Of a stretch of 64,000 bases of DNA, positions 1-64,000 are shown one piece after another. The translations under genes were made by a program, and so were the position numbers. The stretch's first letter is position 1; each line of letters begins with the position of its first letter. The DNA comes from an uncultured Gammaproteobacteria bacterium (GTDB lineage: Bacteria > Patescibacteriota > Microgenomatia > CAZETR01 > Amesbacteraceae): assembly GCA_964633995.1 (NCBI GenBank), contig CAZWKN010000001.1, positions 56,218 to 120,217 on the forward strand. The letters run 5' to 3'. The notes under the pieces were generated by a model, which searched no databases, was not told where the DNA came from, and saw only the letters and a list, made by a program, of their open reading frames with translations.

Positions 1-362
1 TCGAGTTCATGTTCGCCAGTAAAACACTTGCCAGCGTGGGTTTTGAAGCTAATGTTTGACGATTCCAGGGTGACCGGAATCGCGGTACCGTTAAATTTTA
101 TTCCCAAAAGCGATTCGAGATCTTTTTGGACAGCTAAGAAATCGTTGTGGTGTTTTTCCAAGAGGGCGTAATAGATTGTATATCCCAGGTTTCTGTTTCT
201 GCCGTCAATAAAACCTACTATTTCTGTAAATTTGGCTACTTGGATTTTGTGATTTTGTTTTTGCGATATAAGGGCGAGTAAATTTCTTAAAAGATCACTG
301 ATAGCGATTACCCTGTCTCTCTCGTCCGACCTGATTATTCCGGTTTTTCCTCCCGAGTCCAT
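1..362 (-). CDS. Partial hypothetical protein. The N-terminal ~120 aa read from position 362 down to 1 with no stop; the C-terminus runs off the window edge.
   Basis: Manual translation of the reverse strand gives MDSGGKTGIIRSDERDRVIAISDLLRNLL... with no stop to position 1. It is absent from the ORF track because it has no stop in the window. Its start abuts the start of the + ORF at 361, so one of the two starts is probably wrong. Confidence 0.3.
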   Translation of the reverse strand, partial: MDSGGKTGIIRSDERDRVIAISDLLRNLLALISQKQNHKIQVAKFTEIVGFIDGRNRNLGYTIYYALLEKHHNDFLAVQKDLESLLGIKFNGTAIPVTLESSNISFKTHAGKCFTGEHEL

Positions 363-1650
363 GGACGCAGAGATTGCAGAGATATTTGAAAGGCCGGCTT
401 TTACAAGTGATTTTAGGACGATCGGAGATCCGGTGCCCCCTCCGATAGTGACGATACTCAATCTTTTTGCCATTTTGATTTGGATTATAATCCTTCCAAT
501 GAATTTGGAAGTAGCGATAAAGGATAGCTACGCCCGGTTTGGGGTGGATTTATTTAGCATGGATTTTTGGGGCTTGAAGAGGAAGGATTGGAAACCGTGG
601 GTAGTCCAGCAGGAGTTGAGACACCGGCGTGGTAGGAGCGAGATTGTGGGAAGACTTAAGGAGGGTTTGGGTGAGCAGAGTGTGGAAGCAGAAGTGGCAG
701 AATTGTTTAGTGTGGCAGCGATCCCCTTGGGGAGAATTTTTACGGAACAGCTGGGTGTCGAGGAGTCATTAGCATGGGGAGGGAGAAGCCCTAGAGCGGC
801 CGACGAGATGGAAAAATGTTTAAGGTTGCCCTGGCGGGTGTTTGACAGACATCCTGAATATTATGAAATAGTGGTCACCTGGTTGAAATTAATGGACGAC
901 GATCAGCCAGAGGAACTAAAGGCAGATGCCTTAAAATTACAAAACATAGGATTTTTGCTGGCGCAAAGGGGTCTGCCAGTAATACTTTCCGTATTGGGAA
1001 ATTTTTTTTCCGAAGGACCAGAGTTTGAGGCGGATGCCAGGTTAATTTTGGGACATGAATCTAGTGGTCAGGTGCAGATGATTGAGGTGTTGCATGGGAT
1101 TATGGATAGATTGCATCCGGGTATGGTGAATGGCCAACCAAGTCATTTGGGTGGAGTGTGGCTAATGGGGGCTGGGTGGCAGGTGGCCTCTCCCACGAGT
1201 GGGGAAAGTCTGGATACGCGGGGATATGTACTAATGAGTAATCTTTTTAAATATGAACAAATGGCCAGAAGACTTTTTGTTGACCTTGGGCGAGAGGTTC
1301 CCCGGAATATCCGAAAATATATGCAGGCTTTGTACATTGCTCACGAATATGGGCATGGATTCGGAAGACAGGGTGGGTATTTGGAAGAGGCAGCGACAGA
1401 CGTTCCGTCAGTGCTGGCGGTTTTGGAAGCGATATTGGAACGAAAGCCAGGGTTTGAGGATATGAATGTGGATGATTTTTTGGTCGTTTGTCGGGGTGAA
1501 TATGGAGGTCAGGTGGGTTACGAGTCCCATGGGCTTTCGACATTTGAAAGTTATCCAGTTGCTAGTCAAATGGTTTTGGGGGCCATCTTGAATAAGGGGG
1601 TGACAAATGTGATGGGAGAATTGGAAAAATTACACGCGGGGCTTTTTTGA
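361..1650 (+). CDS. Hypothetical protein with an HExxH zinc-metallopeptidase-like motif (IAHEYGHGFG)
   Basis: 429-aa ORF from the track; the HEYGH motif is visible; no family recognised; the true start may be an internal Met. Confidence 0.45.
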   Translation: MDAEIAEIFERPAFTSDFRTIGDPVPPPIVTILNLFAILIWIIILPMNLEVAIKDSYARFGVDLFSMDFWGLKRKDWKPWVVQQELRHRRGRSEIVGRLKEGLGEQSVEAEVAELFSVAAIPLGRIFTEQLGVEESLAWGGRSPRAADEMEKCLRLPWRVFDRHPEYYEIVVTWLKLMDDDQPEELKADALKLQNIGFLLAQRGLPVILSVLGNFFSEGPEFEADARLILGHESSGQVQMIEVLHGIMDRLHPGMVNGQPSHLGGVWLMGAGWQVASPTSGESLDTRGYVLMSNLFKYEQMARRLFVDLGREVPRNIRKYMQALYIAHEYGHGFGRQGGYLEEAATDVPSVLAVLEAILERKPGFEDMNVDDFLVVCRGEYGGQVGYESHGLSTFESYPVASQMVLGAILNKGVTNVMGELEKLHAGLF

Positions 1651-2340
1651 TTTGAGCTTGCTGAGTTTGCTGCCCAATAAAAGTGCGTCAATCGAGGCGA
1701 TAAAAGTTCCAAGTGCTGCAATGCCAAAAAACATGACGATAATCGCTACTATGCGTCCGCCTGTGGTGATTGGAAAGATGTCGCCGTAACCTATGGTGGT
1801 GGAGGTAACAATTGCCCACCAGACTGCATCCCAAAAGTTGTGAAGATTGGGGTTGGTGCCATATTCAAACAGGTAAAAACCTGCAGCCCCTGAGATAATG
1901 ACAAAACAAACGGTTGTGGCTACATAGATTAGGTAAGCGTGACGGGTATATTCCAGCGAAGCCTCTAGCAAGATCCTGATGCGGATGATGAGACGGGCGA
2001 ATCTGAGTAGGTGGAGTAAGCTAATTTTACCCACCAGATTGATTAGTAGAAACTGTTTTGAAAGCGGCGTAATAAAAGGAACGGCCGCTAACAGTTCCCA
2101 CCAATGTCGTTGCCAAAATTTGTTCTTGTGTGGGGAGTTGTGATAGTGCAGAAAAAAGTCGATTAAAAATAAAATAGAGATAATCAGATCAAGCTCACCT
2201 AAAAATTTGTGTTGGGCCAGATTGAGAGTCGAGAAGACTTCAATAATCAAAAGAACTACGCCAGCTACCGCCAGGCCTACCATAACAATTTCTTTTAGAG
2301 TGGAGATTTTTATGGGTTTACGAGTTGTTTTTGTATTCAT
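1630..2340 (-). CDS. Voltage-sensor-containing potassium channel (Kv/KvAP-like; 6TM)
   Basis: TTIGYGD selectivity-filter signature. An S4-like segment has Arg every third residue (RFARLIIRIRILL). Multiple TM helices are present. Confidence 0.85.
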   Translation of the reverse strand: MNTKTTRKPIKISTLKEIVMVGLAVAGVVLLIIEVFSTLNLAQHKFLGELDLIISILFLIDFFLHYHNSPHKNKFWQRHWWELLAAVPFITPLSKQFLLINLVGKISLLHLLRFARLIIRIRILLEASLEYTRHAYLIYVATTVCFVIISGAAGFYLFEYGTNPNLHNFWDAVWWAIVTSTTIGYGDIFPITTGGRIVAIIVMFFGIAALGTFIASIDALLLGSKLSKLKSKKPRV

Positions 2341-2368
2341 GCTAAACTCTTCTTAGAGAAGGATGGAG

Positions 2369-2686
2369 TTACCGAAGATAGGCCGAATAAATAAGAAGTG
2401 ATACTAGATAAAAAAGAGACCAACAGGTGGTAAGGGCGATTAGGCGAATTGCTGACGAAATTTGTCTCTTTTCCCAAAACAGAACTGCTGCCACGCCAAA
2501 ATAAATCAAGGCGCAAATTACGGCAGATGTTACAAAAAGGGTTAGAAAAGTCATGGGGCCTAATATGCTGGGGGGTTTGCCAAAAAGGTCACCGCCTTTG
2601 ATCATAAGCATGCCGACTAAGCTGCAATAAAAAAGCAGGGCCGTGGCTTGGAGGAAGGCAGTAAACCCAAGAGAAAACTTTTTCAC
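2369..2686 (-). CDS. Small hypothetical membrane protein (3 predicted TM helices)
   Basis: 105-aa hydrophobic ORF, convergent with the channel gene; no motif recognised. Confidence 0.35.
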   Translation of the reverse strand: MKKFSLGFTAFLQATALLFYCSLVGMLMIKGGDLFGKPPSILGPMTFLTLFVTSAVICALIYFGVAAVLFWEKRQISSAIRLIALTTCWSLFYLVSLLIYSAYLR

Positions 2687-2725
2687 TGAAAGTATTATGA
2701 CACAAAGGTCAAGAGAAAATGTACA

Positions 2726-5110
2726 ATGGTAAATATGGATGGATTGACTGAATTGGAAGCTGGGAAGAGACTGGATAAATACGGCGAAAATTCGTTGTCG
2801 TTTGAAAAAAAAGCATCTATTGTCGAGGAATTTTTGTCCAATTTTAAAAGTCCGCTGGTTATAGTTCTTTTAATAATCGTGGGGGTTTCTGTGGCCCTAA
2901 GAAACATGGTGGATGCCTTGATGGTATTGGCGATGATAGTTTTGAGTGTGACGCTAAATTTTTTTCAGGAACATAAGGCCAGTAGGGCTTCGGAAAAATT
3001 AAAAGGGAAAGTGGCTTTGAGATGTGTTGTGATTCGGGGTGGAGTCGAGACGGAAATACTAGCAAGTAAAGTAGTGCCTGGTGACATTTTGGAATTAAAC
3101 GCCGGGGATATAGTGGCGGCGGATGCGAAACTTTTGGCTGCCAAAGATGTGTTTGTAAACCAATCCGCTTTGACGGGAGAATCTTTTCCTTTGGAAAGAA
3201 ACGACGGTGACGAAGTATTTGCGGGGACTTTTGTAGTGACGGGAACTGCCAGGGCAATAGTGATAAAAACAGGTGTAAATACCGAGTTTGGCAAAATAGC
3301 TAAAAGCATTAAAGAAGAAAGGGATGATAATGAATTTACGCTAGGGGTGAAGGATTTTAGCAATTTTATTTTACGGATAATTGTAATTTTTGTGGTGGTT
3401 GTGTTTCTGGGTAATGTGTTTATTAAACACGACATCGCCTTATCAATAATGTTTGCGGTAGCAGTTGCGGTGGGGCTTATTCCGGAATTTTTGCCTATGA
3501 TTATGACGGTTACCATGAGCCGGGGATCTATAAACATGGCGAAAAGAGGGGTGATTGTAAAAAAATTGACGGCAATTCCTACGTTTGGGGGGATGGATAT
3601 TTTGTGCACGGACAAGACGGGTACACTGACAGAAGATCATATTCGTTTGGTAAAGTATGTGGACTTGAAGGGGAAGGAATCGGAAGAAGTTTTTCGTTAC
3701 GCATATTTGAACAGTTTCTTTCAGACGGGAATTACTAATCCGTTGGACAAGGCGGTGGTGGATTACAAAATGATAGACACCTCTGCTTGTAAAAAAATTG
3801 ATGAAATTCCGTTTGATTTCGAAAGAAAAAAAATGAGTGTGGTGGTGGATACTAGCGAAGGCAGGTTTTTGGTATCAAAGGGGGCTCCGGAAGAAATAGT
3901 AAAAGGGAACAAAAAGTATTTGGACATATATGAGAGGTTGAGTAGGGATGGATACCGAGTGTTGGCTATTGCAGTAAAAAAAATACCTAAGAATAAAAAC
4001 AGTTATTCTAAATCGGATGAAGTCGGGTTGACGCCAATGGGTTTTGTAGCGTTTTTGGATCCCCCTAGGCCGGGAGTTAAGGAGGCAATTGATGCTGTCG
4101 AGGCGATGGGGATAGAAGTAAAGGTGATAACCGGGGACAATGAATTAGTAACTCGGAAAGTGTGTTTGGATGCGGGTATTTTGGTTAAAGGGTTAATGGT
4201 GGGTGGGGAGGTAGATGGTTTAACTGATGAAGAGTTGTATCAACGGGCAACGGCATGTACGATTTTTGCACGATTTTCGCCTGTACAAAAAGCTAGGGTA
4301 ATTTCAGTGCTTAAGATGCATGGGAGGGTGGTGGGATATATGGGCGATGGAATTAACGATGCTCCGTCACTTAGGGCGGCTGACGTGGGGATTTCGGTAG
4401 CCAATGCGGTGGATGTAGCCCGGGAGTCGGCGGATATTATTTTGACGCATAAAAGTTTACATGAGTTGAGAAACGGAGTGATCGAAGGGCGGAAAACGTT
4501 TGGAAATACCATGAAATATATCATGATGGGGTTGTCTAGTAATTTCGGAAATATGTTTTCCGTATTGGGAGCGGTTGTGTTTTTGCCGTTTTTGCCGATG
4601 TTGCCAATTCAGATATTGCTGAACAACTTTTTGTACGACGTAAGTCAGCTTAGTCTGCCCTTTGACGAGGTAGATGCAGAGTTTGTAAAAATGCCAAAGA
4701 GGTGGGATGTGGGAATGCTGAAGAATTTTATGCTGACGTTTGGCCCGATAAGTTCAATATTTGATGTCATTACTTTTGTGGTGTTGTATGGATTTTTCAA
4801 AAACATGCCTGGCAGTTTTCAAACTGGATGGTTTATGGAGAGTTTGGCCACTCAAACTTTGGTGATTCATATCATCAGGACTAGAAAATTGCCGCTTATT
4901 CAAAGCGTTGCCAGTCCGCTGTTGTGGATATCGACGCTTACAGTGGTGGGGGTGGGTTGGATTTTGCCCATGTCGTCACTAGGAAGATGGTTTGGGTTTA
5001 CTCAATTGCCCATTGGTGTGATTGCCTTGCTGGCAGCTATTGTTGGAGGATATTTGGTAGTGGTAGAGGTTGGAAAATGGATGTTTTACCGACGGTGGGG
5101 TGGATTATAA
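2726..5110 (+). CDS. mgtA: Cation-transporting P-type ATPase, MgtA-like
   Basis: DKTGTLT phosphorylation motif, GDGINDAPSL hinge motif and TGES-like TGESFP motif. The N-terminus is MgtA-like; 794 aa. Confidence 0.85.
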   Translation: MVNMDGLTELEAGKRLDKYGENSLSFEKKASIVEEFLSNFKSPLVIVLLIIVGVSVALRNMVDALMVLAMIVLSVTLNFFQEHKASRASEKLKGKVALRCVVIRGGVETEILASKVVPGDILELNAGDIVAADAKLLAAKDVFVNQSALTGESFPLERNDGDEVFAGTFVVTGTARAIVIKTGVNTEFGKIAKSIKEERDDNEFTLGVKDFSNFILRIIVIFVVVVFLGNVFIKHDIALSIMFAVAVAVGLIPEFLPMIMTVTMSRGSINMAKRGVIVKKLTAIPTFGGMDILCTDKTGTLTEDHIRLVKYVDLKGKESEEVFRYAYLNSFFQTGITNPLDKAVVDYKMIDTSACKKIDEIPFDFERKKMSVVVDTSEGRFLVSKGAPEEIVKGNKKYLDIYERLSRDGYRVLAIAVKKIPKNKNSYSKSDEVGLTPMGFVAFLDPPRPGVKEAIDAVEAMGIEVKVITGDNELVTRKVCLDAGILVKGLMVGGEVDGLTDEELYQRATACTIFARFSPVQKARVISVLKMHGRVVGYMGDGINDAPSLRAADVGISVANAVDVARESADIILTHKSLHELRNGVIEGRKTFGNTMKYIMMGLSSNFGNMFSVLGAVVFLPFLPMLPIQILLNNFLYDVSQLSLPFDEVDAEFVKMPKRWDVGMLKNFMLTFGPISSIFDVITFVVLYGFFKNMPGSFQTGWFMESLATQTLVIHIIRTRKLPLIQSVASPLLWISTLTVVGVGWILPMSSLGRWFGFTQLPIGVIALLAAIVGGYLVVVEVGKWMFYRRWGGL

Positions 5111-5544
5111 TTGTAGTTGTGAATAAGTTATACGTAACTATTTTTGCTGTAGTGTTGGTTTTTTTGGTTGGTGGAGGTTGGTATTTGGTCAACAAAAAAG
5201 CAGAGCAGATGAAGAACTCTGTATACGTGCTAGAAATTCCTCGGCCAAACACCAAAGTGGTTGACGACTTTGTCATTAGAGGAAAAGCTAAGCACACATT
5301 AGACGATTTAATTTTTTATGCTATTTATGACGCTAAATATAAGAATGAAAACGGGACAGAACTGGGGCTTAATATGGGAAGTATCAGAATAAAAGATGGC
5401 TTTTTCGAGGCTCATTTAAAAAGCGTCTACCCAGAAAGTAGCGGGCAGATTGTATTGGAGCTGTATACGTATGATCCGGGTGACTTAAAGTACGAGAAAC
5501 GAATTAATATTTCGAAGATTCCGCTCGTTCTTAAGCGAGATTAG
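5077..5544 (+). CDS. Hypothetical membrane-anchored protein
   Basis: The track ORF 4924..5544 overlaps the mgtA 3' end. The in-frame ATG at 5077 (MDVLPTVGW...) gives an N-terminal TM helix and a short overlap. Confidence 0.4.
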   Translation: MDVLPTVGWIIIVVVNKLYVTIFAVVLVFLVGGGWYLVNKKAEQMKNSVYVLEIPRPNTKVVDDFVIRGKAKHTLDDLIFYAIYDAKYKNENGTELGLNMGSIRIKDGFFEAHLKSVYPESSGQIVLELYTYDPGDLKYEKRINISKIPLVLKRD

Positions 5545-5595
5545 TTGTGGTAAAAATGGATTTTTGGATGGGATTGAGTATAATCCGTTCATATT

Positions 5596-6480
5596 ATGGT
5601 GCCAGAAGTGGTGACAAATACAGAGGTTAGCCGGTCTGTGGCGGACGCCGTTGTGGATGAGGCCGGAAAATGGAAGTTGCCTAGGGGATTGGTGTATGTG
5701 GCCAGTATTTATAATGCCTTTGTACCGTTGGCTGTGCGGACTTTGGATGGGGATGGGTGGGGTGTGCAAACAACTGATTTTACTGTGCGTCAGGAAAATA
5801 GGTTGAAAGTCGCCATTACAAGTACGCAATATGCGATCAATAGTCTTAGGTCTGGTGGTGAGCAGCGGAAATATGAAAGGGAAAAGGAGAGAACGCCGGC
5901 AAGTTATGGTGATTTTTATTTCGATTTTATCGGAAGGTCAGTATACTTGGCCGAAATGGGGATGGTGGCGACTTTTGTGGCCGAAAATGTAGATGCTGCT
6001 AATTCAGAAGATTTGGTGAAGAGTTCGCTTGGCCCAGGTTTCCAAAGTGAAAAGAATAGGTTTGGCTTGTTGGATTTATTATCTGAAGGACTGAAAAATA
6101 ATACACAAAGACTTACTTCGAATGCCACGGCGGTGGCGTTAATTGGATTGAATACTTTTGTTGATAACTGTGGATCAAATGATCCGTTGTTGGTGTCGTT
6201 ACAGACTCTTGGGCCATTGAATATGGGAGTATATGGGGTAGTTGCAAGTAAGGCCAGGGCAGTGATTAGAGCTGCGGTACCGTCGGGGATGGCTCAGACT
6301 AGTAGGGAACACTTGTCCCAAATTGAGGGTGGAGTGCTGGTAAGGGTCGCTGATTCGTTGGGAGTAAGAAATCGAGTGGTTGCTGTTGGTGGTCTTAGGC
6401 CTGGTCAGGCGGATTTGAACTTGATACGGGAAGTGGCAGTTAATAATCCAATGTTGGGTGTGTCAATTTTGGGTTTGTAG
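5596..6480 (+). CDS. Hypothetical protein
   Basis: 294-aa ORF; no recognisable motifs. Confidence 0.45.
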   Translation: MVPEVVTNTEVSRSVADAVVDEAGKWKLPRGLVYVASIYNAFVPLAVRTLDGDGWGVQTTDFTVRQENRLKVAITSTQYAINSLRSGGEQRKYEREKERTPASYGDFYFDFIGRSVYLAEMGMVATFVAENVDAANSEDLVKSSLGPGFQSEKNRFGLLDLLSEGLKNNTQRLTSNATAVALIGLNTFVDNCGSNDPLLVSLQTLGPLNMGVYGVVASKARAVIRAAVPSGMAQTSREHLSQIEGGVLVRVADSLGVRNRVVAVGGLRPGQADLNLIREVAVNNPMLGVSILGL

Positions 6481-6772
6481 GGAGGATATTGTGGCGATAG
6501 AAAGATTACTGGAGTCGCTTTTAAATGGGGAGTATTTCCATTGTCGACCGATAGCGGGTGGGCCGACAGTTAAGGCGATAGTGACTAGTCCAACAGACGA
6601 CACAATTCCAAATATTAAGAGGGCCATCTTGTGCCCCGTAAGACAATCTGGGGGCGTGTGTGGGTTGAGAGACCTGCTCGGTGTCAGAGGTCCCAGGCGC
6701 TGTTTGTGGCATAGGGGGGATGGAACTTGGTATTTGATTTATGGACCAATAACTGACAAGAAAACTGAGTAG
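6458..6772 (+). CDS. Hypothetical small protein (start uncertain)
   Basis: 104-aa ORF overlapping the previous stop; no motif. Confidence 0.25.
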   Translation: MCQFWVCREDIVAIERLLESLLNGEYFHCRPIAGGPTVKAIVTSPTDDTIPNIKRAILCPVRQSGGVCGLRDLLGVRGPRRCLWHRGDGTWYLIYGPITDKKTE

Positions 6773-6809
6773 GGAACTTTTATTTTAATAACTGCGGACT
6801 ATAATTCCA

Positions 6810-7289
6810 GTGATGAGGGTGACAACGCTTTGTTACTTTATAGATAAGGATGCTTCTAAAGTCTTATTGGGGAAGAAATTGAGAGGAAGAGGCATGGGAA
6901 AGTTTAATGGTTATGGTGGGAAGAGGGAAAAAGATGAGTCGGTTCTTGCTTGTTTGAATAGGGAATGTCAGGAAGAGGCCCAAATCATCCCCATCAATCC
7001 AATAGAGCGGGGCAAAATCCTGTATAGATTTTATGTTCCAGGGGTGGATGAGGTCCAGACGTTGCAGGTATATGTATTTACTTGTAACCAAATGAGTGGG
7101 AAACCGACCGTCTCTGACGAGATGGAGCCCCATTGGTTTAATTTGACTGACTTGCCATGGGACCAGATGGAGACAAACGATAAATTGTGGCTTTTAACCC
7201 TGCTTACAACTCGCAAAAACATCGATGCCTATTTAACTTTTGATCAAGACAACAACCAACTTCCCGAAAGCTACATCAATTGGAAATAA
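6810..7289 (+). CDS. NUDIX hydrolase (MutT-like)
   Basis: Nudix box GGKREKDESVLACLNRECQEEAQI (GX5EX7REUXEEXGU pattern). Confidence 0.7.
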   Translation: MMRVTTLCYFIDKDASKVLLGKKLRGRGMGKFNGYGGKREKDESVLACLNRECQEEAQIIPINPIERGKILYRFYVPGVDEVQTLQVYVFTCNQMSGKPTVSDEMEPHWFNLTDLPWDQMETNDKLWLLTLLTTRKNIDAYLTFDQDNNQLPESYINWK

Positions 7290-7346
7290 TTTTTGAGGGC
7301 TATCAAATTGTAACAAAGGCCTCAAAACCGCTATACTAACGAAGGT

Positions 7347-7901
7347 ATGCCAAATAAGACACTCAGAATTTTGTTTGCTTGTAATGCTATTTTTGTTTTT
7401 GCTGGAAATTTGCTGGGGCCTCTTTATGCGGTTTTTGTCCAAGGCATTAAGCACGACATCCCTACTATCAGTGGTAGCTGGGCGGTGTATTTGGTTTCCA
7501 CTACCATTTTTATGGTTTTATTTACGGGTATTCATGATCGGGGGTTACATAAAAAGAGGTTGTTGGTGGGGGCATATTTGGTAAGAGCTGTGGTCTGGGC
7601 GTCGTATTCTATGGTTAATGGATTAGGTTTTCTTTTGATTCTTCAGGTTGTTTTGGGGTTGGGCGAAGCAATGGGTACTCCAGCATTTGATGCAATTTTT
7701 GCGGAACACTTGGATCGCGGAAAACATCTGGCGGATTATTCGGAATGGCAGGTGGTTAATAATTTTGTTTTGGCAATCGGGACGTTTATGGGTGGTTTGA
7801 TTGTGTCTAATTTTGGGTTTAAGCCTTTGTTTTTATTGATGTCCGGACTAGCTTTGTTGTCTGCCGCGACTGCCTATCTGAAACTAAAAAGTGTCAGGTA
7901 G
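7347..7901 (+). CDS. MFS-like membrane protein (only ~6 TM; half-size, possibly truncated)
   Basis: 184 aa with hydrophobic helices and an MFS-like GxLxDRxGxKK-type loop (GIHDRGLHKKRLL). Confidence 0.4.
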   Translation: MPNKTLRILFACNAIFVFAGNLLGPLYAVFVQGIKHDIPTISGSWAVYLVSTTIFMVLFTGIHDRGLHKKRLLVGAYLVRAVVWASYSMVNGLGFLLILQVVLGLGEAMGTPAFDAIFAEHLDRGKHLADYSEWQVVNNFVLAIGTFMGGLIVSNFGFKPLFLLMSGLALLSAATAYLKLKSVR

Positions 7902-7947
7902 ATAGAGTCGTGTGAGATAGTTCTGGGGTTTAGGTTATAATCCGAAT

Positions 7948-8280
7948 ATGGTCAAGTTGGTAGACAAACCAGTTGAGAGTGGAGAACTGGTTGGAATGGC
8001 GGAAGAGATTGGAGGCTTTTATATCAAGGTAGTAATTGATATAAAAAGGGAAATTTTGTGTGCCGGGGCGAAAATGCATATTGATGAGGAGCAACTGTTG
8101 TTGGACCAAGGGAGTGAACAGGGAAATTTGTGGGGAGGTGGATATGATCTGGAAACAAAACAGGTGACTTTTGATTCAATTATCAATAATAAGCCAGGCG
8201 TAAATTCTAGTTCGGATATCTTGGATCCTAAAGTCCGAAAAAGATTTGAGCAAGTTATTAGATGGTTGTTAAATTTATGA
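7948..8280 (+). CDS. Hypothetical protein
   Basis: 110-aa ORF. Confidence 0.35.
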   Translation: MVKLVDKPVESGELVGMAEEIGGFYIKVVIDIKREILCAGAKMHIDEEQLLLDQGSEQGNLWGGGYDLETKQVTFDSIINNKPGVNSSSDILDPKVRKRFEQVIRWLLNL

Positions 8281-8507
8281 CTAAGCAGCAAATTTGGCAG
8301 ACCATTGCTTTGGATTTAAAAAGGGCGGCTAACTATATGGCAGTGGGCAGTAAGAGCAAGGCTGACTACTACCTGAATGAGGCTAAAAGTTTGTATGAAA
8401 CACAAGAGGTTGGGGGGGGCATGAAGAAAATCGAGCGATTTATTAAGTTTGATGGGAACGCTGAGGATCTATTGCTTTCGGGGTGTCTGATTTCGACTAG
8501 GGTTTAG
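8262..8507 (+). CDS. Hypothetical protein
   Basis: 81-aa ORF overlapping the previous stop. Confidence 0.3.
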   Translation: MVVKFMTKQQIWQTIALDLKRAANYMAVGSKSKADYYLNEAKSLYETQEVGGGMKKIERFIKFDGNAEDLLLSGCLISTRV

Positions 8508-8749
8508 TGTTATTTTCTTGTTCAACGTCAGTCTTAAGACCATGGCCAAGTTCCTGAAGGGCATTTTCTTTAAGGGTACTCCCATCTCTAAAGAATGGAA
8601 GATTGAAACCAAATCCGGTTCGCGAGGCGACTATAATAGCCATGACAAACCTACCCATCTTTTCCAATCTTTCTTTCCAACCAGTGGTAGGCACACTTTC
8701 AGTCATGGCTATATTGTAACCGGAATAATGCTCGCTGTCAAACTATAGG

Positions 8750-9156
8750 TCTAAATGAGAGGGCTGTGAGCCATTTCGTTTTTACATTTAGGACATTTCA
8801 TAAACTATCTGACTTAAGTTAGCAGATGATATTATTGATGGCAATTTTGCAGCCCTGGATGGAGGACATTCGAACCTATTGTGCACAAATTTGACAGATT
8901 ATAGGGATGGGTGGTACCATTCGTCTACAATTTGCAAAAGCGGTGAGAGTGCTCGCAACACTTTAGCTGAGGCAGGAAATGGCCTACGGGTAAGCCCGTG
9001 ATAGCAGTAAATGAGGAGACTCAAACAGTTCGTCAAGGTTTAACGACTGTTTTTTAGTTTTTGAGTCTCGAAAATAGGGTGGTACAGCGATAACGCTTCG
9101 AGTCGCCCCTTTTGGATCTAAGGTTTTTTGCTTTGGATACAAGAGGGGCGATTTTT
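8750..9156 (+). promoter_or_regulatory. Candidate T-box-like riboswitch leader. It has two GGGTGGTAC motifs (8908-8917, 9081-9089) and a GC-rich hairpin (9103-9110 pairs with 9142-9151) plus a T-tract ending at the ATG at 9157.
   Basis: The 400-nt ORF-free leader contains AAATAGGGTGGTACAGCG, matching 16 of 18 positions of the canonical T-box sequence AATTAGGGTGGNACCGCG. The downstream 8-bp GC stem TCGCCCCT/AGGGGCGA includes the SD-like GAGGGG and is followed by TTTTT and then ATG. Confidence 0.4.
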
Positions 9157-10077
9157 ATGATTAGTACTGAAATACATAAATTTGAGCAGCAGTTGGCCAG
9201 AGAGCTAACGCCAGAGTTGGCGGGTGTGTACGTGCAAGGGCTTCTAAAGACTGTAGAAAATGTGGAAAAAGGTGTCGATTGGCATTTTAATTTGGGGGAA
9301 AAGTTGTATGGCCCATTAATAGTGGGGTACGTCGAGTGGTTGGAGAAAAAAGTAAATGAGGTTGGTCATCAGGGGAATGTATATTTTGCCTTGCGGGACG
9401 CTGCTCCTCTAATGACGGCAGCTGAAATCATGTGGCAAGGAAAGACTCTTAAATCGGTTGGGGTGTATGTTAACCGGCCTCTGCTGGGAGTGGATGACGA
9501 AATTGCACCAGAAAAAGCTAAGGTGAATGGCGACATGAAAGCCTATTTGCAAGGTTTGGAGATAACCGGTGCGGAAAAAGTGATTTGGTCGGATACAGGG
9601 GCTTGGGGAACTGTGGTTAAGATGATGAAGCAAACCGGGTTGGTTCCAGGAAACCTTTATCCTTTATTTTGGTATAGCCACAATCCACACATACCGGGAT
9701 ATTTGAATGAATTGTTGGTTAAAGAAGGTTTGCCGGAGAAATTTGGTGAGGTGATTAATGATTCATTGGAATGTGTGTTTCCTCAGCAATGGTTACGACC
9801 ATTGGAGTTAGCATCGGTTCAGGGTGACTGGCAACCAAAATTGTTGCCGGCTGATGGTTTGTCTCGTTTGTGGGGACAGGCGGCTTTGACTGGAGTAGCT
9901 GAGGCGGCGAAGCATAGCCGGGAAGTTGTGTCGGAAGATAAGGCGATAAACCATCTGTATAAGCTACATCAAGAGGCGAAGATGGGGTTTTGCACTGGAG
10001 TACTGGCGGAAAATACTCCAACCTGGTCAAATGGAGAACAGTTTTTAGCTGAATGGTCGGAGGATTTATTACCATGA
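9157..10077 (+). CDS. Hypothetical protein (first gene of the putative regulated operon)
   Basis: The track ORF 9112..10077 starts at TTG. The ATG at 9157 (MISTEIHKF...) directly follows the hairpin and T-tract. No motif recognised. Confidence 0.5.
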   Translation: MISTEIHKFEQQLARELTPELAGVYVQGLLKTVENVEKGVDWHFNLGEKLYGPLIVGYVEWLEKKVNEVGHQGNVYFALRDAAPLMTAAEIMWQGKTLKSVGVYVNRPLLGVDDEIAPEKAKVNGDMKAYLQGLEITGAEKVIWSDTGAWGTVVKMMKQTGLVPGNLYPLFWYSHNPHIPGYLNELLVKEGLPEKFGEVINDSLECVFPQQWLRPLELASVQGDWQPKLLPADGLSRLWGQAALTGVAEAAKHSREVVSEDKAINHLYKLHQEAKMGFCTGVLAENTPTWSNGEQFLAEWSEDLLP

Positions 10078-10844
10078 GTAAGAAAATGATTATTGGGATG
10101 TTGCATTTGGGAGATTTGTTGGGGGATCTGGATGTGGTGGTTGAAAAAGCCTTGTTTGATATAAATGCTTTGCAGAAGGGGGGCATAGACGGGATATTGA
10201 TTGAGAATTGGAAAGAAAAATCGGTGGGTGAGACGGTATCGGTAGAAACGGCCAAGAATATGGCCGTTGTAGCAGAGAAATTAGTTAATGATATTAAAGT
10301 GCCATTTGGATTTAATGTGCTTAATAATGACTATAAAGTGGCGTTTGGGTTGGCTAAGCAGTTTGGGGCGGCATTTGTGGAGCTGGATGTGTTTGTAGAC
10401 ATGGTGAGGAGTAAGTTTGTAAGCAATTTAGAGGCGAAAGCGCACCCGTTTGTAATTGATCCTAAGCCAAGTGAAATCATAAGCTGTGCGACGGTGCCGC
10501 TGTGGTCGTTTGTTCAACCCAAACATTATGAAATGCTGGATAAGGGGAAAACTATTGAGAAGTCAACTCAGCAGGCCATAGAGGCTGGAGTGGCGGCAGT
10601 TATAGTGACAAAGGCTACTGGAGTGTCGCCAACTTTGGAATTGGTAAAGAGAGTTAAAAAGGTAGCAGGAGAGACGCCAGTGGGAATTGGCAGCGGCTTA
10701 AATGAGCAAAATGCTCAAGAGCTGCTTCAAGTGGCTGACTTTGCAATTGTGGGAACGTATTTTAAAATAAATGGAATGGTTGATAATCCAGTGGATGTTA
10801 ATAGGGTAATAAAGTTAATGAAAAAGGCAAGACAGGAACTATGA
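10074..10844 (+). CDS. BtpA/SgcQ-family TIM-barrel protein (tentative)
   Basis: The N-terminal MIIGMLHLG resembles the BtpA family IGxxHL start. Overlapping stop/start with the neighbours suggests an operon. Confidence 0.45.
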   Translation: MSKKMIIGMLHLGDLLGDLDVVVEKALFDINALQKGGIDGILIENWKEKSVGETVSVETAKNMAVVAEKLVNDIKVPFGFNVLNNDYKVAFGLAKQFGAAFVELDVFVDMVRSKFVSNLEAKAHPFVIDPKPSEIISCATVPLWSFVQPKHYEMLDKGKTIEKSTQQAIEAGVAAVIVTKATGVSPTLELVKRVKKVAGETPVGIGSGLNEQNAQELLQVADFAIVGTYFKINGMVDNPVDVNRVIKLMKKARQEL

Positions 10845-11194
10845 AAAATATAGCTATTAAGTCAACTATAAAGTTGGATGATTTGGAGAAGGTAGACATT
10901 CGTGTGGGGACAATTGAAAAAGTAGAGGATGTGATGGGTTCAGATAAGCTGGTGAAATTAAGCGTTAATTTTGGTGACTTTAAGAGACAGATATTGGTGG
11001 GAATGAAACAAGAGAGGGAAAACCCTAGGGAGATTGAAGGTAAACAGGCGTTGTTTGTAGTCAACTTGGAGCCGAGAAAGATGGCCGGAGAAATGTCAGA
11101 AGGAATGTTGTTTGATATCGGGTATGCGAATGGGATTACGCCAGTATTGGCAGTTCCAGAGGTACAAGTGCCGGATGGGGTAATTGCGGGATAG
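10841..11194 (+). CDS. tRNA-binding domain protein (CsaA/Trbp111/EMAP-like OB fold)
   Basis: LDIRVGTI...KVEDV...KL....DFG motif pattern typical of the tRNA_bind (Myf) domain; 117 aa. Confidence 0.7.
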   Translation: MKNIAIKSTIKLDDLEKVDIRVGTIEKVEDVMGSDKLVKLSVNFGDFKRQILVGMKQERENPREIEGKQALFVVNLEPRKMAGEMSEGMLFDIGYANGITPVLAVPEVQVPDGVIAG

Positions 11195-11269
11195 TCTAAT
11201 GAGTTTAGGTTCGATTTCAGTTGGCCGTTGATACAGTTTGATACAAAAATTAGCCTCGAAATTTACGGG

Positions 11270-11341
11270 CAGGGGCGCCAGGATTCGGACCTGGACGAAA
11301 GGTTTTGGAGACCCTCATGCTACCATTGACATTACGCCCCT
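11270..11341 (-). tRNA. tRNA-Trp (anticodon CCA)
   Basis: Manual fold of the reverse complement. Acceptor AGGGGCG/CGCCCCT, U8 A9, D-stem ATGT/GCAT, anticodon stem AGGGT/ACCTT with loop CTCCAAA, T-stem CCAGG/CCTGG with loop TCCGAAT, discriminator G. CCA is not encoded. Confidence 0.7.
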
Positions 11342-11388
11342 ATGCAAACATTTTACCCTGACTTGAGTAAATATGGTATGATTTTAGG

Positions 11389-11727
11389 ATGGATTGGGAT
11401 AAGTATTTAAACAAAGCGGAATTTGAGCAGGCTTTGAGTGGTTTGGGTGGACAAGTTGACTTTATAGAGGACGAATGGCAGAAGTTTAGGAAAATATTTA
11501 CCGTCACCTGCCTCAATAATGCTTTTTTACAGCTATCGGAGCCGGAAAGGACAGAGATTATGTCAGGTGTTGATTTACAGGCTCAAGGGGGATCACAGTT
11601 GTTTGTAGATAGATTGGAAAAGTATTTATCGGAGCATGGTGATAAAATTAATGATCTGGAGGGATTGGCAAAACGGAGTGCGTTGCAAGCTAAGGAAATT
11701 TATTTAAGGACGATATCGAAAACATGA
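11389..11727 (+). CDS. Hypothetical protein
   Basis: 112-aa ORF next to tRNA-Trp. Confidence 0.4.
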   Translation: MDWDKYLNKAEFEQALSGLGGQVDFIEDEWQKFRKIFTVTCLNNAFLQLSEPERTEIMSGVDLQAQGGSQLFVDRLEKYLSEHGDKINDLEGLAKRSALQAKEIYLRTISKT

Positions 11728-12176
11728 GCGATAGTGGACTTTCTGAATCATATCAAGCGCGAGAAGCATCGAGAAAAGCGTCAGTAAATCGGACTGGTTG
11801 GATTAACGATGCAGTCCATGGGCTTGGAATGGCGGGGGGAGTAGTTGTAGGAGCTGTGGTGGGTAAGGAAGCAGTGCTTAAGGGTTTTGAATGGAGTGGT
11901 TTTCCGGGGGCATCGATTATTTTGAATGAAGTAATGACTGGAGCGACTAAAGTGGATATTGCCATGAGATGGATAGGTGCGAATGTTCCACCTGAGGTGA
12001 CGAATGATGTGTTACTTGCGGCGGGAGCTATGGCGGTTGTATCTGCTTTAATAACATGGGGTGTAATTGAGTTGGGGATGCATGCTGCCTTGGGGAGTTT
12101 AAGAAGTGCGGTTGATAAACCAAGAAAATTGAATCCCTTAGAGCAAGTTAAGAGCAAAAGAGGCAAACTTCGGTAA
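11724..12176 (+). CDS. Hypothetical glycine-zipper membrane protein
   Basis: GLGMAGGVVVGAVVG glycine-zipper TM segments; overlapping start/stop with the upstream ORF. Confidence 0.4.
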   Translation: MSDSGLSESYQAREASRKASVNRTGWINDAVHGLGMAGGVVVGAVVGKEAVLKGFEWSGFPGASIILNEVMTGATKVDIAMRWIGANVPPEVTNDVLLAAGAMAVVSALITWGVIELGMHAALGSLRSAVDKPRKLNPLEQVKSKRGKLR

Positions 12177-12211
12177 TTGACTTTTGGGTTTGGAATGATT
12201 AAAAATGCGGT

Positions 12212-12574
12212 ATGAGGTCGAGTGAGTATTTTGATACAAAGATGGTGTTGGCATTTCCTAGGACGGCGGCATACCTTAAAAGTATTGATGTCGATAGGTC
12301 TGACGCTTTGGATTTGATAGTTTGGGAGATGATGTTGGATAAAAAGAAATTTGAAGAATTGGCGGATGCGCTAGGCCGGAAGTTTAGACATGGGCGAGGT
12401 GAGGTGCCGGCGTGGGATAGGGGGGAACGGAAAACTGTGGTCAGGCGTCAGGCTGGAGGAGCCGATAAATATCGGTATTTTGTTTTGGGGGCGGATGGAA
12501 ATTGGGGCGAACTGGAAGAGCGGGTGTGGGTGGTGGGAATGGTTGAGCTATACAAAAAGCGGAAGGCTATTTGA
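12212..12574 (+). CDS. Hypothetical protein
   Basis: 120-aa ORF. Confidence 0.4.
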
Positions 12575-12805
12575 GCTTTGAGGATTCTTTATGCAGGGTG
12601 TGTTTTCTACACCTGCGGCAATATTTGTTTAATTCAAGCTTTTCGGTGGTGTTGACCTTGTTTTTTTGGGACAAGTAATTTTGGGATTTACAAACCGAAC
12701 AGATGAAAGCAAATGTCTGACGTGCGCCTTTTTTGGCCATATATGAAAAAATTCTAAATCCTAAAGTCTAAGGACCAAATAACTGGTTAATTATACTCTA
12801 ACAGG

Positions 12806-12849
12806 ATAAAAAAAACACTCCCAAGTAAGTGCTTGGGAGTGTTTTTGTG
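12806..12849. terminator. Bidirectional rho-independent terminator
   Basis: An A-run, then a perfect 11-bp stem ACACTCCCAAG / CTTGGGAGTGT with loop taagtg, then a T-run. It lies between convergent genes. Confidence 0.6.
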
Positions 12850-12852
12850 TAG

Positions 12853-13062
12853 TTACTGGGTAGTTGTGGGTGGAGTAGTTACAGTTGCGGCTGCAGAGTC
12901 TACGGCTGCTTGAGCAGCAGAGGCGTCTGGAGCTGGCGTCGGAGCAGCTGTGACTGGCTCCAAGGGGACGCCGCATTTTTGACAAACAAAAACTGTCCCG
13001 GCATCGGTTTGCACGGTTTGACAGTTGGTACAAGTTACTGGTGTTTGATCCAATGAAATCAC
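12853..13062 (-). CDS. Small zinc-ribbon protein with an Ala/Thr/Pro-rich tail
   Basis: CTNCQ...CQKCG (two CxxC pairs); AGGAGG Shine-Dalgarno upstream; 69 aa. Confidence 0.5.
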   Translation of the reverse strand: MISLDQTPVTCTNCQTVQTDAGTVFVCQKCGVPLEPVTAAPTPAPDASAAQAAVDSAAATVTTPPTTTQ

Positions 13063-13136
13063 CTCCTTTATTAATTGCTCTTTTTACTCTAGCTTGCATT
13101 GACAGAGTTGTAAAGACGGAAGACAATATATGGTAA

Positions 13137-14327
13137 ATGAGCACTGCCCTGTTTAATTTGTCTGGAATGTCGTCTCCTGTGGAGATAGTGGATCAAGTGG
13201 TGGAGCAGGCGATTAGGCTTAAAGTGTCGGATATTTTGCTTGAGCCGCAGGAGCGGGAAGTGTTGGTAAGGTTTAGGGTGGATGGGGTGCTTCAAACATT
13301 TGGGTCCATGCCCATGGGGTCGTATGAGCAGGTGTTGTCGAGGATTAAGATCCTGGGCAATATGGATGTGACGGAAAGTCGGAAACCCCAGGAAGGAAAA
13401 ATTCGGGTGGACATTGAGGGACATGCATATGTTTTGAGAGCGGCGGTAGTGAGTACAAACTTTGGTCAAATGGCGGCACTTCGGGTCTTGGATATGCCAC
13501 AATTTACAGAGTTTGAACAGCTGGGAATGGGGGCTGATTTGGCTAAAAGAATTGAAAAGAATATTTCGGGAAGATATGGATTGTTTTTGGTGTGTGGGCC
13601 AACTGGATCCGGGAAAACCACGACAGTACACTCGTGTCTGAAGAAATTAAACACGGGAGAGGTAAATATCATGACTCTTGAGGATCCGGTGGAGTATGTG
13701 ATGCCGGGAATTAACCAAATTGAAGTTGGGGGTGACATTGGATTGGATTTCGTTTCTGGGCTTCGGATGATTTTGAGACTGAACCCGGATATTGTATTTG
13801 TTGGGGAGATTAGGGATGCGGAAACGGCGAAAATTGCAATCCAGGCGTCATTGACTGGGCATCTGGTGATATCTACAATACATGGTCGGAATAGCGTAGG
13901 GGCTTTGTATAGACTGATGGATTTGGGAGTAGATAAATATATGCTTAACTATGCTTTGAGGGCAATTTTGTCCCAGAGGCTCATGAGGCGGGTGTGTGAA
14001 CGGTGTAGAGAAACCTATACCCCGACGGCCGAGGAGATACGGATTTATTCCGAGGAAAAAGGGAGTGGTCCTGTAGGATTGGTGCATGGTCGGGGGTGCG
14101 AATATTGTAATAATTCAAAATACAGGGGTAGGGTGGGGATATACGAACTTTTGGAGATGGACGACGATATAAGAAAATTGGTAATTTCTGGCGCGTCTGA
14201 AACCGAATTTCGGTCGGAAATGGTGCAGAGGGGGTTTGTGGGGATGGATAAAGAAGGAATTAGGCTTGTTGATGAGGGTGTCACAAGTATCAGAGAGTTT
14301 GTGAGAACAATGTATGACGCAAAGTAG
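13137..14327 (+). CDS. GspE/PilB-family secretion/type IV pilus ATPase, short form lacking the N-terminal domains
   Basis: Walker A GPTGSGKTTT, Asp box, His box, and a C-terminal tetracysteine motif (CERC...CEYC) typical of PilB/GspE rather than PilT. Confidence 0.85.
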   Translation: MSTALFNLSGMSSPVEIVDQVVEQAIRLKVSDILLEPQEREVLVRFRVDGVLQTFGSMPMGSYEQVLSRIKILGNMDVTESRKPQEGKIRVDIEGHAYVLRAAVVSTNFGQMAALRVLDMPQFTEFEQLGMGADLAKRIEKNISGRYGLFLVCGPTGSGKTTTVHSCLKKLNTGEVNIMTLEDPVEYVMPGINQIEVGGDIGLDFVSGLRMILRLNPDIVFVGEIRDAETAKIAIQASLTGHLVISTIHGRNSVGALYRLMDLGVDKYMLNYALRAILSQRLMRRVCERCRETYTPTAEEIRIYSEEKGSGPVGLVHGRGCEYCNNSKYRGRVGIYELLEMDDDIRKLVISGASETEFRSEMVQRGFVGMDKEGIRLVDEGVTSIREFVRTMYDAK

Positions 14328-14334
14328 GAGAGTT

Positions 14335-14409
14335 TGGAGCCTGGTCTGAGAATCGGACTCAGGACCTCATTCTTACCAAGAATGCGTTCTGCCACTGAAC
14401 TAACCAGGC
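14335..14409 (-). tRNA. tRNA-Thr (anticodon GGT), CCA encoded
   Basis: Manual fold. Acceptor GCCTGGT/ACCAGGC, TA, D-arm GTTC..GAAC, anticodon stem CATTC/GAATG with loop TTGGTAA, T-stem CTGAG/CTCAG with loop TCCGATT, discriminator T, then CCA. Confidence 0.8.
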
Positions 14410-14429
14410 ACGGGGAAATTTTACATTAA

Positions 14430-14810
14430 TCAGTTGTTTTTTTCTTTGGAAGTTTTTCTGGCCTCGTAAATGGGTTTGGTAATTTCTTCACACTGAAACA
14501 CCAGGTGGGAGTGGGCGGCGGTGGAGATGTATTCCAGAGTTAGGCATAAATCTACAAGTGCGGTGATTTTGGCAATAATAATAAGACAATGATCAAGGGA
14601 TTCGTGCAGCCGAGTTTCAGAAGTACGGGTGTAACCGACGGCAAATTCCCCAACTAAGTTGCCTGCAAGTGATCTGATATCTTTGATGATGCCGTATTTT
14701 TCAAACTCAGGTAACTTGCCGGAAAAGGTGTACAGATCCTTGGCAAACATCTGGAGTTGCTCGTAGAGGATTTTGTTTTGATGCCGGAAGGGGAGATTTG
14801 ACATGGCCAC
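14430..14810 (-). CDS. Four-helix-bundle protein (the family often annotated as 23S rRNA-intervening-sequence protein)
   Basis: 126 aa; the YEQLQMFAKDLY...LPEFEKYGIIKDIRSLAGNLVGEFAVGYTR pattern resembles the TIGR02436 family. Confidence 0.5.
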   Translation of the reverse strand: MAMSNLPFRHQNKILYEQLQMFAKDLYTFSGKLPEFEKYGIIKDIRSLAGNLVGEFAVGYTRTSETRLHESLDHCLIIIAKITALVDLCLTLEYISTAAHSHLVFQCEEITKPIYEARKTSKEKNN

Positions 14811-14812
14811 GA

Positions 14813-15691
14813 TTATTGGGTTTTTTTGCGGCGGGCGAAATAGAGAACGATGGCGAGTGCCGGAATCCAGAGAACTGAATAGACTGTAAGCCAGATGAGG
14901 GCAGTGCCGATGCTTTGGATAGAGGACATGAGAGTTCTTACTGCAGTTTTAAAGATAACTTGGGGCCTCCAGGGCTGAGAAGGGCTATATGGCAGGGAAA
15001 GTTCGTCTGTGGATAGATTTATGGAGACGAGGGATGTGGAAGTGGTGTTTTCCAAATATTGCTTTTGGCCCTTGTACGAATCTATTTGATCCTGAATTTG
15101 GAAGATGGATTGTTGAACGCGGAGTATTTCGTCTACATTTTTTGCCCTACTCAAAATATCTTCAAACGTAGATTTGGTTTGGGTTAAGGTGTTTAGCCTG
15201 GATTCGATGTCTAAATATTGATCAGTGACGTCGGTGCCTGATACGTTTTCAGAGACGACTCGGACGGCCAGGTTTCGAATGGTTTCTAAAAAGGTTTCGA
15301 GTTTGGTTGACGGGACACGGACAGAAATATACCCAGTGGCTCCTCCTTCAGGATATTGGGCGGATGAGTTGACCATGAAGCCTCCGACAGATTCAGCTTG
15401 AGATCTGATGTCTTGAGTTGATTTTTTGACATTTTTGACCAATAGGGAAAAATCGGAATTGGTGACGGTTTTGCGGTTTGTTAGGGGGATGTTTGGGTTG
15501 GCAGACTCCGGTATTGGCAAAAGGGATCTACTCATGCCGAGACTGGCCACGCCGACACTGTCAGAATACGTAGGAGCGGACATTTTAAGGGTGGAGACAC
15601 CAAATAGGGGGATGGTTAGCGATTTGCCAAGAAGAAAAATTACAACCAGAAGTAGAAATGAAGAGAGCTTGTTGGATTTGATCCACTTCAT
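14813..15691 (-). CDS. DUF4349-like membrane-anchored protein
   Basis: N-terminal signal/TM, central polar coiled-coil-like region, C-terminal TM helix; this architecture is typical of DUF4349. Confidence 0.4.
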   Translation of the reverse strand: MKWIKSNKLSSFLLLVVIFLLGKSLTIPLFGVSTLKMSAPTYSDSVGVASLGMSRSLLPIPESANPNIPLTNRKTVTNSDFSLLVKNVKKSTQDIRSQAESVGGFMVNSSAQYPEGGATGYISVRVPSTKLETFLETIRNLAVRVVSENVSGTDVTDQYLDIESRLNTLTQTKSTFEDILSRAKNVDEILRVQQSIFQIQDQIDSYKGQKQYLENTTSTSLVSINLSTDELSLPYSPSQPWRPQVIFKTAVRTLMSSIQSIGTALIWLTVYSVLWIPALAIVLYFARRKKTQ

Positions 15692-15765
15692 GTTTTTATA
15701 TTAACACAAGTTTGTTTTGTGTGCCGGGAGCAGGATGTTGGCTTGCGCCAAGAATCCTGTGTTTG

Positions 15766-15848
15766 TGCCGGGAGCAGGATTCGAACCTACGAAGGCGAAA
15801 GCCATGTGATTTACAGTCACACCTCGTTGACCGCTTGAGTATCCCGGC
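15766..15848 (-). tRNA. tRNA-Tyr (anticodon GTA), class II with a long variable arm
   Basis: Manual fold. Acceptor GCCGGGA/TCCCGGC, D-arm CTC..GAG, anticodon stem TGTGA/TCACA with loop CTGTAAA, 14-nt variable arm, T-arm GTAGG-TTCGAAT-CCTGC, discriminator A. Confidence 0.8.
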
Positions 15849-15891
15849 AATGAAATGATTATAAAGCAGGAGAGTAGAAGAGTAAAAGATT

Positions 15892-15966
15892 TGGAGCCGG
15901 GAGGGAATTTTGCAATCCCGACCTGAGCTTTACAAAAGCCCTGCTCTACTTCTGAGCTATCCCGGC
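15892..15966 (-). tRNA. tRNA-Thr (anticodon TGT), CCA encoded, non-canonical T-loop
   Basis: Acceptor GCCGGGA/TCCCGGC, TA, D-arm GCTC-AGAAGTA-GAGC (no GG), anticodon stem GGGCT/AGCTC with loop TTTGTAA, T-arm GGGAT-TGCAAAA-TTCCC with a U·U mismatch and no TΨC, then T and CCA. Confidence 0.6.
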
Positions 15967-16205
15967 GTAGAGCTATTTTAACAAAAAAGTGTCCCGCCAA
16001 TCAGGTGTTTAAGGTATCTCCCCCGAGTCAAATGAAAGTGGGCTGGCTACCCTGTCAATAATGCTTGAGGCAGGGATGTCCTTACGGGTACTAGGACCCA
16101 TAAAAATTTGCGCCGTGCCCTTCGAGAGAAAAATAGTCAAGGAAAATGTCCCTAACGATCCTTCTTGGCAGGACAAATATATTATACGGGATTGTCAACA
16201 TAAAA

Positions 16206-16247
16206 AGTGCTAAGTGCAAAGTACTAAGTACTAAGGGTTAGGGTTGG
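16206..16247 (+). repeat. Heptamer array: AGTGCTA AGTGCAA AGTACTA AGTACTA AGGGTTA GGGTTGG. It spans the stop codon of the S2P gene.
   Basis: Read directly from the sequence. Confidence 0.7.
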
Positions 16248-16825
16248 CCGATGAGGAGGTTGATGATGAGGTGGGAGATGGGAGAAAGAACTGTGGAGGC
16301 CAGGCCGGTAAAAATCAAAATCATAAGTAGTAGAAAGTGGGTTTGAGAAGGTGCGCCGTAGTGATTGGTAAAGATTTTGGACCCGTCTAATGGAGCGATG
16401 GGAATTAGGTTAAAAAGGGCAAGGTTTACATTGAGACTTATAAGAGAATAAAGGACAGTGCTAAGGGTAAAGGGCAAAGTACTAAGGCGAAAAATCAGAG
16501 AAAGTATAATTGCGAGAAGAAGATTGCTGGCGGGACCGGCTAAAGCAACCAGGCGGACATCTTTTGCGGGGTTTCTGAGATTGTATGGGTCAAACGGGGC
16601 GGGTTTGCCCCAGCCAAAGGTGCCGGTAACTAGCAGAATTAGCGTGCCCATGGGATCCAGGTGGGCTAGGGGGTTTAGGGTAAGCCTGCCCATCGATTCC
16701 GGGGTGGGGTCGCCCAGCCGGTCTGCCATAAAGCAGTGGGCGGCTTCGTGTATGCCTATGGCAATAATTATGCCGCCAAATATAACCACAAAAGCGAAGG
16801 GGTTGGAAAAAAGTAAACCGAGCAT
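16238..16825 (-). CDS. Site-2 protease family zinc metalloprotease (peptidase M50, small SpoIVFB-like)
   Basis: HEAAHCFMADRLGD (HExxH in a TM helix) and a downstream LDG motif; 195 aa polytopic. Confidence 0.7.
   Translation of the reverse strand: MLGLLFSNPFAFVVIFGGIIIAIGIHEAAHCFMADRLGDPTPESMGRLTLNPLAHLDPMGTLILLVTGTFGWGKPAPFDPYNLRNPAKDVRLVALAGPASNLLLAIILSLIFRLSTLPFTLSTVLYSLISLNVNLALFNLIPIAPLDGSKIFTNHYGAPSQTHFLLLMILIFTGLASTVLSPISHLIINLLIGQP
16457..16491 (+). repeat. Heptamer array: AGTGCTA AGGGTAA AGGGCAA AGTACTA AGGCGAA. It lies inside the S2P gene and encodes LSTLPFTLSTV.
   Basis: Read directly from the sequence. Confidence 0.7.
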
Positions 16826-16842
16826 GGGTTTATTCTAACATT

Positions 16843-17619
16843 TTGACAAGTAGGTATAAAATCAAACGTATGGCTGGTGGCGAACGAATAATTACTTCTT
16901 TGTGGGCCAATGTCCCTATTCCGACGGGAGGTAGGATGGACGGGTGGAAGGCTATTCCTATCGCCTCGGAGTTGAGTGCAAACGAGAAACTGATCGATTT
17001 AGCAAAGTTGCCCTCTGGATATGGCATTGTGGTTGAGCCTAAATATTTTCTTGACGGGGTGTCTGGGGCCACTTTTGAGCAAAAACTACGAGAGGAAGCG
17101 GTGGTGAGGTTAGTTAGAGCGGCCAGGCTGGTGGCAAGCGAAGGTTTGAGAATAAAAGTATGGGATGCCCATAGACCACTTGAAACACAGCAGGGTTTAT
17201 TTGATGGTTTTTGGAGAATGCTCTCTGTCGCTAGTCCAAGCTTAAGTTATGAACAGCTGATGGCGCTTACCCAAACATACGTTTCGGTTCCAAGTGAGAA
17301 TATAACTAGGCCGTCTCCACATTTTACTGGGGGACCGGTGGACGTAACATTGGTTGATAGAGCGGGTAGAGAACTAAATATGGGTACCGGTTTTGACCAT
17401 TTTGGCCCCGAAGCGGCAACGGCGTATTTTGAGAATCCACGAAATATTGTGACGTTGAGTGATGTGGAGGCTATGATGAACAGGCGACGGTTATATCATG
17501 CAATGATTGGGGCAGGGTTTTCTAATTATTCTGAAGAATGGTGGCATTTTGATTTTGGAAATCAATTCTACGCCAGAATGACGGGGCGGCAAGCAAAGTA
17601 TGGACCTATCGCAAAATAA
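16843..17619 (+). CDS. D-Ala-D-Ala dipeptidase (VanX-like, peptidase M15D)
   Basis: Zn ligand and catalytic motifs including the SEEWWHFD-like EWWHFD and the HRPLETQ region. Confidence 0.65.
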   Translation: MTSRYKIKRMAGGERIITSLWANVPIPTGGRMDGWKAIPIASELSANEKLIDLAKLPSGYGIVVEPKYFLDGVSGATFEQKLREEAVVRLVRAARLVASEGLRIKVWDAHRPLETQQGLFDGFWRMLSVASPSLSYEQLMALTQTYVSVPSENITRPSPHFTGGPVDVTLVDRAGRELNMGTGFDHFGPEAATAYFENPRNIVTLSDVEAMMNRRRLYHAMIGAGFSNYSEEWWHFDFGNQFYARMTGRQAKYGPIAK

Positions 17620-18574
17620 TATTGACGAAAGATTTAAGCGAGTGACGCTGGGGTTGTCTTGCAGGCGGTTGGTGATTTTGGCGGGGGGTAATTCGTCTGA
17701 GGCCGAAGTGTCAAAAGTTACCGGGAGGCGGGTGCATGAGGTGCTGGAAAAAACTGGACTGGATACTGAATTGGTGGATCCAGATGGTTTTCGTATACTA
17801 GACTGGGAAGCGAAACTGAAAAACGTAGGAATGGTGTTTGTTGCCATGCACGGGGGTTGGGGGGAAAATGGTCAGTTGCAGGGTTTGTTAGATAGGTTTG
17901 GGGTTGTATATACTGGCTCTGGGGTGGAAGGAAGTTGCCTGGGTATGGATAAGCTTGCAAGTAAGAGAATTTGGCAAGCGATTGGTGTAAATACACCAGA
18001 GATTGTAGAGTTCCGAAATTGTAAAAAAACTGTTTTTCCTTTGGTGGTCAAGATAGCTGCCGAGGGATCTGGTAGGGGTGTATTTTTGGTAAAAAAGTTT
18101 GGGGAGTTGGAAAAACTGCTAATCAAATTAAAAGATAAAGAAAATGTGTTTATTGAACGGTATGTTGGAGGTCGGGAAATAAGTTCGATGGTAGTCGAAG
18201 AAAGAGGGGTGTGTGTTGTGTTACCGATTTTGGAAGCAAAGTTTAAACAGGATTTTTTTGATTACGACGCACGTTATCAGAATAAGGGGCACGCCAGAGA
18301 GGTGCCGGCCAGGTTGGCTTTGGGTGTCAGAAAAAAGATCGAGGATGACTCGATTAAAGCGTTTCGAGCCTTAAATTTACGCGATTATGCACGTTTTGAT
18401 ATCCGTTTGGGAAACAATAGCGTGCCGTATTTTTTAGAGGCGACAAGTTTGCCCGGCATGACCACTACAAGTTGGATGCCGGCAATGTTTGAGGCGGCAG
18501 GTGTTGATTTTGAGCATTTGGTAAAGTATTTGGTTTGTTTGGCATGGGAAAGGGGAAAGAATGAAAAAGTATGA
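17600..18574 (+). CDS. ddl: D-alanine--D-alanine ligase
   Basis: ATP-grasp enzyme. N-terminal LAGGNSSEAEVS motif; the LEATSLPGMT C-terminal motif; the omega-loop Tyr is present (DARYQ), indicating D-Ala-D-Ala rather than D-Ala-D-Lac specificity. Confidence 0.8.
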   Translation: MDLSQNNIDERFKRVTLGLSCRRLVILAGGNSSEAEVSKVTGRRVHEVLEKTGLDTELVDPDGFRILDWEAKLKNVGMVFVAMHGGWGENGQLQGLLDRFGVVYTGSGVEGSCLGMDKLASKRIWQAIGVNTPEIVEFRNCKKTVFPLVVKIAAEGSGRGVFLVKKFGELEKLLIKLKDKENVFIERYVGGREISSMVVEERGVCVVLPILEAKFKQDFFDYDARYQNKGHAREVPARLALGVRKKIEDDSIKAFRALNLRDYARFDIRLGNNSVPYFLEATSLPGMTTTSWMPAMFEAAGVDFEHLVKYLVCLAWERGKNEKV

Positions 18575-19349
18575 CTTGAGTAAGCTCGCTTTGGGATATG
18601 AGGCTAAACGGGCTATTCCACTCCAAGTCGAGAATGAGATTGTCCGTTTTGTGAAGAAATGGTTGAGATTTCGGGATGGAAAGTATTGGGATTTGGGTTG
18701 TGGTTCCGGAAGAATAATGGTTCCCTTGGCTAAGAGGTTATCGATGTCAAGGTGGGTGGGGGTGGATGTATCCCCCGAGATGGTAAGTAAATGCCAAGAA
18801 AAAATTGAGGAGGAAGGGTTATCAAAAAGGGTAATGATTAAATGTTTATCAATGGAAGACCCGGGGGTATTTGAGGGCAGTAGTTTGATAGATGGGATGC
18901 TTTTGTATCATTCATTTCATATGGTAAAAAATCGGGTTGAATTGGTGAAAGCAATTTATGACAAGTTGAGAAATGGTGGTCGGGTTGTTGTGGCCAATAC
19001 TACTCATAGTCAGTTGGCAACTACATTAAATTACAAGTGGTTGCCAGAGGTGCTTGAGTGGGAATATTTAAGAACTCCGGACGGCCCCGATGTGATTAAA
19101 GTGTTTCGAGAAAACGGTTTTGATTTGAAAGCAGTGAAGGAGATATGTATTAAAAAAAGCTTTAGATCAATTTCCGAATGGATTGTTTGGCTATCTGGTA
19201 GGCCAATATCCGCTTTGACATTTTGGTCGGATAGTGAACTTAGGGAGAAGCTTGATGAATTAAAACAGAAAGTGATCTTGGAGATGGGAGATCCTGAATT
19301 GGAATATGCTTATGATTTTCATACGTTATATGTGTTTGAAAAAGTATGA
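18561..19349 (+). CDS. Class I SAM-dependent methyltransferase
   Basis: Motif I DLGCGSGR. Confidence 0.6.
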   Translation: MKKYDLSKLALGYEAKRAIPLQVENEIVRFVKKWLRFRDGKYWDLGCGSGRIMVPLAKRLSMSRWVGVDVSPEMVSKCQEKIEEEGLSKRVMIKCLSMEDPGVFEGSSLIDGMLLYHSFHMVKNRVELVKAIYDKLRNGGRVVVANTTHSQLATTLNYKWLPEVLEWEYLRTPDGPDVIKVFRENGFDLKAVKEICIKKSFRSISEWIVWLSGRPISALTFWSDSELREKLDELKQKVILEMGDPELEYAYDFHTLYVFEKV

Positions 19350-19981
19350 TTTTAGAAATTCCAGAAGCTATAAAAAGGGTTCAAGGTGGAGAAATGTTGA
19401 TAGTTGTTGATGATGAAGACCGGGAGAATGAAGGAGATTTGTTTGTGGCGACTGAGAAAATAGATCCGGATAAAGTTAATTTCATGGCTACTTATGGTAA
19501 GGGGTTGATTTGTGTTAGTTTGCCGCAAAGTAGACTGGAGAAGTTAAATATTCCGCCGATGGTTCTGAATAACAGTTCAGTGCATCAGACTGCTTTTCAT
19601 TTGTCGTGTGAAGCTCGACACGGAACAACGACGGGAATTTCGGCTTATGATCGGGCATTGACGATGCAAAAAATAATCGAGGTGGGGGTTACTGGGGACG
19701 ATTTTGTTTTTCCGGGTCACGTTTTTCCTTTAGCTGCAAAAAGAGGTGGGGTTATTGAGCGGACTGGTCACACCGAAGCATCGGCAGATTTTGCTGCGTT
19801 GGCGGGGTGTAAACCTTCTGGAGTGATTGTTGAGATAATGGATGACGATGGAAGGATGGCGCGAATGTCTAAATTGGAGACTATTTCGATTAGGTTTAAT
19901 ATTGGAATTGTAACCATAAAATCCTTGGTCGAGTACAGACGTGCAAAAAATCTTACTGATTCTCTTTACGTCGATTGGTAA
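19346..19981 (+). CDS. ribB: 3,4-dihydroxy-2-butanone 4-phosphate synthase
   Basis: DDEDRENEGDL signature and overall length. Confidence 0.8.
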   Translation: MILEIPEAIKRVQGGEMLIVVDDEDRENEGDLFVATEKIDPDKVNFMATYGKGLICVSLPQSRLEKLNIPPMVLNNSSVHQTAFHLSCEARHGTTTGISAYDRALTMQKIIEVGVTGDDFVFPGHVFPLAAKRGGVIERTGHTEASADFAALAGCKPSGVIVEIMDDDGRMARMSKLETISIRFNIGIVTIKSLVEYRRAKNLTDSLYVDW

Positions 19982-19990
19982 AATACTATT

Positions 19991-20710
19991 GTGCAGAAAG
20001 TAATTGGAGAAATATTGGTTAATTATCAGGTGGTAGGGAGTGGGAAAAAGGATATGGTGGTACTTCATGGTTGGCAGGCAAGCATTGAGGAGTGGAAGAG
20101 GGTGGCTGACAACTTTTCGGAAGATGGCTACCGGGTGTTTCTCATAGATTTGCCCGGGTTTGGAGGAACCAGCCGGGTTCAAAGTGATTGGGGGGCGTAT
20201 GAGTATGCAGATTTTGTGGTGGAGTTTTGTAAAACGATGGGGGTAAAAAATCCGGTGGTAATAGGGCATTCGTTTGGGGGAAGAGTGGCCATTGTTTTGG
20301 CCGGTTTTAAAAAAATAGCCATATCCAGGTTGGTGTTGGTGGATGCGGCTGGAATGGAGATGAAAAGTTTAAAAACCAGAATGGTTAGGGTTTTGGCTCC
20401 GTGGTTCAGATGGTTACCGAAAAATATCAAAAGGATCTTGGGGTCGGCCGATTATAAAAATTCAGGAAACATGATGGAAATATTTAAGAAAGTTATTAAT
20501 CAGCCATTGCGCTACTTGCTGCCGGAGATAAAAGTGCCTACGGTGGTGGTGTGGGGTGAGCGGGATAGTATACTTCCGCTGTCCGAGGCCAAGATGATTC
20601 ATAAGGGTATCTTGGGGTCAGTGTTTCGGATTGTGTGGGGTGCAGGGCATAGTCCGCATGTGGAAAAACTTGATGAGTTTATTCAGATATTAAAGGAAGA
20701 AGGAATATGA
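19991..20710 (+). CDS. Alpha/beta-hydrolase fold protein
   Basis: GHSFGG nucleophile elbow, downstream Asp/His. Confidence 0.6.
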   Translation: MQKVIGEILVNYQVVGSGKKDMVVLHGWQASIEEWKRVADNFSEDGYRVFLIDLPGFGGTSRVQSDWGAYEYADFVVEFCKTMGVKNPVVIGHSFGGRVAIVLAGFKKIAISRLVLVDAAGMEMKSLKTRMVRVLAPWFRWLPKNIKRILGSADYKNSGNMMEIFKKVINQPLRYLLPEIKVPTVVVWGERDSILPLSEAKMIHKGILGSVFRIVWGAGHSPHVEKLDEFIQILKEEGI

Positions 20711-21897
20711 AGAATCTATTACTTTATCTAAACATCTTGCAGATTGAGGAGTATCAGGTCGATCGGTTTATTAGTTGGGTCAAAAGTCATCCCAACCCCA
20801 AGCCTCTGGAGGGTAAAAAACCGATAGTGTGGACATTGAAATTGAAATTAGTGTATTGGTTTAGCTTGGTTGTGTGGCCAGTTACATATTTTTGGCCGTG
20901 GATTGGTTTGGCAATGGGGACGACACTGATACATGTATTTGAGAGATGGGTTTTGGAGTATAGAAAAAAGCAGACCAAATTAAAAATAGCCGGACTAAAA
21001 AAGACGGGACTTAGGGTGGTGGGAATCTCTGGAAGTTTTGGTAAGACCAGCACAAAAGAGGTGTTGTATACATTGCTGCAGGGAAAATACCGCGTTTACA
21101 GGACCCCCGAAAGTTTTAATACGGTAAAAGGAATTGTTAAAGCGGTTGACCTTGAATTAGATGAGGGCTATGAAATATTTATTTGCGAGATGGGGGAATA
21201 CAAACCCGGAGACGTAAAAGAACTGTGTGAGATGGTGGATCCGGATATGGGTATTGTTACCGGCGTAAACGAGCAACATGGAGAAAGGATGGGGGGGGTG
21301 GAGAAAGCCAGGGCTACTGTATTGGAGCTGGCGGATTGGGTGGCTACTAAAAATGGTTTGGTAGTAGTAAATGGCAAAAGTGTAACTGGAACAGGCTATT
21401 TGGAATATGGAAAGAACGTTTACAGGACACCTTTGGAGCAAAATGTCGAAGGGGCTGGGATAGTGGCCGCCAAGCTTGGTATTACACCAAAAGAAATAAA
21501 GGAGCGAACGAAATTAATTAAGCCTGTTAGGCATCGGTTGGAGGTTAAGAAACATGGAGAGTTGACAATATTGGACGATACTTACAATTCAAATCCGGAT
21601 GGGTTTGCTGTTGCAATTACGTATTTGGGGGATTTTTCCGCTCCAAGGGTAGTGGTTACGCCAGGGATAGTGGAACTTGGAAGCGAGAGTGGGCGTGTGC
21701 ATCGGGAATTGGGGACGAAAATGACAGGAGTGGTGGATTTGCTGGTTTTGGTGGGCAAAAACGAGCGGACAGAGGCCCTGGTGAGTACTTTTAAGGGTAA
21801 GTGTGTGTTTGTTTCGAGTGTGAACGAATGGCGCGATGTGGTTTCCCTAGATAAGGGAGCGATTCTTTTTGAAAACGATTTGCCGGACAATTATTAA
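20707..21897 (+). CDS. Mur ligase family protein (MurF-like) with an unusual N-terminal ~100-aa transmembrane region
   Basis: Mur P-loop GISGSFGKTSTKE (compare MurF ITGSNGKTTTKEM); downstream of ddl; two hydrophobic helices at the N-terminus. Confidence 0.55.
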   Translation: MKNLLLYLNILQIEEYQVDRFISWVKSHPNPKPLEGKKPIVWTLKLKLVYWFSLVVWPVTYFWPWIGLAMGTTLIHVFERWVLEYRKKQTKLKIAGLKKTGLRVVGISGSFGKTSTKEVLYTLLQGKYRVYRTPESFNTVKGIVKAVDLELDEGYEIFICEMGEYKPGDVKELCEMVDPDMGIVTGVNEQHGERMGGVEKARATVLELADWVATKNGLVVVNGKSVTGTGYLEYGKNVYRTPLEQNVEGAGIVAAKLGITPKEIKERTKLIKPVRHRLEVKKHGELTILDDTYNSNPDGFAVAITYLGDFSAPRVVVTPGIVELGSESGRVHRELGTKMTGVVDLLVLVGKNERTEALVSTFKGKCVFVSSVNEWRDVVSLDKGAILFENDLPDNY

Positions 21898-21916
21898 ATG
21901 TGTTAAAATCCTTCGC

Positions 21917-22159
21917 ATGGCATATATGTGTGATTATTGCGGTAAGGGTGTGCAGTATGGTGAAACAGGTGTTCACGGGCGTGGTGTGGCGGGTGGAAGG
22001 TGGAAAAAGAGAGCTCAAAAGACCAGGAAAGTGTTTAAGCCGAATTTGCACTATAGAAAAGTAACTATTAAGGGTGAGGCAATTAGGGTTAGGTTGTGCA
22101 CCAAGTGTTTGAGAAAGATCGGGAGTCTGGATGAGAAAAAGTGGGTAGCGGCAGCATAG
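21917..22159 (+). CDS. rpmB: 50S ribosomal protein L28
   Basis: MAYMCDYCGKG...RKVFKPNL...RVRLCTKCLR. The internal Met of track ORF 21869..22159 was chosen by homology. Confidence 0.75.
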   Translation: MAYMCDYCGKGVQYGETGVHGRGVAGGRWKKRAQKTRKVFKPNLHYRKVTIKGEAIRVRLCTKCLRKIGSLDEKKWVAAA

Positions 22160-22225
22160 GATAGTTTTTGTGAAGAGGCGTTCACTGGATTTTGACGGGG
22201 TATAGAGGGAGAATGTGGAATCTGT

Positions 22226-22594
22226 ATGAAGCAGCAGATCAAACAGTTACTTCTAACCCAAAAGGCAACTTTAGAGAAGGCTCTTGAAGGGGCACGGGAG
22301 GCTCAGCTAAGTGCCCCGTCTGCCATGGAGTCTCATTCTGATACAACTAGGTCGGAAAAAGAGAAATTGGTAACTGCATTGGAAGTGGATATAAAAAGGG
22401 TCAGGACTTTGATGCAAAAAATAGATGGTAAAGAGTCTGGTGATAAGTTGTGGGGAGTAAAGACGATTGAGGTTGGAGGAAAGCTACTTCAATGCTGTTT
22501 GGTGCCGTCTGGAATGGGGGGGATGAAAGTTGGCGATTTTCAGCTGGTGTCTGTGGATTCCCCGATGGGAAAAAGATTGTTGGATGAAATATGA
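22226..22594 (+). CDS. GreA/GreB-family-like transcription elongation factor (short)
   Basis: N-terminal coiled-coil and the C-terminal SPMGKRLL motif resembling the GreA ISxxSPxGxALLG. Confidence 0.45.
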   Translation: MKQQIKQLLLTQKATLEKALEGAREAQLSAPSAMESHSDTTRSEKEKLVTALEVDIKRVRTLMQKIDGKESGDKLWGVKTIEVGGKLLQCCLVPSGMGGMKVGDFQLVSVDSPMGKRLLDEI

Positions 22595-22636
22595 GGTGAA
22601 TGTAGATGGGGGGGACGGTTGGTATAAAATAGAGCG

Positions 22637-23323
22637 GTGAATCAAATACAAGCTGACATTCTTACGAGTTTGGCTAAGTGTGAACAAGGGCTGAGATATT
22701 CGCAAATCAAGCCGCGGGAACTTGAGAGCGATAAGTTTAATTACCATTTGCAGACACTGGTGGGAATGGCCTGGGTTGAAAAGAATGGAAATGTATACAC
22801 CCTGACGATTGAAGGAAAAAAGTTTGTTGCGAACATGGATTTGTTGGGCAACTTGAAACAGACGTTCAAAGTGTCGGTAGTGTTGTATGTCGTAAATGGC
22901 GCTAAAATTTTGGCACAAAAGAGACTGCGACATCCGTTTTTTGGAGATATTACTTCGGTGGCCGGCAAGGTATTGCCCGGAGAAAAAATAGAAGCTGCCG
23001 CAAGTAGGAAGTTGAAGGAGGAGACTGGTTTGGTGGGTAGTTTTAAACTGTTGGGTGTGCACAGAAAAATTAGAAAAACCAAACAAGGTGAGGTGATTGA
23101 AGATACTTTTTACAATGTGTGTGTATGTAGGCGTCCTGAAGGTGAATTGGAAGAAAAAAATATGTTTGGGGAAAATTTTTGGGTCGAGTTTGGACAGATG
23201 ATTGAATGGGAAAAGAAAAATGCGGACACGGGTAAAACCGATATAGAGATCATTGAAAGGATTAGAGATAACAATGATGAGTTGTTTTATTTTGAAGAAG
23301 AAACTGTGGTGGAGAGATATTAA
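22637..23323 (+). CDS. Winged-helix DNA-binding domain fused to a NUDIX hydrolase domain
   Basis: N-terminal wHTH-like 70 aa, then the Nudix box GEKIEAAASRKLKEETG; GTG start. Confidence 0.6.
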   Translation: MNQIQADILTSLAKCEQGLRYSQIKPRELESDKFNYHLQTLVGMAWVEKNGNVYTLTIEGKKFVANMDLLGNLKQTFKVSVVLYVVNGAKILAQKRLRHPFFGDITSVAGKVLPGEKIEAAASRKLKEETGLVGSFKLLGVHRKIRKTKQGEVIEDTFYNVCVCRRPEGELEEKNMFGENFWVEFGQMIEWEKKNADTGKTDIEIIERIRDNNDELFYFEEETVVERY

Positions 23324-24108
23324 GGTTTGATACGCTGTCCTTTTGGATCGATGCTCCAGATGCCAGGCCAACCTGAAAAGGCTCTAAGTTTTCTTTCAAT
23401 TTCTAAATTCGAAACTCTAAGCTCCAAATAATCCTTTAATTGTTTGTAGTCAATGAAACCGTCCTGGCGGGTGAGCTTGTGGGTGTAAGTCGCAAGACTG
23501 TCGTCTTGCTCTTTTAGTGCTAAGTGCGAAGTGCTAAGTGCTAAGGATAGAAATAGATCTGCTCCAAGTTCAAAGAGGCGATTACCCAACGTGATCCAGG
23601 TGTCGGTGGGCAAGATTGTATCTTTTTGGACGGCCACAATTGGGCCATGGTCCATTTTTTCGTCCATTTGGATAATGGTGACGCCGGTATCGGAAACGCC
23701 ATCTAATATCTGCTGTTGAAGAGGAGAAGCTCCTCTATATTTGGGTAGTAGCGAAGGGTGAATGTTGTAAATATGACCATTAAATTTATCCAAAATTTCT
23801 TTGGGGATTATCTTGCCGTAGGCGGCGACTAAGCCAACTATATCACCCTCTTCGGTTCCCCCTCTTAAATTCTCACTTTCGGCTCGTGCCTTCGTCGTAA
23901 GAGGGGGAAAGGGGGTGATATTTTCAATAACTGGAATGTCATTTTTTTGGGCAAATACTTTGACTGGGTTGGGGGTGAGCCTTAGATGTCTTCCGGCCGG
24001 TTTATCGGAGTTGGTAACAACACTTAGTACTTTGCACTTAGCACTTAGTACTTTCTCAAGGACTATGATGGAAAAGGGGGATGAGCCAAAAAAGACGATA
24101 TCTTGCAT
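23320..24108 (-). CDS. fmt: Methionyl-tRNA formyltransferase
   Basis: N-terminal formyltransferase fold, the HPSLLPKYRG motif, and a C-terminal domain; adjacent to def. Confidence 0.85.
   Translation of the reverse strand: MQDIVFFGSSPFSIIVLEKVLSAKCKVLSVVTNSDKPAGRHLRLTPNPVKVFAQKNDIPVIENITPFPPLTTKARAESENLRGGTEEGDIVGLVAAYGKIIPKEILDKFNGHIYNIHPSLLPKYRGASPLQQQILDGVSDTGVTIIQMDEKMDHGPIVAVQKDTILPTDTWITLGNRLFELGADLFLSLALSTSHLALKEQDDSLATYTHKLTRQDGFIDYKQLKDYLELRVSNLEIERKLRAFSGWPGIWSIDPKGQRIKP
23516..23550 (+). repeat. Heptamer array: AGTGCTA AGTGCGA AGTGCTA AGTGCTA AGGATAG (inside fmt)
   Basis: Read directly from the sequence. Confidence 0.75.
24021..24055 (-). repeat. Heptamer array in the opposite orientation: CACTTAG TACTTTG CACTTAG CACTTAG TACTTTC. 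It lies inside fmt and encodes EKVLSAKCKVLSV.
   Basis: Read directly from the sequence. Confidence 0.75.
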
Positions 24109-24125
24109 GGGAGAATTATACCAAG

Positions 24126-24545
24126 TTAGTCGTCGTCCCCTTCTGGTGGTTTATCTTTCTTTTTCTCCCTTTTGGGTCGGATTCGTTTACTTGCGAACTC
24201 ATCTCGGATGGTCGTTAATCCTTCTAGAAGGTCCTCAACATTGGTAATTTGGTCGTCGATATCCCCAACTTTTTTATCCACGCCTCGATCGTTATCAGAA
24301 ATACTAACATGATTGAATGCGTTTAGGACTAAATATAATGAAGAAAGTGCTACAGCACCGAAGGCGATTAAGTTGGCTGCGTCAAGAGTGGGGGAATCAA
24401 TTCTCATTCCATGTTGGGCGGCTAGATTTTGAAGGCCTGTAGAAATAGCCATTTCCGCAAGACCCAAGACAATTAAGCCAATTGCAACTTTAGTTGGTGT
24501 TGAGAAACCACTTTTTTCAAGTTTTTGATCTGAATCTTTTGTCAT
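24126..24545 (-). CDS. Hypothetical 2-TM protein with an acidic/Lys-rich tail
   Basis: 139-aa ORF. Confidence 0.4.
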   Translation of the reverse strand: MTKDSDQKLEKSGFSTPTKVAIGLIVLGLAEMAISTGLQNLAAQHGMRIDSPTLDAANLIAFGAVALSSLYLVLNAFNHVSISDNDRGVDKKVGDIDDQITNVEDLLEGLTTIRDEFASKRIRPKREKKKDKPPEGDDD

Positions 24546-24550
24546 GTGAT

Positions 24551-25429
24551 TTACCTTCCTTGTTTTCTATAACTTGCGAATCGTTTGGCGCGTTTTCGGC
24601 GATTTTCTAGTCCGATATTTTTTTGTGATCTACCATGAGAAATGGGGTGATCTTGGACATTCTGGATGATCCCGGGTACTTCGTTTTTGGTGATACTAGG
24701 ACCGTGGGAGGTAAGTGCTCGAACGATTGCGGAGTGAGCTAGTTGGGGATCGGTTCTTGCTGTTTCAGAAAACAAAGATTCAAGTTGACCCAATGGAGTT
24801 TCTCCAAGTATAAAACTGTCTTGTCCTCTGCCGGTTAAGGATTTATTTAATCTTCGAAAAATTTGCAAATTTAATTCTTGGGTTTCTGGGTCAACGGTCG
24901 ATGGATGGAAACCGGATTTTATTCTTTTTACTCCTTTATAAAGTAAAAAACCCGCCAATCCAAGAGCAGCACTTGAAAGGCAAAAACCCAATGCACTGAT
25001 TGTTTTTGTCCCCACTAATTCTGTGGCAAATTCGCCAAGAGTCACCGTTTTGAGTGTGTCGGTTGTAACATTGGAGGAATCGAGTTGATTATCGTTAGTC
25101 GTTGTCGAATTTAGGGGTTTTGGGTCGCCCGTTTCGGGTACTGGGTTTTGGGGTGGGATGAAATTGGGGTTGCTGCAGGTTTCTGGAGTAAGGATGGTGG
25201 CATAAAGAGTCCCACTGATCTCCTCAAGTTTTATTTGACAAGTAGTGGGGTCTGCTCCTGCGTGCCAGGCTAGGGAATTTTTAAAATCGCCTTCGTTTAG
25301 GCCAATTGGGCCAGAGGCGCTTACCCCACCTACTGCGGAGGTTCTGATCCCTTTGGGATCGGTACAAACCGGCTCTTGCCAGACACTACACGCCTGGACA
25401 GTTTGAGGAGCTTGAGCTTCGGTGAGCAT
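24551..25429 (-). CDS. Hypothetical secreted/membrane protein
   Basis: 292 aa, Cys-containing N-terminal region, one TM helix. Confidence 0.4.
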   Translation of the reverse strand: MLTEAQAPQTVQACSVWQEPVCTDPKGIRTSAVGGVSASGPIGLNEGDFKNSLAWHAGADPTTCQIKLEEISGTLYATILTPETCSNPNFIPPQNPVPETGDPKPLNSTTTNDNQLDSSNVTTDTLKTVTLGEFATELVGTKTISALGFCLSSAALGLAGFLLYKGVKRIKSGFHPSTVDPETQELNLQIFRRLNKSLTGRGQDSFILGETPLGQLESLFSETARTDPQLAHSAIVRALTSHGPSITKNEVPGIIQNVQDHPISHGRSQKNIGLENRRKRAKRFASYRKQGR

Positions 25430-25461
25430 GCCCTATAGTATACACCTAAAGTAAAAAATGT

Positions 25462-26001
25462 CTAGATGGATACCTCTTCCCAGTCTTTTCCGGTGACGTG
25501 GAAGATTTTGGAATCTTGTTCAAGTGCCCGGTCGATGAAAAGGATGCCGTTTAAATGATCCATTTCGTGTTGGATGATATGCGCAGAGAATCCTGAAAAG
25601 GATTCTTGCACAGGACTAAGTGTTAAGGGCGAAGTGCTAAGTGTCTGGTACTTTACGGTGACGCTTAGGGAGCGTTTGATGGGAGAATAGTGGGCGGGAA
25701 TGGATAAGCAGCCTTCATAAACCCCGTTTTTAGTATCTGGGATTTGGAGGCGTTGGGAGTACTTGATGATTTCTGGGTTAATGAAAAGCTGGGGCTTTTT
25801 TTTGGGATTGGGGCGAATAAAGAATATGCGGAGGGAAATGCCTACTTGGGGAGCTGCAAGGCCGACCCCGACCGGGTTTTTGGCAGCCAGCAAGACTTTT
25901 TGCATGTGGGAAATGATGTCCAACACTTTTTTATCAAGTGTGGTGACAGATTTGGCGACTTGGCGAAGAACGGGTTCGGGAACTGTAACTATGTCTGACA
26001 T
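25462..26001 (-). CDS. def: Peptide deformylase
   Basis: GxGLAAPQ, EGCLS, and HEMDHLNG motifs. Confidence 0.9.
   Translation of the reverse strand: MSDIVTVPEPVLRQVAKSVTTLDKKVLDIISHMQKVLLAAKNPVGVGLAAPQVGISLRIFFIRPNPKKKPQLFINPEIIKYSQRLQIPDTKNGVYEGCLSIPAHYSPIKRSLSVTVKYQTLSTSPLTLSPVQESFSGFSAHIIQHEMDHLNGILFIDRALEQDSKIFHVTGKDWEEVSI
25612..25646 (+). repeat. Heptamer array: AGGACTA AGTGTTA AGGGCGA AGTGCTA AGTGTCT (inside def)
   Basis: Read directly from the sequence. Confidence 0.7.
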
Positions 26002-26005
26002 GAGC

Positions 26006-27970
26006 CTATTTTAACTGAAGATTTAAAAATTCGGCAGATTCGGATGCATTTGCTGCTTTGAGAGTTAGGTAGTCTTGAAAATATTTTTTGGCTAACACTT
26101 TATCACCAGCGTATTTGGCGATTATTCCCCGGTTGTAAGGAATTTTGGGATCTGTGGGTGAAATTTTGGTTGCACCTACCAATGCTTCGTCTGCTTTGGC
26201 AAAATAGCCTTGGAAATAAGTGGCAAGAACAAGCATGGCCCGGGATTTTGTCTTGTAATAATTAGGATGGTATGGACTTATGCTTATAGCTTTGTTGGCT
26301 GCGGCTTCGGCAATACTTACAAATTTGGCCGAGGTGGTGGCGTCAGTTTCGGCGGTTAGTAAGGCCATGTAAGCTGCTGGCACAGAAAGCTCGGAAATGA
26401 TGGCTGGTTCTTGGGGGTTTAAATTGTAGGCTTGGGAAAGGTGTTGATATGAGGATATGGCGTCTTTGGGGTCCTGGGTTTGGGAAAAGATGCGAAAGTC
26501 TCTTTGGCCTTTGGCAAAGCTGATGTCTGCAGACCAATAAGTAATTATTGCATATAACGTATAGCTTAGCGCAAATAATATTAAGGTGATGGAGAAAATT
26601 TGGGATTTCGATATTACAGATTGCGTATTGCGTATTGCGTATTGCGTATTTAGAGACATCGCAATTGCGGGGAGGAGGAAGAGGAGGATTTGAGTTATGA
26701 CAACCGAAAAACCCCAGAAATTCATGACAGAAATCGATGTCCAGCCGGCCGCTAGTCCGATTATCAAATATTTACAGTCTCGCATGCTCGAACTCCCCCG
26801 CACGGCGGGGTCTCGCTGCGCGTGCTCGCTTTGTAAATATTTGATAAATACAGTTGCCATGAACCCCAATAATAATAGGTATGCTGATAATCCAAACAGG
26901 CCGGTGTTGGCCAAATAATTTAAAAATTCATTGTGAGCTTTGTTGTAAAGAAGCTCCCATTCTGATGTGTAATTGTGTTCAATAGGGCGAAATTGATAGT
27001 AAGACTGCGCAAATGTTTCCGGGCCAGTTCCGAAGATAAAATTCTTGAGGGACGCTTGCCAAATACGTAAGGCGCCTGTCCAGACAATTTTTCTGATATT
27101 GCCGGACTCTGTCCCCCCGCCTTCCAGAACAGGGGTAGATGAAATACCAATTTCTAAATTCGAAGAACCAAATATTTTGTCGCGGATCGGGTTTTTGGTG
27201 ACCAACAGAAGGAGTATGAATATCGTGTTGAGGATCAGGAAGAGTCGGATTTTTTTTGTTTTGAACGTATAGAAGCCCCAAAAGAATACTGAGGAAGTTG
27301 CAAAAGCCAATAACCCTGAACGGGATTTGGTGAAAAGGAGGGTGAGAAAGAAAACAACGCTAATAGCATAGTGCATAATGCCTATAGATCTGTTTTTTGT
27401 TGAAGTAGCGAAAGATATGGGGATGAAGATGAGTGCTACTAGATAACTGGCTAGCCAATTGGGTTGGCCAAGAGTGGAGAAAACCCGGTTTTGGACGTCT
27501 TGAACCCAGGAGGCCGAGTCGATACCAAAGTGTTGCAGAATTCCATATACTGATACGAGTGCTGTAGTGCTAAGGGCTAAGGACAAAGTCCTAAGAGTTG
27601 ATCTCTGATCCATATAGGTGACATAGGCCCAGTAAAGAATGCTGTAGCAAATCAGAGAAAGCAGGCCGCCGTTGAATCTGCTGTAGTAGCCAAAAATGGA
27701 CATGTGGGGGTCGATGGAGAAGAAGAGACTAAGAGATTGAGTGATTAAGAAGATTAAGATGGCCAGATCCAAAATTGTGCGTTGAAAGACGAGTTTTTTT
27801 TGGATAACACTGTCAATGGCCCAGGAGCTGGTAATAATTGCCGTCAGAAAGTAGACGACGATCATTTTGTTGAATTCGAAAAGTTCGGAGGTAAAGGGGA
27901 GAAAGATAAGTGGAGTAATGATAAAAAGCAGATACATGCAGATGCGGATTGTTTTTTGAGGCCAGTGCAT
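26006..27970 (-). CDS. O-antigen ligase (Wzy_C)-like polytopic membrane protein with a C-terminal TPR domain
   Basis: ~10 TM helices, the AHNEFLNYLANTGLFG motif, C-terminal TPR-like repeats. Confidence 0.6.
   Translation of the reverse strand: MHWPQKTIRICMYLLFIITPLIFLPFTSELFEFNKMIVVYFLTAIITSSWAIDSVIQKKLVFQRTILDLAILIFLITQSLSLFFSIDPHMSIFGYYSRFNGGLLSLICYSILYWAYVTYMDQRSTLRTLSLALSTTALVSVYGILQHFGIDSASWVQDVQNRVFSTLGQPNWLASYLVALIFIPISFATSTKNRSIGIMHYAISVVFFLTLLFTKSRSGLLAFATSSVFFWGFYTFKTKKIRLFLILNTIFILLLLVTKNPIRDKIFGSSNLEIGISSTPVLEGGGTESGNIRKIVWTGALRIWQASLKNFIFGTGPETFAQSYYQFRPIEHNYTSEWELLYNKAHNEFLNYLANTGLFGLSAYLLLLGFMATVFIKYLQSEHAQRDPAVRGSSSMRDCKYLIIGLAAGWTSISVMNFWGFSVVITQILLFLLPAIAMSLNTQYAIRNTQSVISKSQIFSITLILFALSYTLYAIITYWSADISFAKGQRDFRIFSQTQDPKDAISSYQHLSQAYNLNPQEPAIISELSVPAAYMALLTAETDATTSAKFVSIAEAAANKAISISPYHPNYYKTKSRAMLVLATYFQGYFAKADEALVGATKISPTDPKIPYNRGIIAKYAGDKVLAKKYFQDYLTLKAANASESAEFLNLQLK
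26620..26654 (+). repeat. Tandem heptamer (ATTGCGT) x4 inside the O-antigen-ligase-like gene (encodes QYAIRNTQ)
   Basis: Read directly from the sequence; a different unit with the same 7-nt period. Confidence 0.8.
27558..27600 (+). repeat. Heptamer array: AGTGCTG tAGTGCTA AGGGCTA AGGACAA AGTCCTA AGAGTTG (inside the ligase-like gene)
   Basis: Read directly from the sequence. Confidence 0.7.
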
Positions 27971-27988
27971 GGTAGTAATTAGTTTAGC

Positions 27989-28237
27989 ATGGTGTGTGAT
28001 AGAATTTCGGATATGGCCAGGAGGGTTGTGGCGAAAATAAGAGATAATGACGGAGTTTGTAGGGGTCGTGGAAAAGCAAAGAGATCGGGTGAGGCACAGG
28101 TGCGGGCTGCTTGGGCTTATGTGTCTTGGTTGAGGGAATTTAACGAATTGTGTTTGGAATGGGTCGAGTCTATGGAGGCAAGGAGGGAAACAAGAAGAAG
28201 AATAAACAGGGCGATGAGGGAAGCACTGGATAAGTAG
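27989..28237 (+). CDS. Hypothetical small basic protein
   Basis: 82-aa ORF. Confidence 0.25.
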   Translation: MVCDRISDMARRVVAKIRDNDGVCRGRGKAKRSGEAQVRAAWAYVSWLREFNELCLEWVESMEARRETRRRINRAMREALDK

Positions 28238-29142
28238 TGTATGATTTGTTTATGCGGAAGAGGGTGACGAAGGCGGTAATACCGGCGGCAGGGTTTGGAA
28301 CTAGGTTTTTGCCGCAGACGAAGGCAATGCCAAAGGAAATGTTACCGATTGTGGATAGGCCAGTGATCCAGTATGTGGTAGACGAGCTAGTAGAAGCTGG
28401 TATTTCAGATATATTTATTGTTACCGGGTATCATAAGAGGAGTATAGAGGATCATTTCGATGCTCCGTCTTCAGAATTGGAAGACATATTGAGGGCCGGA
28501 GGGGCAAAGAAGGCGGGATTGTTGGCGGAAGTAGAAAGAATCGGGAATATGGCAAATTTTGTGTATGTAAGACAAAAGGGGCCGTATGGAAACGGGACGC
28601 CGTTACTTAATGTACGACACCTACTCTCTGATGAAGCCTTTTTATATATATGGGGAGACGACTTTATTAAAGCGACACCTTCCCGAGTTAGGCAATTATT
28701 AGATGTATATGAAAAATATGGCACTTCGGTTTTGTCCGCGTTAAGAGCAAAATCTGATGAGGACTATGACAGGTATGGCGTTAGTGCCGGTGAATTTATA
28801 GAAGAAGGGATCATGGATATTAAGACTATTGTCGAAAAGCCAGGAAAAGAAAATGCACCTTCGGATATGCTGAATGTGTGTGCCGGACTTTTTACGCCGG
28901 ACATCTTTGAATTTTTGGATGCGGCTTCTGAAAAGAGGAAACCAGAGGATGAGTTGTATTACAACGACGCACTAAAATTGATGCTCTTGGCGGGTAAGAG
29001 AATTTTGGCTAAAGAAATAGTAGGTGGAAAATATTATGATACGGGTAATAAATTGGAGTATTTAAAAACGGTAGTTGAATTTGGTCTGGAACACCCTGAG
29101 ATTGGTGAAGAATTTAGGGAGTACTTGAATAAAAGGGTTTGA
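28237..29142 (+). CDS. galU: UTP--glucose-1-phosphate uridylyltransferase
   Basis: N-terminal KAVIPAAGFGTRFLP nucleotidyltransferase motif. Confidence 0.8.
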   Translation: MYDLFMRKRVTKAVIPAAGFGTRFLPQTKAMPKEMLPIVDRPVIQYVVDELVEAGISDIFIVTGYHKRSIEDHFDAPSSELEDILRAGGAKKAGLLAEVERIGNMANFVYVRQKGPYGNGTPLLNVRHLLSDEAFLYIWGDDFIKATPSRVRQLLDVYEKYGTSVLSALRAKSDEDYDRYGVSAGEFIEEGIMDIKTIVEKPGKENAPSDMLNVCAGLFTPDIFEFLDAASEKRKPEDELYYNDALKLMLLAGKRILAKEIVGGKYYDTGNKLEYLKTVVEFGLEHPEIGEEFREYLNKRV

Positions 29143-29165
29143 CCCCGTATATTGCGGTTTAGGCT

Positions 29166-30245
29166 ATGTTTGATTATTTTTTCGGATTACTGTCCTATGA
29201 TATTGGAATAGATTTGGGTACTGCCAATACGTTGGTTCATGTAAAGGGCAAGGGCATTGTAATTAGGGAGCCTTCGGTGGTGGCTCGGCATAAAAAAACA
29301 AAACAGGTGTTGGCAATAGGCGAAGAAGCTAAAAAGATGTTAGGTCGGACACCGGCAACAATAGAAGCGATAAGACCATTAAAGGATGGCGTGATTGCGG
29401 ATTTTGATGCGACAGAGGTGATGCTAAAACATTATATTTTACGGGTACACGAGTCGGGGAAACTTATTCCCAGAGTACCCAAGCCGCGGGTAGTGGTAGG
29501 GATTCCGTCGGGTGTTACTGAAGTAGAACGGCGGGCGGTTCAGGAGGCTGCTTTGTCTGCCGGAGCTAGACAATGTTGGTTAATTGAGGAGCCAATGGCG
29601 GCAGCGATTGGGGCCAACTTGCCTATTTCTGATGCAGGTGGGGTAATGGTGGTAGATATTGGGGGCGGTACTTCCGAAATTGCGGTGATTTCATTGGGTG
29701 GGATAGTCCTTAATAAGTCGATAAGGACTGCGGGGGATGAGATGGATGAGGCGATCATTCATTTTATGCGGCTAAAATACAATGTATTGTTGGGTGAACG
29801 GACCGCGGAAGAGGTCAAGATTAATTTGGGTAATGCTCACCCGATGGCGTTTTTGGGCGAGGGGGAAGATAGCAAAAAACCTAAGGTCAAGTACATGGTG
29901 GTTAGAGGTAGGGATTTGGAATCGGGGTTGCCTAGAAGTTTAAAGATTTCATCTGATGAGGTAAGGGAGGCATTGCTACCGGTGCTAAGGGAAATTACTT
30001 CGGCTACAGCTGATTTGATAGAAGAGACACCGCCAGAATTGGTGTCTGATATTTTGGAACGGGGAATTGTGATGGCCGGAGGTGGAAGCATGATTGCAGG
30101 GATTGATAGATTTATGTCTGAAGAAACACGGATGCCGGTCTATATTACCGATGACCCCATGACGGCAGTGGTACGAGGATGTGGGAAAGTGTTGGACGAT
30201 ATGCGACTTTTGGCGAGAGTGAAAGTGGTGGGGGGATTGAGGTAG
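29166..30245 (+). CDS. mreB: Rod-shape-determining protein MreB
   Basis: IGIDLGTANTLV phosphate-1 motif, actin fold, 359 aa. Confidence 0.9.
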   Translation: MFDYFFGLLSYDIGIDLGTANTLVHVKGKGIVIREPSVVARHKKTKQVLAIGEEAKKMLGRTPATIEAIRPLKDGVIADFDATEVMLKHYILRVHESGKLIPRVPKPRVVVGIPSGVTEVERRAVQEAALSAGARQCWLIEEPMAAAIGANLPISDAGGVMVVDIGGGTSEIAVISLGGIVLNKSIRTAGDEMDEAIIHFMRLKYNVLLGERTAEEVKINLGNAHPMAFLGEGEDSKKPKVKYMVVRGRDLESGLPRSLKISSDEVREALLPVLREITSATADLIEETPPELVSDILERGIVMAGGGSMIAGIDRFMSEETRMPVYITDDPMTAVVRGCGKVLDDMRLLARVKVVGGLR

Positions 30246-30248
30246 AAT

Positions 30249-31886
30249 TTGGGAATGAGGAAGTTTAGGCCGGGGGTGAGTTTTTCTGATTTTGTAGTTT
30301 CGGATATGCGAGCTACAAAATCGAAAATAGAAGATGACACTCCTAGGGATTATCGAAGAGGGTGGTTGATTTGGGTGGGGGTGGTTGTTTTGATGGCAGT
30401 TTTGCTTGTGAGACTTTTGACCATTCAGGTTTTCTATGCAGCGAGATATAAAGTATTGGCGGACCAAAACCGGATTAAAAAAATTAAACTTACGGCCCCC
30501 AGGGGCATAATTACTGATAGGAATGGAGTTGAGTTGGCCAGAAATGTGCTTCAGGGCGATAGTTATGTGCGGGAGTACCCCTTGGGGGAAGCGGGTGTTC
30601 ATGCGGTAGGTTATGTGGGACAAGTTAAAGAGGACGAAGTGGGGATATTAAAAGAGGCGGGTGGAAAATATGATCCCGGCGACATGATAGGCCGGAGTGG
30701 AATTGAGGCGGTGTATGAAAAAAGATTAAGAGGGCTTGATGGGGGAAGGCTGGTCGAAGTGGATAATGGGTTGAACGAAGTTCGGCAATTGGGTAAGAAG
30801 TTGCCAATTGCTGGCGAAAAATTGCAATTAACCTTAGATGCAGCTCTCCAGAGGGTAGCCTATGAGGCTATGGTGGGAAAGAAGGGGGCCGTCGTGGCTT
30901 CGGATCCGAGAACTGGGGAAATATTGGCATTGGTTAGCTCGCCAGGATTTGATCCAAATACAATCAGTGCACAGTACGCAAGGCTCAGTGCTCAGAATGA
31001 TTTGCCGTTTTTTAATAGGGCGATTGGTGGAGTGTATGCTCCGGGGTCGACTTTTAAAATGACGACCACAATAGCGGCGTTGAGTTCTGGAAAAGTGCCC
31101 TTTGGTTTTACTTGGGATGACCAGGGGATTATTAGGGTCGGAAGTTATAAGTATACAAACTGGTTATTTACGTCTAGTGGAAAAGTGGAAGGAGTGATTG
31201 GTTTTTCCAGAGCCATTGCTCGGTCGACAGACACTTTCTTTTATAAGGTGGGTGAGGCGGTTGGACCTGATGAAATTGCAGATTGGGCAAGACGGATGGG
31301 ATTTTCAAATAAAACGGGAGTTGATTTGCCGGGTGAGGTTGGGGGATTGGTAGTAGACCCAGAGTGGAAACAAAAACATAAGAATGAATCTTGGTTTTTG
31401 GGAAATACGTACCAAATGGCAATAGGCCAGGGAGATACTCTGGTTACACCTATTCAGGTCAATTTGATGACAAATATTATCGCTAGTGGTGGCAGAAAGT
31501 GTGGACTGCATTTAAACTCAATGCTCAGTGCTCAATGCTCAATGCTCAATATTTCACCTGAAATTTTGAAAGTTGTGAGGGCAGGGATGGTGGGGGCTTG
31601 TAGTGCTGGGGGAACAGCGTTTCCTTTGTTTGGATTTGTACCCCAAGTGGCGTGCAAAACGGGTACTGCAGAATATATGGCTGATTCAGGAAAGATTCGG
31701 ACACATGGTTGGTTAACGGCTATGGCTCCCGCTGATAATCCAACGATTTCAATTTCCGTATTAGTCGAAGCCGGTGGGGAAGGATCAAACTCCGCTGCTC
31801 CTGTTGTCAGAAAAATGTTGGCCTGGTACTTTGGAGTGGAGGACAATTACAATTATGCAGCAATCCCAAAGGGTGAGGGGGAATAG
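30249..31886 (+). CDS. mrdA: Penicillin-binding protein 2 (transpeptidase)
   Basis: N-terminal TM, PBP dimerisation domain, GSTFK (SxxK) and KTG motifs; follows mreB. Confidence 0.85.
   Translation: MGMRKFRPGVSFSDFVVSDMRATKSKIEDDTPRDYRRGWLIWVGVVVLMAVLLVRLLTIQVFYAARYKVLADQNRIKKIKLTAPRGIITDRNGVELARNVLQGDSYVREYPLGEAGVHAVGYVGQVKEDEVGILKEAGGKYDPGDMIGRSGIEAVYEKRLRGLDGGRLVEVDNGLNEVRQLGKKLPIAGEKLQLTLDAALQRVAYEAMVGKKGAVVASDPRTGEILALVSSPGFDPNTISAQYARLSAQNDLPFFNRAIGGVYAPGSTFKMTTTIAALSSGKVPFGFTWDDQGIIRVGSYKYTNWLFTSSGKVEGVIGFSRAIARSTDTFFYKVGEAVGPDEIADWARRMGFSNKTGVDLPGEVGGLVVDPEWKQKHKNESWFLGNTYQMAIGQGDTLVTPIQVNLMTNIIASGGRKCGLHLNSMLSAQCSMLNISPEILKVVRAGMVGACSAGGTAFPLFGFVPQVACKTGTAEYMADSGKIRTHGWLTAMAPADNPTISISVLVEAGGEGSNSAAPVVRKMLAWYFGVEDNYNYAAIPKGEGE
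30965..30999 (+). repeat. Heptamer array: CAGTGCA CAGTACG CAAGGCT CAGTGCT CAGAATG (inside mrdA)
   Basis: Read directly from the sequence. Confidence 0.6.
31517..31551 (+). repeat. Heptamer array: CTCAATG CTCAGTG CTCAATG CTCAATG CTCAATA (inside mrdA)
   Basis: Read directly from the sequence. Confidence 0.75.
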
Positions 31887-31900
31887 TTTGCAATGGGGGT

Positions 31901-32188
31901 TTGAAAAAGAGTAGTATAAGATTAATGGCCGGAGGATTTAGTGTAGAGGAAATTCGAGATGCAATGCAGCAGTTGAGGGATGTGGTGCGGACAAAGAGAG
32001 AAAAGGTGGTTAATATGTGGCAAGATCCGCCACCGCCGGTTATGTTGGCTTATGGGGCTACGGTGCTGGTGTCGGGGGTGTTGATGGCATCAATGGGGAA
32101 TTGGTCAAATTTAAAAATGCCAAGGGGTGGGGGTGGGTTGGAGATTTTAATGGAACTAATGGTTAATTCTGATGGACTAAGTGGATAA
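31901..32188 (+). CDS. Hypothetical protein
   Basis: 95-aa ORF. Confidence 0.3.
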   Translation: MKKSSIRLMAGGFSVEEIRDAMQQLRDVVRTKREKVVNMWQDPPPPVMLAYGATVLVSGVLMASMGNWSNLKMPRGGGGLEILMELMVNSDGLSG

Positions 32189-32546
32189 AGCTATGAAATT
32201 AAAAGAAATAATAGAAATTTTTGTTTTGGGGATGGGTGTAACCGAGGCGTTGGAAGTTAAGGAACTGTTTTTGGAATTGGTTCAATGGAATTTGATTGAG
32301 GCTGTAAATCAAGATTTGACTAGTGAGGATAGGCAGGCGCTGGCTGATATTTTAAAAGGAGGAGAAGCTGGTGGAAGAACATCTCAGGTCACTTCAGTTT
32401 TTTTGCGAGATAAGGGAGTGGATGTATTTAAGGCTAAGAAATATTTAGATTTTGCGGTGAGAGTGGCACTTAGAAAACTACTGGAGATTTTGGGGGGTGG
32501 GTTGGATGTCGAAAACAGGGGTAAAATTGAAGCCGTTTTGGGTTAG
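32181..32546 (+). CDS. Hypothetical protein
   Basis: 121-aa ORF. Confidence 0.35.
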   Translation: MDKAMKLKEIIEIFVLGMGVTEALEVKELFLELVQWNLIEAVNQDLTSEDRQALADILKGGEAGGRTSQVTSVFLRDKGVDVFKAKKYLDFAVRVALRKLLEILGGGLDVENRGKIEAVLG

Positions 32547-32575
32547 TACATCGGGTAAATGATACAATTGCGGAT

Positions 32576-34546
32576 ATGGATTTGATAATTGTAGAGTCGC
32601 CAACCAAGGCCAAAACCCTGTCCAGGTTTTTGGGTAAGGGTTATGAAATTGAAGCTTCTTATGGTCATATAAGAGATCTGCCGCAAAAGAAATTAGGTAT
32701 AGATATGAAATCTAATTTCTTGCCAGAATATGTGCAAACGGATAAGCAGATTAAGAGGACTGAGGAGATTAAGAGATTAAGCAGCAAGGCTAAAACGATA
32801 TATCTGGCAACTGATCCTGACCGGGAGGGTGAGGCAATTGCTTGGCATGTGGGGGAAGTGCTAGGTACTAAGGGCAAAGTACTAAGACGGGTTACGTTTC
32901 ATGAAATTACCAAGAAGGCGATAGAAGAGGCGTTGAAACATCCCGGAGATGTAGACATGAAACTTGTGAATGCGCAGCAGGCAAGGAGAGTGTTGGACAG
33001 ATTGGTTGGATACAAATTGTCTCCATTACTGTGGAGAAAGATTAGAAAGGGATTATCTGCCGGTAGAGTGCAAAGTGTGGCGGTAAGGCTCATTGTAGAT
33101 AAGGAAAGAGAAATTGAAGCCTTTGTTCCCGAAGAGTATTGGGATATAAAAGTAGAGTTGCAAAAGTTGCACAGTTTACCAGTAGAACAGTTAACAGTTA
33201 AGTTGGTAAGTGAAGAAGTTAAGAACGGAGAAGATGCGAGTAGGGTCGAAAACGATCTTAGGGTGGCGGAGTTTGTGGTGGTGGGGGTGGATAAAAAGAA
33301 AGTAACTAGACTGCCGTTGCCGCCGTTTACAACTTCTACCTTGCAGCAGACTGCGGCCAATAAATTGGGTTGGAGTGCGAAAAAGACGATGCAAGTGGCG
33401 CAGAATTTATACGAAGAAGGATTAATAACCTATCACAGGACTGACTCAGTGAATATAGCATCTGAGGCAAGTGCTCAGTGCTCAGCCCTCATAGTTTCCC
33501 AATTTGGAAAAGAGTTTGCGTTGAATACGCCGAGACTATTTAAAACCAAATCTAAGTCGGCTCAGGAGGCGCACGAAGCAATAAGACCGACGGACGTCGG
33601 GCAAATTGCAGATCGCTTATCGCTAATTGCAAATAAGGACCAGGGGCGATTGTATGAACTGATTTGGAAAAGGTTTGTGGCTTGTCAGATGGCAGAGTCC
33701 ATAGGGGAGAGTGTAAAAGTAAAAATTCAAGCAGGAAGATATGGATTGGAGGCCAGAGGATTAACTATTAAGTTTGAAGGATGGCAAAAGGTGTACGGTG
33801 TCGATAAAGAAGAAGATGAGGGGGTGAAGTTGCCGGAGCTAGAATTGCAAGAGAAGTTGGATTGTGTGGATGTTTTGAAAACTCAGAAATTTACCCAACC
33901 GCCAAGTAGATATAATGACGCCAGTCTAATAAAAGCCTTGGAAGAGATGGGTATAGGTCGGCCTAGTACCTATGCGCCGACGTTGTCGACAATTGCTGAA
34001 CGTCAGTATGTAGAAAAAGTGGAGAAAAGGTTTAAACCAACGGCGTTAGGGATTGCGGTGAATGATTTTTTGGTAACTAATTTCGAGAAAATCGTGGATT
34101 ATCAGTTTACTGCCAAAATGGAAGAAGAGTTGGACGAGATAGCTGGTGGTGAAATGGAATGGCAGCCGGTTATCGCCCAGTTTTACGAACCGTTTGAAAA
34201 AGAATTAGACCGGGTACAGGAAGTTTCGGTGAGAGTGAAGGTGGAGGCCGAGTTGACTGGAGATAAGTGCCCTGATTGTACTTCGACGGGCTCAGTACAA
34301 GTTGGTGACGTGGTGGTCAGGATCGGAAAGTTTGGAAGATTTTTGGCATGTAGCCGGTATCCGGAGTGTAAATATAAAGCTAATTACCAACACAAGGTGG
34401 GTGTAAAGTGTCCGAAATGTGGGACAGGTGAAGTGATCATGAAAAAGACCCGTAATATGAAGACGTTTTTTGGTTGTAGCAATTATCCACAATGTGAATA
34501 CGCGAGTTGGAATAAGCCTGTTGTTTCAGCGACGGTAAGTGTGTGA
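32576..34546 (+). CDS. topA: DNA topoisomerase I with C-terminal zinc ribbons
   Basis: Toprim IVESPTKAKT, the active-site Tyr region GLITYHRTDS, and multiple C4 zinc ribbons. Confidence 0.9.
   Translation: MDLIIVESPTKAKTLSRFLGKGYEIEASYGHIRDLPQKKLGIDMKSNFLPEYVQTDKQIKRTEEIKRLSSKAKTIYLATDPDREGEAIAWHVGEVLGTKGKVLRRVTFHEITKKAIEEALKHPGDVDMKLVNAQQARRVLDRLVGYKLSPLLWRKIRKGLSAGRVQSVAVRLIVDKEREIEAFVPEEYWDIKVELQKLHSLPVEQLTVKLVSEEVKNGEDASRVENDLRVAEFVVVGVDKKKVTRLPLPPFTTSTLQQTAANKLGWSAKKTMQVAQNLYEEGLITYHRTDSVNIASEASAQCSALIVSQFGKEFALNTPRLFKTKSKSAQEAHEAIRPTDVGQIADRLSLIANKDQGRLYELIWKRFVACQMAESIGESVKVKIQAGRYGLEARGLTIKFEGWQKVYGVDKEEDEGVKLPELELQEKLDCVDVLKTQKFTQPPSRYNDASLIKALEEMGIGRPSTYAPTLSTIAERQYVEKVEKRFKPTALGIAVNDFLVTNFEKIVDYQFTAKMEEELDEIAGGEMEWQPVIAQFYEPFEKELDRVQEVSVRVKVEAELTGDKCPDCTSTGSVQVGDVVVRIGKFGRFLACSRYPECKYKANYQHKVGVKCPKCGTGEVIMKKTRNMKTFFGCSNYPQCEYASWNKPVVSATVSV
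32857..32891 (+). repeat. Heptamer array: AGTGCTA GGTACTA AGGGCAA AGTACTA AGACGGG. It lies inside topA and encodes EVLGTKGKVLRRV.
   Basis: Read directly from the sequence. Confidence 0.7.
33466..33491 (+). repeat. Heptamer array: AGGCAAG TGCTCAG TGCTCAG CCCTCAT (inside topA)
   Basis: Read directly from the sequence. Confidence 0.6.
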
Positions 34547-34558
34547 TATATTTGAAGC

Positions 34559-35152
34559 ATGAGAGCTAGGGGTTTGTTTGTAGTGTTGTATGGTCCTGAG
34601 GGAGTGGGTAAAAGCAGACAGGCGGGACTTTTGGAAGAGCGATTAAGAGACGAAGGGGTGTTGGTTAGAAGAGTCAGATATCCCGTATATGAAGCCGGAA
34701 AAACGGGAGCGCAATTGGATGAGATGTTGCATAGAAAAAAGATTTCTTTGGATGAAAAGGATATGCAGAAGTTGTTTGCGAAAAACAGGAAAGAATTTGA
34801 ACCTACCTTGAAGGCCTGGCTTAACTCAGGGATGACAGTGATTGCCGAAGGTTACAAGGGGACCGGGATTGTGTGGGGGGTGACCAGAGGGCTAACTGTC
34901 GAGCAGATGGATGAGATAAACGAGGATACTTTGGATCCTGATTTGTCTATATATATTGATGGACCAATGAGAACAGAAATGGCCGATCCGGCCCATCCGT
35001 ATGGGGATGAAGAAGAATGGTACCAGCTGAGAAAGACATATTTTCAAATGGCAGATAGGTATGGATGGATTAGGGTGGGTGGAGATGCGCCGATACTAAC
35101 GGTGGCTTCCAGGATTTGGGCTGTGGTTAAACCAGTTGTGGGATCGAGGTGA
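34559..35152 (+). CDS. Thymidylate-kinase-like P-loop kinase
   Basis: VVLYGPEGVGKSRQ Walker A and small-kinase size. Confidence 0.5.
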   Translation: MRARGLFVVLYGPEGVGKSRQAGLLEERLRDEGVLVRRVRYPVYEAGKTGAQLDEMLHRKKISLDEKDMQKLFAKNRKEFEPTLKAWLNSGMTVIAEGYKGTGIVWGVTRGLTVEQMDEINEDTLDPDLSIYIDGPMRTEMADPAHPYGDEEEWYQLRKTYFQMADRYGWIRVGGDAPILTVASRIWAVVKPVVGSR

Positions 35153-35370
35153 CTGAGTGCGAAAAATCTAGGTTTGTTTGTTGGCTTGATAAGCCGGATG
35201 GGGATTACGAATCGGCTGTGTGTTTGGTGTGTCAGGCGGCTGTGAGGATAGCTATGCAGGGAGGCCGTGCCGTTATGACAAATGAAATGTGTGTGGGGCA
35301 TAGAAAAAAGTGTATGCAAGTGTGGCTTCTGACCGTAAAATCCGCCCTCGAACGGGAAGGAAGAGTGTAA
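35149..35370 (+). CDS. Hypothetical small Cys-containing protein
   Basis: 73-aa ORF. Confidence 0.25.
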   Translation: MTECEKSRFVCWLDKPDGDYESAVCLVCQAAVRIAMQGGRAVMTNEMCVGHRKKCMQVWLLTVKSALEREGRV

Positions 35371-35398
35371 AAGGCTTGGGTGTGGTATATTTGGCGGG

Positions 35399-36583
35399 AT
35401 GGCAAAAGTGGAAGAAGAGTTGGCTGAAATTACCTGCGGCGTTGGAGCTGAAAATATGGGTAGGTATCGGGACTTGAGGTGTTTGGGAAGTTCAGTGTTG
35501 GCTATCGCAAACCAGGTCGATGGAGGTAGTGGTTCGATGGGTAATTTCTTTGCCGAACAGGATGTTTTAAGTAGATTTGGAAGAAGTATTGGCAGGAGTG
35601 ATCCTTTGTCCAGGGCAGTATTGGTATCTATGGTTGCTGCCCAAAAGGGTAGGGTATTGGGTGGGAGTAGGGCTTGGCAATTGTTGACGAATTGGTTTGA
35701 CAGGTCGACGGCAGGATTTTTGTTGGAAGCAAAAGAAATGTTGGATGAAGTAAAACCCAGAATGAGTGGAGCGTTTACTCGCGTATCAGAAACTCAGTTG
35801 AGAGATACTAGTGAATCTTTATTACGATCACCAGTAAAAACAGAGCTTTTAGCTGTGTTGGGTCTGAACGGTTGTGGAAAATCGACAATGGTTGGGGCAT
35901 TAGTAGAATTTGGAATAAGATTGGGCATAGGGGTATCAACGGTAAAGTTTCCTCGGGATGGTGAAGTGGGTACGGTTATAAAGAAGCGATTATCTGGAGG
36001 GACGTCGCTAGACGGAGCAGCATTTCAGATGTTATTTTTGGCCGATTTATTTGATTATTTAGCTAATATTGATCTGAGTAGGCCTTTATGTGTGGCAGAT
36101 CGACTAGCGATGTATGATGGACAAGTATATAGTCCTGAAGTTACTCGCTTGTTGAGCTTGTACGCAATGGAAGCGTTGGATTTGCCGGTTACTGCGCTAG
36201 TTGTTGATAGACATCCGGGATTGTGTCACGAAAGAGTTTTGAAAAGGGAAAATAAACCGCGAGTGTTTGAACAAGGTGTGAAGCAAATGGCGCTGCAGCA
36301 AGTTGAGTTTTGGCGATTGTTGGGTTTGCCTGGGGTGCATTTGTTGAATGTGGATGTAGCTGATCCGTCTGCCGAAGGTCAGGTGGCTTGGGCAAAATAT
36401 AATGTTGTTAACTCTGCGGCAAGAGCAGGAGTTTGGCAGAGGGCGTTGATGCGATCCGGTATGGCAGGCAATTTGTCAACGGCTGATGGGATGGTGTTTG
36501 ACCAGGTGCACGGATATTTTATGGATATGATGTTTGGACCGGATGGAAATTATTTGTACGGAAGCGATGCGCAAGAGGTATAA
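35399..36583 (+). CDS. P-loop protein with a thymidylate-kinase-like core and a ~130-aa N-terminal extension
   Basis: LGLNGCGKST Walker A and a DRLAMYDGQVYS region resembling the Tmk DRY...AYQ motif. Confidence 0.4.
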   Translation: MAKVEEELAEITCGVGAENMGRYRDLRCLGSSVLAIANQVDGGSGSMGNFFAEQDVLSRFGRSIGRSDPLSRAVLVSMVAAQKGRVLGGSRAWQLLTNWFDRSTAGFLLEAKEMLDEVKPRMSGAFTRVSETQLRDTSESLLRSPVKTELLAVLGLNGCGKSTMVGALVEFGIRLGIGVSTVKFPRDGEVGTVIKKRLSGGTSLDGAAFQMLFLADLFDYLANIDLSRPLCVADRLAMYDGQVYSPEVTRLLSLYAMEALDLPVTALVVDRHPGLCHERVLKRENKPRVFEQGVKQMALQQVEFWRLLGLPGVHLLNVDVADPSAEGQVAWAKYNVVNSAARAGVWQRALMRSGMAGNLSTADGMVFDQVHGYFMDMMFGPDGNYLYGSDAQEV

Positions 36584-36590
36584 TTTTGCA

Positions 36591-37778
36591 ATGGACGACG
36601 TGGTGTTTGGGTTGATTGAAAAAGAACAGCGAAGACAGGGGGAGACGCTGGCTATGATTCCTTCTGAAAATTATGTTAGCAAACAAGTGCTCAGGGCTCA
36701 GGGTTCAGGGCTTGGTAACAAATACTCTGAAGGGTATCCCGGAAGACGGTATTATCAGGGTAATAAAATAATTGATGAAATCGAGAATTTAGCCATAGAA
36801 CGAGCTAAAAAGTTGTTCAATGTGGATTATGTAAATGTCCAACCCTATTCGGGTAGTCCGGCGAATTCGGCAGTGCTGATGGCTCTTTTGGAACCCGGAG
36901 ACAAAATAATGGGTTTGAAATTGTCAGGCGGCGGACACCTGACACATGGGCACCCTAAAGTAACTTTTTCAGGAAAATTTTTTAATTCGGTGCAGTATGA
37001 TGTAAATTCTGATGGGTGGATTGACTATGATGAGGTAGAAAAATTGGCGAAAGCAGAAAAACCCAAATTAATGATAATTGGAACGACTGCGTATCCTAGA
37101 ATATTTGATTTTAAGAGATTTAAGGAAATCGCGGATGGGGTGGGTGCAAAGGTTTTGGCTGATATTTCTCATATTGCGGGACTTGTGGTGGGTGGAGTGC
37201 ACCCTAGCCCGGTAGGGTTTGCCGATGTAATTACCACCACAACCCATAAGACTTTACGGGGGCCGAGGGGGGCGATGATTATGACAAATGACGTTGAACT
37301 GGCGAAAAAAATTGACAAAGCAGTGTTTCCCGGACTGCAGGGTGGACCACACAATAATACGACGGCGGCGATTGCTGTTTGCTTGGGTGAAGCCGCAACG
37401 CCAGAATTTACATACTATGCAAAGCAGGTGGTAAATAATGCGAAGGCTTTGAGTGAAGAACTCGTGAAACTTGGGTTTAAATTGACTACGGGTGGGACGG
37501 ATAATCATTTGATGGTTATCAATTTGGGTGGTGGAGGTAAGGATGCGGCTGAGGATTTGGAAAGGTCGGGAATAATTGTAAATTATAATACCGTGCCGCA
37601 TGATCCCAACCCCCCCGCTAATCCATCGGGAATCCGACTAGGAACTCCGGCTTTGACTACCAGGGGGATGAAGGAAGGCGAGATGAGAGACATCGCCCAG
37701 ATGATATTTGAGGTGATTAAAAACAAGAAACAGGTTAGTGTGTTGGAGTTGTGCAGAAAATTTCCATATGATTTTTGA
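36591..37778 (+). CDS. glyA: Serine hydroxymethyltransferase
   Basis: The PLP-site TTTTHKTLRGPRG and the N-terminal SENYVS...AQGS...NKYSEGYPG region. The start was moved to the ATG at 36591 by homology with E. coli GlyA. Confidence 0.9.
   Translation: MDDVVFGLIEKEQRRQGETLAMIPSENYVSKQVLRAQGSGLGNKYSEGYPGRRYYQGNKIIDEIENLAIERAKKLFNVDYVNVQPYSGSPANSAVLMALLEPGDKIMGLKLSGGGHLTHGHPKVTFSGKFFNSVQYDVNSDGWIDYDEVEKLAKAEKPKLMIIGTTAYPRIFDFKRFKEIADGVGAKVLADISHIAGLVVGGVHPSPVGFADVITTTTHKTLRGPRGAMIMTNDVELAKKIDKAVFPGLQGGPHNNTTAAIAVCLGEAATPEFTYYAKQVVNNAKALSEELVKLGFKLTTGGTDNHLMVINLGGGGKDAAEDLERSGIIVNYNTVPHDPNPPANPSGIRLGTPALTTRGMKEGEMRDIAQMIFEVIKNKKQVSVLELCRKFPYDF
36686..36713 (+). repeat. Heptamer array: AGTGCTC AGGGCTC AGGGTTC AGGGCTT. 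It lies inside glyA and encodes the conserved VLRAQGSGL.
   Basis: Read directly from the sequence. Confidence 0.6.
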
Positions 37779-38526
37779 CGGAGTAAAGTTCGCCAGACAA
37801 ATTGAGGAGGAGTTGCCTAGAAAGAAGAAAAAATTGGTGGTATTTGTAGATCCTGAAAACATGGCCGGGATGAAATATGTGGAGATGAAATGGAAGATGG
37901 CGGAACGACTTGGGGTAGAATTTGAGATAAAAAATCTAAATTCTAAAGTCGAAACTTCAAATAATATTAAGATTCTAATTTCAAAATTAAACGCGGATCC
38001 GGTTGTGGATGGGATAATGGTACAGTTGCCGTTTCCGAATTCTGATGAGTTGATAATGTTGATTGATCCTAAAAAAGATGTGGATGGGTTGAGGGAAGAT
38101 TCACCATTTGTGCCAGCAACTGTGAGGGCTGTGGTCGAAATTTTGAATTACTCTTTTAGTACCTCACCCTTACATCCCTCTCCTGAATTCAGGAGAGGGA
38201 ATGAGGGAGAGATTGTAATTGTGGGCAATAAAGGCTCGGTTGGTAGCGGGCTAATGAAATGGATTCCTGGTGCAATTGGAATGGATAAGGAAGACTTTGA
38301 CCCTTCGGCATTGCTCAGGGCAAGTGTGATCATTTCGGCTACTGGACAGCCGGGGTTGATAACGAAAGAGATGGTTAAAGATGGTTTTGTGGCAATTGAT
38401 GTAGGGTACCCAAAACCTGAATTTACACAAGAAGCGTTGGCAAAGGCTAGTTTTTTTACTCCAGTGCCAGGTGGAGTAGGCCCGGTAACGGTGGCGATGT
38501 TATTTAAAAATTTGTTAGAGGTTTAG
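37768..38526 (+). CDS. folD: Bifunctional methylenetetrahydrofolate dehydrogenase/cyclohydrolase carrying an in-frame palindromic-element insertion
   Basis: GIMVQLPFP and the VIVGNKGSVGSG Rossmann motif. A ~16-aa insert STSPLHPSPEFRRGNEG lies between them. Confidence 0.85.
   Translation: MIFDGVKFARQIEEELPRKKKKLVVFVDPENMAGMKYVEMKWKMAERLGVEFEIKNLNSKVETSNNIKILISKLNADPVVDGIMVQLPFPNSDELIMLIDPKKDVDGLREDSPFVPATVRAVVEILNYSFSTSPLHPSPEFRRGNEGEIVIVGNKGSVGSGLMKWIPGAIGMDKEDFDPSALLRASVIISATGQPGLITKEMVKDGFVAIDVGYPKPEFTQEALAKASFFTPVPGGVGPVTVAMLFKNLLEV
38163..38211. repeat. 49-bp palindromic (REP/MITE-like) element, copy 1, inside folD
   Basis: CTCACCCTTACATCCCTCTCCTG-AATT-CAGGAGAGGGAATGAGGGAGAG, a near-perfect inverted repeat centred on GAATTC. 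A second copy is at 51993-52032. Confidence 0.7.
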
Positions 38527-38533
38527 AAATAAT

Positions 38534-39946
38534 ATGAGTGACGCGATGGAGACTGTGATGGAACAACGTTCGCAAGAACGAAGAGTGGATACCTTGAGGC
38601 CGGGGTCGTTGAATTTTTGGCGCGGAAAGGTGGGTGAAAAAACGCGGGGATTTATGGAGCGAATGGAAGTGGCAGGTGAGGTGTTTGATACCTGCGTGAA
38701 AGAGTTGGTGGATATGACCATGAATCTGGAGGAGAAGAGCCTGCGTGATTGGATGACAGGAAGTTTGCAGCGGGGGCCATTTTTAAAAGAAGTGGGGATA
38801 ATGGCCCAACTTTCAACTGGTCATCCTGAAGAAAAGGGGTGTTTGGCGGTGATGGACTTGGATAATTTTGGAAAATTGGTGGCCAAGAGAGCACCTGATG
38901 GTAAGTTGACAAAGACAGATATTGATAAGCAGGCTGATGACACATTAAGAGAATTAGTGAAACTAATTAATGGATTACAAAAAAGAAAATTGGAAGCACC
39001 GGGTGGAGAAGCGTGGAAGAACGTCAAATTGGGAAGATTGGGTGGCGAGGAGTTTGGAATACTTATTGGAAATGCCAGTAAGGCTCAAGTCGGTGAGATG
39101 TTGGAAGAGATTAGAAAAGAGATTGAGTCGGAATTGGCAAAAAAATCGAATGTCCCGGGCGTAGACAAGTTGACTGCTAGTTTTGGGGTGGTAATGCTAG
39201 ATGAAAATGTGGAGGTTTCTGATGCGATGAGACAAGCGGATACAGCCTTGTATTTGGCAAAAGAACAAGGAAAAAACAGAGTGGTTTTTGTTGGCGAAAT
39301 CGGGCAAGAAAAAGTTGTGTCGTCAAACCGGACGGTTGAAAGAAAACAAGTGGTTTTGGAAACGTCTAAGAGGCGAAAACAAATGTTGGCGGATGAGATT
39401 GAAAAAGGTTTGCGCAGTCGGCCATTTGAGTACGCGGAGACATTGGTGAATAGGTTGGCGCAATTGGAACAAAATTCATTTTTAGATAGTTTGACCGGAG
39501 TTTTGCATCGGGGGGCGGGTGACCAAGTGATTATGGACATGATCCGGCATGCGTCTACTATAAATGGGGATGAGGTGCGAGTGGTGGTGATGGATATCAA
39601 TAATTTTAAGGGAATTAATACGGAGAAGGGACATGATGGTGGGGATAAGGTGCTTAAGGAAACAGCAGATGTTTTGCGGGAAGTGGCGGTTTTGGTGGCT
39701 GGTGAGGGTGCGGTGGTTATCCGGTGGGCTCCTGGGGGGACATTTGTAATTGTGGGAGCTCATGGAAAAATGGCGGAAGCCGAGGTAGTTGACCGGATAA
39801 AATCGCTTGTAAAGCAAAAAGTGGGAGTAGGGTCTGATGTAGTGATGGCTAATGTGTCAGGTTTACTTACCTCATCTGATGTGGCTAACGCTGTTGGAAA
39901 TGCTTTGGGTGAAGAGAAGAGAAAAAGGAAGGCAAAAGTTGAGTAA
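38534..39946 (+). CDS. Tandem GGDEF-domain protein (the first domain has GGEEF; the second is degenerate)
   Basis: RLGGEEFGIL in domain 1. Domain 2 has DINNFKGIN...GHDGGDKVL but no intact GG(D/E)EF motif. Confidence 0.7.
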   Translation: MSDAMETVMEQRSQERRVDTLRPGSLNFWRGKVGEKTRGFMERMEVAGEVFDTCVKELVDMTMNLEEKSLRDWMTGSLQRGPFLKEVGIMAQLSTGHPEEKGCLAVMDLDNFGKLVAKRAPDGKLTKTDIDKQADDTLRELVKLINGLQKRKLEAPGGEAWKNVKLGRLGGEEFGILIGNASKAQVGEMLEEIRKEIESELAKKSNVPGVDKLTASFGVVMLDENVEVSDAMRQADTALYLAKEQGKNRVVFVGEIGQEKVVSSNRTVERKQVVLETSKRRKQMLADEIEKGLRSRPFEYAETLVNRLAQLEQNSFLDSLTGVLHRGAGDQVIMDMIRHASTINGDEVRVVVMDINNFKGINTEKGHDGGDKVLKETADVLREVAVLVAGEGAVVIRWAPGGTFVIVGAHGKMAEAEVVDRIKSLVKQKVGVGSDVVMANVSGLLTSSDVANAVGNALGEEKRKRKAKVE

Positions 39947-39957
39947 TGGTGTAAAAT

Positions 39958-41271
39958 TTGAACATGGATGTTGACGTTGAAGGAGCTGGCAAACTGGTAA
40001 AAGTTGACCCTAAGGTTGGGGGGCTGGAATTGGGCAAAAAATTGGATACGCTGCTAGGAGAAGGGTTTAATTTTGAAAGCCAGGCTTTGGAAGCTCAAAA
40101 AAAGCTTGATGGAACAGATATGGGTCAGACCGAAGCAGTTAAGTTTTTAAAAGATTCGGCGTTGTGGAGATGTAGGCAGGAGTTGATTGATTTTGATCCA
40201 GATGCGAATGAGGAGATTATCTTGAAGGTTGACAAAAAACTTAAGGAAGATAGAGATTTACAGAATGAAGTATTAGGGGTGTTGAGGAGTTTTAAAAAGA
40301 GAAGAATGAAGCACTTGGCAGTAAGTGATGTGACCATTGCTAAGGCTGTCGAAAGAAACGATCCCAAACAGCCCCGGGGACACATTGAAGCTGTGGTTGC
40401 TGAGCTTGATGGTATTCCTGAAGGAGCTGGTTTGTTGGGTTGGGCCGTAGAAACTCACGATGATGCAAAATATGCAGTGGCAGATGGGAAGGAAGTGTTT
40501 TTACTGGGTTTACATGAGACAGCAAGTGGGGTATTGGCTTATTCGGAGATCAAAGCAATATTGGAGGATTCTGAAGTCCGGCAGAGATTGGATATAAAAA
40601 ATGATCAGGAAGCTGATGCGGTGGCTAAGTTTATTGGCAGAGCAGTTTTGGGACATGGATATGAGGAGTTTCCAAAAAAAATGTCCAGACCGATAGCTGG
40701 AGAAGACGAGGTGAGGTTATTGTTTGGGCGAGAGTTGTACGTGGAGAATTATAAGCCACCCCAAAACGGAACATTGAGAGAAATATATGAGGGGGTGGGG
40801 GAGGCGGACATGATGGCAGGCGTAAGACTGGACTCTTTGGTTAAATATCATTACGAAGCCCTGATGACAGGTAATTATTTTGGGAATAATACGTCGGCCG
40901 ATTATTTACTTAGTTTTGCCCCGACGGTGGTCGATTATCAGATGGATATGCCGAAGAATTTAGGATTGCTTGAAAAAAATAAACCAGCAGTATGCAGGTC
41001 AGTTTTGATAATGATGTTGGCTGAAAAAATGAAGGGTTCAGATGAATGGGATGGAGTGGTATCCTCACTTTTGTCCAGCGGCGTGGATACGAATAGCATT
41101 TTGGGTAAATTTCAAGAAATGGGAGAGGTGTTTGGTGCGGACAAAAACAAGCATTTTGAATTGTTTGTAGGTGTGATAAGCGATCTAAATCAGGTCTCTG
41201 ATGAGGTTATTACACAATGTGTCGACCCAAACATTGTCAAGATGGCTCAAAAACGATTGGGTGTGGCGTAA
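39958..41271 (+). CDS. Hypothetical protein
   Basis: 437-aa ORF immediately downstream of the GGDEF gene. Confidence 0.45.
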   Translation: MNMDVDVEGAGKLVKVDPKVGGLELGKKLDTLLGEGFNFESQALEAQKKLDGTDMGQTEAVKFLKDSALWRCRQELIDFDPDANEEIILKVDKKLKEDRDLQNEVLGVLRSFKKRRMKHLAVSDVTIAKAVERNDPKQPRGHIEAVVAELDGIPEGAGLLGWAVETHDDAKYAVADGKEVFLLGLHETASGVLAYSEIKAILEDSEVRQRLDIKNDQEADAVAKFIGRAVLGHGYEEFPKKMSRPIAGEDEVRLLFGRELYVENYKPPQNGTLREIYEGVGEADMMAGVRLDSLVKYHYEALMTGNYFGNNTSADYLLSFAPTVVDYQMDMPKNLGLLEKNKPAVCRSVLIMMLAEKMKGSDEWDGVVSSLLSSGVDTNSILGKFQEMGEVFGADKNKHFELFVGVISDLNQVSDEVITQCVDPNIVKMAQKRLGVA

Positions 41272-41282
41272 AAAAAAATTTG

Positions 41283-41311
41283 TTGACAGAAAATGGGGTT
41301 ATATATATACT
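41283..41311 (+). promoter_or_regulatory. Candidate sigma70-like promoter (TTGACA-17-TATACT)
   Basis: Consensus -35 and a good -10 with a 17-nt spacer. It lies ahead of a 34-codon ORF (41318..41422) and of rpsB. Confidence 0.3.
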
Positions 41312-41432
41312 GCGACTATGTTTGATGGCGGGTTACCAGGTGAGTCTGATGCCGATTTCTCAAGCGGGTTGCGAAAAAAGAGGATTGAGAAGATAGTTGA
41401 GAAGAGGAAACCCCAGAAATAGAATTAAATTG

Positions 41433-41461
41433 TTGCAATAGAGCGGGAAGCGGGTTAGAAT
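41433..41461 (+). promoter_or_regulatory. Candidate sigma70-like promoter for the rpsB-tsf-frr operon (TTGCAA-17-TAGAAT)
   Basis: 17-nt spacer; ~78 nt upstream of the rpsB ATG, which has a GGAGGAGG Shine-Dalgarno sequence. Confidence 0.45.
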
Positions 41462-41539
41462 ACAGTCTGTTTAATTCACACTTCGCCGGGGGTTCTCCTG
41501 AATTTAATCTGGCGGAGGAGGTATAAGGAGAACAATCAA

Positions 41540-42244
41540 ATGCAAGAAATAACACTAAAAGATTTGTTGGAGGCCGGATGTCATTTTGGACATCAGTCGA
41601 GACGGTGGAATCCTAAAATGGCTCCGTATATCTACGGAGAGAAGGACAAGGTTCATATTTTTGATTTGGCGAAGACTAAGGCGGGCTTGGATGAGGCGTG
41701 CGAGGTTTTGAAAAAGATTGTGGCCGAGGGTGGGAAGGTATTGTTTGTAGGAACCAAGAGGCAGGCTGCGGACTTTGTAAAATCTGAGGCTATTAGAGCT
41801 GGTATGCCGTATGTTACTCAGACTTGGATGGGGGGCATGATGACAAATTTTGGCCAGTTGACCAAGAGTGTGAACAAAATGAAGGATTTGAAGGCAAAAC
41901 GCGCAGCCGGGGAGCTCAAGAAATATACCAAGCACGAGCAACTACTTATTGATCGAGAGATTGCAAAGCTCGAGAAATTTTTGGGGGGAGTCTCGGATAT
42001 GGACTCACTTCCCCAGGCAATGTTTGTAGTCGATACACATAAAGAAGATGTGGCCGTCAAAGAGGCTGTCAGAGCAGGCATTCCGGTTATAGGGATGGTG
42101 GATACAAATGGAGATCCCACGGTGGTGGATTACGTGATTCCTGTTAATGATGATGCGGTAAAGTCGATAGAGCTAATAGTAAAAGCGGTAGCAGACACTA
42201 TATTAAGTACTAAGGGGAGAAAGGCCAAAAAAGATGAAAGTTAA
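41540..42244 (+). CDS. rpsB: 30S ribosomal protein S2
   Basis: LLEAGCHFGHQSRRWNPKM N-terminus and S2 family motifs. Confidence 0.95.
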   Translation: MQEITLKDLLEAGCHFGHQSRRWNPKMAPYIYGEKDKVHIFDLAKTKAGLDEACEVLKKIVAEGGKVLFVGTKRQAADFVKSEAIRAGMPYVTQTWMGGMMTNFGQLTKSVNKMKDLKAKRAAGELKKYTKHEQLLIDREIAKLEKFLGGVSDMDSLPQAMFVVDTHKEDVAVKEAVRAGIPVIGMVDTNGDPTVVDYVIPVNDDAVKSIELIVKAVADTILSTKGRKAKKDES

Positions 42245-42686
42245 TATTGAGGATATCAAGAAACTGAGAGAGCAAACGGGGGCTGGTGTGTCAGATTGCA
42301 GAGCAGCTTTGGAGGAGGCAAAAGGGAAATTTGATGAGGCGATTGAGATAATTAAGAAATTAAGTCTTGACCGGGCAGCCAAAAAGACAGAGAGGGAAGT
42401 TAAGGCGGGATATGTCTTTTCGTATATTCATCACACTGGTCGGGTGGGGGCCGTTTTGGGACTGGCTTGTGAAACAGATTTTGTGGCTAAGACGGATGAT
42501 TTTATGCATTTGGGTAAGGAGTTGGTTATGCAAATTGCCGCTTCAAATCCAGCGAACGTAGAGGAATTTTTGGATAGTGAGTATATGCGGGATGGTTCCA
42601 AAAAAGTGTCAGAAGTAATTAAATCGGTCATTGGGAAGCTTGGGGAAAACATTCAGATATTGGACTACAAGGTTGTGGTAATATAA
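42234..42686 (+). CDS. tsf: Elongation factor Ts (short form)
   Basis: N-terminal UBA-like LREQTGAGVSDCRAAL; follows rpsB. Confidence 0.85.
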   Translation: MKVNIEDIKKLREQTGAGVSDCRAALEEAKGKFDEAIEIIKKLSLDRAAKKTEREVKAGYVFSYIHHTGRVGAVLGLACETDFVAKTDDFMHLGKELVMQIAASNPANVEEFLDSEYMRDGSKKVSEVIKSVIGKLGENIQILDYKVVVI

Positions 42687-42694
42687 TAAGTGAG

Positions 42695-43249
42695 ATGGAT
42701 TTGGCGGAAGTAAAATCGAAGATGCAGAGGGTGATTGAGTTTGTGAAGTCTGATGTGATGACGATTAGGACAGGGCGGGCAAACCCGGCTTTGGTGGAAA
42801 ATGTGGTAATAGGCGCATATGGCGGCACTGCAAAGATGAAGGTGTTGGAATTGGCCACGATTACTGTTCCTGAAGCGCAAACTTTGGTGATTACACCTTA
42901 TGACACCTCGATAATCGGAGATATTCGAAGGGATTTGGAAGCTGCGAATTTGGGTATACTGCCAGTGATAGACAATAGTGTAATCAGGATGACGTTTCCT
43001 CCGTTAACTACTGAGCGAAGACAGGAGTTTGTGAAGATGCTTCATGTCAAGCTTGAGGATGGTCGGGTGAAGGTGAGGCAAGTTAGGCATGAAATGATGG
43101 GGGAGTTAAAGCGGGATTTTGAGGCTAAATTGTTGATAGAGGACGAACGAAAAAGGGTCGAGGAAGAGCTGCAGAAATTGACGGATAAGATGATGGAAGA
43201 GATTGAGGTGATCGGTAAGGCCAAAGAGGCAGATTTGACCAAAATATAA
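42695..43249 (+). CDS. frr: Ribosome recycling factor
   Basis: 184 aa; RRF pattern (RTGRANP, LTTERR). Confidence 0.9.
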   Translation: MDLAEVKSKMQRVIEFVKSDVMTIRTGRANPALVENVVIGAYGGTAKMKVLELATITVPEAQTLVITPYDTSIIGDIRRDLEAANLGILPVIDNSVIRMTFPPLTTERRQEFVKMLHVKLEDGRVKVRQVRHEMMGELKRDFEAKLLIEDERKRVEEELQKLTDKMMEEIEVIGKAKEADLTKI

Positions 43250-43269
43250 GCCTGTAGTAAAATGGAGTT

Positions 43270-43494
43270 GTGAGCTCGATTGATTCACTACATCGCTTTG
43301 AAATGAAACGAAATTTTGGGCCTATGGTCGCTCTTGCCGTGCTATCTCTTCCTTTGGTCGCGCTACTGTGCAATTACACTACACAAATTATTGTTGCATC
43401 GAGCTTTTTTGATAAACAAACAAATTGTGAAGTTGCTGCACGGGCTGCAGGACTTGTGGTGAGTATGGTTTGTGGTGGTAGTGTTACGCCGTAA
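43270..43494 (+). CDS. Small hypothetical membrane/secreted protein
   Basis: 74-aa hydrophobic ORF. Confidence 0.3.
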   Translation: MSSIDSLHRFEMKRNFGPMVALAVLSLPLVALLCNYTTQIIVASSFFDKQTNCEVAARAAGLVVSMVCGGSVTP

Positions 43495-43514
43495 TTTTTG
43501 GTAGACTGGGGGAC

Positions 43515-44654
43515 ATGGCAACGTTTGTAATCTTTTTGGGACTTTTGTCTATTTTGGTTTTGATACATGAGTTGGGTCATTTTGTGGCGGCTAGGTTGTT
43601 TGGAGTGAAAGTGGAGGAGTTTGCTTTTGGATTACCGTTTACACCGCCGATTTTTAAGATAAAAAAGGGAGAGACCCAATATTCCATTTACCCTTTGGTG
43701 TTTGGTGGGTTTGTAAGGCTCCATGGAGAGGACCGTGAGGGGGACGATAAGAAACGATCATTTTGGAACAGGGGTAAAAAACAGAGATTGATGGTGATAC
43801 TTGCGGGAGTGATTATGAATGTAGTTTTGGGTTTTTCCGGCTTTATGATTTTGTATGGCATGGTTGGGGTTCCTGTGGCCAAAAAAGACAAAGTTACCAT
43901 TACTCAGGTCATTTTGGGGTCCCCGGCTGAAAAGGCGGGGGTAAGGGAAAATGACAGGATTTATTCAGTCGAAGGAAAAGAGATTGTGACCCTTGAGGAG
44001 TTTTCGAGACTAATGAAGTCGTGGGCCGGACTTACCGTCAATCTGGTGGTTGAACGAGGGACGACTACGCCTTTGTTTGAGGGTATTGCTGAAAAAAAAG
44101 TGGAAAGAAAGGCAATAGTGGTAACACCACGAGTCAATCCGCCTGCCGGTGAGGGAGCTTTGGGGGTGGGGATTGCCGCCTTCCCGTATTTGGAAACAAA
44201 AAAAGTCGGAGAGGTTTCCGGAGTTGAATTTGTAAAATTGGCGGTCGGGCAAAGTTTGGATAGCACTAAAATTTGGATGGGGAGAATCGTAGATGGACTT
44301 CGTAGTATTGGCCAGAGTTTGTCGAGAGGTAAAGCCCCGGAAGGGGTGTCCGGGCCGGTGGGAATTTATAAACTAACCGAGGTGGTTATCGCGGAAGGAT
44401 TGGCTCCGCTTCTGGAGCTTATGGCTATATTGTCGATTAATCTTGCGGTGTTTAATGTATTACCGATTCCAGCTTTGGATGGAGGTAGAGCACTGTTTAT
44501 AATTTTAGAGTGGGTAATGAAAAAACGAATTTCAGCTGCTACTGAACAAAAAGTTAATTCGTGGGGCATGGCGTTTTTGCTAGGACTTATGGTTTTGATA
44601 TCACTGCAGGATGTGGTGAGGTTGGGGTTTTTGGATAAACTAGTGGGGAAGTAG
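43515..44654 (+). CDS. rseP: RIP zinc metalloprotease RseP-like (site-2 protease with PDZ)
   Basis: HELGHFVAARLFGV in TM1, PDZ segment, C-terminal LDGG motif. Confidence 0.85.
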   Translation: MATFVIFLGLLSILVLIHELGHFVAARLFGVKVEEFAFGLPFTPPIFKIKKGETQYSIYPLVFGGFVRLHGEDREGDDKKRSFWNRGKKQRLMVILAGVIMNVVLGFSGFMILYGMVGVPVAKKDKVTITQVILGSPAEKAGVRENDRIYSVEGKEIVTLEEFSRLMKSWAGLTVNLVVERGTTTPLFEGIAEKKVERKAIVVTPRVNPPAGEGALGVGIAAFPYLETKKVGEVSGVEFVKLAVGQSLDSTKIWMGRIVDGLRSIGQSLSRGKAPEGVSGPVGIYKLTEVVIAEGLAPLLELMAILSINLAVFNVLPIPALDGGRALFIILEWVMKKRISAATEQKVNSWGMAFLLGLMVLISLQDVVRLGFLDKLVGK

Positions 44655-44678
44655 GTTTGGGTGTAAAATACGTATGGT

Positions 44679-44909
44679 ATGGGGAAAAGAAGAATCGCTG
44701 AAGGATATGCGAGGGACAAAGAGCGTCCATTGGTTGACTTTGTGACTCATTGCGGAAGAACGGACTGTTTTTTCGCCTGGATTTGTGTGCCGTTAAATTT
44801 GCTAAGGAGAATTGCCGCTATGGGTTGGTTTACTGACGAAGAGTTGCCTAGGTTGGAAGAACTTGCCGCGAAACAGTGTGGGGTGGCAAAGGATGATTTG
44901 AGATACTGA
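44679..44909 (+). CDS. Hypothetical small protein
   Basis: 76-aa ORF. Confidence 0.3.
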   Translation: MGKRRIAEGYARDKERPLVDFVTHCGRTDCFFAWICVPLNLLRRIAAMGWFTDEELPRLEELAAKQCGVAKDDLRY

Positions 44910-44910
44910 G

Positions 44911-45888
44911 ATGAGACTGGGTGAGTTTGATTACGAACTGCCGAAGGAGTTGATTGCTCAAGTGCCAGTGGAACCCCGGGATAGTAGTAGGTTGATGGTG
45001 GTAAGCCGAAACACGGGGAAAATCGAACATGATTATTTTTATAATTTGCCAAACTATTTAAATTCCTCTGACCTGATGGTTTTTAATGAAAGTAAAGTGT
45101 TTCCGGCAAGACTTTTTGGAAATAAAAAAACCGGAGGCAAGGTGGAAGTGCTACTACTTTCTAGGGTAGATAATACTAGTTGGAAATTTATTGGGAAAAA
45201 TCTACGAGGGGTTAGAGAGGTTGGGTTTGAAGGAAACTTGACTGCTAATATTGTTCGACCCGGGGTAATAAAATTTGATTGCGAAGATACCGAAATGATG
45301 CCTTTATTAAATCGGATTGGGTACACTCCGTTACCACCTTACATCATTACAAATCGCTTATCGCATAATGCGAATATAAGGCGAAGGTATCAGACGGTGT
45401 ATGCAAGGGATATGGGAAGTGCGGCGGCGCCGACGGCAGGACTGCATTTTACAAAGAAGTTAATTAAGAAATTAAGAGATTTAGAAATTCAGCAGGAGTT
45501 TGTAACTTTGCATGTGGGACTTGGAACCTTTTTACCCGTAAAAGCTGAAAATATTGAGGAACATAAAATGCACTCTGAATTTTTTAGAATAGACCAAGAA
45601 ACAAGAAACAAGATACAAACAGCAAAGAGGGTTGTAGCAGTTGGGACGACGAGTGTAAGGGTGCTGGAAAGTGATTGGTCGAAGAATGAAACTGATATTT
45701 TTATATATCCGGGTTATAAGTTTAAAAATGTTGGGGCAATGATAACTAATTTCCATTTGCCCAAGAGTTCGCTTTTGATGCTGGTGTCGGCATTTGCAGG
45801 GAAAGAATTGATTTTTGAGGCTTACCGTAAGGCCATAGAAGAAAAATATAGGTTTTTTAGTTTTGGGGATGCTATGATCATTTTATGA
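44911..45888 (+). CDS. queA: S-adenosylmethionine:tRNA ribosyltransferase-isomerase
   Basis: N-terminal MRLGEFDYELPKELIAQ and QueA family motifs. Confidence 0.9.
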   Translation: MRLGEFDYELPKELIAQVPVEPRDSSRLMVVSRNTGKIEHDYFYNLPNYLNSSDLMVFNESKVFPARLFGNKKTGGKVEVLLLSRVDNTSWKFIGKNLRGVREVGFEGNLTANIVRPGVIKFDCEDTEMMPLLNRIGYTPLPPYIITNRLSHNANIRRRYQTVYARDMGSAAAPTAGLHFTKKLIKKLRDLEIQQEFVTLHVGLGTFLPVKAENIEEHKMHSEFFRIDQETRNKIQTAKRVVAVGTTSVRVLESDWSKNETDIFIYPGYKFKNVGAMITNFHLPKSSLLMLVSAFAGKELIFEAYRKAIEEKYRFFSFGDAMIIL

Positions 45889-46067
45889 TCTCTGAAGACG
45901 AAACACGGAATGCATTTGTTGTTTTTTTCAGAAAATTATCAAGGGCGGGGCTGAATGGTGAAGCGGTGGGAGCAGCAATTGACGAACGGTCGGGAAGGTC
46001 GAATGGTATTGTAGCGACTGTTTTGACGTTGTTGGGGAAAGAAAGAAAAATGAGAGCAGCGAGGAGA

Positions 46068-47168
<1,101 letters not shown>

Positions 47169-47242
47169 TTAACTTGACAGAAACACGCAAAATATGGCAA
47201 TCTGGAGCTACTGAAAATTAGCTGTTAGTTGAATTGGACGCT

Positions 47243-47395
47243 ATGAAAAAAAGCAAAAACGACTTTTTTCTGATGGTGTTGCTGTCTTCCGCTGTTGTTC
47301 TGAGCGGGTTTGTGATATGGAGCAAGTTGGTGGGTTCAAAAAATGCTCCTGAGGTTGCTGGGGCGAAGACGGAACTAAGCACAAAAGGTCAATAA
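47243..47395 (+). CDS. Possible 50-aa single-TM small protein (below the track's length cutoff)
   Basis: ATG...TAA read manually: MKKSKNDFFLMVLLSSAVVLSGFVIWSKLVGSKNAPEVAGAKTELSTKGQ. Confidence 0.25.
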   Translation: MKKSKNDFFLMVLLSSAVVLSGFVIWSKLVGSKNAPEVAGAKTELSTKGQ

Positions 47396-47396
47396 T

Positions 47397-47405
47397 TGGT
47401 ATAAT
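47397..47405 (+). promoter_or_regulatory. Extended -10 promoter element (TGGTATAAT) upstream of rpsU
   Basis: TGnTATAAT about 30 nt before the rpsU start; GGAAGGA Shine-Dalgarno downstream. Confidence 0.35.
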
Positions 47406-47434
47406 GGCAGTGTAAGGAAGGACGGTGATTTTTA

Positions 47435-47620
47435 ATGGCCACTATTGTGCGCAAGAAACCAGGTCAATCAGAAGATAAACTTATTGCCGATTTTCGAAAA
47501 AAAGTTCTCAACGACGAGATTCTTTTGGAGCTTAAAAAGAAGGAGTTTTATAAAAAACCTTCTTTGGTAAAGCAAGAAAAGTTAAAAGAACGTCGAAAAG
47601 GAAAGCGGAGAGTCTATTGA
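47435..47620 (+). CDS. rpsU: 30S ribosomal protein S21
   Basis: MATIVRKKPGQSEDKLIADFRKK... typical S21. Confidence 0.85.
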   Translation: MATIVRKKPGQSEDKLIADFRKKVLNDEILLELKKKEFYKKPSLVKQEKLKERRKGKRRVY

Positions 47621-48051
47621 TGTTTGACCGAATTAGGACTGATTTAACACTCGCAATGAAAGCGTCTGATGCGCTGGTTGTGTCGGTGCTTAGGATGCTG
47701 TTGTCCGAGTTAAATTACAAAAAAATAGATCTTCAGCGCGATTTGGTGGACGATGATGTGTTGGCCGTATTGGCTCGGGAAGTAAAAAAACGTCGGGAGT
47801 CTATTGAATCTTACACTGCGGGTGGCCGGATGGAGCAAGCTGAGCAAGAAAGATTGGAACTGGCTATTTTGCAAAAATATATGCCGAAGATGATGAGTGA
47901 GGATGAGGTGAGAGAAGAGATTAAGCGATTAAGCGAGAAAGAGATTAAGGGGTTGAGTGATTTTGGGCAGATAATGCGTGTGGTGTCGCCCCTGTTTAAG
48001 GGCAGGGCGGAAGGGTCTGTGGTGGCTAAGATTGTAAAAGAGCTGACATGA
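47617..48051 (+). CDS. GatB/YqeY domain protein
   Basis: YqeY-family sequence; conserved position after rpsU. Confidence 0.75.
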   Translation: MMFDRIRTDLTLAMKASDALVVSVLRMLLSELNYKKIDLQRDLVDDDVLAVLAREVKKRRESIESYTAGGRMEQAEQERLELAILQKYMPKMMSEDEVREEIKRLSEKEIKGLSDFGQIMRVVSPLFKGRAEGSVVAKIVKELT

Positions 48052-48416
48052 TAGCAGTTTCGATCACATCAGAATCGAGATACAAATTTGACAGGAAGAT
48101 GGTGAGAGAGGTGGTAAATACAACTCTTATGGCGCATGGAGTTACGGGAGATGTAGAGGTGGGGGTGGGTATGGTAGGTGAGAGAAAAATGAAACTATTG
48201 CACAAAAAGTACATGGAAACCGAGGAGACAACAGATGTGTTGTCCTTTCCAATAGGTGATAGATACCCCGACGGGCGATTAATAATGGGCGATATTGTGG
48301 TTTGTTATCCAGTGGCCGTAAAACAAGCTATGGAAAACAATAGGAGGGTAGACGAAGAGATCGCTTTTTTAGTAGAACACTCCTGTCTGCATCTACTTGG
48401 AATTCACCATGAGTGA
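48048..48416 (+). CDS. ybeY: Endoribonuclease YbeY (rRNA maturation)
   Basis: The C-terminal HSCLHLLGIHHE motif matches HxxxHLxGxDH. Confidence 0.8.
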   Translation: MIAVSITSESRYKFDRKMVREVVNTTLMAHGVTGDVEVGVGMVGERKMKLLHKKYMETEETTDVLSFPIGDRYPDGRLIMGDIVVCYPVAVKQAMENNRRVDEEIAFLVEHSCLHLLGIHHE

Positions 48417-48417
48417 G

Positions 48418-48606
48418 TCAGGTGAAAAGAAAATAAAGACCTAGTAAGGACACAAATAATCCGAAAATAGTGAGCAGTATCCGCCAAAGTAATGCCTTGG
48501 TAGTTTCTTTGGTAATGCTTTTTTGGGTGACAATATATCTTAGTCCGTATACAGTTGGAACAAGGCCGCAGATAAGGCAAATTATCGATAAAACACGATC
48601 AAGCAT
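48418..48606 (-). CDS. Small hypothetical 2-TM protein
   Basis: 62-aa hydrophobic ORF. Confidence 0.3.
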   Translation of the reverse strand: MLDRVLSIICLICGLVPTVYGLRYIVTQKSITKETTKALLWRILLTIFGLFVSLLGLYFLFT

Positions 48607-48658
48607 TTAACTAGTGTAGCATTTATTTTCTACTTTTTTTCTTTATACTGATAGGCGA

Positions 48659-50053
48659 ATGCAAACCTTTTACTTAAAATATCGACCGGCAAGAATAGCT
48701 GATTTAGATTTGGTATCGGTCCGAAATTTGTTAACATCCATGTTGTCTTCCGGAAATTTTCCACACGCTTGGTTGTTTACCGGACCCAGAGGTACCGGGA
48801 AAACTTCGTCGGCTAGGATTTTAGCAAAGGCAATTAACTGTATTGATCGGCAAGGAAGCGAGCCGTGTGGAAAGTGCGAGTCGTGTGTAACTATTGCGTC
48901 TGGTAGTTCGGTGGATGTGATAGAAATCGATGCGGCTTCGAATCGGGGGATTGATGATATTAGACAGCTTCGTGAACAGGTGGGGCTATCGCCCATGAAA
49001 GCCAAATACAAGGTGTATGTGATAGACGAGGTACACATGTTGACTACCGAGGCTGCCAATGCCTTGTTGAAGACCTTGGAAGAACCACCGGCTTACGTGG
49101 TGTTTGTGTTGTGTACTACTGATCCAGAAAAATTACCAGAGACGGTAGTATCAAGGTGTACACGGGTCCATTTCCTTAAACCCACTATGGTTGAGGCCGT
49201 GGCTTCGCTTGCAAAAGTGGTGACAGGTGAAAAGATGAAAGTTGCTCGAGAGGAATTGGAATTAGTGGCCAAATCAGCAAAGGGAAGTTTTAGAGATGCG
49301 ACAAAAATCTTGGAGCAGGTGTCATTGTCTGGGATGGACGTTAAACAAGTATTGGGACTTTTGGAAGTAGCGGATCCTGAGAAGTTTGTAGATTTATTAA
49401 TCGCGGGTAGTGTAGACGATGGTTTGAAGACAGTTGCAGCTATTTCGGAATCCGGGGTGGCTCTTAGGGGGTTTGTGGAGCGGGTAGTAGAAGTGGCGAG
49501 AAAGAGATTGTTGGCCGATTTGGCCGAAAAAGATAAATGGTTAAAAATAATTTCGGATTTAGATTTGGCATATGATCAGATGAGAACCGCGACGGTAGTC
49601 TCTTTGCCATTGGAAATAGTGGTAATAGAGAATTGCAAAACTTCAAAAAATCAGGAAATAAAGGTCCAGGATCCACCCGTGGTTGCCAAAAATACAACAA
49701 TAAATAACTCACGGCCAGATGTTGGTACTGACGATTTGAAGCAAAAATGGCCAGAGGTGTTAAAAGCCGTTAGGCCGATGAATCATTCGGTTGAGGCGTT
49801 ACTTAAGTCCACGCGCGTAGTCAATTTTGACGGGCGGGTTTTGACACTGGAAGTCTTTTATACGTTTCATAAAGACAAACTGGAGACAGAGAAGTGCAGA
49901 AAAATAGTAATTGATGCAGTTTCCGCAGTTATGGGATCAGGAGCGGTGAACTTAAAATTAATTCAATCTATCGGAGCAAAGAAGCCGACGGTCGAAGACT
50001 TGGCGACGGTTGCCGAGAACATTTTTGTTGACAAGAAGGTGGGTAGTGCGTAG
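48659..50053 (+). CDS. dnaX: DNA polymerase III subunit gamma/tau
   Basis: AAA+ GPRGTGKTS, a CxxC zinc module, and a sensor-1/2 arrangement. Confidence 0.9.
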   Translation: MQTFYLKYRPARIADLDLVSVRNLLTSMLSSGNFPHAWLFTGPRGTGKTSSARILAKAINCIDRQGSEPCGKCESCVTIASGSSVDVIEIDAASNRGIDDIRQLREQVGLSPMKAKYKVYVIDEVHMLTTEAANALLKTLEEPPAYVVFVLCTTDPEKLPETVVSRCTRVHFLKPTMVEAVASLAKVVTGEKMKVAREELELVAKSAKGSFRDATKILEQVSLSGMDVKQVLGLLEVADPEKFVDLLIAGSVDDGLKTVAAISESGVALRGFVERVVEVARKRLLADLAEKDKWLKIISDLDLAYDQMRTATVVSLPLEIVVIENCKTSKNQEIKVQDPPVVAKNTTINNSRPDVGTDDLKQKWPEVLKAVRPMNHSVEALLKSTRVVNFDGRVLTLEVFYTFHKDKLETEKCRKIVIDAVSAVMGSGAVNLKLIQSIGAKKPTVEDLATVAENIFVDKKVGSA

Positions 50054-50062
50054 AATTGCGGT

Positions 50063-50332
50063 ATGGGTATCGGTGATGCATTTGGAAAATTGGGTGATCT
50101 AAATAAGCTTCGACAGCAGGCCATGACGATACAGAAGAATTTGTCGGCCCAACAAATCACTGTCGAAGAGAACGGTGTGAGGATTGTTATTTCTGGTGAC
50201 CAGAGGATTTTGGAACTTGAAATATCTGGGATGTCAAATGACGTTTTGAACGACGTTTTGAATAAAGCTATCAGAAAGAGCCAGGAATTGGCCGCTAAAG
50301 AGCTGATGAATATCTCTGGTGGGCAAATGTAG
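50063..50332 (+). CDS. ybaB: Nucleoid-associated protein YbaB/EbfC
   Basis: 89 aa; YbaB pattern; conserved dnaX-ybaB-recR order. Confidence 0.85.
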   Translation: MGIGDAFGKLGDLNKLRQQAMTIQKNLSAQQITVEENGVRIVISGDQRILELEISGMSNDVLNDVLNKAIRKSQELAAKELMNISGGQM

Positions 50333-50346
50333 GGTAAAATAGGGGG

Positions 50347-50952
50347 GTGAGAGTAGCAAAAGCGGTTACCAATTTGATTGAGGCATTTGAGCGGTTGCCG
50401 GGTATAGGGCCTAAATCTGCGGCTAGGTTGGCTTATTACTTGTTACATGTCCCCCAGGGTGAATTGGACAAGTTTTCTGAGGCGGTTAAACAATTAAAAA
50501 CCATGACTAGGGAGTGCTCTGTGTGTCACAACATAGCAGAATCTGACCCCTGCGACATATGTAGTGACTATTCCAGGGATAAAACTACTATATGTGTGGT
50601 TGAGCAGCCCCTAGATGTCCTGGCAATGGAGAGAGGGGGCAAGTATAAGGGGGTTTACCATGTATTGAGTGGGGTAATTGACCCGTTGCACAATATCGGA
50701 CCGGAGGAGATAAAGATCGGAGAGTTAATGAAGAGATTAAGTGATTCAGAAGTAAAGGAGATTATTTTGGCTCTGAACCCAAACATGGAGGGAGAGGCGA
50801 CTAGTATGTATATTGTGAGGCAGTTGAAAATTGACAATGGACAATTAAAAATTACTAGGTTGGCGCATGGGTTGCCGGTGGGAGCGGATATTGAATACGC
50901 TGATGAGGTAACACTCTCAAGGGCGCTTTCTGGGAGGGTAGCCTATGATTAA
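50347..50952 (+). CDS. recR: Recombination protein RecR
   Basis: HhH LPGIGPKSAARL, C4 zinc finger, Toprim. Confidence 0.9.
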   Translation: MRVAKAVTNLIEAFERLPGIGPKSAARLAYYLLHVPQGELDKFSEAVKQLKTMTRECSVCHNIAESDPCDICSDYSRDKTTICVVEQPLDVLAMERGGKYKGVYHVLSGVIDPLHNIGPEEIKIGELMKRLSDSEVKEIILALNPNMEGEATSMYIVRQLKIDNGQLKITRLAHGLPVGADIEYADEVTLSRALSGRVAYD

Positions 50953-51940
50953 GCCCGTGGCTGTGGTGGCTGGTGATGTAGTGGGGGTAATTGCTCCTTC
51001 GGACGCAGTGGATAGGTCAAGCGTACAAAAAAGTGCCGAGATTATTGAGAACTGGGGACTAAAAGTTAAGTGGGGAAAACATGTATTTGCCAAAGTGGGA
51101 GATTTTATGGCGGGTACTGCCGAAGAAAGGCAGGAAGACCTAAGATCAATGATCTTTGATCCTGAAATCAAGGTCATTTGGGCGGCAACTGGTGGATATG
51201 CTGCTACGGAAGTATTGCCGGTATTTAACAAAGAGACTATTGAATTCTTGAAAAAAAATCCGAAATGGTTTGTGGGATACAGTGACATATGTTTGTTTTT
51301 AAATGCTTTGCTTTCGTACAACATAGTGTCTTTAATGGGGCCGTCGGTGTGGGGGCTTCCTGGTTGGGATAGTTTTTCCCAAGAGTTTGTAAGGAAGATG
51401 CTGTTTGGCGAAAAAGTCGACGGTTTTCCACTTAAGTCTAACTGGCAGCCTGCATTTATGGGGGAGGCGGAGGGTAAATTGGTGGCGGCTGATTTGGAAA
51501 CACTTTTGTTTTCATTTGGAACCAGATTTGATCCACTGATGTATGGTTCGTCGGACGTGATACTTGGAATTGAGGAGTTGGATATCGAAAAAAGCACATT
51601 ACAGCGCCAAATTGACGTTATTTTTAACCATAAGAAAGTTGAGAGAATCAAGGGCATGATTGTGGGCAGATTGGTAAATATTAAAGAAGTATCGTATCCG
51701 GAATGGGGTAAAAAAATGTCGGTTAGAGAATTGGTAATGAGTCGGGTGAAGCACGCTGGAATACCGATGGCCTTTTGTGATGATTTTGGACATGCAGAAT
51801 GGGATTATCCTCCATTTGAGGAAATCAAAAAGTTTTTTTACAACCGGAGATTTTTAACAGTTCCAAATGGAATAATGGCAAAATTAACTGTTGCCGAAAA
51901 GGATACAAAGCTCCAATTTTTAGAGAGTATTTGTGGTTGA
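50945..51940 (+). CDS. LD-carboxypeptidase (peptidase S66, LdcA/MccF-like)
   Basis: N-terminal GDVVGVIAPS pattern and overall S66 length. Confidence 0.6.
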   Translation: MIKPVAVVAGDVVGVIAPSDAVDRSSVQKSAEIIENWGLKVKWGKHVFAKVGDFMAGTAEERQEDLRSMIFDPEIKVIWAATGGYAATEVLPVFNKETIEFLKKNPKWFVGYSDICLFLNALLSYNIVSLMGPSVWGLPGWDSFSQEFVRKMLFGEKVDGFPLKSNWQPAFMGEAEGKLVAADLETLLFSFGTRFDPLMYGSSDVILGIEELDIEKSTLQRQIDVIFNHKKVERIKGMIVGRLVNIKEVSYPEWGKKMSVRELVMSRVKHAGIPMAFCDDFGHAEWDYPPFEEIKKFFYNRRFLTVPNGIMAKLTVAEKDTKLQFLESICG

Positions 51941-52140
51941 GAGATCGCCACGCCCGCCTGCGGTGAGGCTTTGCAATGACACGATTTTAAAACCTCACCC
52001 TCATTCCCTCTCCTGAATTCAGGAGAGGGAGGCCATTTGTTTTTTGTCATTGCGAATGTAATGAAGCAATCTAGTTTGAGATCGCCACGCTTTCGCCTGC
52101 CTGCCGGCAGGCAGGCGATGACAACGCAGAAACCCGTGAT
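51941..52140. repeat. Composite intergenic repeat region
   Basis: Visible in sequence: 13-bp direct repeats GAGATCGCCACGC at 51941 and 52078; an inverted pair GCAATGACA/TGTCATTGC; copy 2 of the folD palindromic element at 51993-52032; a perfect 24-bp palindrome CGCCTGCCTGCCGGCAGGCAGGCG at 52094-52117. Confidence 0.6.
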
Positions 52141-52150
52141 ATCATAAGTT

Positions 52151-52582
52151 ATGGCAGTAAGAAATGTGTTTCAGAATCCATTTGAGTCGATCGAGGGCAT
52201 TGCCAAGGCAGCTGTTCCTCCGATAAAAAAGGCGGTAAAGGCAGTAGTACAGGACGCAAAACAACAATTGACGGGTGAGTATTCTGCGCAAAATGAGACT
52301 CCGGGCGGGGTAAAGGAGATTCCGGTGTATGAGCAGAAACAAATCGAGGATGATTCCAAAAGACTGTTGGACGAGACCAGAATGCGGCTTGAGAGAATAA
52401 ATGCAGATATCAAAAGGGCGCGGGAGCAAAGACTTTCCAAAATTCAGCAAAAAGAGCAGGCTAAGGCCCAAGAAAAACAGAAGAAGGAGTTTGAACAGAA
52501 AAAGAAAGACGAGGATCCGGCATGGAAAAAAATGCTCAAAGGTAAAACCGGGTCAAGAGAGGCCGGACGGGGTAGTGGATGA
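52151..52582 (+). CDS. Hypothetical Lys/Glu-rich coiled-coil protein
   Basis: 143-aa ORF. Confidence 0.35.
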   Translation: MAVRNVFQNPFESIEGIAKAAVPPIKKAVKAVVQDAKQQLTGEYSAQNETPGGVKEIPVYEQKQIEDDSKRLLDETRMRLERINADIKRAREQRLSKIQQKEQAKAQEKQKKEFEQKKKDEDPAWKKMLKGKTGSREAGRGSG

Positions 52583-52626
52583 TTTGCTACTATACAAACC
52601 CCTTGGGGACTGTATAATCATGAGTA

Positions 52627-53031
52627 ATGCAAAATAGATTGTATGTAGGTGGACTTTCCTGGGGGACGACTGATGATTCATTGGCCGCTGCTTTTTCACA
52701 GGCTGGTAACGTAGCATCGGCTAAAGTAATTGTAGATCGTATGACCGGCAGGTCAAAGGGATTTGGGTTTGTGGAGATGGCGTCGGAAGCTGAGGCACAA
52801 AAGGCGATTGAGATGTTTAATGGCCAAATATTGGATGGCAGAAACATTACGGTAAATATAGCTAGACCAATGGAAGACAGGCCTCCGAGAACTGGTGGAT
52901 TTGACCGAGGGCCAAGAGATTTTAACCGTGGAAGTAGGGGAAATTTTGATAGCCGTGGTGGAAATGGAAGCGGATTTAGAGGTGGGAACAGAAATAGCGG
53001 TGGGAGTGGATTTAGGCGCGGATCTAGGTAA
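52627..53031 (+). CDS. RRM-type RNA-binding protein with a Gly/Arg-rich tail
   Basis: RNP2 LYVGGL and RNP1 KGFGFVEM motifs. Confidence 0.8.
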   Translation: MQNRLYVGGLSWGTTDDSLAAAFSQAGNVASAKVIVDRMTGRSKGFGFVEMASEAEAQKAIEMFNGQILDGRNITVNIARPMEDRPPRTGGFDRGPRDFNRGSRGNFDSRGGNGSGFRGGNRNSGGSGFRRGSR

Positions 53032-53256
53032 TCTTTTCTTTTTTGCAGTATTTTTTACGGAGGACTTCTGTGTCTGCGTGCGGCTGTATAAGATCGGAAA
53101 TTGATTGAGTTAGCCTTGCTATTGAAAGAAAAAGTGAGGCCAAAGCTGTGTTGCCAACGGCCCTGTGTTTCTCTGATCTTTCTGTTAATCTTGACCAAGT
53201 ACGATTGGATTTTTTTAGTAATTCAAGAATGGCCATGGGTGTATTATACTGGTATT

Positions 53257-54672
53257 ATGCGTATTTTCAATTCTTTGAGTCGTGAAGTCGAGGATTTGGT
53301 GCCGGTTAGAGCTGGGAAAATCGGAATGTATACTTGTGGTCCGACTGTATATGACTATGATCACATTGGGCATGGCAGGAAATATACATACGATGATTTG
53401 CTAAGAAGGACATTGGTGTACAACGGTTTTGAAGTAATGCATGTGCAAAATATAACTGACGTGGGACATTTGGTATCCGACGCCGATGAGGGTGAGGATA
53501 AACTGGAAAAAGGGGCCAGAAAAACCGGCAAGACAGCTTTTGATGTGGCTAGGTTTTTTACTGACGCGCATTTTGCATCTATGGATTTGTTAAATATCCT
53601 AAGACCTTCGATTTCATGTAAGGCCACAGACCATATTGCTGAGCAGGTGCAGTTGGTGCAAAAGCTTTTGGATAAGGGGTTTGCATATGAAACACCCGAG
53701 GCTGTGTATTTTGACGTATCAAAATTTCCACGATATGAAAGTTTGTTCGGAAAGCGGGTTATTTCAGATAAGCAGGTGGCGGTGCGGGATGAAGTCCAAA
53801 CCGGTGAACATAAAAAAAGTCCTGAAGATTTTGCGTTGTGGTTTAAGCGGGTAGGAAGATTTTTGGATCATAGCATGCATTGGGATAGTCCATTTGGAGA
53901 TGGGTTTCCAGGATGGCACATTGAGTGCTCTGCTATGGCCATGAAGTATTTGGGGGAGACGTTTGATATTCATACCGGGGGTGAAGATCATTTGCCAATT
54001 CACCATCCCAATGAAATTGCTCAATCTGAAGCGGCGACCGGTAAGGTATTTGCTAAATATTGGGTTCACTATGCTTTTCTGACAGTGGACGGGACAAAGA
54101 TGAGCAAGTCGTTGGGTAATTATTACCGGGTAGAAGATGTGGTGTCTAAGGGATTTAACCCATTGGCTTTGAGGTATTTATACCTGACCGCTCACTATCG
54201 GAAGCCCTTGAATTTTACCTGGTCCAGCCTGGCCTCGGCCCAGACGGCATTGGATAAGTTAGTTCAATTTGTCAGAGATACTAGATCTAAGATGTTGGAT
54301 GCTAGTAGGACCGAGTTGTCTAGGGAAAAATTGAAAAAATTGGATGGATTTCGGGCGAAATTTTTGGAAGCGATAAATGATGACTTGGGTTTCCCGCAGG
54401 GTTTAGCTGTGGTGTGGGAAATGTTAAAAAGTAATATTCCTGATTATGACAAGCTGGATCAACTATTGGATTGGGATGAAGTGTTGGGATTGGGTTTATC
54501 TAAAATTGGAGAAGATGTGGTGCCAGAGGATGTAAAAAAAATTGGGATAGAAAGAGAAGTGTTGCGTAATTTGGGAAAGTTTGTGGAGGCGGATAATTTG
54601 AGGATGCAGATTGAGCAAATGGGATTTACAATAAAAGATACTGCCAATGGAACAATTTACGCTAAGAAATAA
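53257..54672 (+). CDS. cysS: Cysteine--tRNA ligase
   Basis: HIGH region (HIGHGRKY) and KMSKS. The start was chosen at the internal ATG 53257 (MRIFNSLSRE...) by homology. Confidence 0.9.
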   Translation: MRIFNSLSREVEDLVPVRAGKIGMYTCGPTVYDYDHIGHGRKYTYDDLLRRTLVYNGFEVMHVQNITDVGHLVSDADEGEDKLEKGARKTGKTAFDVARFFTDAHFASMDLLNILRPSISCKATDHIAEQVQLVQKLLDKGFAYETPEAVYFDVSKFPRYESLFGKRVISDKQVAVRDEVQTGEHKKSPEDFALWFKRVGRFLDHSMHWDSPFGDGFPGWHIECSAMAMKYLGETFDIHTGGEDHLPIHHPNEIAQSEAATGKVFAKYWVHYAFLTVDGTKMSKSLGNYYRVEDVVSKGFNPLALRYLYLTAHYRKPLNFTWSSLASAQTALDKLVQFVRDTRSKMLDASRTELSREKLKKLDGFRAKFLEAINDDLGFPQGLAVVWEMLKSNIPDYDKLDQLLDWDEVLGLGLSKIGEDVVPEDVKKIGIEREVLRNLGKFVEADNLRMQIEQMGFTIKDTANGTIYAKK

Positions 54673-55303
54673 GGTGTTTAAAGTAGTTCTCATATTAGAT
54701 TTAGTTCTGGTTAACGTTGTTTTGGGGTATTTAGTTTACAAATTTCAATCACCAATTCCCAAGGAACAAACAACTTCCAATAACCAAATTACAAATTTAA
54801 AAACTGAGTATTTGGATAAATGTGGGGAGGAGTGTTTGAAGGTAATTCGTTTGGAAGTAGCGAAGTTGGAACCTAGTTTACCGGTAGCTACTGTAAGTCC
54901 GACTATAATTACGAAGGTTGTTAAATCTAAAATTCGAACCGTGCAGTATGTGACGGTTCCGGGATCTGGATATACGTCGGCAAATAGTTGGAGTGATGTG
55001 CCGGGCACCGATTTTTATTTTGACACCAAGGATTACCCTGGGCTTTTGGAAGTGTATTTTGAGTCTACGGAGAGTCTGTTGAATGGGAATGGGGTGGCAT
55101 ATGTGCGACTTTTTGATGTTACTCACGGAATTGGAGTACAGGGGAGTGATACGCAGACATCGGCCCAGACGGCGGGGGTAGTGACTAGTGGCAAGGTCAA
55201 TTTTTGGTCTGGAAGAAATTTGATTAGGGTGCAGGCCAAAAGCCTGACCGCCGATACTGCAGTTTATGCAACGGGGAGGCTAAGAATAGTAACAGAAAAC
55301 TAA
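54647..55303 (+). CDS. Hypothetical membrane-anchored protein
   Basis: 218 aa, one N-terminal TM helix. Confidence 0.4.
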   Translation: MEQFTLRNKVFKVVLILDLVLVNVVLGYLVYKFQSPIPKEQTTSNNQITNLKTEYLDKCGEECLKVIRLEVAKLEPSLPVATVSPTIITKVVKSKIRTVQYVTVPGSGYTSANSWSDVPGTDFYFDTKDYPGLLEVYFESTESLLNGNGVAYVRLFDVTHGIGVQGSDTQTSAQTAGVVTSGKVNFWSGRNLIRVQAKSLTADTAVYATGRLRIVTEN

Positions 55304-55354
55304 TTTACCAGATTTCGCGGCCGCGAAAAATGGTAAAAGTTTGGATGCAATAAT

Positions 55355-56284
55355 TTGGGGATGGATGAAGGGGGGAAATCGGAGGGATCGCCCAAAACCG
55401 GGGATAGTCAAAATTATTATGAACGTTTGGGGGTTGCGCGTGGTGCGTCTGAAAAAGAGATAAAGGTTGCATTTAGAAAAGGAGCGAGAGGTGTCCACCC
55501 GGATGTTAATAAAGGCCCGGATGCAGAAGAAAAGTTTAAACAGATAAATGAGGCATATGGGGTGCTTTCTGATAAGGCAAAAAGGGCAGCATATGATGAG
55601 AGTCTTGATAGGCCAACACCATCTCCAATTCCCGAAACTTATGAACAACAACTTGCCAGGCAGGAGAGGGAGAGGAGAGCGCAAGAGGCAAGAGATGAAG
55701 CTGCACATAAAGAACGAATGGCGGAATTTGCCAGGAAAAAAGCAGAAAGAGAGAATGCGAGACAGGAAAAAGCTGCGAAAACCGAAGAATTATTAGAAGC
55801 GCGATCGAAACTGGCTGAAGTGAAACTGGCTGAGGAAGCGAAAGATTTGGCGAAAAAAGCAGGTGAGGTTGTTGGTAGAAGACTTTCGGCTTGTATTTAT
55901 GATCCAAAGCGGATTATCCAGGCTGATGTTGATAGAGATTTTTTGGCCAGGACCCTCCCATTGGGGCCTTTGGCGACTATCGCTACGAGAAGATCAACCG
56001 TAGATACTGTTCTCTTGAATCTTTCTAACAATAATAGTCTGAGAGAAGCATTGGGGCAGCATTGGGCTGGAGTCCAGCCAAAACTGGTTTTGGATAATAC
56101 GGAGTCTGTTTTAGAAAGCCGATTGACGGAAGTTGTTTTGGCAAAAAAATATGAGCAGCTTCATGGGAGTGAGATGGCCGTGCCACACGACCCACTATTT
56201 CCTGCAAATAGGATGGAATATTTAGCAGGATTTAGAAATGGGTGGAGTGCGGTTGAGGAAGAAAATGCTAAAATTAAGAAATGA
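55355..56284 (+). CDS. J-domain protein (not canonical DnaJ; lacks the Cys-rich zinc finger)
   Basis: J domain with HPD (YYERLGV...[26 protein letters not shown]), followed by a charged low-complexity region. Confidence 0.7.
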
Positions 56285-56958
56285 AAAAGGTTAGTGTGAG
56301 GGGGGTGATATTTGATTTGGATGGGACGGTGTTTGATAATGAGGGAGAGTGGGAAGCAGCCTTTAGGGTCGTAATGGACAATGGACATTTGACAATTGAC
56401 AATGGAGGGAGGAATGGGTGGGTGCATGAGCCGGGGATTGGGATAGGGCCAAATTGGCGGAAGTTGATACCCCATGATCCAGCAAAGATTGAGAAACTGA
56501 CATTGGAAACATGCAAAGTCTATCAGGAACAATTTGCCAGTTTGAGGGTAAGGGATGGACTATTAGATCTCGTGGAAAAAATTAAGGAGAAAGGACTTTT
56601 GACCGGACTGGCGACGGGAAGTAGTTGGAACATGGTGGAAAGAGAATTGGAAGAGCTTAATTTATACTTGGCTTTTGACGTTACTACTACTGGCGAAGAA
56701 GTATTGGTGCAAAAACCTGATCCGGAAATATATTTACTGACTGCAGGTAAGTTGGAATTGGATCCAACTGAGTGTGTAGTTATTGAAGACGCCGTTGCTG
56801 GCGTGCAGGCGGCGGTAGAAGCCGGGTGCCGGGTGGTGGGAATAAAATCTGAATATGCCAGTGAGGAAATGCTTAAGAATGCGGGGTGTGAATGGGTGGT
56901 GGAAAGTTTGGAAGAGGTGGCAGATTTGATTTTAGTTGACGAGGGGAGTATACTATAA
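56281..56958 (+). CDS. HAD-superfamily hydrolase (beta-phosphoglucomutase-like)
   Basis: Motif [10 protein letters not shown], plus motif II/III-like segments. Confidence 0.75.
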
Positions 56959-56963
56959 GACAT

Positions 56964-57251
56964 ATGAGCGTAGTACAAAGTGCATTAGGATTATATCTCT
57001 CTGGCGTGATGGCATTTATTGGAGCTGAGGGGGTAGGGCCTAGGGGAATTGAGATCATTAATGTTGATGGTAGTAGAATATTGTGTCCTGCTGGAAAAGA
57101 AGTGGGGATTTACATGCCACCCGAGGGTAGCGTGACCTCAACGGTTTCGACAAATTGTAACCGTACGATGAGGATTGGTCCTGGTATGAGGGTTTTACGG
57201 GATGGAAAAGAGTGGCGCGTAACTGAACTTAATCCGCGTAGTGTTAGGTAA
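56964..57251 (+). CDS. Hypothetical protein
   Basis: 95-aa ORF. Confidence 0.3.
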   Translation: MSVVQSALGLYLSGVMAFIGAEGVGPRGIEIINVDGSRILCPAGKEVGIYMPPEGSVTSTVSTNCNRTMRIGPGMRVLRDGKEWRVTELNPRSVR

Positions 57252-57302
57252 GCTAAATAGTGCTGTATTGAATTGGGCTTGGGGAATTCGTATCATTGAT
57301 GG

Positions 57303-57749
57303 GTGAAGTTTTTGTATTTGATATTAGGAGTGATTGGGGTGGGGTTGGTGGTGGTGTTTTTGAATTTGTTGGTATTAAGTCCCAAGAAAGTGCAAAAAGG
57401 GGTAGAGCTACTTAGGCAATCTAGCCCGCCAAGTTTGGCCTGGAAACAGGAGTTGAAGGCTTTGATTGGTGCTGACGTTGGTAGACATGTAATTGACACC
57501 GATCCGGATTTTTTGATAGTTTTGGGTACGGTAGATCGGATTGAGCCGCATTTGGTGCTTAAAGCCGGTAACGCGGAAATTGAGATAGTGACATCGCCGG
57601 AGACGGAGTACCAGAGAATTGTTGGAACTAACTTGGCTTCAGCCAGACGGGCTAGTATGGTAGAGATAACAAAGGGTGCGAGTTTAATTGTAAGATTGGT
57701 AGCAGCGAATGGGAAATATGTGGCGAAATATATTCAGATTCAGCAGTAG
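57303..57749 (+). CDS. Hypothetical membrane-anchored protein
   Basis: 148 aa, N-terminal TM helix. Confidence 0.35.
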   Translation: MKFLYLILGVIGVGLVVVFLNLLVLSPKKVQKGVELLRQSSPPSLAWKQELKALIGADVGRHVIDTDPDFLIVLGTVDRIEPHLVLKAGNAEIEIVTSPETEYQRIVGTNLASARRASMVEITKGASLIVRLVAANGKYVAKYIQIQQ

Positions 57750-59910
57750 TCTGGTAATAATCTTGGTGTTTGGGTTGATTGCGTTACCCGGACGGATTTT
57801 GGCGTTGTCGTATGGTACATCGTGTGGTTGGACAGGGACTCAATGTGGAGTTTCGGTGTGCACGGCCTACGAAGATATTGGTAAGCCATGCGCCATGTCT
57901 GGTGGACAGTGTTGGTGTTCGTATTCTGTGGGCTGTACCAGCTCCGGGTGTTGGCCGGCTGCATGTACCGGAACAACGGTTTTTACAATGCAGCCGAATT
58001 CGTATTGTGCGCCCGACCCCACCAATACTCCGGTGCCGACTGATATTCCTGGCGGAGTGATGTATTGTGGTAATTGTGATGCGGGTACATGTGGGTTGAT
58101 GGACGCGGCTGGTTGCGCTACGGTTGGAGACACAGATGGAAATGGGGTATGTAGTGGAAATTGCGCCGGCACTACTCCTTCGGCGTGTAATCCTGGAACT
58201 TTTATCGGAAGTACGATTTCGAGCACTCAATTAAACCCGGGTCAATCTGTAAACGTAAGCTGTGATTATGGAGTGACGCCTGATTGTATCTGGCCTGATT
58301 TGCCAACCCCTTGTACTTGGACGGGTAATTCGGGATCGGTGATTAACTTTAACTGTACGGCACCATTGGTTAACGGTAGTTATAACGTCTCGTGTGGCAT
58401 GCATACGGGAACCGGGGGAAATTGTTGTGCATCCACTAATAGTGGTCCAGCGTTTAACGTGGGTCCGACGCCAACTGCTATACCAATACCTACGTGTAAT
58501 TTGACTGGGCCTGTGAAAGTTTGTCAAAACCAATCATTTGGCCCGTTTGGGGCAACAACCAATGGTACTGCCGGTGGGGTGACTAGTGTGGGAATATATG
58601 AGTCTTTGGTTTCTACTCCAAATGCCTGGGATACAATTGTGACGACTAATGGTACAAGTGTATCTGGTAATTGGGTGTTTAGTTCTTTAGGAAATCATTA
58701 CGCAGTGTGTAACGCGTATAACACTCCCGGGGGAACTAAATGTTCGGGAAATGCGCCAGGAGGAACTATGGATTTGTGGGGAAATCCATTGATTAGTTGG
58801 TCTGACTGTGGAAGTTTGGATGTACTAACAGTGACAAGTGTGACTAATCCTTCGGCCCCTGGAAGTGTTTGGGGGGTAGATGTAGGAAATAAAATTGACG
58901 TTCATTGGACTGCTGGGGCCGGAATGACTGGATATAATGTATATCGAGGAACAGACGCATCGGGTGTACTTTTGACTCCAGTTCCACTTGCTTCGACCAC
59001 CACTAGCTTTGTCGATGCCACTGCGATTTGTGGTTCGTTGCAGTCTTATTATGTTGAGTCGGTAAATTCGGCTAACCCAGTTAGTTGTCAGGCTTCGGGT
59101 AGTGTAGGATTTGGGAGCTGTATAAATTATCAACCTTGGTTTTCGGTTTTTGGTGGAGGAGTGGTGGGTGCAAGTGGCAATGTAGGGACGACAATCCCGT
59201 CAGGTAAATTTATGATAAATGGATCGGGAATGGTTTTTGGGCGGGATTGGTATGGCAATTTAAGCTCTGCAAACGTGTCAACAAATGCATGGATGGTTAA
59301 AAATGATTCCTGGGTAGACATCGCTTCAAAGAATGAAAATAAATATTCGGCACTAAAGGAGCGCTTAATGGTGCAATCGATGCCGATAACAATAAATGCA
59401 GTTGACCCTAATTTAATTACCGTTATTGATTCGGCTTCTAATGGAAACAAGATTTCGGATGTGACTGTGGGATATTCCGGTGCGGGCTTGACTCTAAATT
59501 CTGCACAAAATTTAAACGGACGGAAGATGGTGATTTTGGTGGAAGGGGGGAATGTTAATTTGAACGGCCAGGTTAGGGTAGGGGCGGGGGGATTTTTGGC
59601 TATTTTAGCTAAAAATGACATTAATATTTCTACTACGGTTGGGGAAGGTGTCCCTGGTGATATTACTCTTGCGGGTTATGCTCCTCATCTTGAAGGCATA
59701 TTTTATGCTCAAGGCAGTATCTATACTGGAGTTGGGGTAAAACAATTGCGAATAGACGGATCTTTGGTGGGAATGGGTGGTGTGTCTTTACAAAGAACGT
59801 ATATGGGTCAATACCCGGCAGAATATGTATATTTTAGACCTGATCTTGCGGATATCATGACCAAATTAAATTTGAGGAAGAAAGTTTTACAAGAACAAGT
59901 AAATCCCTAA
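57718..59910 (+). CDS. Large secreted cysteine-rich protein
   Basis: Signal/TM N-terminus, then ~230 aa with about 40 Cys in CxxxC/CG patterns. A fibronectin-III-like segment (WTAGAGMTGYNVYRG) follows. The C-terminal region is Gly/Asn-rich and beta-helix-like. The start was set at the in-frame Met 57718. Confidence 0.55.
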   Translation: MWRNIFRFSSSLVIILVFGLIALPGRILALSYGTSCGWTGTQCGVSVCTAYEDIGKPCAMSGGQCWCSYSVGCTSSGCWPAACTGTTVFTMQPNSYCAPDPTNTPVPTDIPGGVMYCGNCDAGTCGLMDAAGCATVGDTDGNGVCSGNCAGTTPSACNPGTFIGSTISSTQLNPGQSVNVSCDYGVTPDCIWPDLPTPCTWTGNSGSVINFNCTAPLVNGSYNVSCGMHTGTGGNCCASTNSGPAFNVGPTPTAIPIPTCNLTGPVKVCQNQSFGPFGATTNGTAGGVTSVGIYESLVSTPNAWDTIVTTNGTSVSGNWVFSSLGNHYAVCNAYNTPGGTKCSGNAPGGTMDLWGNPLISWSDCGSLDVLTVTSVTNPSAPGSVWGVDVGNKIDVHWTAGAGMTGYNVYRGTDASGVLLTPVPLASTTTSFVDATAICGSLQSYYVESVNSANPVSCQASGSVGFGSCINYQPWFSVFGGGVVGASGNVGTTIPSGKFMINGSGMVFGRDWYGNLSSANVSTNAWMVKNDSWVDIASKNENKYSALKERLMVQSMPITINAVDPNLITVIDSASNGNKISDVTVGYSGAGLTLNSAQNLNGRKMVILVEGGNVNLNGQVRVGAGGFLAILAKNDINISTTVGEGVPGDITLAGYAPHLEGIFYAQGSIYTGVGVKQLRIDGSLVGMGGVSLQRTYMGQYPAEYVYFRPDLADIMTKLNLRKKVLQEQVNP

Positions 59911-59931
59911 TAAATATATAATGAATAGACC

Positions 59932-61179
59932 ATGAAGAAGTGGAATGTGGGACCGGGAATTGTAACTGGGGCTGCAGACGATGATCCGTCTGGGATTGCC
60001 ACATTTGCACTGGCAGGGGCAAGATTTGGATTTTCCATGTTGTGGGTGAGTCTTTTTACAATTCCATTTATGGCGGCGGTGCAAGAGATGTGTGCTCGGA
60101 TCGGAATGGAGACAAAAGTGGGGTTGATGGGGGCTTTGAAAAAATGTTTCCCTCATAAAAGGGCTAAACCGTTTTTGGTTTTATTGGCTGGTTTGGTGTT
60201 TTTGGCCAATACATTGAACGTGGGAGCTGACGTGTCGGCGATGGTTGCTACCACCAGATTGCTTGTGGCAGTTCCTGAGGTGGTGCTGGCTATAATATAT
60301 GTCGTAGTATTGGGATTTTTGGTGGTAGTGGGTTCATATAAAACGGTGGCCTCGGTGTTTAAGTGGCTGAGCATGATTCTGTTTTTATATATATTTTCAG
60401 CTCTTTTGGCCCATTTAAACTGGAAAGATGTGCTGATGGGTACATTGTTTCCGAAGATTTCGTGGACGAAAGACTACTTTATGATGTTGGTGGCTATGTT
60501 GGGTACCACTATTAGTCCTTATTTATTTTTTTGGCAGGCTTCTGAAGAGGTCGAGGAAAAAGAGGAGGATGCAAGACTCCGGGGGATTTCTAGAATAGAG
60601 TTGACGAAAAAGGATCTAGGGATAATGCGTAAAGATGTGCTAATTGGAATGGCCTTTTCGAATATAGCAATGTATTTTGTGGTTGCGGCAACAGCCGGAA
60701 CCTTACATGCGCATGGTATTACCAATGTATTGACGCCGGTAGATGCGGCAGTAGCGCTGGAGCCTGTAGCCGGAAGATTCAGCGCTCTTTTTTTTACTTT
60801 AGGGGTATTGGGTACTGGTATGTTGGCGATCCCGGTTTTGGCAGGTTCTGCGGCTTATGCGGTTGGTGAAACCTTTGATCTTAGTACGGGTCTCAATAAA
60901 TCGTGGCAGAAAGCGAGGGGTTTTTACGGGATATTTATTGCGGCTTTGGTGGGAGGGCTAATTTTGTCGGTTGTGGGTTTTGATCCAATTAAGTTGCTAT
61001 TTTATACTGCGGTGGTGTTTGGTGTGATTTCTCCACCGTTGATAGCGTTGGTTTTGTGGGTTGCGAACTCAAAGCGTGTGATGGGGGATCGGGTCAATGG
61101 AGGGATAGCAAACACCCTGGGATTTATGACGCTACTAATTATGTCTGTTGCGGCGGTTGTTATGTTTGTGGTAACCTAA
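59932..61179 (+). CDS. NRAMP-family divalent metal transporter (MntH-like)
   Basis: GPGIVTGAADDDPSGIAT (compare GPGFL...DPGN) and MAAVQEMCARIG; ~11 TM helices. Confidence 0.65.
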   Translation: MKKWNVGPGIVTGAADDDPSGIATFALAGARFGFSMLWVSLFTIPFMAAVQEMCARIGMETKVGLMGALKKCFPHKRAKPFLVLLAGLVFLANTLNVGADVSAMVATTRLLVAVPEVVLAIIYVVVLGFLVVVGSYKTVASVFKWLSMILFLYIFSALLAHLNWKDVLMGTLFPKISWTKDYFMMLVAMLGTTISPYLFFWQASEEVEEKEEDARLRGISRIELTKKDLGIMRKDVLIGMAFSNIAMYFVVAATAGTLHAHGITNVLTPVDAAVALEPVAGRFSALFFTLGVLGTGMLAIPVLAGSAAYAVGETFDLSTGLNKSWQKARGFYGIFIAALVGGLILSVVGFDPIKLLFYTAVVFGVISPPLIALVLWVANSKRVMGDRVNGGIANTLGFMTLLIMSVAAVVMFVVT

Positions 61180-61184
61180 GTTCA

Positions 61185-61802
61185 ATGCCCAATGAAGAAC
61201 CAAAGACTGATAAGCCGAGTGTGAGATTTGAAACCGTGGTTGAGGCTCCGGTAGTGGAGAGCCCGGTGGAACAACTAGCTTCGGTACCTGAGACTTCGGT
61301 ACCTGACCATATTTATGTGAAGCAAAGTAAGAGAGTTGGCGGAGAGTGGTTGTGGGTTGTGTTGGCTTTTGTGTTGGGAGGCGTGGTCGGTGGTGTGGGT
61401 GGATTTGTGGTTTGGGGAAAATCGCAGGCTAAGATAGTTCCTAGTTCGTCGTTTTCCCAAGAAGAGGCAACAGTGGCTCCTACTGCCGAACCAAGCCCTA
61501 CCATCTCTGTAAGTGTGAAGAGAAGCGATTTAAAGGTGAAGGTGTTGAATGGGAGCGGGGTCGTTGGGGCTGCGTCTTTGGCAAAGACTTTCTTGGAGAG
61601 TATGGGGTATAAGGGCGTGTCAACTGGTAATGCAGATAAGACTGATGTGGAAAAAACGAGTATTGCAATTAAGGTCAGTAAAAGAGAATTTTTGGATACT
61701 TTGCGGTCGGATTTGGGTAGTAAGTACACTTTGGAGGTTGGTGGGGATGATTTGGACTCCGATAGTGTTTATGATGTAGTGGTGACCTTGGGGCTTAAAT
61801 AG
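61185..61802 (+). CDS. Membrane protein with a C-terminal LytR_C-like domain
   Basis: The in-frame ATG at 61185 avoids overlap with the NRAMP gene. TM helix, then VKVLNGSGVVGAASLAKTFLESMGYKGVSTGNA. Confidence 0.5.
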   Translation: MPNEEPKTDKPSVRFETVVEAPVVESPVEQLASVPETSVPDHIYVKQSKRVGGEWLWVVLAFVLGGVVGGVGGFVVWGKSQAKIVPSSSFSQEEATVAPTAEPSPTISVSVKRSDLKVKVLNGSGVVGAASLAKTFLESMGYKGVSTGNADKTDVEKTSIAIKVSKREFLDTLRSDLGSKYTLEVGGDDLDSDSVYDVVVTLGLK

Positions 61803-63176
61803 TTAGATTAGAAGGCGGACGGTTGTCCCGGCTCCGGGTGATGAGGAAATGGTTATTTCGAGACCGTAAAGCTTGCAAAGCTTGTTGACGATTGACATGC
61901 CCAACCCCGTTCCTCGGCCGACAAATTTGTCGAATATTTTGGCGACTTCTTCACTCGTCATGCCGATGCCGGTATCGGAAATTGAGATTTCAAGTGATTT
62001 GCCGATTTGGGAGGCTTGGATAGCTATAGAACCCTGGTCAGTATTGTACTTGATGCTGTTGGAAATAATATTTCCTAAGATAATTTCCAAGACGTGTTGA
62101 TTGGTGTGAACATGTAAATTGTGATCAACCATGTTGTGAATGACTAGTGATTTTTGCTCTATCTGATGCGAAAGGTTTGATAGAATGCGTGAAATAACGG
62201 GTGAAAGTGTGAAGGTGGTAGATTTGGATGGAGACGCATTGGGGTCTGTCGATTTGGCCAGGGTTAGTAAGGTTTCCAAAATTTGGTTAAGTTCAAATAA
62301 CGAGTTTTTGACTTGAGAAATATATTTGTGCTTGGAGTCTTGGTCTTCTTTGATCAGGGCGAGTTCAAGCGAAGACACGGCCTGGGTAAGAGGGGTTTTC
62401 AGTTCGTGAGAAGCATGGGCAATAAAGTCTTTTTGTTTGGAAAAACTTTCGGAAATCCGATCGATCATGGAATTGTAGGCCGAAGTTAGGGTGAGGATTT
62501 CTGGGGTAGACTTTGGTGGTAGAACTATTTTTTCAAGTAGCTCGTGTGATTTTGTCAGCTGAAGTTTTTTGATAACAGTTTTTAGAGGTGAAAGTGATGT
62601 AGTGCTTACAAAATGGGAAATAAGCCAGATAAAGAAAATGCTTACTGGAAGGAGGATGGATAAAATAGTGATACTCATTCTGGTGATACTGCGAATGAAT
62701 TGAGTTTGCTTGGCAACTTGGATAAGCCCTACTGTATGGCCGTCAATGACCAAGGGGGCGGAATAGGATTCGAAATCTATGCCATCTGATGAAGTAAAGT
62801 CAAAGAAAGTTGTTTTGGACAGGCTGATATTTTTTACCGAGTCCAGTTTATTTGAAGTTTCTAGATCATGATAATATCCATAGGTGCTGATTGGGGTGAG
62901 GTTTGAGTCGTAGATGATTGCCGATAGATCAGATGATCTTAACCTGCTGGATATGGTCTGACCTGATGGGCCATATTTATACTTAATTTGATTGTCAGAA
63001 TAGGTGATTTGGTCGTTTACAAGATCTATGGTTTGGTTTTGTAGAAACGACCTGATGTCTTGTTCGACCAACCAGTAAAATGAAACACCAAACGCAATGG
63101 CAGTAGTTAGCAGGATGATAGTCACGAACAAACTATTGAGTAGGGCAATTCTGGTAGAAATAGTTAGTTTGAACAT
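61803..63176 (-). CDS. Sensor histidine kinase
   Basis: 2 TM helices, HisKA H-box ASHELKTPLT, HATPase_c (GTGLGMSIV). Confidence 0.85.
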   Translation of the reverse strand: MFKLTISTRIALLNSLFVTIILLTTAIAFGVSFYWLVEQDIRSFLQNQTIDLVNDQITYSDNQIKYKYGPSGQTISSRLRSSDLSAIIYDSNLTPISTYGYYHDLETSNKLDSVKNISLSKTTFFDFTSSDGIDFESYSAPLVIDGHTVGLIQVAKQTQFIRSITRMSITILSILLPVSIFFIWLISHFVSTTSLSPLKTVIKKLQLTKSHELLEKIVLPPKSTPEILTLTSAYNSMIDRISESFSKQKDFIAHASHELKTPLTQAVSSLELALIKEDQDSKHKYISQVKNSLFELNQILETLLTLAKSTDPNASPSKSTTFTLSPVISRILSNLSHQIEQKSLVIHNMVDHNLHVHTNQHVLEIILGNIISNSIKYNTDQGSIAIQASQIGKSLEISISDTGIGMTSEEVAKIFDKFVGRGTGLGMSIVNKLCKLYGLEITISSSPGAGTTVRLLI

Positions 63177-63832
63177 AGGACATAACCTTTACCTTTAATG
63201 GTTTGGATAAGTTGGTGTGACACATCACCCAACTTGTGACGTAAGTATCTGATATGAACATCGACTGTGTTTGAGAGCTGATTAGTGTCTTCTCCCCAGA
63301 CGTTTGAAAGAAGTTTTAGCCGATCTTGAGATTGGTTTTTGTATTTGGCCAAATATTCAAGCAAGGCAAACTCTCTGGGGGAAAGATTGATCTCGTGGTT
63401 GTTCTTTGTTACCACTCGAAGGTTGGTATCAATAGTGATGTCTTTTATTTTGATTATTGGATCTGGCAGGGTCTCAGGTCTTCTCATTAAGGCTCGAACT
63501 CTTGCCAGCAATTCATCGATATTAAATGGCTTGGTGAGATAGTCGTCTGCTCCGGCGTCTAAACCCTCGACGAGATCTTCTGTCTGGGATTTAGCTGTGA
63601 GCATTAAAATGGGAGTTGTGCACTCTGCGGATCTAAGGGATTTGGATACTTCTGGACCAGGAAGATCTGGAAGCATCCAGTCCAATATAATTAAATCGTA
63701 ATTTTCCATTAGTGCCTGGTCAATTCCTTTTTCGCCCGTGTGTGCTAAGTCTACCGTATAAGTAGATTCCACGAGTAATTCCTTTAAGTTTTGGGCTATT
63801 TGGCGATCGTCTTCGATGATGAGTATTTTCAT
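63164..63832 (-). CDS. OmpR-family response regulator
   Basis: REC domain (MKILIIEDD, DLIILDWMLPD) and a winged-helix C-terminal domain. Confidence 0.9.
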   Translation of the reverse strand: MKILIIEDDRQIAQNLKELLVESTYTVDLAHTGEKGIDQALMENYDLIILDWMLPDLPGPEVSKSLRSAECTTPILMLTAKSQTEDLVEGLDAGADDYLTKPFNIDELLARVRALMRRPETLPDPIIKIKDITIDTNLRVVTKNNHEINLSPREFALLEYLAKYKNQSQDRLKLLSNVWGEDTNQLSNTVDVHIRYLRHKLGDVSHQLIQTIKGKGYVLCSN

Positions 63833-64000
63833 ATGGCGTATTTTTGCATTTGAGAAAAAATCCTATCGTTGTGCTGATTGTTAAATTCGGTAGTCATATC
63901 CGTATTGCATGTAAATACGTCTCCCCCTGAATGGATTGACCTAAAGGTTGTGATGTCGAATTTTTGCCCTCTGACAACTACGATGCATCGGTTGTCTTTG
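63829..64000 (-). CDS. Partial hypothetical CDS (C-terminal 57 aa) whose TGA overlaps the response-regulator ATG
   Basis: Manual reverse translation gives ...KDNRCIVVVRGQKFDITTFRSIHSGGDVFTCNTDMTTEFNNQHNDRIFSQMQKYAI with an ATGA overlap; it runs off the window. Confidence 0.3.
   Translation of the reverse strand, partial: KDNRCIVVVRGQKFDITTFRSIHSGGDVFTCNTDMTTEFNNQHNDRIFSQMQKYAI

Follow-up and report, generated by a model that had tools for sequence, protein, structure and literature searches.

The leader at nt 8934–9113 of the 64-kb stretch of DNA analysed here (the window) is a genuine, unusually stripped-down T-box riboswitch of a Patescibacteria (CPR) bacterium. The whole region from nt 8927 to 9156 is probably an arginine-responsive T-box leader, with an intrinsic terminator as its output and, at this locus, an additional occlusion of the Shine-Dalgarno (SD) sequence. 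This reading draws on the anatomy of the leader, its conservation and covariation among related loci, two mutually exclusive folds, and a gene context linked to arginine (Table 1).

The entire window was scanned with covariance models of all 4,227 Rfam families. The T-box model (RF00230) matched end to end at nt 8934–9113 with 46.8 bits (E-value 4e-9 locally, 3.7e-7 for the whole window and 4,227 families), its first position falling on nt 8934, and this was the sole T-box in the window in the permissive scan. The T-box assignment of the original prediction is supported by this full-length match, as it is by the conserved anatomy and covariation described below, but the score lies below the RF00230 gathering score of 93, so that a scan of the window at the gathering threshold finds no T-box and only permissive scans reveal it. 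The low score arises because Stem I has been cut to a short hairpin. Another 15 loci gave sub-threshold matches to the same model (28–61 bits) 5' of the orthologous gene, and more than 20 distinct loci of Patescibacteria have the same leader in that position. The T-box core precedes every homolog of at least 40% identity for which enough upstream DNA is available, and is absent from distant homologs. Judged from these homologs, the host is a member of the Patescibacteria (Microgenomates type), and not of the Actinobacteria, whose T-boxes had originally been cited as the parallel.

Table 1. Features of the T-box leader and its operon (nt positions in the window).
Feature	Position	Strand	Details and basis
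Predicted sigma-70-type promoter	8891–8920	+	Consensus scan, 10/12 plus TG
Promoter boxes	8891–8896; 8912–8920	+	-35 TTGACA; spacer 18 nt; extended -10 TGgTACCAT
Probable leader 5' end	8927–8939	+	Conserved ACAATT, then A-rich T-box model start; conserved position in homologs
Ultrashort Stem I	8940–8969	+	Rfam alignment, full-leader MFE, covariation
Apical Specifier loop CUCGCAA (7 nt)	8952–8958	+	Arg specifier CGC 8954–8956; trailing purine A8957
Reduced Stem II	8970–8985	+	AGGC/GCCU around purine-rich loop AGGAAAUG; Rfam alignment, MFE
Stem IIA hairpin ACGGG-UAAG-CCCGU	8986–8999	+	Rfam alignment; fits T-box consensus CGG...CCGUNA
Stem III	9016–9069	+	Outer helix 9016–9024 / 9061–9069; inserted inner hairpin 9025–9050, loop CAAGGUUUA; MFE, Rfam alignment
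T-box sequence AAAUAGGGUGGUACAGCG	9072–9089	+	16/18 consensus; high posterior probability in Rfam alignment
Antiterminator (ON state)	9076–9110	+	A1 AGGG 9076–9079 / CCCU 9107–9110; A2 GCGAU 9087–9091 / GUCGC 9102–9106
Intrinsic terminator and SD sequestrator (OFF state)	9103–9156	+	Hairpin 9103–9151 plus U5 9152–9156; folding
SD-like GAGGGG in 3' arm of terminator hairpin	9143–9148	+	Read from sequence
ORF1, 306 aa, uncharacterised Patescibacteria family	9157–10077	+	Fold of CriT-like PRPP-dependent ribofuranosyl-phosphate transferase
BtpA/SgcQ-family TIM-barrel protein	10053–10844	+	PF03437 at 9e-44, TIGR00259; start overlaps ORF1 end
Stand-alone tRNA-binding domain protein (Trbp111/CsaA/MetRS C-terminal type), last gene of the unit	10841–11194	+	PF01588 at 8e-18

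A score below the gathering threshold, a Stem I that is mostly missing, and an operon that lacks an aminoacyl-tRNA synthetase (aaRS) gene in the window would also be expected of a T-box remnant that is decaying or has lost its function, or of a chance match to the core, in which case the hairpin would be an ordinary constitutive attenuator or the terminator of an upstream unit. The chance that this is correct is very slim, as Stem I, A1 and A2 show compensatory changes over more than 20 divergent loci while the loop and bulge motifs remain invariant, the whole-window E-value is 3.7e-7, the leader fold has a z-score of -4.4, and a dedicated promoter lies directly upstream. In an alignment of 16 leaders, 98.3% of cells pair compared to 30–54% in slid registers (the helices were chosen by eye, which inflates the paired percentage); both sides change in 8 of the 11 pairs, and none of 500 shuffles reaches the observed score.

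The core of the riboswitch closely follows the T-box consensus. The sequence AAATAGGGTGGTACAGCG (nt 9072–9089) differs from AATTAGGGTGGNACCGCG at two positions, exactly as had been noted before. The window holds no other match at that level; 8 of 100 shuffles yield one. The conserved T-box sequence (AAUUAGGGUGGNACCGCG) is present, with UGGN situated in a 7-nt bulge (UGGUACA, nt 9080–9086) between helices A1 (4 bp) and A2 (5 bp), both of which covary across the 16 leaders. The spacing of A2 and A1, previously regarded as non-canonical, is canonical in its geometry. Within the bulge, UGGU (nt 9080–9083) is predicted to pair with the 3' ACCA of a tRNA. Taken alone, the antiterminator has a folding energy of only -7.7 kcal/mol and therefore needs tRNA to compete. 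The small GCG-ATAA-CGC hairpin reported to follow the T-box is present at nt 9087–9096 and belongs to the OFF conformer.

At the base of Stem I is a short helix, joined by an imperfect internal loop resembling a K-turn (GGUGAG/UUA) and by a hairpin (AGAGUG, nt 8946–8951 / CACUUU, nt 8959–8964) that is predicted by the full-leader MFE structure and whose closing pairs all covary (4 of 4, 16 leaders). There is no distal T-loop platform, 76 Stem I positions of RF00230 being replaced by 7 nt in the alignment; this platform is missing also from accepted Actinobacterial T-boxes (PMC7583486). Folded in isolation, Stem I can also adopt another pairing (GUGAG/CUCGC, -9.0 kcal/mol), in which the codon would be buried. 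The K-turn region reads GAUGAG/UUA in leader L051, the closest relative, and the canonical GAUGA...GGA in L001–L005, and two further leaders (L035 and L040) carry a canonical long Stem I 5' of the orthologous gene. The 4-bp hairpin that follows Stem I lacks AGUA and presumably takes the role of Stem II; at this position the homologs have short hairpins with loops (C)AAAAU or AGGAAAU. Stem IIA is kept as ACGG...CCGU in relatives, and inspection of the leader by eye disclosed no convincing partner (IIB) for a Stem IIA/B pseudoknot. The insert in Stem III, CGUCAAGG...ACG, is conserved in L001–L005, L020, L054 and L055.

A specifier codon, CGC, is displayed in the Stem I loop. Across 19 leaders the loops (Stem I loop or side bulge) read N-U-CGC-R or U-CGA-G, and the CGC/CGA frame is the only one that is synonymous (Arg) throughout, with a purine always next to it. 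The -1 frame would specify Ser in 17 leaders and Pro in 2, and the +1 frame Ala in 14 and Glu in 5. The probability of the specifier being unpaired is 0.89 in this leader (family mean 0.79, background 0.43), and unconstrained MFE folding leaves the triplet single-stranded in 15 of 19 leaders. In T-boxes with a short Stem I, a specifier in the apical loop is an established feature (PMC7583486), and the preference for CGC/CGA fits the bias of Arg T-boxes towards 3'-C and 3'-A (PMC7778990). In the long Stem I of L035 and L040 the specifier loops are GAAA-AGA-G and GAAA-AGG-G, both Arg; a Lys frame (AAG) may be read from the sequence alone, and was set aside because an arginyl-tRNA synthetase (ArgRS) gene follows the leader in L035. 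A 'CGA-A' pattern match in L035 proved to be an artefact spanning the stem and the S-turn GAA, and was excluded from the specifier set. Leader L001 is without a clean CGN-R triplet, its side bulge reading (U)GAG.

The riboswitch most likely senses uncharged arginine tRNA, and both the binding of a tRNA and its identity as tRNA-Arg are inferred. From UGGU or UGGC in the bulge, the discriminator base of tRNA-Arg is predicted to be A73 in this host and G73 in the genomes of L001–L005 and L031. The window contains no tRNA-Arg gene; two tRNA-Arg(UCG) genes of other CPR genomes carry A73, a base that UGGU could accommodate. The loop also holds UCG and GCA/GCG frames, and tRNA-Ala carries A73 and tRNA-Glu G73, so that UGGU would suit tRNA-Ala, and UGGC in the UCGAG group tRNA-Glu. 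A T-box read in another frame, and specific for Ala (GCA/GCG) here, Ser (UCG), or Glu (GAG) in the UCGAG group, is nevertheless highly unlikely. Orthologous leaders would then differ in specificity, since those frames vary among them, and the codon would often be without a trailing purine. In addition, L031 (GCA with UGGC) and L055 (GAG with UGGU) violate the discriminator correlation, and the synthetase encoded in cis is ArgRS, never AlaRS, SerRS or GluRS. A link to the adjoining tRNA-Trp was also considered and rejected: the gene is on the opposite strand, the loop has no UGG, and the discriminator is G.

The alternative folds that the original prediction proposed to look for are the antiterminator and the terminator hairpin, which are mutually exclusive, the 5' arm of the hairpin reusing the 3' strands of A2 and A1 (nt 9103–9110). 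The hairpin is built of two helices, of 12 and 8 bp, separated by a 2x2 internal loop (-31.7 kcal/mol), and the OFF state has a folding energy of -38.9 kcal/mol versus -19.2 kcal/mol when the antiterminator is enforced. An 8-bp stem had been described here earlier; its 5' strand TCGCCCCT (nt 9103–9110) was correctly placed, but its partner AGGGGCGA occupies nt 9144–9151, the earlier start at nt 9142 adding two paired bases. This stem is part of the much longer hairpin. The SD-like GAGGGG, the TTTTT and the ATG at nt 9157 are all as previously stated, and L051 has AGGAGGGG at the position of GAGGGG.

Equivalent hairpins followed by U4–7 are present in the 21 distinct leaders with a cleanly folded 3' end (about -11 to -35 kcal/mol, most of them -21 to -35), and were also recognised by eye in L054 and L055; for leaders with internal U-runs and for L053–L055, the antiterminator and terminator strands were assigned by hand. 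About 16 of 23 orthologous leaders have a separate SD and start codon 15–200 nt beyond the U-run. Together, the U-runs and the SDs beyond them point to a family that would act mainly by transcription termination. This is mechanistically unexpected with an ultrashort Stem I, because rapid capture of tRNA by transcriptional T-boxes generally depends on the platform of a long Stem I (reviewed in PMC7583486).

SD sequestration had been the mechanism originally favoured, and at this locus the SD does sit in the competing hairpin, but the U5 tract and the roughly 16 of 23 leaders with distant SDs indicate that it is not the sole mechanism. A purely translational T-box, with a hairpin that only sequesters the SD and an incidental U-run, on the model of the ultrashort-Stem-I ileS leaders of Actinobacteria, would account for GAGGGG in the 3' arm, for an AUG only 5 nt past the hairpin, and for the similar arrangement, with the SD inside the hairpin, in L051, L018/L019, L020, L021 and L025. 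It would also agree with all ultrashort Stem I T-boxes described earlier, which are translational, and with the stated need of transcriptional ones for a long Stem I (PMC7583486). Against this, the U-tract recurs across the cleanly folded leaders, the more distant SDs and start codons are out of reach of sequestration, a tRNA gene separates the hairpin from the ORF in L006, and a hairpin of this stability with U5 is a textbook intrinsic terminator; the purely translational alternative is thus unlikely. Termination as the main output, with control at this locus presumably divided between termination and SD occlusion, is preferred.

Upstream of the leader, the -10 box falls in register with those of orthologous leaders (TATACT/TAATAT/TATAAT), all of which precede the conserved ACAATT, and L051 retains TTGACA-18-TACCAT. 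It is likely from this conservation that the promoter is used and that transcription starts near nt 8927–8939. The leader would then be transcribed with the Stem I hairpin presenting the Arg codon and its stacking purine in an anticodon-loop-like CUCGCAA, followed by the small Stem II, Stem IIA and the elaborated Stem III. Uncharged tRNA-Arg would pair through its anticodon (ICG/ACG type) with CGC, and through its free 3' ACCA with UGGU in the T-box bulge; this would stabilise the weak antiterminator, and RNA polymerase would read into ORF1, BtpA and the tRNA-binding protein gene. With charged tRNA-Arg, the antiterminator would not be stabilised, nt 9103–9110 would join the long hairpin, and the hairpin together with U5 would end transcription just before the AUG. 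By burying the SD as well, the same hairpin may provide a second, translational layer of control at this locus.

The downstream genes are those given in the original prediction: ORF1, for which no Pfam match was found, a BtpA protein, and a tRNA-binding protein whose best NCBIfam match is the MetRS C-terminal domain, with tRNA-Trp adjoining on the opposite strand. The BtpA gene adjoins ORF1 in nearly all of 57 loci. That the operon has no aaRS or amino-acid gene holds true for the window, where the operon has neither ArgRS nor a recognisable arginine gene and ArgRS is absent from the window as a whole, but not for its relatives. In at least 12 of these, the operon continues into ArgRS, confirmed by Pfam in L001, L004, L020 and L035, and identified by tblastn or precomputed Pfam in L002, L005, L027/L056, L030, L031, L034/L057, L054, L055 and the P0024 contig. 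In L020, the gene for the tRNA-binding protein lies between BtpA and ArgRS, and the operons of L005 and L055 include ornithine carbamoyltransferase (OTCase). Together with the Arg specifier, this context suggests that the leader most likely ties the conserved ORF1-BtpA pair, both of them uncharacterised enzymes, to arginine or tRNA-Arg metabolism.

Canonical transcriptional T-boxes (RF00230; Bacillus tyrS, glyQS) share with this leader the T-box in a 7-nt bulge between A1 and A2, an antiterminator that competes with a U-tract intrinsic terminator, a codon-plus-purine specifier, the Stem IIA consensus, a Stem III flanked by purines, and control of an operon that contains an aaRS gene (here in relatives). 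The leader differs from them in lacking the distal bulge/loop platform (IDTM), in an apical specifier instead of one in a side bulge, in its reduced Stem II and conserved Stem III insert, in its CPR host, and in family scores of 28–61 bits against 93. Firmicutes Arg T-boxes (one argS copy in Bacillus cereus, PMC2494555; TBDB, PMC7778990) are alike in the Arg class, in 3'-C/3'-A specifiers and in ArgRS cargo (in relatives), but have a long canonical Stem I; the first genes here are a homolog of CriT-like PRPP transferases and a BtpA-family protein, and ArgRS is outside the operon at this locus.

A structural parallel is seen in the ultrashort-Stem-I T-boxes of Actinobacterial ileS leaders (Sherwood et al. 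2015; M. tuberculosis, Nocardia 6UFG, 6UFM; PMC7583486), which likewise have a short hairpin with an apical specifier and a 3' purine, no elbow-binding platform, extra insertions in the discriminator domain (Stem III), and an SD in the competing helix (as at this locus). Located 5' of ileS in Actinobacteria, those leaders act on translation and are specific for Ile (AUC; PMC7583486), whereas the Patescibacteria family is predicted to be Arg-specific (CGC/CGA), has a hairpin with U-tract and an SD mostly outside it, and has orthologous members in which Stem I is of intermediate or full length. Of the features of the Actinobacterial class II, the apical specifier in a short Stem I is present here, a sequestrator without terminator is not (U5 follows the hairpin), and cargo and host also depart from that class (ORF1-BtpA with or without ArgRS, CGC/CGA, Patescibacteria).

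No report of T-box regulation in the candidate phyla radiation was found in the literature consulted, and it appears to be undescribed because the scores are far under the Rfam gathering threshold and the TBDB sought T-boxes with short Stem I in Actinobacteria only. As a possibility rather than an expectation, the Patescibacteria may have their own Arg T-box lineage, in which Stem I was reduced stepwise from the canonical form, by way of a short-capped side bulge, to an apical hairpin resembling an anticodon loop, the output remaining an intrinsic terminator, and the CPR-wide CriT-like/BtpA pair may represent an unrecognised arginine-supply or tRNA-Arg-directed, PRPP-dependent enzyme system. 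If so, the elbow-binding platform would not be strictly needed by transcriptional T-boxes, and its loss would perhaps be compensated by the conserved Stem III insert or by tRNA-binding proteins encoded in cis. The coupling of an ultrashort Stem I to a terminator calls into question the view that fast tRNA capture by co-transcriptional T-boxes depends on a long Stem I, and the leader family would offer a natural, testable series of Stem I reduction. Riboswitch specificity may also serve as a tool of annotation, linking the BtpA family, the function of which has long been unclear, and the CriT-like transferase homolog to arginine or tRNA-Arg. CPR organisms are thought to be without most amino-acid biosynthesis, and the arginine link is therefore a concrete biochemical hypothesis.

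One further motif of the region was interpreted differently. A copy of GGGTGGTACC was noted upstream in the original prediction and is indeed present, but at nt 8909–8918, one position off the range first given (nt 8908–8917). The 64 kb hold exactly two copies of its 9-mer GGGTGGTAC (nt 8909–8917 and 9077–9085), which lie within 170 nt of each other; 0.30 copies are expected by chance, and 4 of 100 shuffles reach two. The pair could suggest a tandem or bipartite T-box, with the upstream copy as a second site for binding the tRNA acceptor end. This is scarcely credible, and the candidate was rejected: the upstream copy falls inside the promoter spacer and -10 box, so most of it would not be transcribed, and it has no Rfam match, no flanking A1/A2 helices and no preceding Stem I. 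Only the closest relative, L051 (83% identical), has this copy in common with the window, all other orthologous leaders being without it.

The original prediction proposed a T-box-like leader ahead of ORF1 (nt 9157–10077), to be checked against the Rfam T-box model, RF00230. At the gathering threshold, Rfam reports four tRNAs only across the whole window and no T-box, but a permissive scan gave a single T-box match in the whole window. This alignment is full-length (nt 8934–9113) and scores 46.8 bits against a gathering score of 93, with E = 4e-9 when only the region is considered and 3.7e-7 when the whole window is set against all 4,227 families. The score is low because 7 nt stand in for 76 Stem I positions of the model. 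The string AAATAGGGTGGTACAGCG (nt 9072–9089) has two mismatches to the T-box consensus and is the sole match within three mismatches in the window. The GC stem, U5 run and ATG at nt 9157 noted originally are all present, with positions shifted by 1–2 nt. The concern that the motif is a common repeat was checked, and GGGTGGTAC occurs just twice in the 64 kb (nt 8909–8917 and 9077–9085). Judged by its sequence, the element appears to behave like a T-box.

The upstream motif copy could represent a second T-box, but this was rejected. The copy, GGGTGGTACC, falls within the spacer and -10 box of a sigma-70-like promoter, and among orthologous leaders the string GGTGGTACC is kept only by locus L051, an 83%-identical relative; it is therefore regarded as a promoter coincidence. 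At the equivalent position the orthologous leaders carry a -10 box (TATACT, TAATAT or TATAAT) followed by a conserved ACAATT. A divergent near-consensus promoter (nt 8713–8741, minus strand; TTGACA, 17 nt, TACAAT; 11/12) ends 6 nt short of the ATG of an ORF of 69 aa without a Pfam match (nt 8497–8706, minus strand), a distance that suggests a leaderless transcript.

Features of the ORF1 leader in the window
Feature	Position (nt)	Description
Sigma-70-like promoter	8891–8896; 8912–8920	-35 TTGACA, 18-nt spacer, TG-n-TACCAT; just 5' of the leader
Stem I (short)	8940–8969	Capped by 7-nt loop CUCGCAA
Stem II	8970–8985	4 bp, purine-rich loop
Stem IIA hairpin	8986–8999	Agrees with T-box consensus
Stem III	9016–9069	Contains inner hairpin; T-box domain comes next
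Antiterminator		AGGG/CCCU, 7-nt bulge UGGUACA, GCGAU/GUCGC around 10-nt loop; canonical
Terminator hairpin	9103–9151	12 + 8 bp, -31.7 kcal/mol; then U5 and AUG

Nucleotides 9103–9110 are common to the antiterminator and the terminator hairpin. Folding gave -38.9 kcal/mol for the terminator (OFF) state versus -19.2 kcal/mol with the antiterminator (ON) enforced, which is normal for T-boxes, whose ON state needs tRNA. The spacing of helices A1 and A2 had been thought non-canonical; with both helices and the 7-nt bulge in place, it is not. The GCG-AUAA-CGC hairpin described previously is built from the 5' strand of A2 and is found beside the terminator in the OFF-state minimum free energy (MFE) fold. 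The inner hairpin of Stem III (nt 9025–9050; loop CAAGGUUUA at 9034–9042) contains a conserved CGUCAAGG...ACG motif common to loci L001–L005, L020, L054 and L055, while in other leaders the corresponding site holds another conserved module, GUGUCGGAAACGGAGC. This insert might make up for the absent Stem I platform.

ORF1 has no Pfam or NCBIfam match, and its AlphaFold model is confident (pLDDT 91.7). Its 62 homologues are all metagenomic, the named ones belonging to the Patescibacteria group, Gottesmanbacteria and Microgenomates. The records of several Patescibacteria-like contigs (L001, L003–L006, L009) bear the title 'uncultured Gammaproteobacteria bacterium', which is probably either a placeholder or a wrong taxonomic label given to binned MAGs. 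Among 57 fetched loci, the T-box core GGTGGNAC precedes ORF1 in every homologue of at least 40% identity with enough upstream DNA, and is absent upstream of ORF1 in Parcubacteria-type loci (30–35% identical). RF00230 gave sub-threshold, full-model matches (28–61 bits) in 15 further loci. In an alignment of the hairpin of Stem I with A1 and A2 from 16 distinct leaders, 98.3% of cells paired versus 70.5% when shuffled and 30–54% in slid registers; the helices were picked by eye, although the loop and bulge, being invariant, set their register. Both-sided changes occur in 8 of 11 pairs, including all four of Stem I.

The orthologous leaders form a natural, graded series along which Stem I becomes reduced, while the terminator is always kept. 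Stem I is full length with canonical distal motifs in L035 and L040 (RF00230 ~60 bits), presents the specifier in a side bulge beneath a short cap in L001, L003 and L004 (UCGAG in the latter two), and carries an apical-loop specifier in the window and most other leaders. In 17 leaders it is a hairpin with a freely varying stem and the loop GUCGCGA, CUCGCAA, UUCGCAA, CGCA or UCGAG. Together with L003 and L004, the CGC/CGA frame reads Arg in 19/19 leaders, always with a purine next, while shifted frames give Ser or Pro (-1) and Ala or Glu (+1); a match in L035 was an artefact and was left out. In unconstrained folds of these 19 the triplet is unpaired in 15 MFE structures, with a mean unpaired probability of 0.79 versus 0.43 over all nucleotides. 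The specifier-loop 3' strands of L035 (GAAA-AGA-G) and L040 (GAAA-AGG-G) would also specify Arg, provided that the codon sits directly against the terminal purine; AGA is favoured over AAG (Lys) in L035 because its unit includes ArgRS. In T-boxes with a short Stem I, a specifier placed in the apical loop and trailed by a purine is an established arrangement (PMC7583486), and Arg T-boxes reportedly prefer C- or A-ending specifiers (PMC7778990).

Gene context gives independent support for an Arg specifier. The leader-ORF1-BtpA unit continues into ArgRS in L001, L002, L004, L005, L020, L027/L056, L030, L031, L034/L057, L035, L054, L055 and the P0024 contig, a further relative, with ornithine carbamoyltransferase intervening in L005 and L055. 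GNAT and M20-peptidase genes lie within the unit in L023/L052, L029 and L053, and ArgRS adjoins even in L010 and L015, loci without a T-box. The closest relative after L051, L020, has the order ORF1-BtpA-tRNA_bind-ArgRS; the window has the first three of these genes, and no ArgRS across its 64 kb. ORF1 and BtpA are neighbours in nearly all loci across Patescibacteria, and the unit repeatedly includes stand-alone tRNA-binding proteins (tRNA_bind, B3_4). The window's example (nt 10841–11194), first called CsaA-like, scores best with the MetRS C-terminal (Trbp111-type) tRNA-binding domain rather than CsaA chaperone models; its L020 orthologue immediately precedes ArgRS. No link between BtpA and arginine was found in the literature searched, and the leader provides a helpful clue to the function of two uncharacterised protein families.

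A hairpin with U4–7 after it is predicted at the end of all 21 distinct leaders that gave a clean 3'-end fold; its energy is about -11 to -35 kcal/mol, with most values between -21 and -35. L054 and L055 show the same pattern by eye. In about 16 of 23 leaders, a Shine-Dalgarno (SD) sequence and start codon lie 15–200 nt past the U-run (GAGG in L001, AAGGAGG in L002, GGAG in L003, AGGAG in L031, AGGAGG in L035/L040). From these arrangements we infer that the family would act mainly via transcription termination. The SD sequestration originally predicted holds insofar as the window SD lies in the hairpin 3' arm, but not for those 16 or so relatives. In the window, L051, L018/L019, L020, L021 and L025 the start codon comes directly after the U-run and the 3' arm contains the SD, so SD occlusion is plausible there as a second layer. 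The T-box bulge reads UGGU in the window, for which A73 would be expected on the cognate tRNA, and UGGC in L001–L005 and L031. In bacterial tRNA-Arg the discriminator base is generally A or G, and both available CPR tRNA-Arg(UCG) genes have A73.

The leader thus combines the T-box bulge helix, a competing terminator, Stem IIA, Stem III and a codon-plus-purine specifier fitting the cis aaRS of its relatives, and lacks the long-Stem-I platform and an above-threshold Rfam score. Unlike class II T-boxes, it has neither SD-only control, nor ileS cargo, nor an Actinobacterial host; by ORF1 homologues and lineage confirmation, the host belongs to Patescibacteria. An Arg T-box is the probable explanation, and the element is best filed as a structural and taxonomic variant from Patescibacteria: a T-box of the terminator type, specific for Arg, whose ultrashort Stem I has the specifier in its apical loop. 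An ultrashort Stem I with a terminator is unexpected, since transcriptional T-boxes are stated to need an elbow-binding platform (PMC7583486). No report of T-boxes in CPR was found in the literature searched, and TBDB sought short-Stem-I T-boxes in Actinobacteria only. While not categorically new, the element clearly extends T-box biology to CPR, and in a way that can be tested.

Several tRNA genes were noted alongside. In L006 (nt 1037–1112; also L036–L038), a tRNA-Cys(GCA) gene separates the T-box terminator from the ORF1 homologue; its position 33 is C rather than U, and it would fall under the control of the Arg T-box too. In L007 (nt 1680–1880) and L011 (nt 1204–1350), which have no T-box, a tRNA-Arg(UCG) gene just upstream of ORF1 is followed by duplicated tRNA 3'-end fragments, GGGGGTTCGAATCCCTCCG...GGCAC, that resemble scars left at the attachment site of an integrated element. 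The fourth tRNA of the window (nt 15895–15966, minus strand; Rfam 50.3 bits), missing from the ARAGORN output, has the anticodon loop UUUGUAA, giving UGU (Thr).

Follow-up and report, generated by a model that had tools for sequence, protein, structure and literature searches.

We found that short tandem arrays of degenerate 7-nt units recur in a 64 kb stretch of DNA (the window) from an Amesbacteria-like genome of the Microgenomates, and that most of them lie in frame inside conserved genes. Candidatus Amesbacteria are uncultured, tiny members of the Candidate Phyla Radiation. The arrays belong to the described class of heptanucleotide SSRs; their new aspect is the in-frame placement inside essential genes, as such repeats are intergenic elsewhere. 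We think it somewhat probable that they are SSRs of the STRR/LSSR kind, lineage-wide in Amesbacteria and other Microgenomates, shaped by slippage or template switching, local copying, short-patch recombination and a filter of selection. What is notable here is that arrays are not depleted in coding sequence, that they occupy the same protein positions across relatives with differing units, that stops are broken singly or avoided, that same-unit arrays form local clusters, and that strains diverge at array hot spots. The arrays mark fast-changing spots in otherwise conserved proteins. The arrays of the window are the following (positions are those of the window):

12747–12781, plus strand: AAATYCT-type array, intergenic, upstream of a terminator-like hairpin (12811–12846)
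16206–16236, plus strand: AGTGCTA-family array of four units plus AG; intergenic, on the 3' side of the M50 protease gene (16238–16825, minus strand) and 2 nt from its stop codon
16457–16487, plus strand: AGTGCTA-family array within the M50 (S2P) gene; antisense reading LSTLPFTLST; would-be TAG changed to TTG
23393–23429, minus strand: TTAGAGN/TTAGAAA-type array, fmt site 3 (aa ~228–240); peptide LELRVSNLEIER
23516–23546, plus strand: AGTGCTA-family array, fmt site 2 (aa ~189–198); antisense reading LALSTSHLA; TAG changed to TCG
24021–24053, minus strand: AGTGCTA-family array, fmt site 1 (aa ~19–30); sense reading VLSAKCKVL; TAA changed to AAA
25612–25642, plus strand: AGTGCTA-family array in def; peptide LSTSPLTLSP; loop ~7 aa longer than in array-less orthologs
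26620–26650, plus strand: perfect (ATTGCGT)x4.4 array in the Wzy_C/O-antigen-ligase-like gene, directly past the conserved LLPAIA motif; peptide NTQYAIRNTQ; stop-free orientation used
27558–27596, plus strand: AGTGCTA-family array in the Wzy_C-like gene; peptide LRTLSLALST; length unchanged relative to 17 orthologs
30965–30995, plus strand: degenerate AGTGCTC-type array in mrdA; peptide SAQYARLSAQ
31517–31550, plus strand: CTCA(A/G)TG array (AGTGCTC family) of 4.9 units in mrdA; peptide SMLSAQCSMLN
32857–32887, plus strand: AGTGCTA-family array in topA, in the loop past the Toprim DxDxEGE motif; peptide VLGTKGKVL; TAA changed to AAA
33466–33490, plus strand: short AGTGCTC array in topA, 2.3 perfect units and one degenerate; peptide SAQCSAL
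33599–33636, plus strand: ATYGCNW-family array in topA (aa ~348), of a family common to 26620 and 45346
36686–36713, plus strand: AGTGCTC/AGGGCTC array in glyA, covering the conserved SHMT segment VLRAQGSGL; length unchanged
37920–37963, plus strand: AAATCTA/AAGTCGA-type array in folD
45346–45376: ATYGCNW-family copy beside the CAAGAAA array of queA
45583–45631, plus strand: CAAGAAA array in queA
50818–50860, plus strand: AATTGAC/AATGGAC array in ORF 50347–50952
56368–56416, plus strand: AATGGAC/AATTGAC array of 4.9 units at the 5' end of a HAD-hydrolase gene

A preliminary description of this DNA had named twelve heptamer loci between 16206 and 36713, and all twelve are present where it placed them. 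Tandem Repeats Finder called period 7 at 10 of the 12; the remaining two, 16457 and 32857, are members of a 31-nt direct-repeat family of six copies that was detected independently. The range itself is no boundary, as arrays also occur at 12747, 37920, 45583, 50818 and 56368, and two arrays inside it (23393 and 33599) had been overlooked. The weakest of the twelve loci are 33466 (weakest of all), 30965 and 36686.

The excess is specific to period 7. With a run detector at a score of at least 12, period 7 gave 8 arrays and every other period from 4 to 12 gave 0–1; with a 24-nt autocorrelation at a threshold of 17, period 7 gave 14 arrays and the other periods (4–15) gave 0–5. Local shuffling of the sequence left 0.28 period-7 arrays (a ~50-fold excess of the real sequence), while synonymous-codon shuffles that kept every protein left 2.7 and codon-order shuffles 2.1, in each case including 2 intergenic arrays that were not shuffled. 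Arrays are therefore far commoner than in shuffled or codon-preserving sequence, and since synonymous-codon shuffling abolishes the periodicity, it is a property of the DNA rather than a codon repeat, as had been proposed. We found no residual period-7 signal beyond the discrete arrays, which speaks against a diffuse 7-nt mutational bias. Misassembly, which had been raised as an alternative, is contradicted by a Logan assembly of run SRR8893623 that is 100% identical to the window across 22408–25108, containing the three fmt arrays, and by the independent assemblies of related genomes, in which the same protein sites hold arrays. It is thus hardly credible that amino-acid or codon composition, chance or misassembly produced the periodicity, and we regard this reading as refuted by the shuffles and the independent assembly; it draws on a few weak loci (33466, 30965) and on the glyA array, which covers a conserved SHMT motif where the usual coding sequence is already near-periodic. 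The native sequence coding for AQGS may have been the seed of this array.

The genes that carry the arrays were correctly assigned in the preliminary description, as judged by Pfam (M50, Formyl_trans_N, Pep_deformylase, Wzy_C, PBP transpeptidase, Topoisom_bac and SHMT), and its central claim, a real dispersed family of degenerate heptamers within conserved genes, is borne out. Eleven of its 12 loci are within ORFs, the exception being 16206, which starts 2 nt past the M50 stop codon. Overall, 12 of the 14 window arrays are within long ORFs, versus a fraction of 0.86 for random segments; for Amesbacteria loci the count is 18 of 20 (0.77 for random segments), and in other phyla it is 35 of 78 (0.91), i.e. 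arrays are depleted there.

It is the degeneracy of the units that prevents stops in the reading frames, in agreement with the earlier proposal. If any of the six in-ORF AGTGCTA arrays were perfect, the used frame would contain exactly one stop; in each of the six, a single substitution has altered that codon (TAG to TTG or TCG; TAA to AAA). The TCG codon of fmt site 2 is found also in the relatives L204 and L201. The in-ORF AGTGCTC and ATTGCGT arrays, in turn, are placed in an orientation without stops. Protein length is mostly unaffected: only the def copy adds residues, and in the other five of the six (M50, fmt twice, Wzy_C and topA) the underlying segment has the same length as in orthologs, so that simple expansion fails as an explanation. 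One such segment is a structured helix-turn-strand with pLDDT > 90; the fmt site 1 array codes for a helix end, a turn and a strand.

The arrays fall into unit families that are specific to each genome. In the window we found seven AGTRCTA loci, four AGTGCTC loci and three to four ATYGCNW loci, and identical consensus units are shared by 7.1% of within-genome array pairs versus 0.31% of between-genome pairs. All loci of the AGTRCTA/AGTGCTC family fall within 20.5 kb of the 64 kb (uniform null, P = 7.5e-5; label permutation, P = 0.0016). In metagenomes (AGTGCTA)n forms perfect arrays of 25–316 nt, which indicates ordinary length-unstable repeat behaviour.

A similar period-7 excess is seen in the relatives L001–L003, L201, L011, L012, L016, L017 and L020; loci of Omnitrophota, Planctomycetia, Chloroflexota and Bacillota have a weaker, mostly intergenic excess. 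Arrays of different genomes coincide at protein positions (within 8 aa) in 72 pairs, versus 17.4 expected and at most 37 in 2000 permutations; no coincidence was seen in MreB and GalU. The units at such orthologous sites are unrelated or reversed in orientation in different genomes. L001 has a TAGAGAA array at the M50 site of 16457 and an AGTACTA array at the mrdA site of 30965, and L001, L012, L016 and L020 have CAAATCC/CAAAATT-type arrays at the topA loop of 32857. The collections contain no near strain of the window genome, and the closest fmt is 70% identical to that of the window. In fmt, array cassettes occur in mosaic combinations, with one family at different sites in different genomes. 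The array at fmt site 2 is shared at 84–89% identity between species whose fmt is 69–72% identical elsewhere (89% versus 69% for L204). At site 3 the loop differs in length among genomes by 2, 4, 5, 6, 8 and 11 aa, none of them a multiple of 7.

Comparison of related strains points to exchange. Differences between related strain pairs are ~4 times denser within arrays than outside. L208 and L209 are 98.6% identical upstream, yet each of the four units in their fmt site 2 arrays is changed at the same two positions, a concerted unit change; L210 and L211 are 99.4–99.7% identical over 9.6 kb, with only two divergent patches, both at array hot spots, one of them the site of the 26620 array. These strain differences are replaced (recombination) tracts and a 24-nt indel rather than ±7-nt steps, and polymorphism in the number of units (±7 or ±21 nt) was not directly seen.

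Under the SSR explanation, replication errors in a 7-base register, either slipped-strand mispairing or short template switches, would create short tandem heptamers and homogenise their units. Arrays would then be retained at a restricted number of protein positions that tolerate them, as is observed, and most of them are in genes because the genome is ~89% coding. Single substitutions would eliminate stops, or all units of an array would change in concert to a variant without stops (AGTGCTA to AGTGCTC; TTGAAAA to TTTCAAA); both are seen. Copying between nearby sites may give rise to the local same-unit families, whose clustering is evident, and short-patch recombination, shown in two strain pairs, exchanges arrays between lineages, so that conserved genes change fastest at their array sites. 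The account requires no dedicated function of the arrays. The 7-nt-specific periodicity, residing in the DNA, supports this account, as do the excess in related genomes, the frequency of arrays in ORFs, their coincidence at protein positions across genomes, the stop-breaking substitutions, the genome-specific and locally clustered units, the concerted change in L208/L209, the divergence of strains at array sites, the variable length of (AGTGCTA)n in metagenomes and the slippage proposed in the literature. Several observations count against it: the shared fmt array is more conserved than the rest of the gene, strains differ by recombination tracts rather than slippage events, no change in unit number was directly seen, the site 3 loop differences are not multiples of 7, five of the six in-ORF AGTGCTA arrays leave the protein length unchanged, a diffuse period-7 signal is lacking, and all seven AGTGCTA copies have an identical unit phase and an apparent extent of four units plus AG (30 nt).

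The same uniformity would be expected if the AGTGCTA loci were copies of a ~30-nt (10-codon) mobile mini-element pasted in frame by dedicated machinery, like Rickettsia palindromic elements or cyanobacterial small dispersed repeats, a reading that we find doubtful. It would also account for the 23-nt identical block in 16206 and 24021, the local clustering, the mosaic cassettes of fmt, and the presence in the same genomes of a clearly mobile in-frame hairpin element (95% identity over 63 nt between the window fmt and the def of L001). However, only one of the six in-ORF copies lengthens its protein, no conserved flanks or target duplications were seen around the seven copies, and several copies are orthologous to arrays in species with 60–70% protein identity and are therefore inherited rather than recent insertions; moreover, the unit forms arrays of any length elsewhere, and the uniform extent may reflect the detection threshold and protein tolerance. 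The 20 window ORFs scanned contain no transposase, and the reverse transcriptase or templating locus that had been suggested found no support among them either. A variable region of a diversity-generating retroelement was rejected, given the lack of a reverse transcriptase among these 20 ORFs and differences between copies that are not adenine-specific (stop position T to A/G; unit position 4 G/A).

Alternatively, the arrays might be selected cis-acting signals, phased 7-nt sites in RNA or in double-stranded DNA for a genome-specific binder (e.g. a cold-shock/S1-like RNA binder or a nucleoid protein) that are genic because intergenic space is scarce. The periodicity kept at orthologous sites over deep divergence, the genome-specific families, the synonymous codon choice that preserves the period and the conservation of the shared fmt array are consistent with such signals, and binding proteins have been proposed by MacGregor for the TAACTGA repeats. 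Nevertheless, we judge this unlikely: AGTGCTA is read both ways relative to transcription (2 sense, 4 antisense), orthologous sites hold unrelated or reversed units, arrays are not tied to the start or the end of genes, and no part of these genes varies more between strains than the array sites. The strand bias (10 of 11 on the plus strand) is not significant after allowing for GC skew (P = 0.069). A last reading, quite improbable in our estimation, is that the arrays, rather than being passive remains of slippage, were left as a footprint by active and local copying of patches (for example through gene conversion or templated gap repair starting at periodic or hairpin DNA), which repeatedly rewrites defined sites in essential genes and promotes short-patch exchange between lineages; if true, it would be a built-in generator of protein-loop diversity in a minimal-genome group.

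The earlier view that no described element class fits the arrays was mistaken, as genome-specific dispersed heptamer families have been described (STRR, GGGAATC, TAACTGA). With these the window arrays share head-to-tail 7-nt units in at least 3 copies, an excess over chance and over other unit lengths, and genome-specific dispersed families; the predominantly intergenic placement of the class is not found in Amesbacteria. According to the survey of Mrazek, Guo & Shah (2007), as cited in PMC4679880 and PMC4692102, heptanucleotide repeats are the most abundant long SSRs in many bacteria; polymerase slippage in a 7-nt register is the cause proposed in the literature that these papers cite. As relayed there, units that are not multiples of three were rare in coding regions, and the Candidate Phyla Radiation was not included. 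The window arrays resemble the LSSRs so reported in the over-representation of 7-nt units and their scatter across phyla, but 86–90% of arrays in the window and the Amesbacteria loci are in essential-gene ORFs, and they are short (4–5 units), degenerate and in frame.

The STRR of heterocystous cyanobacteria, GGGAATC of Xanthomonas and GGGGA(T/C)T of Nostoc (PMC4692102) likewise form genome-specific families at many loci on both strands, and many of these repeats adjoin or overlap stop codons, as seen at 16206. Their length and sequence vary between close relatives. They are, however, overwhelmingly intergenic, often long and perfect, and some are G-rich and quadruplex-forming, whereas the arrays described here lack G-tracts and are embedded in proteins. 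The dispersed TAACTGA heptamer of marine Beggiatoaceae (PMC4679880) has stops in all three frames of one orientation, and its few intragenic copies are stop-free and at spots that the protein tolerates; most of its 169 sets directly precede start codons, with intragenic copies at protein ends. Here, by contrast, arrays occupy loops in the interior of conserved enzymes and even segments with defined structure, with stop-containing units mended by point substitutions. Contingency repeats such as the heptanucleotide tract at HMW1A of Haemophilus influenzae (PMC8262952) are also gene-associated short tandem repeats, including 7-nt units, but they are perfect and long and switch surface genes by frameshift or promoter spacing; phase variation was rejected here, as the arrays are degenerate, their frames are held open by substitutions, and they reside in essential genes (fmt, def, topA, mrdA, glyA, folD) where a frameshift would be lethal.

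The arrays at 24021 and 23516 are 92% complementary across 25 nt. Separate in-frame hairpin elements are present in fmt, folD and the def of L001. Rickettsia palindromic elements and cyanobacterial small dispersed repeats are unique-sequence or palindromic in-frame insertions that lengthen conserved proteins without destroying them. The heptamer arrays share with them the placement of small repeated DNA in frame in conserved protein genes, but are direct tandem repeats and mostly length-neutral; the hairpin elements are the nearer likeness.

All twelve heptanucleotide loci of the preliminary description were found as described, and Pfam matches bore out its gene assignments; eleven lie within ORFs, and the array at 16206 lies outside, as had been stated, beginning two bases past the stop codon of the M50 (S2P) protease gene. 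The range 16206-36713 given there is not a boundary, as an autocorrelation scan (24-nt span, threshold 17) detected further arrays both outside it and between the listed loci.

Period-7 arrays and unit families in the window
12747, 23393, 33599, 37920, 45583, 50818, 56368: further period-7 arrays from the autocorrelation scan
AGTRCTA family: seven loci, six on the + strand and one reversed, each appearing as four units plus AG
AGTGCTC family: four loci, the unit one base different from that of the AGTRCTA family
ATYGCNW family: 26620, 33599, 45346
AATKGAC family: 50818, 56368
CTAAATY group: A/T-rich units

The phenomenon is real and robust. A run detector found 8 strong period-7 runs in the window and 0 or 1 for each other period from 4 to 12, and the autocorrelation scan yielded 14 period-7 arrays at threshold 17, compared with 0-5 for other periods and 0.28 in locally shuffled sequence. 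Shuffling synonymous codons while keeping every protein left 2.7 arrays and shuffling codon order within genes left 2.1, both figures including two intergenic arrays that these shuffles did not touch. The arrays are thus commoner than in shuffled or codon-preserving sequence. Because the codon shuffles abolish nearly all of them, the periodicity resides in the DNA, and neither protein sequence nor codon usage accounts for it. The signal is restricted to discrete arrays; period-7 autocorrelation was gone after masking 3.7% of the window, which argues against a diffuse, genome-wide 7-nt templated mutational bias.

As 7 and 3 have no common factor, a perfect array runs through the same seven-codon cycle in every frame; with AGTGCTA units the sense strand reads V-L-S-A-K-C-stop and the antisense strand L-S-T-stop-H-L-A. 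A perfect array would give exactly one stop in the used frame in all six AGTGCTA arrays within ORFs, and in all six exactly one substitution (TAG to TTG or TCG; TAA to AAA) has altered the would-be stop. Would-be stop codons have three times the mismatch density of other positions (6/18 versus 35/294; P = 0.02), and the AGTGCTC and ATTGCGT arrays are all in a stop-free orientation. These observations support the earlier suggestion that arrays are edited by selection. An apparent leading-strand orientation bias (10/11) was not significant once GC skew was allowed for.

The unit families are local. Sharing of an identical consensus unit is 23-fold more frequent among array pairs within a genome than between genomes, and all AGTRCTA/AGTGCTC loci of the window fall within 20.5 kb (P = 7.5e-5; label permutation 0.0016). 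The unit is not specific to this genome: perfect AGTGCTA arrays, 25-316 nt long, are present in over 120 metagenome contigs (32-74% GC), and other CPR-like contigs contain degenerate copies in frame, as in an Fpg-like protein. As the search covered AGTGCTA alone, we claim no special status for it.

MreB is 84%, 83% and 78% identical to that of Candidatus Amesbacteria genomes, with conserved gene order. An exact copy of the Fmt protein is recorded from a 264-kb contig, and the next relative, with a 70% identical Fmt, is too distant to serve as a close strain for comparison. An excess of period 7 is common to Amesbacteria and other Microgenomates loci, and a weaker one, mostly intergenic and often in inverted pairs, is found in Omnitrophota, Planctomycetia, Chloroflexota and Bacillota loci. 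Arrays fall in long ORFs at the rate of random segments in the window (12/14 versus 0.86) and in Amesbacteria (18/20 versus 0.77), and are depleted from ORFs in other phyla (35/78 versus 0.91). Arrays of different genomes coincide at the same protein positions, mostly with different units.

Recurrent array positions
fmt: aa 24, 191-199, 233
def: aa 123-125
Wzy_C (O-antigen-ligase-like) gene: aa 124-131, 189-205, 240-252, 444-447, 468-471
mrdA: aa 244, 428-437, 464-467
topA: aa 68-70, 98-103, 199-205, 344-348

This recurrence amounts to 72 cross-genome array pairs within 8 aa, where 17.4 were expected and the maximum in 2000 permutations was 37; in the same comparison MreB and GalU carried no arrays. 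Inheritance is clear for some arrays. The array at fmt site 2 (23516), including its TCG repair, is common to the window and the compared loci L204 and L201, with 84-89% DNA identity against 69-72% for the rest of fmt. The mrdA array at aa 244 reads AGTACTA in the related genome L001 and AGTGCTC in the window.

Judged from ortholog alignments, arrays mostly overwrite existing sequence and seldom insert into it. Segments under the M50, fmt, Wzy_C, topA and glyA copies have the same length in orthologs, and only the def array lengthens its loop, by ~7 aa. In-frame expansion by three units (21 nt, or 7 aa) was rejected, since fmt loop lengths among ~110 homologs are not multiples of 7 aa apart. 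In the AlphaFold model of Fmt, site 1 (24021) forms a helix end, turn and strand with pLDDT above 90, site 2 a helix end plus linker with pLDDT about 50, and site 3 (23393) a helix-loop-helix.

Among about 110 homologs, the three Fmt sites draw on a limited repertoire of array-encoded cassettes (such as LALSTSHLAL; ENYLKIENCELKI; SQFSIFNQIP, the reverse-strand reading of ENYLKIENCELKI; and LEPKTYHLEPQ), which occur in mosaic combinations, one family being found at different sites. The strain pair L208 and L209 is 98.6% identical upstream and diverges from fmt site 2 onward, where the same two positions are changed in all four units (TTGAAAA versus TTTCAAA); this is a concerted change, and the first unit includes a stop while the second is stop-free. 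A second pair, L210 and L211, is 99.4-99.7% identical over 9.6 kb and has two divergent patches only. One is a replaced tract of 185 nt centred on fmt site 2, one strain having a hairpin cassette where its partner has an AATTTTC array. The second patch, a 24-nt indel in the Wzy_C gene, directly follows the LLPAIA motif, at the very site of the window's perfect ATTGCGT array. Strain differences are about four times denser within arrays than outside.

Exactly at this post-LLPAIA hot spot, L210/L211 have the Wzy_C domain and the TPR part divided between two ORFs (L210 3537-3620); in the window (26600-26660) they are joined in one 654-aa ORF. Two candidate events were rejected. Arrays present in one but absent from another of ~90% identical fmt proteins first suggested recent insertion, but proved at the DNA level to reflect recombination tracts from diverged alleles. 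The split def of the Amesbacteria relative L201 (6854-7388) at first resembled a slippage event, but its frameshift is at FSGFPAHIIQHE, away from any array, and reflects either pseudogenisation or misassembly.

We propose, with somewhat better than even confidence, that the arrays stem from 7-nt-register errors combined with local copying and short-patch recombination, all filtered by selection. Replication-register errors of 7 nt (slippage or short template switches) would generate arrays, local copying would spread them, short-patch recombination would act on them, and selection would filter the outcome; slippage itself, the direction of copying and an absence of function are what we infer. 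Four observations speak against simple slippage. Segment lengths are unchanged, and variants of plus or minus 7 or 21 nt were looked for among fmt homologs and strain pairs and not seen. AGTGCTA copies are uniformly four units long; the arrays might alternatively be a discrete mobile element of 30 nt, which we think unlikely. One shared array, at fmt site 2, is conserved above background; that the arrays are a selected DNA or RNA signal is a reading we hold to be quite doubtful. Composition or artefact is a highly improbable source: the shuffles rule out chance, codon usage and protein composition, and the Logan assembly of run SRR8893623, identical over 22408-25108, a stretch containing three arrays, rules out an assembly artefact.

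The arrays are not a new class. The preliminary description had found no described element class that fits, but heptanucleotide repeats are one, and the arrays share its tandem 7-nt units, its excess over chance and over other unit lengths, and its genome-specific dispersed families, differing in that they are not predominantly intergenic. Mrazek et al., as summarised in PMC4679880 and PMC4692102, ranked heptanucleotide repeats first in abundance among the long simple-sequence repeats of most repeat-rich bacterial genomes and proposed slippage tied to the polymerase footprint; dispersed genome-specific families include STRR, GGGAATC/GGGGAYT (PMC4692102) and TAACTGA (PMC4679880). Our literature search found no paper connecting heptanucleotide repeats with the Candidate Phyla Radiation, and as far as we could find the in-gene location, recurrent hot spots and strain-level variability are undescribed; population data would allow all three to be tested. 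The arrays show that essential genes can be colonised at large scale by repeats with a unit length not divisible by three, when intergenic room is short and the copies are edited by selection. They account for some of the unusual Leu/Ser/Thr/Ala/Lys patches and lineage-specific loop insertions in Candidate Phyla Radiation proteins; such patches can mislead alignments, phylogenies and domain annotation. As the places where near-identical strains differ, array sites can serve directly as strain markers and may be hot spots of recombination. Were an active copying process at work there, it would add a novel way of diversifying proteins.

Other repeats were also observed. An in-frame hairpin element in fmt (stem TTCCCCCTCTTA/TAAGAGGGGGAA, 30-nt loop, peptide ITPFPPLTTKARAESENLRGGTEEGDI, pLDDT below 50) is 95% identical over 63 nt to a stretch in a different gene, def of L001 (5078-5140), against only about 70% identity for orthologs of the two genomes; in the compared loci L202/L203 (L202 975-1039) the element lacks its central ~26 nt. 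It has the look of a small, mobile palindrome that inserts in frame in the manner of Rickettsia palindromic elements. The window has two copies of the perfect 26-nt palindrome TCCCTCTCCTGAATTCAGGAGAGGGA, whose extended flanks also match, and related cassettes (SPLPFPSLSQREG) occupy fmt site 2 in many Amesbacteria. A distance of 480 nt separates the inverted AGTGCTA arrays of fmt at 23516-23540 and 24021-24045, which are 92% complementary across 25 nt. Pairing between them within the fmt mRNA is conceivable, as is a role in promoting inversions or deletions. Adjacent inverted heptamer-array pairs are frequent in Chloroflexota, Nitrospinota, Planctomycetia and Omnitrophota loci, and would form long repeat-built hairpins, mostly between genes. 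Period 8 is the second most enriched period in the window (5 arrays at threshold 17), as in L001 and L201.

Palindromes, hairpins and other repeats
23856-23920, minus strand: fmt hairpin element
38160-38215: TCCCTCTCCTGAATTCAGGAGAGGGA copy, in frame in folD, peptide SPLHPSPEFRRGNEGE
51990-52030: TCCCTCTCCTGAATTCAGGAGAGGGA copy, intergenic
L001 3217-3239: reported alongside the TCCCTCTCCTGAATTCAGGAGAGGGA copies
52093-52118: second perfect 26-nt palindrome, TCGCCTGCCTGCCGGCAGGCAGGCGA, intergenic, adjoining the intergenic folD-type copy
27723-27759, 32743-32781, 45462-45489, 47915-47949: period-8 arrays of AAGAGATT-type units, three sharing one family
L066 299-380, L038 19432-19518, L055 342-424, L027 15195-15274: inverted array pairs in other phyla

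An extreme GC skew runs uniformly through the window (1-64000; +0.17 to +0.44 across all 2-kb bins), and about 50 of the 66 genes lie on the + strand; a comparable strand disparity was reported in a Microgenomates genome (PMC7143001). Three large ORFs (57709-59910, 39958-41271 and 361-1650) have no Pfam match. A fourth tRNA at 15895-15966 on the minus strand (Rfam match of 50.3 bits) is absent from the ARAGORN output, and a 470-aa ORF at 38534-39946 carries a GGDEF domain and also shows a weak match to the Cas10/Cmr2 palm domain.

Follow-up and report, generated by a model that had tools for sequence, protein, structure and literature searches.

Heptanucleotide arrays of the AGTGCT family in a Candidatus Amesbacteria genome segment: a common orientation that probably reflects strand composition

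The 64-kb window analysed here, which is the whole stretch of DNA under study and whose host is Candidatus Amesbacteria (Microgenomates, CPR), contains eleven tandem arrays of AGTGCT-type heptanucleotides, ten of them in the same sense. The assignment of the host is based on exact copies of its fmt and CysRS proteins, encoded on a 264-kb NCBI contig, and on relatives that bear the name Amesbacteria. This shared + sense is probably a passive outcome of the G/C asymmetry between the strands, with no signal involved. As for the arrays themselves, we propose, as an explanation that we consider reasonably likely as a whole, that they are short (3–5 units), degenerate, in-frame heptanucleotide microsatellites located where housekeeping genes encode permissive loops that are prone to indels. 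Repeated slippage or conversion would keep them regular, in the manner of concerted evolution; translation would filter the genic arrays, each of which lacks its in-frame stop owing to a single substitution; and the common + sense would result from the strand G/C disparity, the AGTGCT sense carrying the G excess. The explanation is drawn from one 64-kb window of the host genome.

Identification of the AGTGCT arrays

Both strands of the window were scanned for four units of AGTGCTA, allowing up to 9 mismatches (of 28), which gave ten matches on the + strand (starting at 16206, 16457, 23516, 25612, 27566, 30966, 31520, 32857, 33463, and 36686) and one on the minus strand (24025–24052), compared with 0.3 and 0 arrays, respectively, in block shuffles that preserve the skew. 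Runs of at least three head-to-tail 7-nt units are far above chance (TRF, period scan, and shuffle null), and 7 is the sole tandem period that yields arrays, with three at a strict threshold vs none for periods 4–6 and 8–12. According to Pfam assignments, the hosts are the M50/S2P, fmt, def, and Wzy_C ligase-like genes on the minus strand and mrdA, topA, and glyA on the plus strand, and all family members in the window are either genic or overlap a stop codon. The family is loosely defined, with AGTGCTA found in the minus-strand genes and in topA, and AGTGCTC/AATGCTC in mrdA, topA, and glyA.

The preliminary description had listed twelve arrays, eleven of them on +, situated in genes of both directions independently of transcription, with a single inverted array in fmt at ~24021. 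The independence from transcription holds for the AGTGCT family in the window, and the fmt array (24018–24052) is indeed the only minus-strand match. The same-sense majority is also borne out, as ten vs one in the four-unit scan; the twelfth array is probably the one at 26620 (ATTGCGT, 4.4 copies), which has a different unit.

Individual arrays and the effect of translation

Two arrays are associated with the M50/S2P gene (minus). The first (16206–16240, +), detected by both TRF and the scan, reads AGTGCTA AGTGCAA AGTACTA AGTACTA AGGGTTA, with 3/28 mismatches; it overlaps the stop codon of that gene (16238–16240) and is not gene-internal. The second (16457–16484, +) is a degenerate AGTGCTA array encoding LSTLPFTLST, in which an in-frame TAG is replaced by TTG, and its hot spot has orthologs in the relatives L205 and L207. 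In fmt (minus), the array at the C-terminal hot spot (23516–23545, +) comprises AGTGCTA AGTGCGA AGTGCTA AGTGCTA, with one mismatch, encodes SLALSTSHLAL with TAG changed to TCG, and aligns with a degenerate homologous array in L205. The inverted array of fmt (24018–24052, on the minus strand, which is the coding sense of this gene) reads AGTACTA AGTGCTA AGTGCAA AGTACTA AGTGTTG and encodes KVLSAKCKVLSVV, with TAA changed to AAA; the same array is found at the same site in the relatives L208 and L125. The degenerate AGTGCTA array in def (minus; 25612–25646, +) encodes QTLSTSPLTLSP, a peptide that forms a β-hairpin loop longer by five residues than in the solved deformylase 1lme. Another degenerate AGTGCTA array (27566–27593, +), encoding LRTLSLALST, lies in the Wzy_C/O-antigen-ligase-like gene (minus), at a hot spot common to L123 (ACGCTAT) and L205 (TCGTTAT). 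The perfect array (ATTGCGT)x4.4 in the Wzy_C gene (26620–26650, +), the unit of which is outside the AGTGCT family, corresponds to (GAATCAG)x4.5 at the same position in L205.

In the plus-strand genes, mrdA carries (AATGCTC/AGTGCTC)x4.9 (31517–31550, +), which encodes NSMLSAQCSMLN, as well as a weak AGTGC-like period-7 stretch (30966–30993, +; 9/28 mismatches) of doubtful membership. The ortholog of the former in L205 consists of (AATGTTC)x4, a pattern indicative of concerted evolution. The first array in topA (32857–32884, +) reads AGTGCTA GGTACTA AGGGCAA AGTACTA and encodes EVLGTKGKVL, with TAA changed to AAA, at a hot spot common to L123. The second (33463–33490, +), also weak at 9/28 mismatches, has 2.3 copies of AGTGCTC, a unit open in all three plus-sense frames, and encodes SEASAQCSAL. 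The array in glyA (36686–36713, +), AGTGCTC AGGGCTC AGGGTTC AGGGCTT, encodes QVLRAQGSGL. Its periodicity may be coincidental, since the segment VLRAQGSGLGNKY at this site is presumably a conserved SHMT motif, which we take to be a close match to E. coli GlyA.

Inspection of the sequence shows TCG or TTG in place of the in-frame TAG in five out of five arrays located in minus-strand genes, and AAA in place of the in-frame TAA in the N-terminal site of fmt and in topA. Stop codons close AGTGCTA in both senses, as they do 13% of heptamers, and AGTGCTC is open in the plus sense only. Because both senses of AGTGCTA are closed, translation would favour neither, and we infer that composition decides the sense of the AGTGCTA arrays.

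Strand composition and array orientation

The + strand of the window consists of 29.3% G, 14.8% C, 28.3% A, and 27.7% T, with A close to T and a G/C disparity of 2:1 overall and ~3:1 at third codon positions. The GC skew, the calculation of which had been suggested in the preliminary description, is +0.33 overall and uniform in sign, positive in each of the 2-kb bins (+0.17 to +0.43), and the cumulative skew is monotonic inside the window. The GC3 skew of the + strand is above zero in 66/66 ORFs of either direction, typically ~+0.5. Such a disparity has already been published for Microgenomates (14.97/29.83/27.87/27.33% in Ch65, PMC7143001), and the window shares with Ch65, Ca. Collierbacteria, and Ca. 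Beckwithbacteria (Kadnikov et al. 2020, PMC7143001) the same ~30%/~15% split of G and C, with A close to T, as well as its independence of gene direction, synonymous positions included. Gene numbers are approximately equal on both strands of Ch65, whereas 76% of the coding sequence (43.8 kb on + vs 13.5 kb on −) lies on the G-rich strand in the window, which covers 64 kb only. The assignment of + as the leading strand, made earlier, is plausible in view of these coding lengths, but in closed related Microgenomates genomes the disparity runs along the whole chromosome without a flip (PMC7143001), so that a test for a flip at ori and ter may have nothing to flip. No skew switch was found in the window or in any of the other loci analysed. 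A strand-asymmetric mutational process, which had also been proposed, is supported in the general sense of a whole-strand G/C disparity and is not specific to the arrays.

That the orientation of the arrays follows the chromosome strand is real as a count (10:1), with no excess over composition. A composition-only model places 8.66 of the 11 arrays in the observed sense, compared with 10 observed (P for 10 or more = 0.17), and single-seed models yield P = 0.07 at odds of 2:1 and P = 0.20 at 3:1. Windows of 30 nt with G>C on + make up 83% of all, heptamers of the same composition as the unit are distributed 1.93:1 between the strands, and the arrays are less skewed than their background (G/(G+C) of 0.59 vs 0.66). 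With the bias lying within the composition-only expectation, the shared sense is very unlikely to be a Chi- or KOPS-like signal; it restates the known Microgenomates disparity and provides no evidence of such a system in CPR. Among 114 loci in other phyla that carry AGTRCTA arrays, 60 have them on the G-rich strand (p = 0.64), with no tie to local skew. In the genome of one relative (L123 and L211), four of six cases of the C-rich CCCAAAT family oppose the skew by lying on the G-rich strand, and thus peptide-level selection can override composition; the dominant array family of a relative's genome tracks gene direction in 5/5 genic arrays.

KOPS are read by FtsK, and Chi sites by RecBCD/AddAB. 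The arrays resemble both in that their sense favours the presumed leading strand regardless of gene direction, with 76% of the coding sequence on that strand, as would be expected of a polar DNA signal oriented with replication and read by a translocase or a recombinase. The resemblance does not extend further, since the arrays are tandem and not dispersed single words, are clustered in 20.5 of the 64 kb and thus missing from two thirds of the window, and show no bias above composition, while isolated copies of AGTGCTA outside the arrays are rare (three on + vs one on −). The unit is not kept in relatives at 60–70% protein identity, the arrays depart from regularity at just those positions where translation demands it, and the same unit occurs in other phyla without a link to skew. 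The earlier comparison with replication-oriented motifs is therefore not upheld, and a signal of this kind appears extremely improbable.

It is also quite improbable, in our estimate, that there is no orientation rule at all and that 10:1 is a small-sample outcome in a loose family, with some members inherited together with their genes and others coincidental. The simple seed models (P = 0.07 to 0.20) would permit this, two or three members are either weak or encode a motif presumed to be conserved, and the fmt arrays, being inherited, are not independent events. However, the six best + arrays of AGTGCTA (16206, 16457, 23516, 25612, 27566, and 32857), of which five are contained in minus-strand genes or located at the end of one and the sixth belongs to a plus-strand gene, share one sense, and the direction of the bias is that predicted by the skew.

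Clustering and counterparts in related genomes

All 11 arrays lie within 20.5 kb (16.2–36.7 kb), with none in the other 43.5 kb of equal skew, an arrangement that has P = 3.7e-6 if placement is uniform. The explanation by composition leaves this 20-kb confinement of the family unaccounted for (P ~ 4e-6).

Arrays of period 7 occur throughout the lineage. The 572 kb of related fmt loci contain 62, whereas no other period in the range 5–11 exceeds 6, and a slightly laxer scan of the related loci together with the window gave 86 arrays, 71 of which fall inside ORFs ≥80 aa long. Array positions are orthologous in topA, mrdA, Wzy, def, S2P, and fmt, with turnover of the unit between genomes (AATGCTC vs AATGTTC in mrdA, ACGCTAT vs TCGTTAT in Wzy). 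The hot spots S2P, def, Wzy-126, and topA-95 have AGTGCT-type units here and other units in L123 and L205, and the scan detected no AGTGCTA array in L205 (68% fmt identity) or L123 (about 60%). Both fmt arrays are common to relatives. Paired assemblies of the same relatives agree, L123 and L124 being equal throughout and L206 and L207 listing the same two arrays, and no copy-number difference was found within either pair. Unit sequence thus changes between genomes yet is common to the hot spots within one genome. Slippage alone fails to explain why one unit family extends across the hot spots of each genome and differs between genomes.

These observations bear on a different, unlikely scenario, in which short-range, replication-coupled copying or template switching that retained direct orientation recently carried the AGTGCT family from one neighbouring hot spot to another; this mechanism, and not base composition, would then account for the common sense of the arrays and for their clustering within 20 kb. 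The presence of 11/11 members in 16.2–36.7 kb and none in the remaining 43.5 kb of like skew would fit it, as would the other units found in L123 and L205 at no fewer than four hot spots. The fmt arrays are old, being common to relatives, yet are among the most regular (1–3 mismatches), which implies active homogenisation. On the other hand, no similarity was found between array flanks in the window, and unrelated units offer conversion no shared homology. Folding of the single strands reveals no asymmetry either (−1.1 vs −1.2 and −3.5 vs −3.1 kcal/mol, z-scores not significant), array families in L123 and L211 track gene sense or are mixed, and the orientation count stays within the expectation from composition. 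We can speculate, with still less confidence, that an active replication-coupled process maintains genome-specific heptamer families at hot spots of essential genes and that AGTGCT recently took over neighbouring ones. If so, array birth and homogenisation would be linked to the mode of replication proposed for Microgenomates, which is unusual and may be unidirectional.

Comparison with other repeats

The arrays matter more than their sense, as in-frame 7-nt microsatellites at conserved loops of the essential topA, def, fmt, and mrdA. Their closest counterparts are the bacterial heptanucleotide SSRs, which include the cyanobacterial STRR, GGGAATC in Xanthomonas and Nostoc (PMC4692102), and TAACTGA in Beggiatoaceae and cyanobacteria (PMC4679880). 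They have in common head-to-tail 7-nt units in 2–6 copies, several families per genome, a unique excess of period 7, and unit stop codons that limit place and sense. The STRR, GGGAATC, and TAACTGA families are overwhelmingly intergenic (PMC4692102, PMC4679880), a placement that is not seen here (71/86 arrays inside ORFs); unlike them, the present arrays are in frame in essential genes, in orthologous loops, with patched stops and genome-specific units.

Phase-variable contingency loci are similar in having tandem repeats within ORFs and a unit length not divisible by 3, but the arrays described here are short, degenerate, and located in the housekeeping genes topA, def, fmt, and mrdA, as well as in S2P. 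Identity with such loci was rejected, as there is no long perfect tract that would turn a dispensable surface or R-M gene on and off by slippage, and 3–5 degenerate units are found instead.

If general, the arrays would represent a hitherto undescribed way in which protein loops evolve in CPR bacteria. They provide a means of studying slippage and repair in organisms whose sets of repair genes are reduced, and they may also cause frameshifts and assembly breaks, a hazard for annotation.

Rickettsia palindromic elements are in-frame selfish DNA inside protein-coding genes. By analogy, the arrays may be viewed as small in-frame repeats tolerated in permissive parts of conserved proteins, but they have neither an inverted-repeat structure nor conserved ends. 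A separate palindromic element of the lineage also sits in frame, in fmt here and in def in L206 and L207.

Heptamer arrays in the window

Seven is the only tandem period that yields arrays in the window, according to both Tandem Repeats Finder and our own period scan. The AGTGCT family, a loosely defined set of short, degenerate arrays built of AGTGCTA, AGTGCTC, or AATGCTC units, was located by scanning both strands for runs of four AGTGCTA units, allowing up to nine mismatches in 28 positions. Ten sites are found on the + strand (16206, 16457, 23516, 25612, 27566, 30966, 31520, 32857, 33463, and 36686) and one on the − strand (24025–24052), compared with 0.3 and 0 sites, respectively, expected after shuffling in 500-nt blocks with the skew kept. 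The arrays are thus real, as the preliminary description maintained, and their common sense is indeed irrespective of gene direction, since the hosts identified with Pfam lie on both strands: the M50/S2P protease, fmt, def, and the Wzy_C ligase-like gene on the minus strand, and mrdA, topA, and glyA on the plus strand. The lone inverted array is located in fmt. The AGTGCTA unit is present in the minus-strand genes and at one topA site, and AGTGCTC or AATGCTC in mrdA, at the second topA site, and in glyA. Sites 30966 and 33463 are weak members of the family, site 16206 overlaps the stop codon of the M50 gene, and the glyA site encodes VLRAQGSGLGNKY, presumably a conserved segment of SHMT.

The AGTGCT-type arrays all fall within 20.5 kb (16206–36713), with none in the remaining 43.5 kb, where the skew is equal; the probability of such clustering of 11 arrays under uniform placement is 3.7e-6. 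Three period-7 arrays found beyond this region have other units, CAAGAAA at 45595 and AATGGAC/AATTGAC at 50824 and 56373. The fmt–topA region is also rich in arrays in the relatives L123 and L205 (the latter an Amesbacteria genome, GCA_016176615.1), and the CysRS region carries five arrays in L211, which belongs to the same genome as L123, and none in the relatives L210 and L212. A Logan contig from the same sequencing run as the window (L122, SRR8893623), positions 1–30 of which correspond to window positions 26620–26650, terminates inside a perfect ATTGCGT array; this end may reflect either copy-number heterogeneity or a break of the assembly graph at the repeat.

Strand composition and array orientation

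Proteins identical to the fmt and CysRS products of the window are encoded on a 264-kb NCBI contig, and the closest relatives that bear a name are Candidatus Amesbacteria (Microgenomates, CPR). The GC skew of the window is +0.33 overall and remains positive in all 2-kb bins (+0.17 to +0.43). The + strand contains 29.3% G, 14.8% C, 28.3% A, and 27.7% T, and carries 43.8 kb of coding sequence compared with 13.5 kb on the − strand. Its third-codon GC skew, typically about +0.5, is above zero in all 66 ORFs, whichever their direction. These values match the disparity published for Microgenomates, where the shares of C and G in a closed genome are 29.8% and 15.0% and A is approximately equal to T, and where an "unusual nucleotide composition disparity" was also noted in Ca. 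Collierbacteria and Ca. Beckwithbacteria (Kadnikov et al. 2020, PMC7143001). The strand asymmetry is a lineage trait already known. Because the cumulative skew in those Microgenomates is nearly linear around the whole chromosome, with no flip, for which mostly unidirectional replication was suggested (PMC7143001), a change of orientation at the origin and terminus may be absent here as well. A skew switch, sought in the fetched loci as a direct test of such a flip, was not found.

Outside the arrays, heptamers that match AGTGCTA in composition are 1.93 times as common as those that match its reverse complement, the ratios for words of the family ranging from 17:7 (AGTGCT) up to 21:1 (GCTAAG), with single words down to 13:10. 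Among 30-nt windows of the + strand, G exceeds C in 83% and C exceeds G in 12%. When each array and its reverse complement were compared in score under the base frequencies of the window, composition alone gave an expectation of 8.66 of 11 arrays in the observed family sense, with P(≥10) = 0.17; single-seed models gave P = 0.07 (2:1 odds) and 0.20 (3:1 odds). G/(G+C) is lower in the arrays (0.59) than in the background (0.66). The orientation bias is therefore no greater than composition predicts, and the strand-asymmetric mutation or repair proposed earlier holds only in the general sense of the published disparity, not as a bias specific to the arrays. The substitution spectrum of the units, considered as a read-out of strand mutation, was uninformative (10 gains and 9 losses of G), partly because several of the changes are forced removals of stop codons.

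Comparison with Chi and KOPS motifs

Isolated AGTGCTA words are rare outside the arrays (3 vs. 1). A pattern scan of genome contigs with AGTRCTAAGTRCNAAGTRCTA returned at least 120 matches (L001–L120) from many unrelated phyla, and among the matches listed AGTRCTA arrays are widespread and bear no relation to the local skew, with 60 of 114 loci having the unit on the G-rich strand (p = 0.64). Often long and perfect AGTGCTA/AGTACTA arrays are seen among these listed matches in Chlorobium, Gemmatimonadota, Bacteroidota, Planctomycetota, and Psychrobacter, and an Anaerolineae MAG carries many copies. AGTGCTA arrays were not detected in the relatives L123 and L205 (60–70% fmt identity), L205 retaining only a degenerate homologue at the C-terminal site of fmt. 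Unlike KOPS or Chi, the arrays are clustered, their unit is not kept in relatives, and their bias lies within composition; the Chi/KOPS-like interpretation offered at first is not supported.

Translation of the arrays

Period-7 arrays are also in excess in related metagenomic fmt loci (572 kb), which contain 62 of them compared with at most six for each of periods 5, 6, and 8–11. A slightly laxer scan of these loci together with the window returned 86 arrays, 71 of which are inside ORFs.

Since 7 is not a multiple of 3, successive units of a heptamer array fall in each of the three phases in turn. With perfect AGTGCTA units, TAA appears in each plus-sense frame and TAG in each minus-sense frame, a closure in both senses that is shared by only 13% of heptamers. 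In all five arrays of minus-strand genes whose coding sense is TAGCACT, the sole in-frame TAG is changed to TCG or TTG, and the in-frame TAA is changed to AAA in the N-terminal array of fmt and in topA. The remaining arrays in plus-strand genes are composed of AGTGCTC, a unit free of stop codons in the plus sense but not in the minus sense. Such stop-removing patches in the sequence argue that the arrays are translated and under purifying selection. The stop constraints on AGTGCTA favor neither sense, which would leave composition to decide.

Among the 71 genic arrays of the wider sample, the coding sense of the consensus unit is open in 48, and in 29 of those the reverse sense is closed; C exceeds G on the coding strand in 48 arrays, and G exceeds C in 18. 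CCCAAAT, the dominant family of the L123/L211 genome, is in the coding sense in five of five genic arrays, and its copies, with one intergenic copy included, are on the G-rich strand in four of six cases and on the C-rich strand in two. The TATTCAG family of the same genome is divided one to two between the G-rich and C-rich strands. Array sense in this lineage is usually set by translation and not by the chromosome strand.

Hot spots, turnover, and origin of the arrays

When proteins of the window were aligned with those of L123, L205, and the further relative L207, arrays fell at matching positions in topA (32857 and 33186), mrdA (31517), Wzy (26620 and 27566), def (25612), S2P (16457), and fmt (23516 and 24018), with units that differ by genome. 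The def site is a β-hairpin loop that exceeds its counterpart in the solved deformylase 1lme by five residues. In mrdA, the unit is AATGCTC in the window and AATGTTC in L205, a single substitution in every unit, and in Wzy it is ACGCTAT in L123 and TCGTTAT in L205. Orthologous arrays distinguished by one unit-wide substitution are a signature of concerted evolution. The inverted fmt array is common to the window and the relatives L208 and L125, and the C-terminal array of fmt is found in the window and L205, with AAAATTG-type arrays instead in L208 and L125, so some arrays are old and inherited with their gene. Copy-number differences were sought between paired assemblies; L123 equals L124 throughout, and L206 and L207 have the same two arrays. 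A 2-nt deletion in def of L205 (~7268), away from the arrays, shifts the frame and yields two ORFs, possibly a pseudogene or an assembly error. A literature search on heptamer arrays inside genes of CPR bacteria returned nothing specific.

The best-supported mechanism has three parts. Slippage would give birth to heptanucleotide repeats at permissive, loop-coding sites and homogenize them, translation would filter them, and ambient strand composition would fix the sense of an array where translation is indifferent. The confinement of the AGTGCT family to 16–37 kb, together with the sharing of a unit by several hot spots in one genome while orthologous sites elsewhere carry other units, leaves room for a regional copying process that preserves orientation, which we regard as unlikely. 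Two other candidates were rejected. AGTGCT is a quasi-palindrome with G–T pairs on one strand only, but a strand-specific hairpin was discarded as the predicted DNA folding of both strands is weak and symmetric in energy, and a MITE-like insertion was discarded as the arrays have neither conserved flanks nor target duplications around them.

Other repeats and additional observations

A period-8 family, AAGAGATT / AAGCGATT, is present in 3–4.5 units at 27723, 45466, 47915, and 50731 (also 32743). All copies are in the + sense, in genes of either direction, and the unit is rich in purines and G, which again agrees with the strand composition. Within fmt (23846–23915) lies a palindromic element of about 70 nt, in frame, whose arms are TTCCCCCTCTTA / TAAGAGGGGGAA and which encodes PFPPLTTKARAESENLRGGTEEGD; it is also present in fmt of L205, and a nearly identical element occupies the array hot spot of def in L206/L207 (8656–8703). 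Its distribution suggests that this in-frame element is mobile, calling to mind the Rickettsia palindromic elements. A perfect 26-nt palindrome, TCCCTCTCCTGAATTCAGGAGAGGGA, occurs twice, inside folD (38175–38200) and at 52005–52030. Finally, a 470-residue protein encoded at 38534–39946 combines a GGDEF domain with a weaker match to the second palm domain of Cas10/Cmr2 (PF22335, E = 5e-7).
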